DNA of 64,000 bases from Catajapyx aquilonaris (Eukaryota). Shown in pieces: positions 1 to 64,000 of the stretch. Made by a program: the position numbers and the translations under genes. The stretch lies in NCBI GenBank assembly GCA_000934665.2, contig KZ538018.1:62001-126000 (forward strand), in the 5' to 3' direction. The notes under the pieces were generated by a model. It was not told where the DNA came from and did not search any database. It saw nothing but the letters and a program-made list of their open reading frames with translations. Numbering within the stretch: position 1 is the stretch's first letter; each line of letters opens with the position of its first letter.

Positions 1-40
1 CCAGAAGCCGTCAGTCGACTTTGAGAATAAGGGATAAAAG

Positions 41-61
41 ATGGAGGAACTTGTGCAAGAG
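41..61 (+). CDS. Candidate alternative first coding micro-exon: MEELVQE
   Basis: TCAGTC initiator-like motif at 11-16, strong start context aaagATGg, and GAG|gtaggg donor in phase 0. Short, so chance cannot be excluded. Confidence 0.35.
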
Positions 62-1766
62 GTAGGGCTTATTTTAAAGATCAATTGTTATTGTAAGACA
101 ACAGATTGTATTGATGCTGTATAGTACAGCTCGTGTTCTGTAGTAGTTACTCTGCTAATAAATTCCAGTCAAGTTCTGAGTGTGACTCTAACAGCGACAA
201 CAGAGTGTGGAGCCCAAACGGCCCAAAATCCTCGTTTAAACGCCCAATAATTGTCGTTTAATTAGTCATAAATATCTTTCCGGGTCTTTTGCGTTAAGGA
301 ACGAGGCATATAAGGGGGCAGTAAAATTTAATACTTTACTCTCCCCGAGAATCCGGATTCGTTCTGTGGCAACAAAAACAGGGAGCTTTTTATGACGCTT
401 GATGTAAACGGGCTGAACGGAGAAAATTAACATGTTTAAAAAAAAGGCAAAGCGACGCCTCGTTGAAGTGCAAAAAAAAACCCTTCCGGGATTTTTCGAG
501 GATAAAAGGCGGAGGTTTATTACACCCACACCCTGGCAGAAATTAAATGCCGCTTCAACTTCTTTGTTGTGAAGAGTGTGCCGAGGAGAATATACATTTT
601 TAGTCATTATTACTCCAGAATAAAACTGATTTTTTTTAGTACTTCAAATAATGTAATAATTGACATAGACATAGAATTTATTAGTGTTGCTGGCTGCATT
701 TTGTTAATATTATGACAGCATGACAAATGGAAGCAGACACGACAATATTTTTGTTTAGAAAACTTATAACACACATGCTTTCATGTCTTACACATGTCAT
801 GACATAAAAGGGCGTGCACATAATATCTTACGAGTCTAGAAAGTATATGAATTTTAAAAATATGCTAAACTTAAAAAAAAGCGAAATTTGCTTTCATCAC
901 CAGATTAGATTTTATAACAATACATTTTCCAAGTACATAACAGAACTACGCTTGTCTTACAACTGACTCGAAATCCGAAAAATTTGGACAACGGCTCTAG
1001 TTGAAGATAAGGAGGCGGGCATAAACCCCTTGCGATAAATTCCTACAAGTTGTTTGAACGCCATGAAAAAGTAATTTCCCCAAGTTTCTCCTTTCCCCTT
1101 TGCTCGGTACGTAGTAAAACTCGGTGCAAACCTGATGGTGCGGCGCATTTCCCACCCGGATAATAATAATTAATCCGGGTTCTGGTTAGGAAGCCCTGGA
1201 GTCCCGGACACGTGGCGTGCTGTATATATAGGGGTGCTGGGGAAGAAACTAACAGAGCTAGACTAGAGAGTAGGGGTCCTCTCTCTCTCTCCCCTGATGC
1301 TGTAGCTTGCATCGTGAGGGTCTAATGGTCTCGCACGCAGACTCCCGTGGTCATTGTCGTAATGACGGGGGGCCAGCGTAACACCCCAGCCCAATTGTGA
1401 GCGGGGGTTTGTTTGGATTGGCTCATTTCACGCGCCTCGAGCAGCGGACCTACTAACATAACTTTGCCACACCACCCCAGGTGCCTCTGCCCCCGGAGGA
1501 AAACCCAAACACCGAGAGGCACAGTCTGCGTTGGGTTCAGATGGGACCCATCCCCCACTCAAATATAAGGGAAACTTTGTAATGAACGCACTTTAATTAA
1601 AACGGGCTTGCTAATGGGTACGAATAAGTGAAAGAAAAAGGTGACAAAATAGTTTTACAAGCGCACCGAAGTTGGCGCAGCGTGCACGGTTGGCATTAAC
1701 AATGAGCGCTACACTTATTTCCAACGCTACGTTTGGAGGAGAACAAAATGGAGAGTAGGCTCTTGG

Positions 1767-2087
1767 AAGAGAGTCGACAACATGTGACGTCACGTCCTCT
1801 GTGATTGGCTGTAGTAATTATTGTGGACTGTCTACGTGTACTATGGCCTATGGGGGCCGTCATATTGCGTTTGCTAGGGAAATAGTGGCCGGCTGTGACG
1901 TCACGGTCGACTGCGATTGGCTGGAGTAGTATATGCCTTCTGGCTACAGTCAGTCCGTGACGTCACAGCCGGCCACATTTTCCATGGAAACTCAAGATGG
2001 CGGCCTCCATAGACACATAAAAGCACGTAATAAATATTACTCCAGCCAATCAGAGACGACATGACGTCAAAAGTTGTCGACTCTCTT
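1767..2087. mobile_element. Foldback/MITE-like element with outer and inner inverted repeats
   Basis: Outer arms AAGAGAGTCGACAAC..TGACGTCA..GATTGGCTG.AGTAAT are mirrored at ~2035-2087. Inner arms 1848-1906 and 1955-2012 are imperfect reverse complements (CTATGG.GGCCG.CAT.TTG.GTTT...GTGGCCGGCTGTGACGTCACGG). Confidence 0.75.
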
Positions 2088-2967
2088 ACTCGAGGCTCTC
2101 TAGAACAAAATGGCAGACGTTTGCAACGTTGCCAAGGCTCTCAGAGGCTACGAGTGAGTGGGAGATGCGCGAATGTGGGTGCGCACTCGAACTCGTAAAA
2201 AAAATCATCAATAGTAAATTTTCTTGCTCGTTTTTCTTAAAATTACCCTCGTTTAAAGGATTGGTCTCGGTTACACATAGTTGAGCGAGAAAATGGATAA
2301 CATCCACTTGGAGCGCTGCAATTCCTTGGCCGATTCGAGCCCTCTGATCATTCCAATCTCCAGATTGCTTTTGCATGCCTTAACGTGCCTTATTCGCACG
2401 CCCCCCCTTACTTGTAATAACCGGGATCAGCTCTGTCGCTGGAGCCACATGAGGGCAATTTATTAACCGCCGATCAGGAGGAGGAGGGGTGTTGAATCAT
2501 ACCCCCACATAGTATACTACCCCCTCTGTTCGTAGGGAAAACGCAATATATACTTGGAGGTATCCTAACCTGACTCATTGTGACATTAAGGGATGGGTGA
2601 TCTTGGGGAGAGCCAAGCAACGTTGCCTTTACAAATCACAAGGCGATCCACTGCCATTTTGTAAAATTACATGTGACGTCACTTTATTGCCTGTTATTGA
2701 AGGTTGCTTATAGTAACGACGTGGTGACGTCACTTCTAACTTATGTTGAACAATCTGCGGAGTGTATAGTTTAGCCATGCAAATCAATGGCAACTGTGTG
2801 CAATCTTAAACGATTTTTGCACATCCCTCTTCGGTGTATGAGATCGCGCCCCAGTTCGCCATTGTGTCTTCCACGCGAGTGCCGATGTTTAATTAATCCA
2901 TCTGAGTAGAATGGGGAGGGGTGGGGGCAGGGGTCACACGAGGAGGAAGGTGTGAGTCACAAGATGG

Positions 2968-3120
2968 ATGGGCAAATGTGTGGAGGAATCTCTGATACTG
3001 GATGATGGGATGGGGGACAACCCATTTTCGAAGAGCCAGTTGGACGTGGAAGGTCTGCTCGGGACGTACCAGTGGGAAATGGAGCAGTGGAGCATACGTT
3101 TTTGGGGTCTTCATCATCAG
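2968..3120 (+). CDS. Candidate alternative first coding exon: MGKCVEESLILDDGMGDNPFSKSQLDVEGLLGTYQWEMEQWSIRFWGLHHQ
   Basis: 51 open codons from ATG to CAG|gtagga (phase 0). An out-of-frame ATG at 2964 weakens the call. Confidence 0.3.
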
Positions 3121-3389
3121 GTAGGACAAATTGGGCGTGACTCGTTGCTCACACTTTCAACTGTGGGTTGGCGTGACGGAAAACAAAAGTTTGAGAGAGC
3201 TCACGGCCTGTGGACAAGTTGTCGAGATTTGGGGCGGCACTGGTAACGGGCAGTTACCTCTCTGAACACACCCCTTTTACTTGGAGGAGGTCCAGCAGCC
3301 AGCCCCAGAAGGTCAGTGTTTCCTCTGCTCGCACACCGGGAAGGAGGTGTTTTCGGTGAGAAACTCGTGCCCTCGGAAGTGAGAGAATC

Positions 3390-3857
3390 ATGCTGGTGGA
3401 AGTGAATCGCAATGTGGATACAAACGATAACAAGAGATCCGGACTACCGATGCTGCTGGTGGACTGGGATTCCCCATCGGCATATACCGGCACTGTGAAG
3501 CGAAGACCAGTGAATAACCCCGAAGTGTCGCGATTGCCTCAGATCCGTCGCGTCATCACGGGAACTCCCAATCGATGCTGCGGGAATTCCCCGGTTAACT
3601 CCCGTCGGATGATTCGGACTGACCGCGCTGCTGCTGCAAACGAAGCGGCCGCAATCAGTACGAAGCGCACGTGCGAGGCATCCGATATAAGACCTGCAGC
3701 ATCATCAGAGAATAAGAAGAGATCATCAGAATTCCCTGTGAGCCATCGGAACCTGTCGCAGCTTCCTCCAAAGAAGCCGTGTTCCAGCTTCCAGAGCTCG
3801 TCATCCTCAGAAGGTTGCATGGTTGGGATTGAGTCCGCGTCTCCGGTCCGGAAGCAG
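3390..3857 (+). CDS. Candidate alternative first coding exon of navigator (156 aa, S/R/P-rich, ending ...SPVRKQ); a second in-frame donor at 3926 would give 179 aa ending ...STGKEKE
   Basis: Longest ORF in the window (3390-4142). In-frame upstream stop at 3357, start context aatcATG, GC-richer than its flanks. Strong donor CAG|gtgagc after 3857 and GAG|gtgaga after 3926, both phase 0. Confidence 0.5.
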
Positions 3858-6800
3858 GTGAGCGTGGCGGACATTCTGGACGAACTAGATGGACTCTCGG
3901 AAATATCAACTGGAAAGGAAAAGGAGGTGAGAGCAATTCCGATGTGTACTGTACATCAGTGCATATACCCCCATGCTGTGGGTCGTTTAGACGGTTTCCA
4001 GCAGCCACCCTGGAATCTCAGCAGGGAATCCTTTTTTCCGTTCCGCCCATTAGGTCAGAAAAGAAACGGGGTCTGGAACATATTACAAGACTACGAGGGA
4101 GTGGGATATACGAATCAGAAGAAAAAAAAACAGGTTCTATAAATTTGTTCACCTCTTCGTCGAGCATGTTTCGTTGCGCGCTTGGACATGAGACAGGATG
4201 TCTCTATAAGGAGGTGGACCCCTTCCTGTGATGTAAATCGGACTGGCTTGAGTGGTCACGGAATTGCTTGGAGGAAGAACGGGGAAGGAAACTCATGTCA
4301 ACAGCAGACGGCACTTGTATATGGTATGGTACTCATCAGATTAATTACACGGCAGGGTGGGCAAAGAAATGTGTTTTAGATTTGCAAGTCAAGTTGGGAA
4401 GTGAAAAGGATCGATTTTTTTTTTCTCTTTCAAATATTATTTTTCCATCAGAGTAACTTGCCAAATGCACAGTGTACCAGTCGAAAATTTTGAGCGTACT
4501 TACTGTTCTTGGAAAAAAATTATTTAATTTTCTCATACCAATTAGGCTCGGAATTTTATCTACAACAATCTATGAGACTTGCCGGAATGTAATAGCGTGA
4601 TATTAAAATGTAAACATGAGGAAGCAGAGTTTTCTTCTGCATTCACATTCTCAAACTCACTTTTTTTTTACACGTAATAATAATTTGCATTGCTTGGGAA
4701 ATCACATTTAATTGGGATTCCATCCTCGCGTTATACAAGCCATGCACAAGCAGCCAAGCGAGAGCAACTCTGCAGCATTTTTATGGACAACAAAAGTTTT
4801 TCGAGACGCGCTTTTAGAGGCGCTAATTTAGATTTTTGTCAGTTTATTTGCCTACGAGTACCTCGCATAAAAAGATTCTCTTCGGTGATGTCACTTTGTT
4901 TTGTTCAGCTGACAATTTTGTGTTTGTTGGTGACCACAAATATTTTTTTTTCGATGCTGCCTGCGACCAACATTCCCATACACATTCCGTTCCTTCCTGA
5001 GAGACAACGTTATCTTCTCCAATATCCATCAAGGGCTCCTCCCACCTGAAACATTCTTCAATTCAATTCCCTGGCGCCATTTCCGAACAAAACTCACGCG
5101 TCGCACGCCAGTCCACGTAATTGTACCGAGGGGCGGAAGCTTCCGACCCTCACGAAAAGCCTAATGGCGTTACCACCATCCAAATGATATTAGGCCCCCT
5201 TCTCTCTCTAGGTCCGCAACCGACATTTGTCGATTACGTGCCCAACCCTTTATGTAACTTTGCTATATATAAAAAAAATGAGCGGACAGTAAAAATCGGT
5301 GTCTGAATACGCTGCGGAAATATTTCAAACCAAGGACGGATAATTGTTAATTTCCGGTCGTTTCCCACACGTTGCGATGGATCCGATAGCGCTTCGGTTC
5401 GAAACAAATTGGGCGAGATAAAAAAAGAATGCGGAAGGATTTTTTTAAACCCGTGGAATTTTTAGGGGGTTCAAAGTGCGTGTTCAGTGCGTGGTAATGT
5501 CATATAAGTCGAGTCCTTACGCAAGAGGAACTAAAGGAATGAATAAATTGCTCCCAAAAGGTGATCCCACCGAGCCCGTGGCTATATATCCATCTGGGTG
5601 GATACGATTAATTCGTGGATTTGTCAGAGTGTGAGGATTTATGAGACATGGGCACGAGTGGGAATCCAGTTGCGATCAGAAGTGCTCTGGAATCGAAAGC
5701 ACAGCAGGAGGTATGAAGGAGGTTTAGGAAAATTATTTTTCCTGGAAGAGCTTTTTTTTACTTTCATTCCATGGATTCTTGTGTAATAGTCTTCAGGTAG
5801 TTTTTTTTTCTGGGTGAGTTGAAAGTCTGGGTATTACTATTCAATGTGATTAATTTCCCGGTTAAAGCACTTAGATCCTCACGAGCCCTATGCATAGCTA
5901 CCGTATATATACCGGCAGTGTTTGGTTTTCATTAGCGTTTCCTTTTGATGAATACGCCATGGAAGTCTTAGCAAATATCCGGGTGCGGTTTCAAAGGGGT
6001 TTTCATCCGCTCGTCGTAAAAATAGGACTAAATTGCTGTATGCATGAGCTTTTTTTTTAAAAAAAAGCTGCTCTTATAATCTTTATTGAAGAAACAGGCT
6101 TTTGGCTTATACAGAAAATGAAATTAGAGGTCTGAAGAGTAGAGACTTGGACCACCCTGTACAACCGCTCAATGTCTCGTCACGAACTTGCCAACCGCAG
6201 TTAAGCCAGACATCGGTTAAGCAGTTCTTATCCTTTGCCTGCGGTTTTGTCTCGGAAGAGTCTGAGCACCAACCCTCCCCCAATCTCCCCAAGCAACAGG
6301 AGAAGACAGGACAAATATGCCCAAAAGCCTGATGGTGTATCGAACGCTCTTGAAACTTTGTCGGGTCCTCTTACAAGAAGAGACTCTGTGTGTGTGTGCC
6401 TTTGAGATACTGTCGTCCCTTCCTTCGCATTCCAAGAGGAAGCAAAGCTAAACACAAAGCCCCGGGGGGACACTTAATTAAACACCGTCTGGGAGAATTA
6501 GAACAGGTTGGGAGTCTGGGGGCTTCAAAGAGGTCGTAACCTGCTGTATAGAGACCCAGGGAAAATTTTCTTCAGGAAGTAATTCTAGCCAAGTCCATTT
6601 TTCTACCCTCTGTTTATAGTGGGGGGGAGGACCTCAGGTAATTTGCTTCTGGTCGGATCATCCCCCTTTTTTGGTTGGGATCAGGGGGGGGGGGGGGGGN
6701 GGGGTATAGTTTTAATTTTCACGTCCGTCATTTTGTCAGGTTGGGAGAGTTGTTTTTCCCGCGGCTGCACAAACGGGGCACATGTGCGGTTGAGGGGTTC

Positions 6801-9228
6801 GTCAATGTGTGTGGAAGGGAGGATGCTGGTGCATAGCAGCGAAAAAGATCAAACTGGCGGAGATTTTAGGTTGGAGGGGGATCAATTTTCGGAAAAGTTG
6901 TAGACAACATGAGTGATGTAGGAAAACAGGAGGGAAAATATTTTGAGTGGAAATTGTGCAAAATAATATTTTAATGCATGTCTTATTTACACTAGCTTAC
7001 ATGCACACTAATATGTTAAATCCAGGTTTAGATAATATCGCTATAAACTTGTTCATGACAGGTGCAACTTTTTTTTTTGCCCACAAGCTACTGTCACATC
7101 AGAACGTTAGGCTTATTCGCATTGTTGGTTGTAATCCCATTTTCAGTCGGGTTGGTTTTTTTTTTAGCTCCAGGCTTGGTTTCTGGTGATGTACCTAGCC
7201 ATTGTCCCACGCACAGCACCATACTCCCATTTTTACAATCATAGGCTGCCTAAACTCGGTGATGAAAAATAAATCTAGCTAACAAATTCACTCTTGCAAA
7301 TTGTCGACAACGTCAAAACTGGAAGCCACTTTCTCTGCCTTCTGAATAAGGGAACAATCTGGAGACTTTTCTAGCTCAGCGACTCCGAATCTCATCATGT
7401 GGCTTCTGTCTCACGATGACTGACAACACAGAGTGAGGGGGGCGATGTATAGAAAGAAAGAAAAAAAACACACCCTAGGATGTACGATAATGGCCATCCC
7501 ATGTAAGTGCCATCCGCCATCTTTTTGGACCCTGACAATGCCCCGCTTGCCCTGCGGACCATTGAATGAGGGAGGCAGAAAAAATAACAGTGTCATCGCT
7601 GGAGGGCGCAATAACAGAACATTGGATTACTAACAATAGTGCCCCTCTGGTTTCAAGTTAAATGAGGGAAAGCAGCGTGTTTTTTAATATCTAACACGCA
7701 CGCACCACGCACCAGCCCAGCTCTCTCGTATATATAGGTGGCCATTAAAGTCCACCCCTGGGCATTATATGCCCTGACTTGCTTTGGCCCCCGGAATTAA
7801 AGTATAAAAAGGGATTGTGGAAGCGGCATCAAGTGCGTTTGCTCATGCATTTAAAAGTGAGGGTGTAGCTTTCGCCGTTTTTAGAATTAAAGTGGAATTT
7901 GGTTGGAATTAAGTAAGTTTCACTTGTGTGACGAAAATCTAGCTCATCGTGTTGGAACAGTGTACAGGCTACAGGATCAAGAGCATAGGGGGGCAAGCGG
8001 TGTTGCCAAAATTTGGTACAGCTATAATTGTCCAAAACAATAAAATATGCCATTCTATTTTTGAAAGCCGGATCGATGCAGATTCCATTATCCAAAAGGG
8101 CTCCCTCGAATTAACAATGTTTAATGTAATAAAGGGGGTGGGGGGCAACCTTGAGGAATGAAGCCTCGGGTTTTTCTTTGGTAGTGACGGGTCGCTCTGG
8201 AAAATGATGATTCACCCTCAAAGTTCCAGCACTGGTTCATTCAGTGGAATTTCACTCCCTCCCTGATCGGTTGCAATCCCGGAAGGTGGGAAGGAGGGGT
8301 GGGGAGGGGAGGGAGGGGATCATTTGCATGACAATAGGATTGATCTTCATAAACCATTGGCTGTAATCCTCTTGCGAATAGTGGCTAGATGGGGGATACG
8401 GGGATTTCACACTCATGCAATATTTATTCATTTTACTGCATTTTGTTTTTTATGCGAACCGCATAATTTTTTTTGGATCTGTATTGCACAGAACATTGCA
8501 TTCCATATGTACAATATGTTACATTGTGAGAACCGAGGTCCACTGAACCGGCGACCGAGGGAAAAATATTTATCACATATTATACAGATCATAGCTTTAT
8601 CAAATTATAGTCGTAAAAATAATAACGCAGAAGCTAAATCCCTGGTTCTCATCTGGAACTTAACATTTACGTATTTACTTCCCCTCCTTAGCGTATTACG
8701 AGCCATTTAAGGATTCACAACCGACGCTACGGTATTTTGGAGAGAGAGAAAAAAGGAAAATACACAGGACGTGAAATCTCATACGAGTGACATTATTACC
8801 GTTGTAAAACCGAGCCGTTAAAAAAAGTGGGGACCGTATAGTTGTGTTGGAATTTTTGAGGCCACTGGGAGAGTGTGTTGCGTGATCATCAGGATGAATC
8901 CCTTTCTCTCTTTTTTTTTGCCATGGTGGAGTAAACACAAACGGATTTCACAGATTTAGTAATGAGCTACTTGGGGTAGGTCCAAGTGGAGGAGTGTCTG
9001 GCACAAGAAACATTACGAAGCACTGTTTGTGTTCTGGGTCCTTGCAATTTGGCACTTGCACAGGGGGGTATATAATTATTCCGACAACAGTCTAGTCTAG
9101 TGTTAATGTGGACCTACAGAGAGATGTCATTTCATTGCTCATCTTTTTCAAACCATTGTGTGCTGTACAATACAGTACAGTACAGTACAACAAGCATATA
9201 CTCTGTGCCAGTAGTTGTCCAGCTGTTC

Positions 9229-9345
9229 TTTTATCCTCTTAGTTAGACTTCCCCGTGCACAAGCCAGATAAAAGTGTGGCCCTGAAAATCCAGGATAAAG
9301 TTTCTGCCTGTTATTAATATTTATCCTCGTAGTTAGACTACCCGT
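9229..9345 (+). repeat. Short direct repeat (two ~27-bp copies)
   Basis: TTTATCCTCTTAGTTAGACTTCCCCGT and TTTATCCTCGTAGTTAGACTACCCGT, about 90 bp apart. Confidence 0.6.
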
Positions 9346-12300
9346 CAAACAAACGAGGTGAATGGGTAGCCATGAACAGTCAGGATAATCGTTGAATTTT
9401 TATGTTAAATTTTATAATTATTTACATTACCCAGTTACATAACAGTTGATGATGTACGTAACAATCAGTAAGTACCAACGAAAATATGAATTGACAGAAA
9501 ACCAATAGACGCTTCCTTATATCAATTCCATTTTAAAACCGTTTCCTGATAACTTTTTATAGGGAAAGGTCGTGATAGTTGTTGCGTTTGAGTTGCCAAG
9601 TGTATAATGAATGGTTTTATTTCAAGACATGTCCACATTATTTGTCTTAAAGTCCGTCTAGTAGCACGTTAAATCCCTTATCGAGCTAGGACCCATGACA
9701 ACTAATTTCAGACTTACCTCGAAACTATATCAATCTTTACGACCTTCATCCATTGCCGCCAAGTTGATGAATTTCCCGTGCTATCACTCCAACCCCCGGC
9801 TATTCCCACCTACTTGGCTCCATAATTAATAGGCATAAAAAGGTATAAAATCCTATCTTGGACTTCAGGTTAGAAAATCGCAGATGATATCTCCAACCCC
9901 CCCTCCCCTTTTATAGAGCCGAGGCCACCTTTTATCCCCTTACTTCCCTCCATAAACGTCTGTGGGTTATACTGCCCAGTTTGAGGGGGGGTGTTTCAAT
10001 AGTCTTTGCAACGATGTGACGAGTACATAGTGATGCAATTATTGTAAAGGAGCATCATCTAAGGAGACTGAGGCGTTACTGCCATCTCTCGAAATGGACG
10101 CCAACTGTCTCGTTTTCGACTTGGAAAGGGAAAATCGAAGACGTGTTGATCGATATTTCAACTGCACTATTCTGTGGAATGAAACGTCTAATCCTAGTGT
10201 AATGCGTACTTTCAGAGAAGGTATAGGGGGGAAAGTGCGAGAAGGCGCGAAAACGCAAGTTTGGGGGATGGGGGAGGGGGGGGGGGAAGATATTCGCCTT
10301 TTGTAAAAGGGTCTGACACCCCTCTCGCGATATGATTTTGCGCTCCGATGCTTATTAAATGCAGTGTGGAGATGAGAGCTAATTTGAAGGAAATTAGTCC
10401 TCTCTCGGCTTTTGCTTTTCCCCGGGTTTTCGAGGTCCTGTACATGTAGCTGCTGCTGCTGCTGGAACCCCCTTCAATTTCGGGTGTGCGAGGAAAACTG
10501 GAGTTTGCAGCCTCAGGGTTTGATGGCGCAACCAGCCAAGAAGTTGCTGCCGTTTTACTGTATTTTGAAGGGGGGGAAAGGAGAGGACCACTTTTTGCGT
10601 CCCTTTTTCAACTGGATGGGAAAACATTGTTATGCGGCTCGTGTGAGCAAGAAGCCGTGTTACGAGGGCACTGCGCGTGATGAATGGTCATGTAGCGATG
10701 CATATGGCGACACGTGTTTGAAAATTGTATAATAGTAGTAGCGAAACCGGTACCAAAATATGGCAAAACCTATATAATAATATTCAGTATGACAGTGACA
10801 ATCAAACCGGCGATTTACCACTTACTACTATTCTTCACGCACAGATGGCGCACATGGTATCTGCACACTCCTGCCATCGTGCGAGAAATAACGATACTAT
10901 CAGGTTGGACAAACATCCGACGGAGAGAATAAGCCTATTAGGATTGCAGGATGTATATACTGCGGAAGTATGTGCGACATAGCAATATACTGAGGGCTTA
11001 TCTACCTAGTTATACATTACTATGCGTGGCTGACTCTATGAGATGGGAAATGTAGACTAAGATATGGTGTGTTGGAGGTACAGAGTAGTTATAAGTGGCC
11101 TATTATGCATCGGGGAGTAATTTTCGAGCTTGACTTTCCAGATAAGATGTGCGTCGTAAAACCATGGTCTGATATCATAATAAGAGCCATTATCATTTCT
11201 TGCAAGTGAGAAACAGTTACGGAATAATGCATATAAAACCCTCGGTTCCACCGCTTTCATGTTATGTAAATCCTTCTTCATTGCCCTATAAAAAGGACCT
11301 TTATGCTATATGCTTAGGTGTGTATGACTCCACCGATCTGAGACAAACACTTGAACCGTATTGAATAGCTATTGAAGCTTTGTCTTTGCAGGAAGCCTGA
11401 CATGAATAGAAACCATTGTTTTGTCATTAGGGTGGGAAACCGCGAGTATTGTCCTTTAATTAGTGGGGGTGAATTTGACCATTTAATCCCTTTCTCAAGT
11501 ATTGGAACCGATCTCCCCCCCAAACATTCCCCCATCTTCGTCGTCTTTTTTTATGCGATTCCAACCCCTCGCTTTCTTTGAAGCTGTACGTAACTCGATG
11601 CCCAGCAAAGAGGAGACAGAGACGATTAAGTTTCAAAGGAGGACTAGAATTGCCTCGGAGGGGACGCTTTTCTCCAGAGTTTTGGGATCTTATGCAGATG
11701 AGCGGCGAACCCACCTTCTTCCCTCCCCTTCCCTCTTGAGAAATGACACTTCTCCCTGTAGGGTGGCAGCCATCTTAACACTCGACCCCACCCTGATAGG
11801 ACGCTGTTCCTAGGTGCAACCAACATGGGATCTCATTAGGGGGGGAAACTCGGAGCCAAGCAACTTACTCAAAGCAGTACACAGTACGCACCATGTTTAA
11901 TTCATTCCCACCGTTTTGAGCCACCCTGTACATCAGCTTAATCCCACGGCCCCGAATTCTGCGAACACATTTGGAAAGGCATGCAAATTAGTCCAAGGGG
12001 TGGACCTAGGTGCCGTCAGGGGACAAATGGACCAACATCTGTCCTCCGGAGACTCGGAAATTATTGTCCCCTGACCCCAAGTCGTAACCTCATGCCCGCA
12101 CGCGACATGACTCCCCATTATCTAGGTTTCCTGTTGGCGGAATTGCGACTTTTCACTTGACTCGAAAATTGTTTTTTTAAAAAAAGGATCAATGGTAGAG
12201 TCTTATAGAGGATGTCTTTTTTTTCCACTTCCCCGCACACGGCCTGCTAACGAGATAGCAAGGCTTGATAATTGGCAATCCTGCTTTCCCGCAAGCCAAT

Positions 12301-14258
12301 CAGGCAGAATCAATGAGCTGGGTCTAATTGACTTAGGTGGACCCCGGTGTCTGGACACAAAAGGCGCCGAGGGCGTTAGAAGGGGGCCATTTGCAAGGCA
12401 CTCGATAGCCCTCCTAGGCCGTGGGGACAATCCAAATGTCGCCTTCATCCGGACCCAGCAGAATTTCATGGAGCAGCAGCAAAAACAGAGATTTTCATGA
12501 GCAATATTTCCTATTGCTTCATGAGCTCATTTTGATGAAAAATTGGAAGCACTGTATTTGTTATTGTCTCGAGCTCTTCAAATATGGTTTGTAAAAATAG
12601 TTCAAATATTGCAGTTTTTAAATTGACGGATTTGTCAGTGATTTATGCAGATCTTTGTGAGTTAGGTGATTTACCCTAAGGTATTCAATTTCGTGCAAGA
12701 TATCCCAAGCGTAGTGTTTGAGAGTGTAAAGTGGCTGCCGGGAGCGAAATGTTGGACATAGTTTTGAGCTATAGGGGAAGGTTTTGCTGCATCTTGGTTG
12801 TTTTCTCCTCTCCCCCATTCCGACATAATTTCCAGCGTCTTCCTGAGGCTATATTCAAAGAGAAGGGGGGGGGACTCTGAGTGGCCCTAGAAAATGCTGG
12901 GGGCTCCCTTGGGGACATACAAGGCTGGGAATTGGACTACCCCGCACCGATATGGTGTGCTGGGAAACAACGCAAGACTTTCAGATCCGATCGAATCCAG
13001 ATACATGTATTATTGTTGGGACAACTCTCTTCATGCCATTAACGGTACAAAGGACTTCTCTTGTTTCACTCGGAATTAATTCTAGCGAAATGTCACTAAG
13101 GATGTGCTATTCATGGCATGTAACTATGCAGTGCACGAGTATGAATGTTTGACGGCTGAACTTCTCATTATACGTTCTTGTCAAATCAGGAAGAATGTCT
13201 TTGACTCTCATAAAGTGTTAAATGTTGGAAATTAGAGGTGTATGAAACAGAGTCGGATATGAAGAACAAAAGTCTCATGAATGGCAATAAGCCAGTTTAA
13301 TTGGAAAAAATCTTTCATGCTCACATATATTCAAACACTACTGTACCCTCACTATTGCAGACACATTAGCTTTTATGGCCTCCAAATAACTGGAAGGACA
13401 CCCCTCTTCTCGTGTAGTCGCAAAGAGAACAAAATAAGACGAGGAGGGTGCTGGCTAAAAGGACCGAAGGAGATTGACATTGTTTTGGCAAGCTGGAAAT
13501 GAGCAGTTTATTGCTTCTAGAGCAAACTGAAAGTGAAGCTAAAAGGAAAGGGAACCCCCCCCCCCCCGGTTTTCCCTTGCATGGTGAAGCGTGAAAAGGC
13601 ACTGATTTGCACTGCTGTTTCCAAGCACAAGAGGAAATAGGTCGTGGATGGTGATGGGTAGGGGAAAAGTGAGGAAATACCAAGAAGTGCATGGGATGTA
13701 TAGAGAAGACCACAGCAGGGTCGAAACGGACCCCCAACCACGCCAAATTGCACTCACGGATTTATGAGATTTTCTGCAGAGGGGGTGATGAATGGGATTT
13801 TTTTTTCTCCTGTATGCCCCCCACTTCCATCTACAGTGTAGAAAAATGTATATCTGAAATTTGTGGCGAGTGCGTTCAAGTGACAAGCCAGTAGTTATAT
13901 AATAGAGAGAAGGCGCAAAGTTGGAGGCTTGGGTTTTGGACCTGGAGGGAGAGTGTTATGTACTGAGGTTAATGCGGTGGAGAAGGCGAGGCTTTGGTCG
14001 TTCCATGGCATATGAAAGAGAGGAGGGGGAAATGCGTACCTCGGGTGCGTGCGGTAATTAGTTTACTCTGCATGGGACTGAACGAGGGGTGGAAAAGTGT
14101 CCCTTTGGATTACACTGCGCCGTTTTTTGCGATTACAATTATTATTTTTGGGGGGGAAAAAAGTGGACACCAATATGGAAGTTTTTCAAAAACTGATTTT
14201 AATATAGCCAAAAAATGTGGACGAGACCGGAGAAACAAGATTGGAAAATCATGCGCGA

Positions 14259-14451
14259 GTGATTCGAGTAGACTTTTTTTTTCTAATTGCCAATGGAATT
14301 CAAATGGGACAACAATGACATAGAATGTTGTCTGTCTTATTTCCCGTTCCCAAGGAGCCGCGTGATTCGAGTAGACTTTTTTCTCGTTGCCAAGGAAACT
14401 CACGGACAACAATGACATAGAATGTTGTCGGTCTCAGTTCCCGTTCCCAAG
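14259..14451 (+). repeat. Tandem duplication, two copies, period 103 bp
   Basis: GTGATTCGAGTAGACTTTTTT...GGACAACAATGACATAGAATGTTGTC...TTCCCGTTCCCAAG begins at both 14259 and 14362. Confidence 0.85.
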
Positions 14452-16764
14452 AAGTTCAATGTCACCTGCCTGTAGGCTTGACCTTGGTGGATATGTACTG
14501 TACCCGGATAACCGGGAGTGGCAGGTCACCAAAAGTTGGCCATGAAACCAATGCATGATCCGCTAAATTCGAATCCAAAATCCGTTTGTCGCTATCTGTT
14601 GCGATTTGAGCCCTGATACCTGTCCACCGACAGACGGACAAAGCTGTTTTATAGGGATTTGTTTCGATGAGAGAAAAAAAAGTCTAAAACTAAGAACATC
14701 ACAAGATATTCAGGAACTGTATCATATATCTAGGTGACCTTTTACTGGCTACAATTTAGGAAATGTGGCTATCAATTTTTTTCTCATAAATATGAATATG
14801 GCCATGGCAGCGTTGGTAATGGATATTTGAGATGCTTGGACCTTCCAAAACCGGTCTGGTCTGATCTCACATGAATCTCAATTTGGACCTAACTTGTGAG
14901 AGCCTATTCCCGATTGGTCTCGCACGAAATCTGCCATAAAAGTCTTCGTTCCTCCCCACCCCATCTTTTCAATGGCATCAATAGTGTCTACGTGGCCTTC
15001 CCTTTTTTACTTCATACCTCTATAGTACGTATATATACCCCCCCTGCCAACCCACCCACCTAACACACAATCCACTCACCCCATATTTTTTTTATTGGCG
15101 CCTTTTCTTGTGATGACCATCAGCCATAGCTGGGGTCTCATATTGGAAATGGCCGAGTCTGGACGCAAGGAGAGGAAGTGAGGTCCACAATGGCCAGGGG
15201 AGTCCCCAGGGAAAAACCTATCTTCAAAAAAAATGTTCAGTCGAGGGGAACATGGAATCATATTGGGGGGGAGCTTTAATCCAAGATGCTGTAATACGTT
15301 TGTGAGGAAGTTTTGACCATTCTAGGCTCTCTAAAAGGAAAGAATTTCGAGTGTGAGGCTGGATGTTAAATAATTTCTGACGTGACATATTATGGGCATA
15401 TTTCACACCCTTTTTTATATACAACTTCATGGCCAAATGTCGTGACAATGAAAGAAATTGGCGGTCCTTTACACTCAACTCCTTCCATGGTAACAAGTCG
15501 TATAGTGGGCGATGTTTGTTCCACTCTCTCCCATCGGATATCGAAGCACATAACTCCTTTTTGGAGCAAGTCCAAATCTCGTAAGACTGTCTGAAGAAAT
15601 CCGGTTCCGGTTAGCGTAGGCAATTTCGTCCTTGGGAAGCCTCGGCGACAAAATTCTATTTTGCTGTGAGGTTGGTCTAATATGTATACAAAAGAGTGAG
15701 AAAGAGAGAGAGAGAAAAAAATGAACAGGTTTCCATGTCTCCATACTTCCGAATAGGTAGCATGCATTGTGACAAAAGAGAAATTAGATTAGATGATCTG
15801 TATATTATTCCGGGGAGGGTGCCCACGCTGCAGGTACATTTCTCACGCACTTTCCTTTTTGATCAATTCGTTCCGGCGCTTTTTTTGATCGCGTGCTTCC
15901 TTCTCCTGAGAGGTGGTTTCTGTTGTCATCTTACCTTCTTAAGTGTAATCGAAAAAATACTGTAAAATCAGTAGTATACAGATGATTCATGTCCAATTTC
16001 ATACAGCTTTAATTAGTCTCATTATGTACATTTTTTTTAAATGGGTGGAATTTAATGTTCTGTGCCAACCCAACCCTCGTCTTTCCCCTAGAAAGAATGG
16101 GGAAAAATACAGGACAGTACAGCAGGGGAAAAGGGGGTTTAGATGACGTGTCGCATAGTGGAACGTGATGTTCGGTTTTCAAATGTCACAGAGTCTCCCC
16201 TCCCATACTCTCAGTCTGATGTGTCGTGTCACATCCTCCCCAGCTTCTGTTTTTTTGCAGCTCCACGTGATTCATTCCTTGGTTAAAACAATTATTATCA
16301 TCATTTAGACTTGCATCCAAATCATCCAGGGCCTCATAATTTTCCTCCTTGGCTGCGATGGGGGAAGAGTCATTTCACACAACGATTTGAGAGGGGGGGG
16401 GGGCATGAATTCGTAAACCCTTTTTTTGGGGGATGGACGGCCCCACCCTTTTGCATTTATCTGCTGGCTTCCGATGCAAAATTCGATGCGCTTTGTATTC
16501 AGGGACCGCTCAACTAAGCGATGCACATCTGCATTGAGTGACGGGGTTAGATAGACACTGAAATGTCAGCGAATTTTATTCCATACTTTTCATCCTATAG
16601 ATAAGGATGGACCCAATTGTGTACGCTGATTTGTCAACATTTGGCCCTCTGTAGACATTTTGTTGTCATAAGGTTATGCAAAAATTTTTCCGAGTCATCA
16701 ACTTTTCCTGCTCGAGTCATTTATCCTTATCGTCGCTGGCCGGTTGGCCACTATAGAGGACTCA

Positions 16765-16912
16765 GGGCCAGTTGCACCGACCTCAGTATATCTTAGAACC
16801 TCGGGTATATCAAGAATTGCCATAGCAATCATTGTTGGTCAACAATGATTGCTATGGCAATTCTTGATATACCCGAGGTTCTAAGATATACTGAGGTCGG
16901 TGCAACTGGCCC
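16765..16912. mobile_element. Perfect palindromic MITE, PIF/Harbinger (Tourist)-like
   Basis: 16765-16837 is the exact reverse complement of 16840-16912 (73-bp arms, 2-nt spacer GT). Termini are GGGCC...GGCCC, flanked on both sides by TCA (16762-16764 and 16913-16915), a 3-bp TSD of the TNA type. Confidence 0.8.
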
Positions 16913-19900
16913 TCAATTAGCAAATGTCATTTTCCGAGTGTGCTTCGTGATGTCTCATCCCTTTATGACCCTGAAAAAAAACGGAGCTATAGGAACATAA
17001 AAGTGGCTCGGAGAAGAAAAAAAAAAGTTCCATTGTTGGGTGCGTATGCAAATGAAAAATATGCATCGGGGGGGAAAAGAGATGTGAGTAAAAAAAAATA
17101 TTCATTGGGCCGGATGTGGGCTGGAGATGATATTAAATCATGATCCCTTTTTTATGGGGGTATATATAGGAAGGGATCATCCGTTCAATCGACGGAATAG
17201 AAACGAGTCTGCATGGATGATTGTGGAAAGAAATCAATGATGGGGAAAGAGGTTGATTAGCCCGAGTGTCTTCTTTATTCTTGATGGGCCTCTTCTTGCA
17301 GAAAATTGCTGTTTCGCTACAAATTTCAATGATAACATAAATTGTTAAAGCCCATTAGCATGTAATAGCTCAATTACAAATTAATGGAAAATTGTGCTTT
17401 CATGTAACTGGGTGTAAGTCGCGTGTACTTTTTTTTAAAGAAAAAAATAAGATCCGGATACATAATGCAAATTTAAGCCTAAAAACCACCTAGGATGCTT
17501 AACTAATAAGATAGATTAACTTCTCCCACGCATGCAGTGAATAATCGGGGGCGCATACCCACCATCTAGATGGTAGTAATTTAACTCCACGGATCAAATT
17601 AAGAAAATGAAGCAAAATACGAGCATGGTTAACGCCCATTAGGTTCTGCCTTACGGGAAGTCCCACATTTTAGCTTTATTTCGACCATATATTAAACCAG
17701 CCAGTGTGTCTCTTCTTTTCTCTTTTTTCCTTCTTTTTTTGGTGGGGGATGTAGGCTACCTACAGTGTTAGGTCTAAAGCACCACCCCGCCACACAACCC
17801 CTCGTGACGCTGTTTGTCATTCTGGGTCTCGAATTATCATTCCGCTCATCAAGCTTGGGGCCGCACATCCCATTCCCAGCCCCCACTTTCTGTTGTGTTC
17901 AAGCCTTTTTGAACGTAATTTGGTTAGGGGGAACCTTCGCCTCCGCTCTTCTCTCGCTTGGTCTGTACTATACATGGGAACACACCTCCGGATTTTGAGG
18001 CCTTCTCTTGGTTTATATACATTTTGCCACACCGACACATCTAAAAATGACTTAAATGACACAAAATTCGGCAATATTGTGTGTATAATTGGTATATAAA
18101 ATAAAAATTGTAATTGTGTACATATTAATCACATATGCATTTTTCACTTATCAATATTTAATTTTTTTTAAACGAGTACAGACACATAGTCATTTTTCAG
18201 TCAAAATCTTCAACTTTTAAAGACAGTATGCTAGCTAATGAGATTCAGAACAAACCGCTATACCTACAATCCAAATTGTACCATCTGTCAGATCAGATTT
18301 AGTCGTCCATTTATTTCCATTGCTCCGTATAGATTCTCCCTTCACCCGAATCGAATTCAATGAAGGGATTTGCTTATTGCAGGCTTCAATTCCGACTGAG
18401 TTATTCGGTTAGAGAGGACGGCGGCGGATCCATCTTGACTCATGTTATTACAGGCCGTAATTAAGGTATGGAAAAGGGGACTGTAGAGGCAAAAATATCT
18501 TGACAGACACACACAAAAAAAATAGTATAAGATGCGTGACAATCCGAAACCGTGGTTTTGACACGTCGGATTAACAATCCATCAAGAGTGCCATAAAACT
18601 CAGGCTCGTGCGGGTCATTGCATGCGCCCATAAGTATAGTATTGATGCCCATAAAATGTACTGAATTATTAGTTAGGCAGGATATATTAATTGGTAAATT
18701 GGTATCGGGGGGTAGTGTTCGGTGCAAGGCTGCTATAAAAATAATTCGATGATATTTCTGGAAGCCATAATGACCTGTGGGGGTCATGGTGGCCACCAGG
18801 AGGTCCCCACACTTTTTTTTCACCCCCTCTTTTCCTCATGCATGTAAACCGAACAATCTTTCTTTTATAATTAGCTTGGCTGCAGGTGGGTGCTCCATGG
18901 GAGGTGCATGCCATCCATTTTCTTTAATATCCACCATGTAAAATCTGAATTAACTGCGTTTTGGATGGTGAAGACACTACATTTAACTTTGTAAATGATA
19001 AAAACTTCTGATTGTAATTCGTATGCTTAATGCGTCCCCATTTAATCTGGCGGGATGGCAACAGGAAGTGCGGTAATGTCTAGGCAGGCGCCGTCTGGAC
19101 ACTGGCCGTTTTGTTACGCTTTGACCCCTACGAGAATCGCGTTGACCCGGCACGTCTCTTTCGGCAAAGTAACGATCCGCTTCGAAATGGCCGAAGGATT
19201 GTGGCACAATACCCTTCTAATGTGTGTAAAAAAAAACATATGAGTCCGCACCCATGTTCTGAGTCAGTAGGACGTTACCTTGACCTTCGAGAGTACATCG
19301 CACTTACACTGTTTTACCGCTATTTTTTTTTAATTAGGTGCCAGCAGCTACCGTGGGATTGGGTCAGGGACGTACAAATTAGGGCTTGTCGTGTGTGTAC
19401 GGAGGTGGGTTCCGTAGAAACACAGGACTTCGTGGGAGTTGGAAAAAGTACAAGGTGGGCGACTGATTCAGCTTTATTGTGGAGCTTATGAGATCACGTT
19501 CCCTGGAGGCGAACGTGCGTTGGCATTCAATTGCATACCTGCGTGTATTGCGTTGTCAACACCCAAGAGGTTGAAACTTTGTCCCGTTTGTTGCGGGGGG
19601 GATGAGGGCACTGGTTTTGTCGATTGTCGCCCCATGTTGACAGGGTATACACAAGGTAGGATCAAGAGAAGGATATGGTTCTCCGGAGGGGGAAGAAACC
19701 TGCACGTGTCTCCGTAAAGCCTGTTTGTTTGACCAAAAGCGGTGTCTTTCATGTTGGGGAGGTTTATCTGGACCAGATTTTGGGATATACACTTTTGTGG
19801 AAGTTTCAACCAAGTGAATTATTCAAGACTTGCTGGTCAGATTTATGTAGCCACCCCAAAAAAGTGTGAATCACCATCATAAGAAATTGGTCAAAAAATG

Positions 19901-21353
19901 CAGCCAAACAATGCCTTTAGGAGGAGCCTTGGAGGAATAGGGGTCATAATTGTATAATGAGCATCAAGGGCGGGTATCACACAATTGAGAAAATACCAAC
20001 GGAAAAAGGGTGGAGCATTTTCTCTTGGGTGTGTGCTTTGGGAAGGAACCCCACCACTTGAAAATATTCCATTAAGAGACCTCACTATGCGATCATAATT
20101 TTTAGTCCTGGACGCCATAAAGCTATGTGGGTGTAGTCTGCAGTCTGGGTCATTGGAATGATGACTTGGGTGACCTTTTTTTCTCTGGGTAGACTGATGT
20201 AGTGTCCTTGGAGTCCCCCTAATTCAATTCCAAGTCATCCCCGCGTTTCCATTATGCTCTCTCACAATAAAATTCCGCGGGAACTCCACATTCATTTTGA
20301 GGGGGTGGAAAAAAGGGGGGGGGGGTTTACTGTGTGTAATTTTAATCAGCTGGGGCGCGTCAGTTATGAAACTAAAAGTGCAGAATCTGCATATCAATTG
20401 CAAAATTTTATTGCGCGAGGTGCAGTAATTGCGCAAAAACAGGTTGACACTGCCTGCCTGTTAGCATGCATAACGAGCGATTCTATGCGGTGTAAATTCC
20501 GGCACTGACCCCTCGGAGATTTTTTTTAAACCGTACGTTCAAATTACGGTTTCAACCCCTGCCTCTCCCACCGATACTGTGTTTGTAACGTTCGTGAAAA
20601 AAAAGTCACGCACAGTTACACTGAGAAAGACCTACCTTTTGAAAAATGCACGTCATGCCCAACTTACAAACCAACTTTCCGCAGTTTTTCCTTCACGAAA
20701 CACAATTACATAAATACATTTGTCTTAATGCCACTTCTGAGCGTGACGTCAGGCTCGACAGATTCCCCCCTTGCCCCTATGTCACGGCCCGTCACGCTGT
20801 CAACTCCCAACAATTCTCAGGATAATTCAATAAGGAATTTACAGGTACGACTATTGGGTTGACTTTTATTTTTAATCAATCAGAATTAATCAGAAATGCT
20901 ACATATTTTTTTTGTAATGAAACACAAAGCGAATAAAATTCTATACAAAATGAATAAATTAAATTAAATACCTAATATTCATATTTATACCAAGCAGCCT
21001 ACAGTTGGCGAAATAAAATAGCAGGAAAAATAATGAATAAGTAAATAAGCAAAATGAAACGGTAGGCAATACAGGAATCAATGAAACCACGAATAAGCCC
21101 CCAAATAAACCCCCGCAAGATAACGGTATCCGAGTCCTCTCTCAAAGGGGGGCAACAATGGGCCTCCCCCCCTTTTTGATCCATGTAACTGACACGCCTT
21201 GAAGAAACCGCACCTTCCAGCCCTTTTCTTTGTAGTCGACTACACCTGTACCTTCTAGGTCTGATCGATCCCATTTTCCCTCCACTCAAACTATTCCGGA
21301 ATGCACCGTTGTGTATGTATTGTTGTCCTGGTAAGACAGGTCGTGACCTTCTG

Positions 21354-21389
21354 CCCCCCCCCCCCCCNNNNNNNNNNNNNNCCCCCCCC
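21354..21389. other. Assembly gap (14 N) inside a poly-C tract
   Basis: Ns at 21368-21381 are flanked by C runs. Single Ns at 6700 and 29942 also sit in G/C homopolymers. Confidence 0.95.
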
Positions 21390-21419
21390 TCTTGCCTTTT
21401 TTTTTGATGTGATCTGAGT

Positions 21420-21600
21420 CTGTGGAAGGTGCGCCTCAGCCACAGTGTGCCGCGATTGGCGCGCGCGGTCGCGGCCAGCAAATGAATGGTCGCGCTGGGA
21501 AGGCGGCGCCCGGAATGAAAACCGTGGAGCGGAGGGGGTTGCTTGTGCTGTGCTGCGTGTAGTCGGCGGTGAATCCAAGGCTGGACCGGACGGGTCGGAA
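21420..21600 (+). promoter_or_regulatory. CpG/GC-rich promoter-like patch upstream of candidate exon 21664
   Basis: Dense CpG (gcgcgcgcggtcgcggcc), a reverse CCAAT box (gattgg at ~21454) and GC-rich tracts, next to an AT-rich stretch at 20860-21060. Confidence 0.4.
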
Positions 21601-21663
21601 AAAAGAGGAAAGAAGGTTTATCCGGGATGTGACCACAGTGTATTTCCACGTGTGTCATGTGTG

Positions 21664-21792
21664 ATGTATCGACACATGTTCCATGCCGGTGGGGGACAAC
21701 AGCATAGGAGTAGTTGTGAAGGGGTCGGAGGTGGTGGTGGGAGTGGGGGAATGTTATGGAAGTGGGACAGGAATAATATCAAGACCAAGCAG
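21664..21792 (+). CDS. Candidate alternative first coding exon of navigator: MYRHMFHAGGGQQHRSSCEGVGGGGGSGGMLWKWDRNNIKTKQ
   Basis: 43 open codons with in-frame ATGs at 21664, 21676 and 21751, ending at AAGCAG|gtacgt (phase 0). Lies directly downstream of a CpG-rich promoter-like patch. Confidence 0.5.
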
Positions 21793-21921
21793 GTACGTGC
21801 TTTTGACCCTTTGCAATTTTGATTAATGACAAGTGACCGGTGTGTGATTGCGAATTATGTCGGTGTCAATCAGACCACGTGAAGAGCGATTTTTTTGCAC
21901 GGTACATACTCGAAAGAGTGC

Positions 21922-22175
21922 TGTCAGTCACATACAGGATTCAGTATTACAACAGCGGGTTCAACAACAACGACGATGACGACACTAATAATATTAATAT
22001 ACAAAAAATAATAATTCTGACTCAAAATAATAATAGTAAATAAAATAAAGCAGCTTTTTTGCACACTGCGTACCAAACGAGTGCTGTAATTCATGTCAGT
22101 CACATACAGAATTCAGTACCATATTACAACAGCGGGTTAAACAACAACAACAACAACGATGACCACAATAATAAT
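21922..22175 (+). repeat. Local direct duplication, two copies ~172 bp apart, with (CAA)n microsatellite
   Basis: TGTCAGTCACATACAG.ATTCAGTA...TTACAACAGCGGGTT.AACAACAAC...GATGAC occurs at 21922 and 22094. Confidence 0.8.
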
Positions 22176-24161
22176 TTATATTTAAAAACTTCAAATTCAA
22201 ATTCAAAATACCTTGGGTAATAATTATTCAGAAGGATGTGTTCCTACTTGAGTTGTGACTCTCATTAACACCGGTTTGGCATGGTTTCCTTTATAATTAT
22301 TTCCTTACTGATTGTACTGCTAGGGACCCACCCTGAGAAGGAAGAGACCTGGTGAGGGTCATGCACACACACATGTACAAAAAAGAAGAATCCCCCACTA
22401 ATGGTTGTGTAGAGATACGGCGATATGGCTTTAAAGCGATGCATTAGGTTACACGTTACTTCAGAGCGAGATCTCCTCTTAATTGATCGTTAACCTCCCT
22501 GGTTTTAAGCCTTGGTTCCGTGAACAAAACGTGCGCACGTGTGTTTAGTTTTGTGATGAACATGGCATGGTGGTGAGAGCACGGGGAAAAGGAAGCAGGA
22601 CCTTAACAACAACAAAAAATGTATAGGAACTAAGTTTCCACGACTTTGCATGAGCTGCCAATCCTTCAGACATTAATGAGTGCCTCCGTACGTATAAAAT
22701 GTCGGGGGCGATAATACACCGTGTAATTCGCTCCGGTATATTCTGACCTTGCTGACCTCAAGTATTGAGCACCCCCATCCGTGTCCCGAGGGTGACAAGC
22801 CGTGACAGCGATTATATTTAGGCCATCACTCGGGATATACTTTGCGTGCTGTCTTTTTTGTTATCCTCGGGAAATAGAAGCCAAGGTTTTTGAACGCATT
22901 GTTTTCCTAGGGGCTGTCACATATATGTCCAACCTCGACCGCCACCACCCCGCCTCTCTTTGATGTTGCGTCAGAATGTAATCACGCTCACAAAAGGTGG
23001 GAGATAAATGGATGGAACCATTTGCTAATGAGATGGCCGTTGATATTGAAGAACATGACATGGCAACATCTCTTAATATCCTCCGACAGATACTCCGTCG
23101 TCATTCCTTCACAGGGATGCACACCTTCCAATTTCTTTTAAAAGGTAATATGCCTGCTTTAATAAGAGACAGCATTGAAACATTTAATTACTTACGGCTA
23201 TAGGTCTAACATAGTATTGTAATGAAATATTCAACATCCACATCGAATAAATACGAGTACTACTAGTACGAACTTGACGTTTATTTATTGACTTTAACTT
23301 CGAATATTTATTAAACGATGATTAGTACATAGACACTAGTGGGAGTGTGAAATACCGTCCTTTAAGAACACTGGAGCAATTATTGTATGACATGAATAGT
23401 TTCTTTGTAGAGCGTATGGTCAGTGTTTTAGTTAGGATGAGTCAAATATTTCTTCCGCTAACTGATGAGTAAGCATCACTGGACAGCATACTAAGCACAG
23501 CATATTAAACGTAAGTTCACATCGCATCATACAAGTATACACATTGCATTTTTCGGAGCTAGCACAGAAGCAAGCCACAATCCTTTCCTATACCCGGATA
23601 TAAGCCTAATCTGTAAACAATAGAAGTAATTTTCCTGGTCTGGGTCCCTATCTGTCAGTTCGTTTCCATTCCTTAATTATTGTGAAGCCCGTACCTTTAA
23701 TGAAAGAAATATTGACGTTAAGAAAACCGATGGCACAAGAAGCGAGCCTTATCGAAGCTTACTGTCCTTTTGATGGCTCCAAGTGCTTAGGAAAAGGAAT
23801 GGAGAGAGAGGGGGGGGGGGACTACTTCGCCACTTTTAAGGGCGGGATGGTCACTTACCTTTTCAGGACATTCTAAGACTATACTCAACGCCTTCACTTC
23901 CCAGAAAGACATTACGAATCTGTTGCCAGGAAAGAAAGTTTATCATCTCTTAAGTCAGGGGGTCATAATGAGACCCTTCACCTCTCTTGAGCAGACGAGT
24001 CGGGGTCGAGTCCGTCTGTCTGCAGGGTTAAAAACAACAACATTATGGATCTCATCATCAGAGGGCGAGGCCGAAGGAATCTGTGCAATGGCATCTCGTG
24101 TCAGTGTTAAGGACCCACCTACATGATGAGTGCCCACCTTGATGAGTGATTGTACTCTCTC

Positions 24162-24163
<2 letters not shown>

Positions 24164-24193
<30 letters not shown>
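24164..24193 (+). repeat. (TG)15 microsatellite
   Basis: Uninterrupted TG dinucleotide run. Confidence 0.95.
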
Positions 24194-24196
<3 letters not shown>

Positions 24197-27100
24197 CCTT
24201 TTACCACAAGGCGATTCCACTTTTGGAAATGGGTAGGATCCAAAAATGGACACGGTTGAACAAGTAATATGTTGGTCTCACGTATAGTAATTGAAAGGTG
24301 TAATTGCTCGATTACGTCCTTTTTTGTACAAGTGGTCTATAGGGTGGAGTTTTAATCCTTATAATAACACTTTAAACTATAACAAGCCATTTCCATATGA
24401 AACTGATAAATGCGAATAAGAATCTACTTAACAAATATTTATTTTTTAAATTAGAAATATAATTAATGAATAGGGAGAGTTTCTTTGTCTACAGTTGTAT
24501 TCAATTCGGTGGCCATCAACATGCCAAGATGTGTTATTAGTGCGACCGCATCCGGATATCCGGGGGATTTCACATCCGTGTGAACTGCGCAAATTATTAA
24601 GTGCAGCAACTTCGAGTTTAAAAGGTATAGCCCCCCCGAAGGAGTGACCGTGACTTTTCCAGGCAAGAAAACCCACGCGCAGAAGCAAGGCCGAGCAGAG
24701 GCAGATTCGCGGAACAACAATTGAAACTGGGATCGTAAAGAATTAGTCTCAACAAAGGTTTTCAACGGCCGGAACAACCATTATAAATCAGAAGCCGACA
24801 CGTGCCGCCCACGAAGAACTGGCTTCATTTTCTAAAAGAGCTCGAACCATTTCTGGACAGTGAGATCGGTAATAAAAGAGTGCTCCAAGTGTAAGTATCC
24901 TGGTCTTAAATACAGCTAGAGCCATTTGTCATTTCGTCGGCTACGGTTCGATGCTAAAGATGGGCAAAAAAATCGGCAATGTTTTTGGCTCAACGAAGGA
25001 CGGAGGCTGTCAAGAAGCGAGGAGATTTTTTTTTAGCTATTACATAACACAAGTAGTCATAAATATAAGTACGTCACGCTGATTTTAAGATTATTTAACG
25101 CCCTTACCTGCTACACTCACATGTCATGTTTAGTCATGCTTCTATACACATAAATATTAGTTATTGAGCTGTGCAGATTTTATGGACATTCAGTTTTGGT
25201 GCATGAATTTTGACTTGCAATAAATTTTAATGTAATGTTATTACACCTGTGCTCGTTTGCTTTGGGTTTGTCGTAAACACTTCTGCAGTATACATAAAGC
25301 GTAATTAGCAGATCCTATACGTCTGGACGCTTTACAACTTAGCTACAGTCCAAGGCCACCGAAATGAAATTACACTATACGTACGGTATAAAGAGCATTC
25401 TGTGTGTTTATGGCATCACATTGCTCAAAGCATTCGTGTGTTATTCAGGACTGGTTAAATTTTTAGTTCGCTTGCAAACACGCCTGATGTTCAAAGGGGT
25501 TTGTAAATATTAAAATACCGATTTAATGTATTGGTTATTCAAACTATTTGTCCACTATAATGAAGCATCAGATGGCGACACACGATTTTTAAAAAATGTA
25601 TGCCAATGAAGTGCTGGGCGATTACCTCATTCCATCAATACCTGGCTGTGCAATGGTATCTGAAATGTACTATCTTGGGGAATTTGGATGAGAGGGTGGG
25701 TAAAGGCAGGGCAATTAGTGCGTGCAGGCCGACATGCGTGGGTGTGAGACGGCTGTGACATTGAGGCCGGCCCCCGGACTACTCGTGCGCTCAAAGTCTG
25801 TAATTATCCCCGCCATCAGCGAATTAATCGCTCCGGAGGCGGTTTACCATATTCGTACTCTGAGTACATACGGCTGATATGATGGCAAATTGAAGGGGCG
25901 GTTGCGAGCCAAAGCCACTAGTTCTATACACATATAACATGGGGGCAGTATAACCCTTTAGGTTTCGTGTGTTGCCAGGTGGTTCACCCACATGAAAGTA
26001 TGGTTCAAAAAGAAAACGCGACATGAGGCGATTCAATTATGATGTGGCAGGTAGAAGTGGCGCACCCAGAAAATAGTTTGGGTCCAGATACAGGGTGTGG
26101 TCTTTAATATTTTATATCACTACAACTTAGCACGGGATGGTTTTGGTACTTTTCGAACATACAGCGCCATTTCAGCAACGCCATCTATGATGCATATCCG
26201 GAAGCTCTAGCCTCCGATTAGGGCCTGCCTGCTACCGCCATCCGTGGGGTATACCGGAACTACCAGACCAAACAAAACAACCCCTCACACACGCCAAACT
26301 CCTAAGTGTTGGGTATTTAGATTTTAAAAAGTGCGATTTTCGTACTTTTTCTTCAATCAGCGGCAGGCAAGACATAAGTGTGCCACGTTTATGCACTCTC
26401 AGTAGTCGGAAAGTGTGTTAGGTAGCCTGGACATAGAAACAAACTTTCTGCCTTTTATATGTATGTAAGATTGCGCTAACATTGTAGAACAGAGCCACCA
26501 GTGCTTATTTAGCGTTGAATCGGCAATGAGCAAAGTGATTTCGTTACAAACTGTTCGCGTTTCCAGTTCCCATCAATCGTATTTCACGCCTATTATCCCA
26601 AAGTCCTTTTATTCCCACGTAATGTCAATTGAGCCTCATTACTCTCCACAACTTGACAGGGGTAGGAAAATGAAACCCGCCCAATGAAGTTGTTTGTGTT
26701 CCACAGTCGAAAACTGATATTAAGTTGTTTTGTACTTGACGTTAAATATATGGGAGTGGACTTGAAGCCTTTTTTTTTTGGAACCGTTCCCAGTTATGAC
26801 CGCAAAGTTTACTGTCCGCACAAGCCGCACCCTCCGCAATATTTTATATGTATGTAACCTCGGCTCAAGCTTTTGCCCCAAGTGCTTCTCTCGAATGAAA
26901 ACTTTTGTCGCTACACAACTTTGACGCTTTTGAAGCTGAAGATCCTTAAAAGTAGGATTCTCGCCACCATAAAAACCCGGAAGTGGAGCAACTCGGCTTT
27001 AAAAAGTTCTGGTGTATAGGAGAAATTATGCATGCCATGTGGGTTGCCATGATTAGGATACTTCGCCTTGGAATAAGAGTGCTGCCAGTTACAGTAAGGT

Positions 27101-30100
27101 CAATTTTGTGGTGCATTTTCCCTATTGCGTAAAGTTATCGAATTTATTGTGCCAATAATACGAGGGTCTCCCCCGAATTATACCACCGCATCAAAGGAGG
27201 CCGCGTGTCAAGTGGCCTCTTTTTACAGCCAAGGGGATATGACCTCTTCATTTTATGGCCTTCCTACAACGACACTCGTGGAGTCGAGTTGGCTGGCGTT
27301 GCGTAAGCCACCAACCAACCAAACACTGCTTATGCTTACCACTTGCTAAAGGCACCTTCACGCTTACCATGTTATGCAAATGACCTCCTGCATGCATGAG
27401 GCGAATCCAAACAGGCCTTTCATTCTCGGAATCGGCCTATTGAACAGGCACTTGGTTTCTGACAAATACACTCGTGCCTGCAAATGAAAGTGCGATCCAG
27501 CAGCAGCAACAAAGAAGTAGCCTTGGGAAAGATCCGATCTTTGTTGCTGATGCTGGGAAGATGAAGACCAAGAAGAAGGGAGGGATGAAGATATCCTGGT
27601 TCCCATCAACTGGGTGCGATTTGTTTGATCAAGGGCCAGGAGGACATTGAAACACAATTAGGTGACTCGAGGGTACTGGATGAAGAGGGGGGCTTGATCT
27701 CAGTTTCTTCTGAATGGGGAGGAGGCAATCCACACGGGAGGATGAGGTGGTTTTTGGAGGTCTCCAGGGGATACGGGTATACCCTTGGAAGGAAGCATGA
27801 GTCACGGAGAAAATAAATGGGACTATTTCCTACCAATTGATACTTGCTCCCCTTGTATCCATCTATTCGAGGTATTTGCAGTGTCTGGGAGAGTAGATTG
27901 CAAGAAAATGGGAAATCGTATTATGTTCGAGATGAAATTAATCACCAAAACAGCAAAACAGCATGTGCATGTGCATAATGATGTAAGTAAACGACAATTT
28001 CAAGAAGAAAAGCAACAAACAATTTTTAACTGAACCTTGCGCAAGGAGTCAACGTATTACAGTAGTTTACAGAGCCAGTAGCATTTACGTAACTCTTCCG
28101 GGCAATTACCATACGAAAACACCTATTGTTCAATGTACTAATAGCATCACATTATATTAAAATTCGCAATGCTCCCCAGGGAATTTTCGTGAAATTGTTT
28201 CATATATTTTAATTACATAGCCTACAGATGGCGGATTAAATATATGGTGTATTCAATTGGCTCACAATACTATACCATTGTTCAGTACACAGATTTACAT
28301 CTGGACACGATTTTGGGAGGTACTGTACCTGGCAATTACAGACACTCAATCGCTTTTTCTCAGACGATTTTTTTTTTCGTGTTATTTATAGGCTGACAAT
28401 ATCGTAATGCTCCTCGTGCCAATTACGCTTTCCTTAGTGCGTAGGGAGGATTATCGACTGATTTGGTTGCCACGACAACCCAGTTTTTGTGATTCACGGT
28501 TAACGATGACACAGTATACACAGCGGGTTAATATGTAATCGCAAATTGTCTGTCCATTTGCCCCGGTGGATAACACAACAGTGATGGTCACTTTTGTTCA
28601 AAATTCAAAGCATAGGTACCCATTTCTGAAACAATAGCTCTCTGCTCATCAGTTGACGTCCACGATGGTATATAAAATGCAATAAACTCATCCTGGCCTG
28701 ATGCAACCCAACACGCTTTTTCTTCTTCTTCTCGGAATGGGCATTGCCTCCGAAAGTGGCATAACTTGCCTTCAATCCATCCTCAAGTGTAATCCGCTTA
28801 ATTGCATCGCCACCATGGAATGTTAAGTGATTATCCGGATAAGTCGATTAGCCGAATTGGATACACCAGACAAGTTCCATCGTTCAGATGCACCTAACGA
28901 GATCAAAAATTAATCCTAAGTAACACCTATTTGAAATGGTCGTACTAAGGGATGCGTATCCTCCAGGATATTTTGTTTACCACGCATTGTAATGAAACTG
29001 CATAAATCATACAACACATCAAGAAGTAACCCTGTAGTTCACATCTACTTACCGTACATCCCATTTTAATGCACCCCTCTTTTCTCTAAGGGTGTCGAAG
29101 CGCACCTTTGTCGAATCCGCTCCCAACCCATATTTTTTCCCCCTGCGGATAGTTTTCGGGAGTTGTAAAGTTTTATTAGTATCGATTGGGCAGGCTTTCA
29201 TCTTCCTTTTCGTGTGTAGGGAAAGTGTTAGGGGGGGGGGGAACATGGGGGGAAAGGAAAGTGAGGTTCGGAGGGGGGCACCACTGGCTGCGGATGATAT
29301 CTAGAAGAGCGGCTGAGTTATTGCAGCATATTGCTGTCGTTTAGATAGTGAGAGCTAGGTAATGCAGGCCCATTACAAGCTGCAAGGAGAGGCTCGGGGG
29401 ACATGTCTATTGGGGCATGGAAGGGGGGAGGACTATCGGTGGAATTGGGTTGTCTCACAATGACTCGTGCTGCCATAAAGTTGCGGGGGTGTCGCATTAG
29501 AGATGGGGCTGCATGGGGAACCCTTTTTTAAAGCAGAAAAATACGCAGATTGCACTGCTCACGTTGTATAATCGGAATGATCATCATGATAGTTCATGCT
29601 GTTCAGCGACGAACATTGCCCTCGAGTTTTATAGGCATGTAACATCTAATGTATGCACCTGAAGCAGGTGCTGCGTGGATTCAAAACATGGCTAATTTTA
29701 AATGACATTTGAAGTTTGTAAGTAATCCAAGCCAGTATTAATCATTTTTTTTTCTTCAAATCCCACGTTTTTGATCCCAGAAAAAAAATCTGAAAATTCA
29801 GACACCTTCCATCCCCCTTCCCCCTCTTGTTATTTATTCCGGGCGCATATGACGCTTGCTGGAAAATCCAGGCACAAAGTAAAGATGTCTTAGTAGAGGT
29901 TGCCATGACGACTCTGGCAGCTCGCTGTCACTTTCTTCCCCNCCCCCCCCCCCTCCTCCTTGTTTACACCTTTCCCCCGGAGTGGTGATTTAATTTGGGT
30001 CGCTCCCCGGAGTCTTCCGGAACAGAAGAGACTCCTCCTTCAAAGATGCATTGTAGCGCTGGAGGAAGTTGAAGAAGAAGAAAAAACTGCAAGAAAAAAC

Positions 30101-33100
30101 AACAACGACACCAAACCGTTAGAGTGAACCTGATGGCCATTCTTTTGTGGGCAGTCCCCAAAACAAGGAAGATGTCGTGTCGTGTTAGTGTCTCGTTTCA
30201 AGTGCTCTCTACTTCCCCCCAGCTCGCTTTTGGGTTCTTGAAGTGTTAACTGGCCCCTTTTTGCTATAGGGTTATACTACAGAGGGTGTCAGAACTACAT
30301 GAGGTCCAATCCATTTGATTCACCCTGTAGTGTTCCTAGCAAAGAAAATTAAGGCATAAAAGTTGAGTGCTGACCTACTCTAGCAAGTACTCATATTTGC
30401 ATAACTGACACTTATTTTTGGGTGTATCTAGGGCGGAACGACCTAACGACATGAACGGGAAAGATCAGCTTCCCATGCCCCATCCATATTAGTCTGTAGT
30501 TCAGCGAGCCATGCTGTAATGGATATCATTGATTGAATGACAGGCAATATCGTGCGTAGGACGCTCTCAGAGAGCAACATTTATATTCGACCCTTTCACA
30601 CACGATAGATGCTATAGAAGCATAGTCAACACGAATCATTGTAAAAAAAGTGTCACGTTCAGATCATTAATCAGTGTTCATATATATACCTAACTGGTCT
30701 AGATTCGCTAAACTGTGTGATCAGCAAAGAAGATATAAGAAGAAAATTCATTTCCATCAATGAATCGACGCAATTTCCGGGCTGACTTGAAGGGGTTGTT
30801 TGTCCGAGGGAGAGAGAGAGAGACTCCAATCAGACCCAGGGATCCCGAATTATCAACGGGGAACCTCCGGCCGTCGCTTTTCGACTTCCCAAATTGCTCA
30901 GCCTTGAAACGTAACTCCGGCGACCCTATCAGCTCTTAGCTTAATTCGCGTAATTGCTCCGCTCAGCTAATCAATGAGTGTGGAGGAATTCCTGGGCGAG
31001 AAAGTTAGGTGTCTGTGGGGGGGTGGCCTCACAAAAGCAGCGTCCAAAATCCATGTGATTTGCATGGGGGATGGTCTTTCTTGGAATTTCTATGTAAAAT
31101 GCAGCCACCATTTAATAACTGTTTAGCACCAGCTTGAAAATCACACTGAGGAAAATCTCTGTGGGGGGAAGAGTTTCAGTGTTTTCTTTTGTTTGTATTC
31201 GTTGAGGGTATATTTGATGTAGAAAATCGATTATGTGTGCACAGCTGGGGTTTTCCTCTAGTTGCTGAACATTCCCCCCTGGTTTTTTCTGGGGGTTTAA
31301 AAAAAAGAGAAGAAGTGCGGCAGAACCTCGATGGCAAAGAAGGTTGTAAGATCCGGATGAATAGCAAAAAAGACGGCGGATTTTCCTTTTCTCCAATCAC
31401 GGTCCTATTTTGCAGACGGCCAAACATGTGAAGATTGCTGCCTTGATACGTCAGCAATATCAAAAAGATACTGAAGAAATGGAGCTACTTACACGAGCCA
31501 AAAAAAAAATTCTGAGACATCTAACCCGTGATAAGAGATCCCCCTAGACGAAAACTAATTACAAATTACACCGCTCCGATGGTAATTGTCCTACCCCCCC
31601 CCCCCTTCCCCTTTTTTTAAAAACCCTCGTTCTTTCCCTGGGAACCGATGTCGGTGTGACGAGGAAGTGAATGAAGGTTGGGTATTCGAATCTCCTTTTA
31701 TTAAGGTGGCAAGGACGAGGGGAAAAAGGGGATATATAGCTTAGAGGCAGACACGTGCAAGCTGTTGGTACGCAGCTTTAGGCCCTCTCGGGGTTTTACC
31801 TTTTCATTTTCCAAATTACCTCGTCACTTTGTCAACATGCCTGGATACGTGGCGAATTCTTAATTAAAGGCAGTGGGACTAGAAGAAGAAAACCGCTCAT
31901 CACTTGCGATTCGTTTAGGGAATGCCTCACCCATTATGCGGCATTGCTATTATGATAATAGCCTGAATATTTCAAGAGTATTTTTACATATGTTTGGTTA
32001 TCCCCTCTAATTGGTCCTCCGCATATTGTTACCGCGACGCCCGATTGGCCCGATTTCTGCGCATGCGCAATGGGGTGAATCCATCGCCTCTGGTGGGTGC
32101 GAGAAGAAACTCGTAAGGTATATAAAGTCGTGAAAAATTTAATGTGTCTTAAATGCCTTTGGCTGTATTGTAAATGGGGATGAAATGTCTGTGCTTCTTG
32201 AGCGCCGCACTCTCCATCAAATAGAACGCTTCCTTTCATGCGTGATCTTCAGGCGAAGATAAATCGCGGCCTGGCCCTGGCCCCGTCCATTGAGAAATGT
32301 GGTCAGGTCTTTGAAATACTGGCCCTCTTGCACAATGACCTCTCCTTTCCATGAATAATGAGTTAATGGCCGTTCCATCCTAGCCAAGTGCAAGTGATTA
32401 ATTAGGATGATGCGTCACCATTAAAGATATGAGCACGCTCATATATTGTTGTGACATTATTTAAAATATATATATACTGTTGACGTCCCCACCCTCCATG
32501 TCACTGTATGTCACTCTGGTACTACAACCACTTGACTTGATGGCCCACCTCCATTATTTTGTCACCTGCAAAATGTGTCAGGATGAATATGAACCCTGTG
32601 CAGAGCATCCCTAGCAAGAACCTCCAAGAAGATGACACGCACCACCTCCTTCTCGGTTCTCCTTGAAGAGAAGAGGACTCTATGGGTCCATCGGGGGTCA
32701 TATTGCAGCGTTGGCTCCACGCCGTCTGCTTTTCGGGGGGAGGGTTTCTCCCCTGTCCGATCGATGTTGCTTGCCAGCTTCCCAAATCCCTTTAGTGCTC
32801 TGGGGGTGGGGATATACTGTAGTACTATAAGACTATAGCTCCTCTCTCTCGTCCCAGCCTGCTGCCTGTGTGGATATAGAGTCGTGGATGGTTGGGTGGG
32901 GGGGAAGGAAAGACTTAGGAAGTCCGCCCACAGCTCCATGGCAGCTCAGAAAATAGGGGGATGGAATGGCCAAGAGTCGGATGAATTAGACCGGGTTTTC
33001 GGGACATTGTGTTGTATTTGGGTGACACCCCCGAATTCTGCAGAGGAAAGGAAAGGCTAGTGTAGGGTTCACTTTTGCATCAGACATTTTGTGGAATATT

Positions 33101-36100
33101 TGGGCCTAAAGTGCCACATTAATATGGCAAAAGTGAGAATGATATCCTTAAATAACAGACAACGGAAAAGAAAGCGTACATACTATTTGTAGCATTGCAG
33201 TTTTAAAAATAGCGCAATTTTGAGCTGGATGCGCATTGCTGTGGAAATTCCTGACCAAAAACCTACTTTAAACGAAACCATATATTCTGAACTCCTGACG
33301 TCAACAAGGGTCGTGGAAGCCATAACTCAAGCTGTAGGCATCCGACGAGTCATCTCCAGTTACATATGTGAGGCCTCGTGTATATACTACTCGAAAAAAG
33401 AGTAAAGAGGCGACAAAAAAATAAATCTCAGTAATTCTCAACCCATATTTCATAGTACACTATTCCGGGTGATGGCAAGAATTTGTTTGGTAAAATAATT
33501 TTTCCAAACCTACTTTTTGGGGAGGGGGAGATTCATAACCCTAAGATTTTTATCAGCGATGTGAGTAATAATTACAGCAAAAGTGATTCATATTGAAGTG
33601 TTCCCCAAGTGATGAAGAGGATGGAATATGAGAAGGGGTGGGGGCAATATTAGGAAGAGTCTGGCAAAAGTTTCTCCAGACTGTTCCCTCAGTCACCAAG
33701 ACGACATGGAAGAGGGCCGCTCAAATAATGGTCCCTGGGGGAAGATGAACAGGAGGAGACAAAAGGAAAGGACAAGATGTCGCGGAAATGGGACCAAAAA
33801 AAACCTGTCGAAGAAGTGACACTCAAACTGAAGCAATATTTGAACACTTTTCCATCACTGTCTAGCAGGGACTGCATGCAAATTTTTTTTGCTCACGTTT
33901 ATAGTGATTAACTCCCCTATTGTTGGCCTCATAAGCCGAGCAATGGGTGTCCTCTGCATTTGTAGATGATTTTTGTGCCTCTGATGTCAGTGGCGTCGCG
34001 CATTCCAACCACTTCCGTACGTCCCCCCCATATCAGCACTGGATAATGGAGGGCAAACAAATTGAGATTTATGGAAATGCAACCGAATCCCGGTATTAAT
34101 TTCAGAGAGGAGGGTGTGGACCCCCCCTAGCAAAAAGGTTTTATGTACACGGCCGTGAAATCCTAGGCAAAGAGTGCTGGGGATATATTAAAAAAACTAG
34201 TTGGGGGGGAAAGGCCTGCGTGTGATCGCTCGGACGAGGTGGCGCTTGCCAAAGCCAAGATTTGTTTACTCGGGGAATATGAACCCATTATGAAGTGGCC
34301 ATTTGTTACAAGTAATTACGCCCCGGCGTCCTGTTTATTATTCTTGGACGGAGCTAGTCCCTCGGGGTATGGTGGCTCAGCCGGACAACGCTGTTGCTCC
34401 GACTAGACTTTACTAGTGTAGCCCTAGTTTGAACTGTAAATTCTAATCAGTAGGATGCGGACAGGGTGTACCCAAAAAAACACATATCGAAACACCCTGG
34501 AAGTACTTGGCTAAAAGCGTGTCTCCCTCCCCAAGAAAATAATTATATCTGTGAAGACGCACTTGGCCACATCAATCTGAGTTAGGTTGTAGAGTGCGTA
34601 AGAGTGGGGATTGATTATAGGAGGCCAAAAGACTAGGGGAAAGGGCGGCACACGAAAATTGCCTTCTCGCCTTCATCCTAATGACCCTGGCCATTTTCAC
34701 AGATGCTTCCCTCCAGCAACCTTCCCCTCCATGTTGTGTCGGGTCCAGCGAGCAGGTCAAAGCTCTGAACCTGGGGAGGTCATACCCATTTTTAGGATCC
34801 GCATTTTATGTTGGCCTAAGTGCATAAAAGACCAAAAAATTACGACCAAAAACTAGCAGGCTCTCCACTATTATGAAAGCATTAAAATTTATGATGTTTA
34901 TGCATATATCAGCAGTCCATTCATTACTTCGCGTACATTCAAGTTAACGCGTGACAGTGCGTCAAGTATTCCATAGGACATTAGCCTAAGTAGGGTTTTT
35001 AACCGCCACAAATCACGACTACTACTCTGGCTTCGTGACTGCTGACACTTGCCCCCAGAGCATACGTGTCACTGGGCCATGTTTTTAACTTTCATTTGTC
35101 CTCTCGACCCATACACAGGTCATACACAACATTATTAAAAGACATATTGCGGGCTGGTGCTGTACAGTACAAACATCAGCACTCTAGCAAGGAAAATGAA
35201 GACTGTCACCTTTCTACTGATTGTTGCAGTTGTCATAATCATTTATTTTTGAGGTCATAACTTGTGCCGACATTTAAAATTTTATATGGTCTCATGATTT
35301 TATTACGTGCGTTCGTCATCCACGCGTCATTTGTCGTGCCTAGGGAAAAGTCAAAACCCCATGTCGCAGCTGATGCTTGAGGATCGTAACTACCGCATCG
35401 GGTATAGACCATGGAGAGTCGTCGAGTCGGAACATGGCAGCCCCCCCATCTTCATGCATCTGCGTCAGGTTGTGTGTGACCCTGCCTCAAAGTACTCAGC
35501 TGCTGACAGTTCTAAGTCAGATAAACATGGAGCCAACTTGGCTGCTATAGGGCGTGATCCAGGGAGACGATGGAAGTGTCGTAGGCCGTGTCCGCTTGTT
35601 GCTCGTCTGCCGGAATTGTTACGGAACACCCTGTAGATGGAAAATACTGGAAGTGCAGCACATGCACTTTATGAGCAATAAACTTATAGAGAGAGAAAAC
35701 TGCAATCCTATATGAAAATGTTATTTTATGTACCGTACTTCATGGAGCTGACAGCTTGGATGACTCGGCCTGTTGCTATTTAGTTCAGTAGTGTCATCTG
35801 CGCTGGTTTATTTATGGCTTCAGAAAAAGAAAAAACAGTTTGGAGGCAACGCTCCGAAAGTTAGGCGTCGGCTCGTTTCCTATTCAAAGCCATTGCCTCA
35901 GAGTCAACAATAGAACCGCATTTACATAACTTTATGACAATCAGGAGTCTGGGCGTGATGAATGGATCCCATTGGCCAAATGGCCTCTGTCGTCCCTTTT
36001 CTGTCACAGAACCGGATTAAAATGCATGGGCATATCGGAATGGGGTCCATGGGGGGTCGGATAAGAAAACAAGGTTGTGAGGTCTACATGTCGTACACTC

Positions 36101-36709
36101 GTTTTTTTTTCTTCTTCTCTCCCGAACCCTCTTCTGGATGCCAAGTCGTCCGTCGTATAGGTTGACATCCGCACGTGTCTTGCCAAAGAGTGTCGCCTTT
36201 TTGGCCCCATCCCTTCCTGCGCGCTGTCTCGATTCATTTGTCATGTCTTAAGTTTTTTTTTTTTCTTGCGGTTCCTCCGACATGAGAGGACAAGTAGTTG
36301 AAAACGACATGGCACGCAATGCACACCTTGCACGTGCGTACAGTACGTCAATGGCCGTCCGAAAAAAAGAGAGAGACGCTCTCTCTCATCTGCCACACTT
36401 CCTGATCTCTGTTGCCAATTAATGGGAGGGCTTCTGTTTGTGTTGGAAAAGAGAGTGTACCCAAAATAGTCCGGGTTGGGCAAACACTGCCGGGGTGGCG
36501 GATACAGCCAGGGCTTCAAGAGATTGTTTGATAAAACCGGGTTCAAACTGGCGTCGTTGTCTTTGGGTCGTTGGGACCAAAATAAGATATTTATATCAAT
36601 ATTTTCATATATGCACCTACTGTATCAGCACGTACGTCCTGCTATTGAGACTTTAGGAAGAAAAAAAAACGATGATTGATATCAATATTTTAGATGTACA
36701 GTACTTTAA

Positions 36710-36851
36710 ATCAAAGAACGATATGACGTCACACCAGCCCTGTTTTTCTGAGCATGCGCAGTAGTATGCTTGCAGAGCGATTCGGGGACATGATTGAAGG
36801 GAAGAGCCGGGTGGAGGCGGGGCTGAACGTGACGTCATATTGTTCTTTGGT
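36710..36851. mobile_element. TTAA-flanked MITE (Kolobok- or piggyBac-type target site)
   Basis: Left end TTAA|ATCAAAGAACGATATGACGTCAC versus reverse complement of right end TTAA|ACCAAAGAACAATATGACGTCAC (2 mismatches in 23 nt). TTAA at 36706-36709 and 36852-36855. Confidence 0.75.
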
Positions 36852-36874
36852 TTAACGGATTATATAGACTACAC

Positions 36875-37150
36875 CAAATATCCATATTTTCATTATATGT
36901 AACAAAATAAATATCAGTATATTCATTGTATGTAACAAATATCATTATTTTTCATACATAATAAATATCGATATTTTCATACATATACTAAATATTGATA
37001 TTTTCAGACAATAAATATTGATATTTTCAGACATAATAAATATCGATATTTTTAGAAATCATATATCGATATTTTTATGCTTGTAACAAATATCGATGTT
37101 TTCGGATATGCAGCGAATATCGATATTTTCAGATCTATGTCGACATTTTC
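36875..37150. repeat. Degenerate ~25-bp tandem repeat with core AAATATCGATATTTTC
   Basis: About ten diverged units. Similar units also lie left of the MITE (36587-36692). Confidence 0.7.
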
Positions 37151-39308
37151 AGTTATACACCAATCAGCGCGTCATGTCTTTGTCGTTGGTGTTTTCTAAC
37201 CGCAACGACGCACGTATGAACCCAGGCGAATCCTGTTTGTCTGGACTGTCCTCCCAATTTGTCTCTCGCTTGGTGGGGGTCGCGTGTACGACATCCATGG
37301 AGGTTATATGTGCGAATCAAATGGAGGGATTCAACCCTCCGGTTCGTCTTATTGGCCCCGTTTCCTCTCTCTGAGTCCCCCTCTTCTCAGGTCCCCCATC
37401 GTCCTCTTTTCGGTGCCGGAGAGAAGATTCCCTGTACAAAATCCGATAATGATATTTTTCCTGTAGTTGCCGTCCAAGGTTTCCGCCAGCAAGGGGAAGA
37501 ATGACTCATCAATTTGATTCTTCAGATCGGATAGGACAGGTTCTAGGTTCCTTAATGCCAAGCCATCCGGATCAAACGACGCTCTTTTGGAACAATCCAA
37601 GATCAATTGGAAGTGAATAATTAACAATTTGTGCTTAATATCAGTCTGGCAGTAAATTATTGCTGGAATATTTTTGTATGTTCACTTAATTTTCTTACAC
37701 TATTTCCATTCTAACCAAGAGTAATTAGCACTCCATTACCCGGATTGACATGCTGGTTGCGATCATTCCCCCTGGATACGCGGATTGACTTCTAAGCGCA
37801 TTTACAAGGCCTCTTATTGCTTCTCCAGCATTAAATTTTAGGTCGCATTATTCGAGGGGAGAGAGATCCGGTCCCGGTTGTCATTATACCATTTTCTCTC
37901 CCGCTATAATACAATCGGTGGATAAAAACAAAACATTATTACCATACCCAGGGATTTGAAGCTGTGATCCTGTTTCATAGGAGCTAAACATCTGTTTCTG
38001 GGAAAGAAGGAGGCTTAGTCAGGCGTTGTCCATAAGCGGATTTGAGGTGATGGGGGAGAGACTTTGCTGCACAAACCCCTGTAATGGGATAAGTGCACGT
38101 AAAAAAAAATCAGAGGTCTTTTTGCCTCGACATGTTGTCGGTCAACCATTACTTGGCTCTAGGAAAAACGTGCTGATATTTCAAATTCCATACGGAAACC
38201 TGCAATTAAACCCTTCAGAGGAAATAATGGCGTCGAAATGGGGGATCTTTTCTCTGGTTCGCTCAAAATGATGATGGGGGATGGGAATGAGGGGGGTCCT
38301 TTTCAAAACCCACCCTCGTCATTTGCATTCGCAATATTCGTTTTTTGGTATGGGGTGATGTGAGGAGGTTTGTCTCTCTAATTCGGGGAGGGAAGTGGGG
38401 CTGGTTCCTTTTCACGGATTATTATGACGAATTCAGGTCGGGTGTGAAAAAGGGCTCTTACAAATGGCACTCAACTCCTGTAAATTCCGGCAATGAACGT
38501 TATTGTGGCTTTGCCACCAGCAAATATAACTGTTCGGCATTTAAAAATTCAGAAGTGCATATCGGGTTGAACGGACAGGTTTCATCATGTAGCAAAGGGC
38601 ACTTTGTACTTTTGTAACTCCAACTGCTAATGACATTCCGCATCATCGCCTGTAATATCTCCGGGGCTTGGGACTCACCGGCGTCCCAAAAAATAGGGGG
38701 TGTACGGGACACTGCGACAGACAGTTTCTCCGAACCGCGCGCGGATCATCAATCACTACCGGTCGACACAAAAAGGCATTTCCCCCACATTTTTTGGCCA
38801 ACTTTGTTCCTAACGACATGTGCAAATTTGCACAGGCAGACCCCCTTCCTTCATATTGGTAGACTTTTTTGTGTGTGATGTGTGCGGAACATCGGCGGAG
38901 AAATGTCTATTTAATCAAACGCCCAGCGAGTGTGTGCCTCTGGAGAAGTCCTGGGGTATATATGGTGATTTCAGGGGCGGCACGTGGAGAAACCTTCCAG
39001 TTCTAAATTCAACTCGGAAGGAAACATTTTCTGCTGACAAAGGGATTTTGACCACTTCCTCTCAAACAGTCAGCCGAATTTCAATAGTTCATGTGTCCAG
39101 CCACGGGTGGGAAATCTATGATCCGAACAGATATTATCAAAAAAAAAAACCAGAAGGGGAGGGGATTTACTTCCCGTGCTGCTTGGTGAGATAAGGTGAA
39201 GTCTTTTAACCGCGGTAGTTTTTTTTGTACCATACCTTATACCCCTTGGTGGCAACGACTATTTTTAAAAGGCACGAGTTCGGGTGTGGATCTGATAAGG
39301 TCCTTGTC

Positions 39309-39371
39309 ATGGACAGGTCAGGAAGCTGCAGGGAGTCGCCGAATTTGCTTACGGAGGTGATATCAGAAGAG
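39309..39371 (+). CDS. Candidate alternative first coding exon: MDRSGSCRESPNLLTEVISEE
   Basis: Start context gtcATGg, 21 open codons, GAG|gtaaag donor in phase 0. Confidence 0.3.
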
Positions 39372-40095
39372 GTAAAGAACCGGACGAATTATATTTACAA
39401 TTGAGCTCAAAAACACCCACGAATATCGATATGTATCGATAAGGCAGGGCGTTCACCCATGAATATCGATATATCGTGGGATATTTGAACATAATGTTAT
39501 ATAGCATTATTTTTCTGGCTCTTCAGCACCACCTACGGCGTACAGAGTCTAATTTTTTTTATCTCCTTCAGCTTCCTTCCAGCTCGAGGCGGTCCTCCAG
39601 ACCAAATCTCTTCCTCACGACGACGGATCCCAAAATGCAAAATAATTGGTCGGCAACGTGGCAGGGTGTGACGAAAGGAATAGTTTGGTTAGTTTATTCC
39701 CAGCTGAGAGTGGTGCACACGTGGGCTATCTTTAGAAGGAAGGAACGGGCACCCCCCTCCCCCCCTACCAAAAACTTTCAGAGCTTTAGAATAAGGGGTG
39801 GGGGCGATGTTGTAGTCGAGGTTTGGAAGCTGCATCAGGAGCATGGGGCTAGACTTTGCTGCCGGATAATTTCCCCCCCTCCACCTCTGCTATACATGGA
39901 AAACTGTTAGTGTTGATGGGAGGGTGGACTCAGACCTTGTCACCCCTGAGGCTGGATTTGCGGATGGGATTTGCGGTGGTGTCGTTTCGTCTGATTGCGG
40001 CTCGTTTCACAGCGCGGAACGTGTCGTCCGGACCAAAGTGCGAACCCTAGTATATATATTTTTTTGTGTGTGTGTATCTAGGGGTGTTTGACGTT

Positions 40096-40191
40096 ATGGC
40101 GTGTATCCGTGCGGTCAGGTCGGAGGGATCCGCCGATGATCTTCGGAAGACTGCGACTGGAGCCACCAAATCGCAGAAGAATATCATACAG
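40096..40191 (+). CDS. sick: Probable first coding exon of navigator: MACIRAVRSEGSADDLRKTATGATKSQKNIIQ
   Basis: 32 open codons from ATG to a CAG|gtagat donor. Phase 0, so it reads directly into IYTDW at 48040. Preceded by a CpG-rich leader-like stretch (39950-40050). Nearest plausible upstream candidate to the CH exon. Confidence 0.6.
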
Positions 40192-43100
40192 GTAGATCAA
40201 CAACTTTAGAAAGAAAAAAATATTGTTGAAATACTGAATATAATTGCAGCATTACATGTTGTACGTACTTAATGTTTGCTGACTGACACGTGCGAGGAAA
40301 AAGAGACCGGGAAATAGATTGAGGAACCTTTTTTTTCAGAGGGGGCTTGTACAAAAACAGCGAAAGGAAATAGGTTGGGGGTCAATGGTGCAGACGTTTT
40401 CTTTTGGCTTTGGAGAAACTGCGAGGGTTATATTTTCAGAGGGGTTTTGAGAACTAAAGAAGCTTTTTTACCTTCCGTGGTTTAATTTGCTTGATGTGTG
40501 GTCGTTTCAGGTGGTTTTGTTAGCCAAAAAAAAGACTGCATTTGCCTAAATCCGGATGGTTCTATATACAAGTCAAAGAGATGTTTTCCTCTTGTATGTA
40601 CTGCTCTGGGGAAAAAACATCTGAAGACTCAAAGCTGCTTCTTGGCTCTTCGCCTGTTTTCAGACACTCTTTATGGCGGTTTTAAGGGTGATGAAAAGGT
40701 ATGGCGACAATTTGCGCAATTTGTAGGTCTCATCGACCATGGAACCTGATCTGCGTCGTTATGCTCCTATTCCACTGTACCCCCCAACTGCGTAATGAAA
40801 ACAGCGTTTCGAAATCGACAATGGAGTACCATACCGTATTACACATACTTGATCACTCAGGGACAATGGTGGAGGGATGGGGAGGGGGTGTAATTGGAGT
40901 CATTTGTCCGACCATTCGCAACGTGGTCAATACTCCCAGGAAAATACCGGCCAAAATAATATTGATAAATTGCACGTATTCGGTTACTATCGGCTATTAA
41001 ACAAGCCCGTATTGGTTCTCCTATACCTCCTGTGACTAATGGCAAAACTAACATCAATATCCGCGCATGCAAATTACTTCATATGACCTCATAAATCAAT
41101 TGATAGCCACCAAAAATGGACACGTTCCCAATAAGTCGATACTTCCCCGGTTATTTCCACGTGATGAAACATACTGCGATGAAAGACAAGGCTATTAATC
41201 AGATTTTTAAAAACTCCGGTAATAATCGGTAATGTAACGTGTAATTTTAGGGCTGATCTTTCCTACGCGACGACGTGGTGGGTGGCGCGGGGGGAAGTTC
41301 AGAGAGCGCAACGAACGTTATTGTGGCTTTTCCACGGCAAGAAGTTACTCTTGTGCTTTTCAGAGTTTTTTTAACGTTGCGTTTACGCTATAGAGGTTAC
41401 ATGGTAATCAGTTATGATTACCAGAGTATGTAGGTGGGCTCCTTCTTTCGTGTTTAAGGAGCATGGCAGGGGTCTAAGGAGGAATATCTTCATACTTCTT
41501 CCTTAGAGGTTTATGGAGCTGGCAGGGAGTCCCCTTTTGTTGGCGACAGATGCTCAGCATGCAACCCAGAAGAGATTTACTGGAGCCTTCCTCCCCCGTA
41601 GCTTATTACACATTTTGAACCGCCATGGCCAATTAGGACGAATTTAGTTTACGGTGCAGTATTGACACGTGGAGATATCCTCATGGCAGACCTCCGTTTT
41701 TTTTTTTTTTAAAGGACCACATTCTCCGCAGGTTGGAGCTTTTTTTGGGGGGTGTGATGGCTGGAAGAGGGAAGGGATAGCCTGGAATTTTTCCCGGGCG
41801 GCAGGTCAAATGGATCGTAAAGTCAGCTCAGTGCCTTGAGATCAGAGGCAATCTCCAGTCGGTTATCGGAATAGGGAAGGACCCCAAGGGTTTGGCAGTC
41901 AGCTTGGCGCAAACTGGAGTCTATGGGCGGCCCTGTGGTCCGAAGCCTTTATGGCCCGTTGCAAAGGGTGGGCCATTTCGGCGATATTTTCCAATCGGAG
42001 CTCCTTTGATGAGATTAAGGCCGCGGCCGTCTCCGGACCGACTTGAATCGGAATTGAGGCCCAGGACTCTTAAAAGGCATCGTTTCCTCGCTCCAGAAAC
42101 GACACTCGTTTAGTCCAGGAAACTTCCCAATGTATAGGTTTTAAAAAATCGGCATTTTAACAAAACGAGCTCATAATTTAGAACGGACTTGTTCCGGGAG
42201 TTAAAAAAGTAACAAAAAATCAGAGCAACCGTACCTCTCAAAACCGCGGTCCTGGAAACTACAGGGGGGTGACAGAACTCTGTCGTCATCTGCTCCCGCG
42301 AGCCTCTTCTGACTGACAGATCAAGGAAGTAATTTGCACGTTTATTAGTTTATTTTCTGAGAAGAGACGAGGAGGAATAAGTTAGGTGAAGGGGAGATGG
42401 TGTACACTCCCTTATACTCTCCTCCGAGAGGGGGAAGTTCCTCTCTCTAGTAGATGGCGGACCAAGAACTCGATAACGAGGCCAATCACATCCAGTGTCA
42501 AGGGCTCGTCTGGGTGCGGATTCATGGGGGGGACATTTCTGGCTTTACGACGTGGTTTAACGCAAATGTTTGGCACTGCATACGTAAATGCTCGTTCGAA
42601 AATCCGGATTGCAAATAACCAGGAAGGAAATGTCAAAAGGGAGGGAAATGGGCTATGTTATTGCAAAATGTTTTATTTTAATACCTCCGCTGGATAGAAT
42701 CACCCTGTACGTGATCAAACAACATTATTTTAGAGCTACCAGCACTTACTTTGTTTTTAAAAAGGTGCGTGACTGTACAGTGTACATGCATTATCGACTA
42801 TTAGATGTAGGAAAGCTTATTAGCGAAGGTTAATTTGACAACAATTGGGACCACTGTTGTGATACACTGGTTCCTTGTGTCCTTTGCGTGCAACTTAACC
42901 TTTGGTGATAAACTTGAAGGAACGGTGTACGTCTCAAGAAAAGTGTGTTTCAGATAACACTGAATTGCGAACATTTTTCAGCCCACATGCAACCAACAGC
43001 ATGCAATTGCAATTTTTTTTTAAATATGGAAGTGAGGCGATGGAAGTGTCTTTTTTCTGCAAGGTTGTAATTAACTTCACATTAATAAAATGAAATTTTA

Positions 43101-46100
43101 AAGAGTGAGTCAGCATCTCACACATCGTTATAAGAAAAGGTCTTTTTGGCGCTGAATAAAAACGTGTCTTAGTCACTTGGATGTCGCCCACACGACAGCG
43201 GCTGGATGATGTTACGCCCCCTTTGGGTCGTTGGCTCAAAATTACGTGTCTGGGAGTTTACGCTGGCTTCAAACCCAGAGACCCGGGTAGGTTCTGGCAC
43301 ATGGTCACCATCATCACCTTCCGATTTGGAAACTGTTCCGATCTTCTTCTCCCCCACTGTCTTTTTCGAAGGGGCAAAGGCCTAGAGACCTTCGAGGTGA
43401 AGCTAAATATAATGCAGCTTTTTTGGCTTGTAATGTCACAAGGAGAATTGACACAGTAACCCTACCTTTGTTTGTTTCTTAAGCACTGTTTTTTTTTCGA
43501 TTCCTAGATATAACAGAGATAACGCGCCAAGAGGTCATACGTGACGTGCCAGGTATTTTGAAATTTAACTCTGCCCTTTTTTTGTTATCTGTGGATATGG
43601 ATGTGGCATGTTTATTTACAGAAATTTGATGTTATTATTACTCCCATTATAGAAATATTTTCAAATGCTTTACACATATCAGACTAACCGTGGGCATAAA
43701 CTGTGAGTATGTTCTATGCATATAACCGGAGTATGCGATAATCCGAATTTCTGTGCTGGAGGCGAGAGTGTATAACAAATGGACCGAAAATGGATGGTGG
43801 ATTTGCCCCACTTCCAGCAGCCCTGATTTCCAGACACTGGCAACCGAGCATTACGAAAGTAAATCAGCAGGAAAAGCAGGAAATATGACAGTGACTTTGT
43901 TCACTACATGAAAAAAGTGCGTCTTTGAGTCTCACCCTAACGGAGGTCTATGATTAACGCCTTCTTTTTAGAGGGGGGTTGCTTGATTCATAGACTGGCA
44001 ACCCTCGTGCTATTTGAGGGTTATAGGAAGGGAGGGAAGACTGCGCAAAAAAAAAATCCAATTCCCCCGGATTTGAAGGTGGAGCCATGTGTCAAGTGAG
44101 CTAAGGAGCTCCAAAGTCTTCTCGCAGACTCTTTATTGGCAGGTAGGATTGTCCGGAGAGCCACCTTTCCTTAAATTAAACTTGTGTTGGTCCTGAAATG
44201 GTATGAATCGCTCTGGAGCGGCTGTGACTGGGAAGCGGATTTTATCCAGTCGAATTTTGTCCACCTTGTGAGCTCATCTTCACATCAAAAGTTGGACAGC
44301 AAAGTGAAAAGTTCGTATTAGCAAACTTTTTACTCACCCTGCCAATATGTGTTTCGGGAAATGCCTCTTGCAGTGTGTGTCCCCCCTCCCCTTTTTTCGG
44401 AGAGAAGAAGCGCGTGTGTCCCATGTCAGCCTTGTAATAATATGTAAATTACCCCCCATTGGCCACGTGGGGTTTGATGGGGGAATTCGCAACCTATGGG
44501 CTCCAACTTTGCGATGAAAAGCTCGGTAGCAGGAAGAGCCGGCTCCCGAAAAAAGTGGGAAGCAAAAATTGCATATGTTTTCACAACACGCTGGTGTTGG
44601 CCATTATTTTTGACGTATCGCATTACTCCGGACTTGAAACTACTCGAGTTAATATCTTCCGGTGTTTTTGTGGGGGTTTTCTGGCCTTCACACACAAAAA
44701 AATGTAGGGCCCGGGTGTGAATCATGAATTTAAGGCATATAGAGGGGGGCTACCCTTACAACATGTGCTCACATCTGTGGAGGAATCTTCTCTTAGCGTA
44801 AATATTAGAAGTGAGCCACTCAAAGGGAGGTCACATGAGTGTTTACAACAAACGATTAATGTCTGAACTGGAATTGGGCAGTCATGAGGTATGTTCTGGT
44901 GTCGACTTTAATTCTCATTAACTCTGGAAGGATTTGCGCTAATGTGTAGAATCTCTTTGCATCATTAATGTACTGCTTCTTCAAGTGATGTTATTATAAG
45001 GAGCGTAAGATGACAGGGCTGTGTTTTGCCTCCAACTTTCTACTGTACCAAAGTGTTTCCTCCCGCCCTCTACCACCTAATTAAGCTAATATATTAAGCG
45101 AACGAGAATTTCATTAACGCGTCTGGGCCCATTATTTTTTATATTTTTTTAGCTAGAGGCAAAATTTTGGCTCCTCCACCACATGGCCCTCTCCGAAATC
45201 TAACTGTACCAAGGACAAAACGCCCTGGCTCATTCCCAAAATCCTCGATGGGTAAGCCCCTCAAAATGATTCTTTCTTGCCAGGCCATCGCCCCTGGGCC
45301 TTTCCTATGTAAATATACCAACAATATTCCCCTGGAGGACGTCACGCCGTGTTATAAAGATGAAAACTCTGCCGATAAATTATAAGGGACAAGCGCTAAT
45401 AGTGTATCTCACACGACTTAATCAATGAGTCGGGGGACTGTTAATCACCTGTTTTTTTTTAATGATGTGATTCAGGGAGCCGCACTCTCCAGGTGAAATT
45501 TTTTCGCCTGTGGGTGTGTATATCACTTTGGAAGCTCAACCCTCCGATAATTTGCATGGGAAGTGGCTCGGAAGTTGGGAAGTCGGGTCCGGGTGCGTGG
45601 ATTTATCTCGAAATGTCAGGAACAAAAAAGGAGAGCAAGTCTGATGGGGAAATGGCGTGCTCACCGCCATTGGGTCTGGCAATGTATCACTCGCGACGCG
45701 GCTCGAATAACTCATTGACTTCTTAAAGGACTGCCGGTGAAAATGCCGACGGGGTCATTTAATGTGGAAGGAGGGGTGTCCCCCAAACATTTTTCACCAC
45801 GTGCCGAAAGGTATGAAGAGGGAGAGAGGATTAATCCATGGAGCTTGATTATAGGGTTGAGACGAAGGTTGATATTAATTTTAAACGTTGCTCTTCCTTG
45901 TAGCTCTTGGTTAAGAGAAAACGATTATATGGACTACAAACTGTCTCATATGTACTATAAAAGATAATGAGGTCCTAGCATTGGTCTGAGATTTGGGTAA
46001 TTTGTACACGAATAGCTCAATTCCACAACTTTTCAGCACCAAAATGTCATTATCGCATGTTTAAAAATGGCGGGTAAAAAGGGGGCGTGGCCTAGGGGCG

Positions 46101-48039
46101 CATTCCGACCCATGCCTAACCACAGTGACGTCAGCAGACAGGTGCACCTACTTTACTTGGCTGTCATTCCATTCCGTTGGTATAGGGTCGCCAACAAAGC
46201 AAAGAAAACAAACAAACAAAGCAGCCATCTGCCTCTGCACCGATCGGTTTAGCCACAGTGACGTCAGAGGGCAATACGATACCGTATAATTAATATAATT
46301 TTAAATCGATCATAGTTCGAAAATTAATACTTATATCTTCAAACGAAAAAAACACTAGAATTCATTTTAAAATCATGACGATTTCTTTTACATAGGTTTA
46401 CAGAATGTATAATAGGCTACAACCCATTGTTGCACATTATGCACACCCTGTACAGTGCTGTGATTCAGAAAGTGCACTTTCCTCGCATGTGTGTGTCGTA
46501 CTCCAGCCTCAGTGCTTCCATGAGTATAAGCAAACACCACGATACGTTTGCACAAGTTGGCACATCGTACGCACTTTATTTGCATTGCTGTCCAACCTTT
46601 CTGCCACAAGTCTTTTGCACTAATTTGCTCAGCGGCCATTTGTGTATTGGACATTAACAGTACTTGGAAAACGACGAATTTGTGAAGCAAAATGTTACAA
46701 TTTTTAAAACATAAATTATAGCATATGCATGTTGTTGCCTGTTGGCCAATATTGCACAATTGTGTTTTTAAAGCTGAAATCACATTTTTGTTACTACATT
46801 TGAGCCGCATTTTGGACCCTGTAAACGCCATGCTACCTGCTGGGCTCCAGGGGACATGATCTTCCAGCATCCCCCCCTCTTGTTGCTTTTTTTTTGTTCT
46901 CCAGAAAATAAAGCCAGATTACATTTCTCCAGCGGAAGGAAAAGCCGTGTTTTTGGGGTCCCGGTTGTATAACGCCTGGGGTGCACTTTGTTGCCATGGT
47001 CCAATCCCAGAAAGCCCTGGCAATTTTCTGCCGCCCTGTTTTGTCTCATATGTACGAGACCCCTGGAGTTATTTTCCGCCCCAGTTTGCGCCACATGTCC
47101 ACACGACCCATTTGCAAGCTGGGGCGTCAATATTCATTTTAAAAGTGACAATTGGCACCCTGCTGGGACTCCAAAAAGGGGGGGAGTTGAAGCATGCGTG
47201 GATATAATACGTGATTCTTAATTTTTGAATCGTGTTTTTTTTTCGATTAGGAAGAATCGATTTTGAAGCGTACCAAAAAAATAGGGGTTGAGATTTTGTC
47301 GCGCACAATCAGTTTGATGGGGGGTGCTTGTCAAATGCCTCGTAAGGTGGAGGTGACGGATGTCATGTGAGACGTACGGGTCGGGAAAATAAAATTGAAA
47401 AGAATGAAAGGTAAAAAAAAAAAAAAGATGGATGGAGTTGGATGCGGTACTGACATGTTTTTTTATACATATTCTGCACAGGAATAGCGCCAGTGAGCTC
47501 AAGCACACTTGATTGGATGGTCCGATCAATCCTGCCAAACTCTAATGTATTTTTAACCCCTTTGGCACTGACGCAATTAAGATATGATGTATGTACCCAT
47601 TTCTCAAAAGCAAATCTCTGAATAATAATTATGCGTGGTATATCATGTAACTGCATTGTTGACTTTTTGAATGTAAAATATGTGGCTAACCTAACTCAAT
47701 TTCGACCAGGTCTTCACATATTGCGACTCATGTTATTATTGTATTGCAGGGGAATTCACTTACTCATCATGTACCGTATGTTATGTTTCATAAGTTGATT
47801 GTGAAGGCCATTAGACACATTTGTCAACCGAATGGTTTTGTGGCCGGTCTACCCCCTCGATCCCATCCATTATTACATTACCAGAGGTCATTATAGTGTC
47901 AGCCCTCATCGGCTGCAATATTATATATTGGAAGGGAAGATCCCCCCTCTCTTTAATAATTTCATTGTTGTCAAGGGCGTCATACTGAGCGTCATTGAAA
48001 GCATTAAACTCATTGTTTTCTGTTCTTGTTCCTTTCCAG

Positions 48040-48157
48040 ATATACACTGATTGGGCCAATCATTACCTGGAGAAGGCTCGTTGTAAGCGCCACATCCAGG
48101 ATTTGCAAGCTGACGTCACAGACGGAGTTCTGCTGGCCGATCTCATCGAAGCCGTCA
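48040..48157 (+). CDS. sick: Neuron navigator (sickie/unc-53/NAV2-like) coding exon, first part of CH domain: IYTDWANHYLEKARCKRHIQDLQADVTDGVLLADLIEAV
   Basis: The translation matches the navigator CH-domain signature IYTDWANHYL...DLQxDVTDGVLLA. Polypyrimidine acceptor ttttctgttcttgttcctttccag|ATA (phase 0) and donor A|gtaagt (phase 1). 118 nt. Confidence 0.95.
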
Positions 48158-49177
48158 GTAAGTACTCATCATCGCTTACAGAATAATTAGAGTAATTAGA
48201 CGGAGGGGTAGTTGTACAAGTACAGGCCGCTGATGGACGCAGGCGGTTCTCTCTGTGTACGTGCAGGTTTTCTCGAGCTGACACCATTTGCACTGCCATC
48301 TACCGGAGCGGACCATATAACTTTTGCAAACTGGTCCATCGCGTCATTCCCACCAATTAAATAAGCTGCGGCCACAGAACACACTTCGCTCCTGCTACAA
48401 ACGAACCTAAATTGCAAAATCGCGTGGACTTTCTCCATCAGCACAAAAGTCCCATCCGGAATTTGAATCAGCCAGCGATTATGAAGTGATCCCCCCACCC
48501 TTTTCCACTCATGTGATCCACTCAACCCGGAACAAAACCGCTGGGTGAAATGCATGTGGGGAGAAATAGAGAGGGGTGTGGAGGACCTTCCCCAAAACTG
48601 GGATGCCTGGGATTCCTCTCGTGGTTTCACCTTATTGATTGTCATCCCCCAACGCAATGGATTGAGGACAAGACAGCCCTGGACACAAATGAAGTTGGAG
48701 TAGATACAGTCACATTTACTGTTGTTTGAAGGGAAGCCTCCCCCCTCCCCCTTTCAAAATGGCCTGCTTTTGTGAAGCAGAATTGCAGCACAGGGAGACA
48801 TTTCAATTTTACTAATCACTTTTCATATCAGACGTGCATTGTATTTTCCACCACAGATACTATGGGTGCATGTAAATTATATTCATCGCTTGCAGGATAC
48901 GTGCCCAGGGCATCGTAGTGGGGAAACTTTTGGGATTGTCATCGCCGGAAGTGTCATCCGATATTAGGGTGGGGCTTTACTCTACAAGGTTGTAAGCGAC
49001 AAACTTGTCATAAACGAGGCGTTTAGTAGGGGGTTTTACTGCGAAAAGGCGACAGAGGATATTCCTAGCCCAGGTTCTTAGGTTCTTCCTGTGTGGTTCA
49101 AACGATTTTAGGCCGGATAACCCAAAGTATATGTATACAGGATTCTGCATTGCTTAAGTACAAGTCGACAGGGTTCC

Positions 49178-49220
49178 GAGTTACGTACGAGTTGCGTACG
49201 AGTTACGTAAGTCGGGAACT
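49178..49220. repeat. Three 11-bp tandem units (GAGTTACGTAC) within a small imperfect inverted repeat
   Basis: gttccGAGTTACGTAC GAGTTGCGTAC GAGTTACGTAAgtcgggaac. Confidence 0.55.
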
Positions 49221-52133
49221 TCCTTTATCCCACATCTCAATACCTTTCTCCAAATGGGTCTCATTATAAGTAGGATTATAACAGGTGCTGTAACTTTGCA
49301 ATTAAAAACCGACCTGAATTAAACCCCGATTTATCCAGCAGCTTTAATTGTCAGATTCGCACCACTCCAGGTTTCCAAAGCAATCCCTTTTTCACAGTCC
49401 CGGGCCTTCAAAATTTTGTTTGACTTCTCCTCATCCACATGACAGTTTAATCCTTTGGTTCTTTGACTCGAGCCCCGTGGACCTCAAGCCCACCCGTTTA
49501 ATTTCGGGCTTCCAACAGGGTCCCTCGTTCACACTTCTGATTTAACTTCAAATCCTTCCTCCAACACCCAACCCCTCTGAAAATTCAAACTCGGTCTTCA
49601 CGGTCTAACTCACTCTGGCACTCTCTTAAGCCCTTACTTGATCCTTCTGCTATAGCAAAACCTTCCGCACTGATTATCAATAATGCACGTGCGATGATTT
49701 CGGACCTAAAGTACTCCGAGTGCCTTCGAGATTTACTGAAGGAATTTTGATGCAATATTAATTTTTCTTAAACTTCCTGTTTTTGTCTATGTGTACGGGG
49801 TAAAGGCACGTGCACTGTTCCATAATTCTTAAGACTACAAATCTCCTTCCCCCCTTTTTTATGGAGAATTGTCTCTTGAGGAATGCGAGCAGCAGGGTCC
49901 TTATTCGGCCAGAAGGCACAAGCGCCATGGGGGGAGAGAAAGGGAAAGGAAAATTAGCTGGCTGGATCCGACTTCCAGATTTATTTGGGTAACTAATGAA
50001 GTTTACCCCCCGATAGTCAGTTGTAGTCTGAAGGGTAGGGCTGCTGCTGGATATATAGGGGAGCACACAGACTAGGAGGCATAAATTTATCAGAAGTGTG
50101 TTCACTGTGCATAATTGAGGCCTGAATGCACAGGTGAATGCCCAGGAGCTTGATTAATTATTAATAAAAGACTGCGTGGTCTCAAGATATTGTGTTGACC
50201 ACTCCCAGTCCTGCCTGCCTTTCCCCCCCCCCCCTCATCTGGAGCAGAGTTATATAAATAAACTAGGGGGCACTGTATTATAGATACATATCAAGCTTAT
50301 CTGGATCAAGCGGAGTGTGCACTGTTGAAATTTCAGGTGTGAGTTTTAATTATTGCACATTCGGCCACTCTCTGTAGCCCTTAGGCGAACTGTGAGCAGG
50401 TTTAGTCCTTAGTAAGAATTAAATTCATGCTGCGACTGTACTTTATTAGTGTACATAATAGTGTATTAGGCCTACCAAATATTTACAGCTTGTTTAAGTA
50501 CGGCTGTGGAATATTTCGTGTCATTACACATGCAGTAGTGAAATAATAAAAAAAACATTAAAATTTTGTGTGGCAGCAGAGGCGGATGATCATTCAGCAG
50601 CAGGCCAGTAGCACTCAACAGAAGTGTATAATTATGAGTCTATTATAGGGCTCTTAAATTCCTTGTATACAGTACTTGTAACGAGAGCTCTTCCTGAGAA
50701 AAAGGGAGGCTCATGGCGCATGTGTTAGCATGAGGATTCAGCATGCATCAACATGATGTTAAGAATTCACCCATGGATGTTTGTTATCACATCCCATTTT
50801 CCGCAAAGTTCAGTTACAAAATTTAGGATGACTTATATCCAAAGATAACGTGACATACCAGAAATAAGTTGTGCTTTGTTTGAATCGCGTTGACAACGTC
50901 GTACAATTTTCAAGGTTATAGGCTCCGTCAATGGCCTTCTTTTTCTTGGTACTCTATAGTATAATTTTTTAATTGCATGATGCTCTTTCATTAGATTCTG
51001 AGAAACGCAGTGCAATCATCGCTCCATAACTGCGCACATGCAGATGCGTGATCTTGTCTGGGTCAGTCACCAGTATTAAATTCGCGATTACTGCTGATGA
51101 TAAGGATATTGCTCTCTATAAAAACCACCATCCATCCGACTTACGAATATGATGAAACATTGTAAAAACCCAGTGCCCTTCAAAAAAATAACAGCTGCCA
51201 AAGATGCAGTACATTGTGGCAAAACCACAGATAGAAATGATAATAAACAGGCCCGCCTTAAGCAAATTCCATGGAACAGACTTCCAGTGTAGTTGTATAT
51301 AGGAGTAACAAAAGTGACGATTTATTGTGACAGTGTCGTTACTATATTTAACTGGCTTTAACCACAGCTTTATATACAGTGTGTTTCGTACAGTCTTATT
51401 ATCGAAGCTACTGAAGCTACTGATACAAAATAACATATATGCATAAGATGTGATATAATTAATCACAGAAGGATGTTTCATGTACCGGTATTAATAAAGA
51501 AGAGCTAATAGAGCTGTAAGCTTATCTTCACCATATTTAACATGCTTTCAGCCCACTGTATATCGCTCTATCTTCACCATCAGTAGAGTCCTGCCCTCAT
51601 CGATGATCTTTCAAGAATATGACAAAGACCTTAAGCCCAAACCTTAAGAGGGCAATGAGAACCCATCGGTCCGTGTTTGTGGGCCGGAGGAGGTAATTAA
51701 TTAACGCCTATTGATTAGCACCAGACCCAAGTCTTGACAAGCAGACCATCAATCACAGTCAAAGGCTAGTATCAGTGACAGCCAGAAGAGGGAGACCCAA
51801 TTTTGACAAAAAAAGAGAGACGCCTTTTTAGCCCTGATATTTAGAAATTGCTGTACATGAAACAAGTGTTGGGAAGCGCTGGAAACAATGTAACAAGCCA
51901 TGAATTTTTTACTGTGTACCACACAGTGTGTGAAACGACTCAACGAGTCGAGGGTAGCATAGAAAATAATTTAATCCTGTGAATAGCAAAGAAGGATGTT
52001 TTTAAATCCTTGTACTCAGGTAATAAATCGCACTAGAAAGTGCTTAGAGAACATAAACAATCAATCTTGTTGATGTAGACCTCCCTGTTTTTAAATGGTG
52101 CCCCATTTTTCTTTCTTTTTTTCTCCATTCTAG

Positions 52134-52186
52134 CCAACCAGAAAGTGCCTGACATCAATAGGAAGCCCAAAAGCTCATCCCAGATG
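52134..52186 (+). CDS. sick: Neuron navigator coding exon, CH domain continued: (T)NQKVPDINRKPKSSSQM
   Basis: Long pyrimidine tract ending ttctccattctag|CC and donor ATG|gtaagt. The phase-1 start joins the previous exon in frame (A+CC=Thr). The peptide aligns with the navigator segment that follows (NEKIEDINGCPKNRSQM in NAV2, as recalled). Too short for the ORF track. Confidence 0.93.
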
Positions 52187-55100
52187 GTAAGTAAAAAATT
52201 TATATATGCATGCCCCTCCTCCCCTATTCAGAAGACTTAATGCTATTAATTACAACTCCACAGGCGCAAAGTAACATTATTTTTTTCACACTCACGCCCT
52301 TTGGGGGCCAACCAATTATTTTGTTATGAATAACATATTGGAGCAGTTGAAGTTAGACAAATAATTGACACCACTTTCTGGGAAGTTGGACCTCTTTGGG
52401 TGGTGGTTGAGAGGATTTCTGGGGGGTAGATTCTATTTGGTCTTTCGAGTCTGAAGGACCTTATCGCCCAGTTTCCAATGGCTCTCTTGGTGTGTGTGTG
52501 GAGGGGCTTCCCTTGCTTCAGAGGTGCTTCCCTTTAAAAGGGCGTTTGGTAGAGGCGCCAGGCAGTCTGCTCCGGATTCTCCCATCCCAGTCGCATATTT
52601 CGTGGAGACTGCTGCTGCCTTCCCGGATCCACTTAGGCAGGCTTGGAAATAAATACGGGGAGGGAAGCAAAATAAACCTCTTTACGACCTTAGTTGCGTT
52701 TAAGTCCGCCTTGCTGGGTTGACAGCAATCCGAGGTTTGTCAAAGGTGCAGGCAGTTGCATCGTGGGCCTAATGCGATATATGCCGTCCAGGAGGAGAGT
52801 CAAATGGCGTGTGACAGTCTAATGGGACTATAGGGGAAACTGTTAGGCTATATGTAGGCAGGGGAACGGGTAAGGGATATGTGAACACGTGGCAGAATGT
52901 CGTATGTTTTTTAAGGACCTGTTTTAATCAGCATCACATTTCACTGGGGTATAGTCAGCGATGTAGACCTTCAAGTGACTAATAATATAGCCAAAAATTG
53001 AGGACAAAAATATGTGATTTTTAACGAGCGCAAGTCCATTGTTCCGACAACATTGTTTTACTCCTCAGGGGCCAAATTCACACTGGTGTCCTCTCAGGTT
53101 CGTTCCAAATCCTCTGCAACGTCGTAAAAGTTGGCCATATTGTTACCCCCTCAAGCGTAGCGTTGGAAACAATTTGATCGAACTGGTTGCGTTCATTTAA
53201 AAATTCATCTACAGACAAAACGATCGAAAATATCACTTAATTTGGGTTGCATTGGAATTTCAGGTTTTCACTCTTTTTTTACAATTATTGTTATGCAATC
53301 ATATTCAGTGCATATTACAACATTGTATAATCAAAGCAGATAAGTGCACAACAAAAATCTGGTCTATCCCCACCTCCGATTTCCAAGCCTCACTTGACCC
53401 GGGTCGATATTTTTATAAGAGAGAAGAGGGTGGAGAAGAAGAAGAAAGAAAAAAAGGAGGGCTTGGGAATGGAAATGAGACGACCCCGCCTTTTTGCGTT
53501 TTTCTCTTCTTCTTTTTTTCTCTATAGCTCTTGCCTTACTATAATGTGTGCCTAAAAGGAGCCCCTCCCCCATCTCCACCCACCGATTCACAATGGAGCT
53601 CTGATTAGATTAGGATCCACGTAACGCTCTGTTTTTTTCTCTCTCTCACTGACTCACTCTCTCTTGAATGGTAAAGTCTCCAGAAAAACTTTGGCCAGGT
53701 GATGTACGAGATCGCACTGATGAAATTTTGGGGGGACAATTCTATTGGCTGAAGGTGGAAATTCTAGCCGACATTAGAAGGTAAAGAGAGAGAGGGGGGG
53801 AAAAAAAGCCTCTCCTCCTTAAGGTGTTGGAGAACCTTCTTGGATAACTCCATTAGATCCCTTCCTCCCCCCGGAAGTTATTCGAGAGTCGAACTTCGGG
53901 AGGCGTGTACTTTATGACGGCGATAACACTTTCCAATAGGAATATATCGGAGAGGACTTTTTTTCGGTCTGGAAAAGGGAGGAATTCGGAGCTTTATTCG
54001 AGTGTTTCAGCCCTGCTTGGTATGTAAGCTGTTTGAAGCAACTTTGAATTTATTCCAGCTATACTATACTGCAGGGTGGAATAAAACTGCAGTTAAAACA
54101 GTCTGCTCTGTATTCAGACTATGCAATATTTTGTAGGCAGAGATCAATCACAGTGTTTGTAATATTTGTGAGTGACATACGTGTATAGGAAAGAAAGATT
54201 TTCAGTCGAAAGGTCAGGATCCAATGGGCGTGATGTTGCATCCTGCTTGCTTTTTTTTAGACTTTTCCTCTGCACGTTTTTAGAAGTGAGATGCTGAAGG
54301 ATGAATAAGACGTCAGAATTAATAATCATTAGTTGCGCTATCGCGTAACTTGCTTGAAGGTCGATGGAAAAATATGTTGTGTTGCATAATCAGAAACCTA
54401 AGATATGGAATTTCTTCTTATTCCAAATCGTGAGTGGTGATAGTATTTTGTATGTCTCCCAATTGAGTAACAGGAGATGGCTAATTAACCTAGTGAACAA
54501 CCCTGCAAGGCTATGAAGATTTATGAGAGTTTAAAAAAAATGCACAGGTAGCCTTCATGGTGTTAGCTGTTGGGTGCTAATGATGCATAAATTGACACAG
54601 TCCGATCCGGAAGCCAGGAGCAGATGAAAAAGTGTTCCTCTCAGGCGTGAATATGTTCCGCCGCGGCTTTTATTTGTTAATTTCAGAGCTAACAATAGCA
54701 CTAAAATAAATTATATAATACCATTGGTAAATACAGAAAGCGGCATTTGAACGGCTCAGTTTATGAGCGCCACCAAATAATTTTTGTAGCCATCCTTTTT
54801 GCTCGATTTCTCCATGTCATCATGCTGGTCACGTTGGTCAACCATACATGTCGCCAACAGTATTGTCATTGGCATATAAGGTCAGGTCAGGCCTTAAAAG
54901 CAGGTGTCCTCGTGTAGCTTATGTGTCGCCCACACATTGGCGAAAAAAAATATATATCCTTGACGTTGAAAACTTCGTCTCCTTCGCACCACAATTGAGG
55001 ACACACACGTACACACGCGACAATAAAAACGTACTAGATGTTGTGTACTACTGTACATTTAAAAAAAAGGAGACTCGGGCGTGTCGAATCTCTCACGCTG

Positions 55101-55267
55101 CGGACGTACGGTTTCCTTTTATGGCTCTGCGCAGACGGGGGCAGTAAAAAGAACTGGTTTTTGCCGCTCGATGAGATCCCTTCGCCATCTGTTGCAGCCA
55201 ACAAGAAATTCAATGTTTTCCCGCCCAGCAGATCCAGAAGCCCCCAAAATATACCGATCGTTCGTTC

Positions 55268-55466
55268 GTTTGTTTGTCCAGGTTTGGTTCCCATGGCATC
55301 CTGGCAATTTCTCGATATTAATATCAAAGTCGAAGTTTGTCTGTCTACTAGTTTGTCCAGGTTGGGTGCTTATGGCAACCTGGTAATATTTCTAATTATT
55401 ATAAAAGGCAAAGTTTGTTTGTCCGTTTGTTTGTCCAGGTTTAGTAACCACAGCAACCTGGTAATT
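55268..55466 (+). repeat. ~79-bp tandem repeat (about 2.5 copies) resembling a Helitron/Helentron-type 5' end
   Basis: GTTTGTCCAGG recurs at 55272, 55351 and 55429. The units contain TCTAATTATTATAAAAGGCAAAGTTTGTTTGTCCGTTTGT, similar to the TC...TATTATAAA..GAAAGTTTGTTTGT start of arthropod non-autonomous Helitrons. Confidence 0.6.
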
Positions 55467-58400
55467 GATAAATAAAAAAAATCGGACGCAATAATCCGCG
55501 GTGACGAAAAACTTTGGAGCACTGATTGGAGTCTGCTGTAGGATCACAGAGTTAGTAAATTGCAGTGATGTGACGATTTTTGCTTGGGGATGTCAGCCAT
55601 GTGCCGCGCAGCTTCCACAGGACCGCTCTCGTGAAAGGCGTTCTTTGACTGGTAGGGAAAAAGCCGCAACTTAAAGCCTGGGCCAGAGATAGCTCTTTTT
55701 TTTCTGTGGGAAGTCTTTGGTAATCTCGGTGCTTGACTGCATCCACTTTGGAGCAATGAGAGTTTTTCAGGGTCCCATGTGGATGGCTTCGAGAGACGAA
55801 ATGCTTTTCCACTATCTTTACTCCGAGTTATACAACCCAAGCATAACAATTTGCTAAATAAATAACAGGGCTTTTTTTAAAAATTTGCCTAAATGCACCT
55901 CAGGGAGGAGACGACCTAGATTTTTGGTTTAACTCAACTTTTGCAAAATTGAGATTTGCGAATGGATAGGCTAATGTAAACTTTGGTCGCAAGAGTCAGG
56001 AAGTGTCACGTGACTGATTCGGTTCTAGCCCCCCTAAAGAATAGTATCGTGCGATATGTCATTATATACTAGCGGGGGTGGAATAGGGAAAAGGAGAAAA
56101 AAAAACAGATTCGCGGTTCACTTCCGGAACACCTGGTAGATTATTTCTGGACTCTTTGTGTGACAAGCACGCGACGGACTCTTTTTTTGTTGAGGCAGAT
56201 GCCGCCTACATGCGGAAAAAAAGTCGTGCTTAGGGAAGCGCCTCGTGCGTGACAGAAAATATTTAAATACACTCGAATCCTTTTAATTGAATTTGCCAGG
56301 AATTTGATGAGATTGCCTGTCTAAGTCGATTAGAAGGAGGAACCAAGAGGAATAATCAATTTACAGATACTGTATTTAAGACTTGGTAGTTGCTTACTAT
56401 TAGTGCATATTGAATCAATATTTTTTGATGAGTTGAATTTTTCTTAGCCCTAATTTAGTTGTAATAAATTGCTTTAAATTTTATTTGATTGATTTTATTC
56501 GAACACTTCCAGTTCACATAAAATGAAATTAAATGAAAAGTATATAAAAATGGGTAGATTTACATTTTACTTAATTTAATTGTTCACTATTCATTGTCAG
56601 TAAACTTTCTGAAGTTATTTTGTTCAGTACAGGGCTATTGCTATGCAAAATACCTGTACCCTTTGCTATACAATCCCCAGTGCATGCAATTAAGAGGATT
56701 CGACCGCATCAGCCTTTCAATCCAGGTTCAAAGTTCACGGATCCGATTAAAGGCCTTGCTTTTGTCCAATGTAAGAACGCATGTGTGCGTCCGGTCTCCT
56801 GCCGTTTAATTACTCGAGCTCGTGTCCAGCACGGGTTAGTGCTGCACACGAGAGCGTTGCAATTAACCTGTACCACCAGGCCTACATTCTTGTTTTGACA
56901 GCCATGGGAAAAGGCAATTTGGGGAGTAAATCCCTCCCATCACATATGATGTGACGTAACGCAAAAAAAAATAGCGCAACCGGGATTTTTGCATCGTTGT
57001 CCTAACACGCTAATGAAAAAGCGCAGTTAACTTGCACGCACTCGAGGTCATCCTTATGGTCAGTTTTCAAACGGATCAGGTGAGTCGCCCATTTTGCAAA
57101 CTGGTTACAGCAATCCCCTTCAGGTGTTTTTTTTTTGCAATATGGATGAGGTCAGTAATTAGGTCGTGCGTGGAATAAAGTGACAAGTCTGGAATTTTTT
57201 GAGCCGCCTTTTTCTGTCGGAACAGATGTGTTTCTATAGTGTTACGGTTTTAAAAATATGTCTTCCGGTATTTTTCAACATTTTTTTTATGTCGAGAGCA
57301 GGAAGGGTCAGTGAAGAGAAAATGTGAAGATGCTGGTTTTTGTTATTAGAGAATTTTTGAAGATTTTTTTCCCCTTCAAACCTCTAGGGTGTGCAAGGCG
57401 GTTGCTGGGTTTGTCCTAAGGCGGTACATAACATAATTTGCACTCTGTGCTCTAATTTTGCGCCGAAAAAAATTTCAAAGAGGAGTGATTACACGCCGAA
57501 TTATTTCAAGGAATTCGTACAAGGGCCTTTAGAAGCGTCGTTTTAACATGAGCCAAGTTTGTAAAAATATTATCTGTTTTAATGATTTTTTTTCTATTAT
57601 CGTGAGACACAGCAATAAACTACTGGGCAACGACTGTGTCGAATTATAAAACGTATAATAAGCTGCGCTTTTTATAATGTTCCAAAGAGCCTTTCATGAC
57701 AGTGAACCGCATGCTGGACTGCACTTTCCGACACTTCTAACTCTGGCACGCAATTTTGCACAGGGTGTACCTGAAGCTGACCTGAAGTTATCCTTCTAGA
57801 AGTCGACTTTTTGAAGGATAATTGAACGTATTGAACAAACGAAAAAAAATTAACTACCTATCGCCTTTCACCCACATTCTTGTAAAATGTGCGGCCTATA
57901 TAGTCTGGTATGCAACAGTTCATTTCCTGGCTCATATAGTTTCTAAACTAATATTTGTAATTAGCGCAGAATATTTGGTTAGATTGTTCTCATCGAGACT
58001 ATATAGTTCGAGGTCATGCTTTCTACTGATTTCACCTTTTGGAGCCATGGGAACAGAACAGTTTTCAGGATTTACCATCTGCCCTTTGTGAAATGCGATA
58101 TTTTCACGACCTCTCTTGGACGCTACATAAAAATCTCGACACCAGACATTGCAAACTTGTAAGTTTACACCTCTGTCTGTAGTACTTGAGTATGACCGCA
58201 AAATTTTATGCCCATTTTTACTTCACTTGCTGCACATGAAGCAAGGTATGGAACAACAAAGCGTTTCAAAATATGCGTGGCAACATAATTCACGATGTTT
58301 ATTTTCTCACGCCCTAAAAGGACCATGCGAAAGGGACATAAACGGTGTTATTTTTACTCTACGGGTGCTTTTTGATTCACCACGTGCAGGCTACTAATGG

Positions 58401-61400
58401 AGCTCCCGGAGCATCCTCATTCCTACATGGGTTTTTTCACAAAAGGTCTGGTGTATTTAAACATGTGCATTCTATCAGTTCAAATGAGCGTGTTCGTCTC
58501 TGGCATGTCGGAAAAGGACCAGGATTGACTATTTTTGGATATGAATACTTTCTTTCCGCCCGAAAGCAATCAAAGTTAATGAGTCACTTGGCATCAGATT
58601 TGCTATTGGCATTATGACCTGTACTATTTTGGCTGTTTTTAAGCCGATCAATTGTTGGCGTAAGTCATGCAAGAAAATTATCAGAATTTGTGAAGTGTTT
58701 ATGCAACAACCTGTATTCAATGTTATCGCGTTCTGATGTTGATCGCATGAATTTTTTTTACGTGCCAAGGTCACTAGGTGCATGTGAAAGGTCGTTCACA
58801 TACTCCTTCAATCATTGCTGTCATCGCAATTAGGATAGTTGGTCATACTCATGAAGGCTCGTCTCTATACTTTTGGGGTCCCGTTTTTACCTTTTGTGTA
58901 CCCTGTCCTTGTGGCCAGTCGAAGTCGATGGTGGCCAAATGTATGGGGAGGGTGAACATCTTTCACCAAAGGGACTGTCTGGTCTGTCTCGGGTGTTCAG
59001 GTTTCAAGGGAGATGTGAGACGCGGGTTGGAAAAGGAAGACGGGGGTGGGGTGGGTGGTTGTGGGGTTCTGACCGTGGGAACCAAACATCTTTGGACTGA
59101 ACCTTACACCAAATGTGTATCCTATTTTGGAATGAAACACAAATATGCGCATTATTCTCAAATTCGTTTAGTAAATGAGCGCTAATATTGAGCAATTTTA
59201 TTATGTTCGCCAAAAAAAAACATTATTTTATAGATTTAGGCTATTCTTATACAAGCGTGAATTTTACGTACACAAAAGTGTGTAAAATTTGCAAAATACT
59301 GTACGTAAAGCATGGAGTGCACTTGTCTTTTTGTTGCATCTTGTTTTTTTGTTGATGTTTAACTTGGGAGGCCAGTCACCGCTCTGCTTGGTAACCTTTT
59401 TCCTTTGAGCAAAGTTTTGACCTCATGTGTGCGTGAACATACCGCGAAAGGAAGCATGTGCAATGATGTGATCACATGTATGTTTATGGTTTTTTTCCCT
59501 CCTCTATACCCTTGTTGGGGTCGGTGGTCTCGATTAAAGTGATTCACCAATGATGTAATACAGGCGAATGTATACAGTACACTCTTTTCGGGTCAGCTGG
59601 TACAAGCTCCACTAAAAATCACGCATTGGCGAAACCCAATATTGCGAAATGTAAGTGTTTCCGCAAACTGAGCTGTGCAAAAAGGGCACGGTTTTGACCT
59701 TGCCCCACTTCCCTTATAGCACCGGGTTTTTTTTTTGAAAATAAAACCGCCCCTATTGTGTCCCCCTGCTGGTCTCCACCCCCCACGTATGATTCACACC
59801 CGCTTGCAATAAGCCAACTGTGCGAAAATGACGCCAGCTACCCTTGAAACGGGCAAAAATTTTGCACACCCAACGAGGTTTCCCCCTCTCGCGAAAACGC
59901 AACTGGTGGGTTCCATGAGTAACGATTTTCCGCGAATTGGCGCAGTGGAGATTCTTGAACCCGGGCTTTCCATGGGCGACCGTTGAAGATCTCCCAAAAG
60001 GAGGATTGTTGCGAAATTTTCGCGATATTGGTCATCCTTCGACCTTACTGAAGGACGCTGGTTTCTAACGCAAAACTTCTGAAAGATATCAGAACAAAAG
60101 ACCACTAAAGTGTGATGCCAGCTTAATTCATTATTTGAAAAAAATACATTAGACACTAAAGTTATGAAAATTAAATTAAAATTGAAGTTGAATTTAAAAT
60201 TAATTTAAATTGAAATAAAGCACAGAATGACAAATTGAATTACTGTGTGTAACCTTAAACGACCTACATTCCATAAATATGAATCTTATTATTGGTTATA
60301 CTACATAATATATTTTTTTAAATAGGTATGACATGTGACCAGATAATTTTTGTTTTTATTTATTTATAGGTCTACATACTGACTTCCATGTATTATCCTC
60401 ATTGCGATGAATTACGACACTATTACATGCAACATAAACGCGATTTATTCTTATGTCTGTCCTATTTCTTCAGATGCACGACATAAAATGAGCGCCATTT
60501 TGGCGCGGACAATATTTCTAGAGGGGGACCATAGAGTTATGCCTTATTGAATTGGATATCAATTCATATCTGCGGGGGGCTGGGTTTGTTTCGTATAAGA
60601 AAACCGTGTTTTCTGGGTCGGGCTGAGATGGTTAAATCGGAAGAAGAAGGATGGAAGGAAGGTATTTTTCCTGGCAGATTATTCGTCTTTGAGACAGTGA
60701 CCTATGAAATAAAGATGAGGCGAATTTCTTTTCTTATTTTTTTCCAAGCTTAAAAAAAAATACTGGCCGTCACGCTTTGTTAGAATCGAGCCCCCCCACG
60801 CCAATTGATGAATCACGGTTACATCATTGAATAATGTAGCAGGATATGACATTGTTTGCTACATATATCCCTTTTGTGCTGGGTAATAAAGTGGAAATAG
60901 ATGGAGCTGATGATGCGTGGCGTGGTTGAACGATTCTGCCCATTAGCTCTGTCGGCACAATTCCGTTATTGGATATTATTAATACGTATTGCCAGGTGCA
61001 CGAACCTGCTGGGGTCAACCAGGTATTGCTTGTGTGTCTGCCAAACAAAAGGTATAGCCCAATAAGAGGATTGCAAGAGCGGTCCCAACACAAAGGTACA
61101 GAGGACAATAGATCATCAAGCTCCAGTTGTTTTGCAACCTGCAATTTATTTGTTTCTAGATAGATGGAAAAACTTGGATGCTCCTTGATGACCGGTCTGT
61201 TGACCAGAGCATGACCTTCTTGGAGACACATATGAATTGTTGAAGATTGCTGCATGATGCACTTATTGCTACTCTCGGCATAAATAACAGTAGAGTCGAC
61301 TACTTGTCAGGACTTGGAGAAGTTGCAGCATTACATCAATGGTTGGTCGGGTGACGTCAGTGGTCGTGAGGGGGGCAAGGGGGGGCGGGTGCATAAGCCC

Positions 61401-64000
61401 ACGTGGAGAAACAGACCTTGGCAAGTCTGAGCGCGGCTTGCAACGCGAGCGGTTCATTCGAGGGATTAGTGCGCGGTGTATAGTAGTTGGACCGTCGACG
61501 AGCGGAAAGGTTAGGCGCTGACATCCATGACCTACTACTACTATAGTCTGTGCGACCTTTGGTGAGAGTGGCCTTTTTGGCATCCAGAGAGAGGAATTCG
61601 TCTGGCAGGTAAATGGAGCGTTTCAAAATCCTTGTGATGTTAGGGAAAGCAAAAGTTATTTGAACTGACAGCTCGTCATGTGTGGGTTGTCATTAGCATA
61701 TTATGGATGAAATTTGGCGATGTTTGGCTATCAGACACTGCCAAGTTTCGTGACAGTGACTTGTAGGAGTATGGCAACTTTTTGGCAATGAATAACTGCC
61801 CTACCAATAACGGAATTGTCTCACAATATGTGCTGTTATTACGGGCTGTCTTAGTTTACGAACAAAATATTAAATAGATACGAATGAAAATATTGCATAG
61901 GATCCCACTACATTTCCTAATAGGGCTGACATGTCACTCAAATACTGTACAGTACGATACATGTACAGTATACTACTTCAATATTAGTGCAAGCTGCCTT
62001 GCATTAAAGTTATACTGTACTTGCAATAATACGTACTTTATTATGTGTACAGTACAGTACAATGAAGTGTAGACTGTATAAAATAAGCGCAACCATTTTA
62101 TGCCAGGTCCTATACACTAACTAAGTCAATACTTTAAAAATACACCTGCAGGACTCATCGGAAACTCGTACGTTGCAAAAGTGTGTAGTTTGCTCACGAC
62201 GCGACGTTTTCCTGTCATACATAACTTGGAAAACTTTCAGTAACGAAACCTGTGCTTATATGACGTAACAGCCACACCTGCGCAGACACAATAATTTTAC
62301 AACTTGCGACAAAATCTTTGATGCTGCAGTTTCCAAGTGCCGCCCAGAATCAGCAATAATATCCCTTACATAACCGACCAGATGACTCGAGTGATTTATG
62401 TGTAATGCCCCGCACATTTAAAGAGCCGTTTATTGAACAACTCGGCGGCAACCTTTGCAGCATCTTCTTTGCAAGTCCTTGAAGCAATGACATCATCAAT
62501 TTCAACGAATAAATAACTCGATTAGGGTATTACCGTACTTTTGATTCCAGACTCGAAGTCTCTTGCACCCAATTTGCGGTTTGACAGACGTGCAAAAATA
62601 AAGATCACACCTCGGCCGCAAACACTTCCTGCACATGAATCTTGACCTTGTATCCACTTGTTTTTGTTGTTGTTACGACTTGCCCTTTTATCGGAGCCGG
62701 TTTTTCGTCCCAGTCGGAGTCTGAATGGGCGGCGGTCACTGGGTCGCCTTAAGGGTCACAGAATTCCAGGCACTGATTTTTCTCATGCTCTTCAATCGAC
62801 CTTGCTTTCGACCCTAAATAAAAGCAGGGTCGACCTTGCGGACCAATTTAATGCAGCCTGGGTGCAATTCAGAAGCATTGTCAACCGTTTCTTTATGGGC
62901 CAGTGATCGTGCCGGATGAGTTTGAAATTGTTTCCGTTGCTTGGCGCCTATCCAGAACTGGCCTGGCCTGATGCTATGGGGTCAGCACCATTTATCGTTT
63001 GAAAATTTTTATGGCGACGGTGTCATCAGCAGGCCAACTCCTCGATAACCCATGCCATTGGGTGAATATGTTTTAAAAGCGTGGGAACAAAAATATTGCA
63101 CGATTGTTTTGCTCAAGGTTATGAAGAAAGTTGGGTACAATATGTAATCTACGAGCAAAAGGGAAAATGAAGGACGTGTAATTTTCAACGTAATCCCGTG
63201 TCGTGCATTGGTGCAAATCGGTTTGCGCAAGGACACCGTGTGAGAATAGAAGGAAATGATATACACTGTCCAGGAAGTGAACCTCCCAGAGAGACACAGC
63301 TATTTTTACGGGCGTAATAACCTGTCAGCACTATTTAAACTTTGGACATGTCCCGACACGAAACTTTAAGCCTACCTCACATAAGCAGCTTATTAGTGGA
63401 CCACGTGATTTTTTGGGCGGGTAAAACTTACTCAATTTAATGCGTGAGCCTCGGGGGTCTAAAATGTAATTGCTGTTTGCAAAATCCTATTAACCAATTG
63501 TGCATGGTTTTTAAAAAATGTGGGCGAAATTCAATAACCTGTGGTGGTTGGTAATTATGGGATAATTACTCCCAGCAATATAGTGTTATTGAAAGGGGGT
63601 AAGCGATATGTTAACATTGTCGATGTACTTACATATTTGTTCGGGGCTGGAGTTCATGTAACGGATTATTACCGGGTTGTCACATTTGCATATTTTTTGA
63701 CGCACAATTACAATGTCAATGCTGAAATTATTCAATGTATTACATTCATTGGATCATATTACTATGTTTGTGATGTATTTTGGTGAATTATTGTTTATGT
63801 TCAATTGTTGACAAGTGTCCTAGTTGCAGAAGATGCTGCAGGACCAGGCCTGGGTTAGATTTCCTCTCTCTGTAGCTATGTTAGTAAAAATCGATTGGGT
63901 TTGAACCTGGGGAAAAACCGTTGCGCAGGTCGTTCCAAGGTTACTGGGAGAGAGTGGGCGTGATGAGGAAGGATGAGGTGGCGTTGCCTGAGAAATGGGT

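Follow-up and report, generated by a model that had tools for sequence, protein, structure and literature searches.

The locus analyzed here raises the question of how many alternative first coding exons are joined to a single exon that encodes the beginning of a CH domain. The window, 64,000 nucleotides of contig KZ538018.1 from Catajapyx aquilonaris (GCA_000934665.2, positions 62,001 to 126,000), corresponds by homology to the 5' part of a navigator gene (sickie or NAV2-like) of an arthropod; this assignment, made in the first-pass annotation, is borne out by a Pfam match to the CH domain and by relatives that are themselves named navigators. The same annotation proposed an array of at least six unrelated first exons converging on one constant exon.

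The following arrangement appears likely. The CH exon at 48040 would be a constant second coding exon receiving alternative first coding exons, namely exons A and B, which are recognized by homology, and a probable third one, C; all of these would be spliced onto 48040 in phase 0, and each is presumably transcribed from its own promoter. From the sequence, we infer the splicing from these donors to 48040, the separate promoters, and any differences in localization. The proposed architecture of variable first exons and a constant exon thus holds for the CH exon and, by homology, for A and B, but not for the size of the array. Judging from these comparisons, the array is real in this gene, smaller than proposed and not new, and its noteworthy part is the apparent cross-phylum conservation of exon B.

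The constant CH exon and the candidate set

The constant exon (IYTDWANHYLEKARCKRHIQDLQADVTDGVLLADLIEAV in translation) is directly preceded by ctgttcttgttcctttccag and directly followed by GTAAGT, and ends in phase 1. These features agree with its earlier description as a constant exon with a phase-0 acceptor and no ATG. A search against Pfam identifies the CH family (PF00307) with an E-value of 6.3e-7 and a score of 30 bits (cut-off 26), and the exon shows 73-85% identity to the equivalent exon of six full-length arthropod navigators (tblastn E-values 1e-16 to 3e-19). In a protein search, 168 of the 195 candidates reach E<=0.001, with a best identity of 90%, and the relatives, where names are given, are called navigator or sickie. 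The encoded sequence is a singlet N-terminal CH domain that begins with IYTDWANHYL. The next exon, flanked by the acceptor ctag| and the donor |gtaagt, encodes NQKVPDINRKPKSSSQM after the split codon and is matched, with tblastn E-values of 8e-5 to 2e-3, by the queries from Cherax, Armadillidium, Daphnia, Rhodnius and Folsomia, whereas the Tachypleus query (P0197) yields no match there. Two consecutive CH exons therefore match arthropod navigators, the first with six queries and the second with five of the six. According to the review PMC9877351, the C-terminus of navigators contains coiled coils and an AAA+ domain, and SxIP motifs are located in the disordered N-terminal part. In a Pfam search with 85 ORFs from the window (84 of at least 95 codons and the 65-codon ORF of the CH exon), the CH exon is the sole match, so that no transposon or second gene is detected.

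Table 1. Features of the 5' region of the predicted navigator gene (window coordinates)
Feature	Coordinates	Strand	Basis
Candidate MEELVQE, unsupported	41..61	+	window edge, too short to test
Candidate, 51 aa, unsupported	2968..3120	+	no match to known N-termini
ATG-free leader, 311 nt, before ATG 3390	3079..3389	+	ATG-gap count
Candidate exon C, 156-codon disordered Ser/Arg/Pro-rich N-terminus	3390..3857	+	ORF length, motifs, composition
Exon B, predicted short alternative first coding exon, 14 residues	21751..21792	+	anchored match to pre-CH N-termini
Candidate, 21 aa, unsupported	39309..39371	+	no match to known N-termini
Exon A, predicted conserved arthropod first coding exon, MACIR-type	40096..40191	+	tblastn, MAFFT
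Constant exon, first part of navigator CH domain	48040..48157	+	phase-0 acceptor, phase-1 donor, no ATG
Next CH-domain exon, 53 nt	52134..52186	+	tblastn; acceptor ctag|, donor |gtaagt

Seven upstream segments, 41-61, 2968-3120, 3390-3857, 3390-3926, 21664-21792, 39309-39371 and 40096-40191, were proposed as first exons. Like the CH exon, they are correctly placed, and each starts with ATG, lacks stops, has a length divisible by three and ends at AG|GT. On the plus strand of positions 1-48039, an in-frame ATG before a stop is found for 57 of the 182 AG|GT sites (31%) and for 28 of the 83 AG|GTR sites; the seven segments are 7 of these 57. Taken as a whole, the candidate set is at chance level. 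Independent tests set apart three of the six loci, 40096-40191, 21751-21792 and 3390-3857/3926, the first two (A and B) by homology and the third (C) by intrinsic statistics alone. Of the claim of at least six first exons, what survives is that more than one lies upstream, given A and B; three loci find no support. The accompanying caution that the short candidates could be chance proved misplaced, because 40096-40191 and the end of 21664-21792 are instead the best supported, and it is the long candidate C whose assignment as a navigator exon is the least secure.

In scans that compare the codons upstream of GT sites with known pre-CH N-termini anchored at the junction (tails of 8, 10, 14 and 20 residues), only 21792 and 40191 stand out in the window. 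Site 42764 (anchored score 34-35) matches only an ORF that reads through an intron and was rejected. The segment 41-61, whose 14 upstream codons include a stop, falls outside the 14-codon scan; it matches no known N-terminus. A self-BLAST of the window yields few repeats, with 0 bases of any candidate inside an intra-window repeat, and the candidate peptides are unrelated to one another. It is highly improbable that the full array of at least six unrelated first exons is in use: although annotations of oyster navigators list as many as 8 different N-termini before the CH exon, some of 8-10 aa, so that short unconserved first exons do exist in the navigator family, nearly a third of AG|GT sites here have an ATG before a stop, the segments 41-61, 2968-3120 and 39309-39371 match no known N-terminus, and an out-of-frame ATG at 2964 lies 4 nt 5' of the ATG at 2968. 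These three segments are most likely chance ATG-to-GT stretches.

Exons A and B

Exon A (translation MACIRAVRSEGSADDLRKTATGATKSQKNIIQ, phase-0 donor cag|GTAGAT) is detected by tblastn, from the Met to the junction, with Cherax P0168 at an E-value of 9.9e-7 and with Eriocheir, Scylla and Macrobrachium at 3.5e-6. A MAFFT alignment joins it to 23 N-termini of arthropods (chelicerates, a millipede, crustaceans and hexapods), in which C-[IL]-R is present near the start in nearly all sequences (Macrobrachium and Pollicipes have K, and Neocloeon has M) and most end with K-[SN]-I-x-Q. The exon of the window has C-[IL]-R within its first 8 residues, the K-[SN]-I-x-Q end, the phase-0 donor and the CH exon as the next one; past the donor, the frame meets a stop after 5 codons. 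By this alignment, exon A is identified as the MACIR-type start common to arthropods. Cys3 of MACIR may be a lipidation site.

Exon B (translation MLWKWDRNNIKTKQ, phase-0 donor cag|GTACGT) is contained in the 21664-21792 segment. Upstream ATGs are present in frame at 21664 and 21676 and out of frame at 21627, 21657 and 21683, so that 21751 is a candidate start. The exon matches pre-CH N-termini of sawshark (P0243/P0449), frog (P0205), pigeon (P0231), zebra finch (P0236) and oysters (P0404/P0417), all at an equal distance from the junction; in the comparison with the sawshark sequence MLWRWEQNNATMKL, 7 of the 14 residues are identical and the length from Met to junction is the same. When 1527 GT sites are compared with 149 known tails, exon B has the highest anchored BLOSUM62 score, 48, the runner-up being 34. 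The exon carries L-W-[RK]-x-[ED]-x-N-N at 14 residues from the junction, followed by a phase-0 donor, upstream of the CH exon. Hence exon B is assigned, by motif and position, to the L-W-[RK]-x-[ED]-x-N-N start common to vertebrate NAV2 and oyster navigators.

Exons A and B are both backed by homology to first coding exons that the CH exon directly follows in other animals. It might be argued that only exon A is spliced to 48040, with B a chance match or an unused relic and C unrelated to the navigator gene. A protein word search with 21700-21819 produced one candidate and none that scored, so that no arthropod counterpart of B is known, and this start is also absent from the arthropod isoform sets listed. 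A 14-column HMMER profile built from six known members gives the ORF that contains B 5.0 bits and an E-value of 3.6, not significant, with and without entropy weighting; we regard HMMER as underpowered for so short a profile, yet the result is a non-confirmation. Candidate C, for its part, has no homolog among 1.84 billion representatives (see below). The anchored score of B, however, exceeds all real-sequence controls (maxima of 33 over 1753 sites of the minus strand and 26 over 510 downstream sites of the plus strand) and is reached by none of 1165 dinucleotide shuffles of the 48-kb region (maximum 43) and, with the end position left free, by 3 of 36084 shuffles of the surrounding G/T-rich 150 nt. 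Moreover, B has a Met start, ends exactly at a phase-0 GT donor and lies at a GC peak, 21301-21800 being one of the two highest-GC stretches of the window (the other, 3001-3900, is at C), and the joint survival of ORF, Met and donor is not expected in a relic. The use of exon A alone is thus quite unlikely.

Candidate exon C

Candidate C has two phase-0 donors, cag|GTGAGC at 3857 and gag|GTGAGA at 3926, and is part of an ORF of 260 codons from stop to stop. No ORF of the window is longer, and this length is reached in 1 of 200 whole-window shuffles and 5 of 2000 local shuffles. The ATG-free stretch before its ATG is the 5th longest of 1227 gaps between ATGs (mean 52). The C peptide contains SGLP, SRLP and SQLP, that is, three [ST]x[IL]P motifs where 0.22 would be expected (P 0.00085, for a count noticed after the fact). 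SxIP motifs have an exact context rule of nine residues; SQLP, at least, lies in a basic, acid-free context. The SxLP motifs may act as plus-end targeting signals. Among other navigators, [ST]x[IL]P is present in 48 of the 51 distinct long (at least 77 aa) pre-CH N-termini, against 1 of the 67 short ones. An HMMER search against 1.84 billion representatives yields 0 matches with C, Pfam yields nothing, and there is no usable match in the ESM Atlas; local alignment with 12 long pre-CH N-termini of navigators is not significant (P 0.14-0.79). The K-R-S-G-L-P sequence of C resembles vertebrate K-S-G-L-P, an observation that is a lead only.

Given A and B as navigator exons, the ORF at 3390-4139 could alternatively be a gene of its own (unspliced, lineage-specific, 250 aa), or else a non-functional open frame of a GC-rich island, in either case located upstream of the navigator gene or within its first intron. 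The frame remains open for 94 and 71 codons past the donors at 3857 and 3926 (P 0.008 and 0.023), with the stop at 4140-4142, a better fit to an unspliced ORF of 250 aa than to an exon with its end at either donor; the significance of the ORF length depends on all 260 codons; and C resembles neither the 12 aligned navigator N-termini nor anything else. Against this alternative, the ORF lies on the strand of the navigator gene, has two consensus phase-0 donors, shows a decrease in GC content from 0.55 to 0.47 and in CpG o/e from 1.08 to 0.78 past 3857, and encodes three SxLP motifs (P about 0.001), which characterize the long N-termini before the CH exon in navigators; no AATAAA was found by eye in 4142-4700. 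We consider a separate gene or a non-functional frame possible but doubtful. Candidate C is probably a lineage-specific, long disordered start of the navigator gene with three SxLP motifs of the EB1-binding type.

Comparison with other first-exon arrays

Annotated navigator genes elsewhere have 2 to 8 distinct pre-CH N-termini among the members listed (8 in Crassostrea virginica, 4 in Dendropsophus and 2 each in Daphnia magna, Folsomia and Cloeon), and several starts upstream of the CH exon are thus already annotated in oysters, frogs, Daphnia and springtails. The closest parallel to exon A is found in decapod and isopod sickie genes (Cherax quadricarinatus sickie-like isoform X2, P0168; Eriocheir, P0013; Scylla, P0014; Macrobrachium, P0160; Armadillidium, P0165), in which a MACIR...K-[SN]-I-x-Q exon joins the IYTDWANHYL exon in phase 0 and the CH exon is 73-83% identical to that of the window. 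Among the members listed, these genes differ in having one pre-CH start along with CH-less internal starts, whereas the window adds B and candidate C.

In Daphnia magna, D. carinata, Folsomia candida, Cloeon and Neocloeon, there are two pre-CH starts per gene, one of which is MACIR-like in Daphnia and the mayflies. The second start is of a different type, ...KYT-x-x-ET-x-[QE]; neither this type nor ...EETIK, both protostome starts, is found followed by a phase-0 GT in the window, and a start of the former type could lie upstream of window base 1.

In vertebrate NAV2 isoforms (sawshark P0243/P0449-P0453, Dendropsophus X5 P0205, pigeon P0231, zebra finch P0236), a short first coding exon with L-W-R-[WC]-E-x-[ND]-N spans 14 residues between Met and junction, and the CH exon follows it directly. 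This B-type start coexists with others, including an 86-aa start with SGLP and SQIP. The differences are the sharing of only half of the residues with the window and the K-L end of the vertebrate exon, as opposed to K-Q; the long vertebrate start has no alignable similarity to candidate C. In oysters (Crassostrea virginica LOC111103516, Saccostrea, Magallana), unrelated first coding exons converge on the CH exon, with the C. virginica N-termini ranging from 8 to 288 aa; among them are a B-type start (MSVKLWRMESNNS...) and long starts that contain an SxIP motif. The oyster array is larger and lacks a MACIR-type start, and the oyster data are annotation models.

In clustered variable-first-exon loci, such as protocadherin and UGT1A, many first exons with their own promoters share downstream exons, and the variable exons are paralogs encoding whole domains. 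The starts described here are short, mutually unrelated and outside intra-window repeats, and accordingly are not paralogous to one another as in protocadherin and UGT1A.

Navigators couple actin with microtubule plus ends in axon growth, and their numerous isoforms are commonly regarded as annotation noise. As a tentative reading, which we consider less probable than not, navigators might have had a multi-promoter front end since the bilaterian ancestor, with one and the same LW-type exon in vertebrates, bivalves and this arthropod, coexisting with SxIP and Cys3 starts. In this reading, the long disordered SxIP start would serve plus-end tracking, with C as the SxIP start of this lineage, and the Cys3 or lipid-type start would be represented by MACIR in arthropods and by the MG-start in oysters. 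If so, promoter choice would direct a single cytoskeletal protein to distinct sites within the cell. According to the review PMC9877351, isoforms alter parts of the protein other than its principal domains, and isoform J of Sickie carries additional sequence at its N-terminus. In the openly accessible literature searched, no description of a pre-CH first-exon array or of the B motif was found. For the window itself, the practical result is an annotation of which proposed first exons to believe. If exon B is indeed common to shark, frog, birds, oysters and an arthropod, at least one alternative promoter and its N-terminus would have been under selection for more than half a billion years, and exon B would be a concrete target for isoform-specific knock-outs.

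The CH exon and the segments upstream of it

The window consists of GC-poor animal DNA (mean GC 0.43, 16 N), and the sole Pfam match among the 85 ORFs scanned (84 of at least 95 codons and a 65-codon ORF containing the CH exon) is the ORF with the CH exon, i.e., the constant navigator/sickie exon encoding the first part of the CH domain (PF00307, E 6.3e-7). This exon contains no ATG and is directly preceded by a strong polypyrimidine tract and an AG. A search started with this exon identifies 168 of 195 candidate proteins at E<=0.001, and those that are named are navigator or sickie proteins; the top identity is 90%, and none of the 195 candidates is identical. Given the two CH-domain exons (Table), the window is predicted to carry the 5' region of a + strand navigator gene whose introns measure 4 to >8 kb.

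The first-pass annotation described an array of at least six candidate ATG-initiated first exons, each joinable in phase 0 to the acceptor at 48040. The seven ATG-to-AG|GT segments are all present in the sequence; as an array, they represent the chance level, given that, of the 182 AG|GT sites 5' of 48040, 57 (31%) can be traced back in frame to an ATG without meeting a stop, as can 28 of the 83 AG|GTR sites. The ATG-to-donor criterion is thus weak, and therefore each candidate needs separate support. Two to three starts have it, namely exon A, exon B and perhaps candidate C, but the other three loci do not: a tblastn search finds no match between any of them and the known pre-CH N-termini (the residues ahead of the CH exon in navigator proteins). 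The loci starting at 2968 and 39309 are also unremarkable in anchored scans with N-terminal tails (the last residues before the CH exon) of 8 to 20 residues, and all three are indistinguishable from the other 50 chance segments.

Coordinates of the CH-domain exons and of the candidate first coding exons
Feature	Coordinates	Strand	Remarks
Unsupported segment	41-61	+	7 aa, at window edge
Unsupported segment	2968-3120	+	out-of-frame ATG 4 nt upstream
Candidate C	3390-3857/3926	+	two donors; frame runs on to stop 4140-4142
Exon B	21751-21792	+	
Unsupported segment	39309-39371	+	
Exon A	40096-40191	+	
CH exon	48040-48157	+	phase-0 acceptor; starts IYTDWANHYL; phase-1 end before GTAAGT
Second CH-domain exon	52134-52186	+	next after 48040-48157

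Exons A and B

Pre-CH N-termini were gathered from navigator proteins of other animals and compared with the window. Among arthropods of all four subphyla, a pre-CH start has the form M-(x)-A-C-[IL]-R ... K-[SN]-I-x-Q and abuts the CH exon; the exon A peptide, MACIRAVRSEGSADDLRKTATGATKSQKNIIQ, matches these starts from the Met through the last residue. The tblastn matches include Cherax (E 9.9e-7) and Eriocheir, Scylla and Macrobrachium (E 3.5e-6), the closest relatives being malacostracans; judged by this similarity, the animal would probably be a crustacean. The match is consistent with a MAFFT alignment of 24 sequences. A stop codon lies 5 codons past the donor. Judged by its sequence, exon A is the orthologous first coding exon of arthropod navigators.

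A T-rich/GT-repeat tract (40051-40095, tttttttgtgtgtgtgtatctag) with an AG end at 40080-40081 lies just 5' of the exon A ATG, and exon A may be internal, with an untranslated first exon farther upstream; this possible acceptor would be in phase 1, so that it would not lengthen the frame coming from a phase-0 donor. Seven exact TATCGATA palindromes (0.67 expected; none of 100 shuffles attains this count) form two clusters (36966-37125 and 39424-39471), 3 and 0.6 kb upstream of exon A, respectively, the first of which lies in very AT-rich DNA and consists of degenerate units of ~25 bp (AATATCGATATTTTCA...) in tandem. This motif is identical to the Drosophila DRE core-promoter/insulator word; the clusters could represent a repeat element or, alternatively, a module with promoter or insulator function.

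The tblastn search that detects exon A also, unexpectedly, matches MLWKWDRNNIKTKQ, the last 14 residues encoded by 21664-21792, to the N-termini of pigeon Nav2 (E 0.002) and of a frog NAV2 isoform (E 0.01). The alternative NAV2 start of sawshark, frog, pigeon and zebra finch, M-L-W-R-[WC]-E-x-[ND]-N-x-x-M-K-L, abuts the CH exon, and the corresponding motif of an alternative oyster start (Crassostrea virginica, Saccostrea), M-S-V-K-L-W-R-M-E-S-N-N-S-x-I-L-K, is equally far from the junction. In an anchored scan, which uses the positional constraint inherent in the match, the 14 stop-free codons before each + strand GT were compared, ungapped, with the last 14 tail residues of every known pre-CH N-terminus (149). 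Site 21792 scores 48, the top of 1527 sites x 149 tails (second, 34), with real-sequence control maxima of 33 on the minus strand (1753 sites) and 26 on the downstream + strand (510 sites); dinucleotide shuffles of the 48 kb reach 48 in 0 of 1165 cases (maximum 43). Two tryptophans supply much of this score and the surrounding DNA is G/T-rich; therefore, the local 150 nt were additionally shuffled, with 3 of 36084 shuffles reaching 48 at any end position. Against exon B count a 14-column HMMER profile of six known members, which gives it 5.0 bits (E 3.6), and a word search with its region, which finds no protein, so that no other arthropods with this start are known. We regard exon B as probably genuine, an alternative first coding exon of ancient origin; its start may be Met 21751, aligned with the annotated sawshark start, or the in-frame ATG 21664 or 21676. 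No description of its cross-phylum identity was found in the literature searched.

Within the GC-rich island of exon B, ~370 bp upstream of the exon, a 14-N assembly gap (21368-21381) separates C-runs, and a minus-strand 259-codon ORF (20999-21778) is open solely through spanning this gap; single N also occur at 6700 and 29942.

Candidate C

The ORF that candidate C begins is, at 260 codons from stop to stop, longer than any other in the window; shuffles reach this length in 1 of 200 cases for the whole window, in 5 of 2000 for the local 3 kb and in 3 of 2000 for the local 1 kb. The ATG of candidate C is preceded by 311 nt devoid of ATG, the fifth longest of 1227 gaps; GC and CpG peak higher in the candidate C and exon B regions than anywhere else in the window, and in the former both values drop past 3857. 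Against candidate C, no stop occurs for 94 codons past the donor at 3857 and for 71 past that at 3926 (P 0.008 and 0.023, respectively), as if it were coding sequence unspliced up to the stop. The Ser/Arg/Pro-rich peptide contains SGLP, SRLP and SQLP, i.e., three [ST]x[IL]P motifs vs 0.22 expected (P 0.00085), a count noticed after the fact. The review PMC9877351 describes motifs of this type as the signature by which navigators bind microtubule plus ends (EB). Among the distinct pre-CH N-termini of other navigators, [ST]x[IL]P is present in 48 of 51 long ones vs only 1 of 67 short ones. Also against candidate C, it has no homologs among 1.84 billion representatives and no match in Pfam or Atlas, and its alignment with 12 long navigator N-termini is not significant. 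Taken together, candidate C is probably real coding sequence; that it is a navigator first exon is possible, if somewhat doubtful.

In the window, GC has a third peak at 1101-1600 (0.54-0.57), which includes a TATA-like TGTATATATAGG at about 1220-1232. This peak contains no notable ATG-to-donor segment and may represent an additional start site or an untranslated first exon.

Known navigators and the proposed mechanism

Public annotation already shows several alternative first coding exons joined to a single CH exon: Crassostrea virginica has at least eight different pre-CH N-termini (in 15 listed members and the representative), the frog Dendropsophus at least four, and Daphnia magna, Folsomia and Cloeon at least two apiece (among the members listed). 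These isoform sets are annotation models, of which up to 15 members per cluster were covered. CH-less internal starts are annotated in many species. Thus, the architecture initially proposed for this locus is a family trait, and the window, with its two to three starts, adds a new member. These starts are mutually unrelated, whereas protocadherin-type variable exons are paralogous, so that the likeness holds for the wiring only.

A second widespread start, ...EETIK or ...KYT-x-x-ET-x-Q, occurs in molluscs, an annelid, a nemertean, a springtail, Daphnia and mayflies; it is not found within the window and may lie upstream of window base 1. Its endings are ...EETIK, ...ETIQ or ...KYT-x-x-ET-x-[QE] (e.g., navigator proteins P0172, P0179, P0298, P0148 and P0163), and the molluscs that possess it include mussels and scallops.

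The window contains a start-less phase-0 CH exon and, upstream of it, two homology-backed, phase-0, Met-initiated predicted exons. Each start would be transcribed from a separate promoter, and splicing to 48040, one start excluding the others, would yield proteins differing only ahead of the CH domain. The MACIR start would presumably provide Cys3 for lipidation and membrane association, and the long candidate C start might add EB-binding SxLP motifs; the exon B start would be under constraint. Oyster navigators (P0182, P0184 and relatives) have an alternative start, MGSSSSHP..., which fits the N-myristoylation pattern, M-G-x-x-x-S, and is a possible functional counterpart of the arthropod Cys3 MACIR start.

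The strongest intra-window repeats are a 150-bp near-perfect palindrome (16764-16913, 98.7%) and a 350-bp imperfect palindrome (1752-2101, 74%), both of which look like small inverted-repeat elements in introns.
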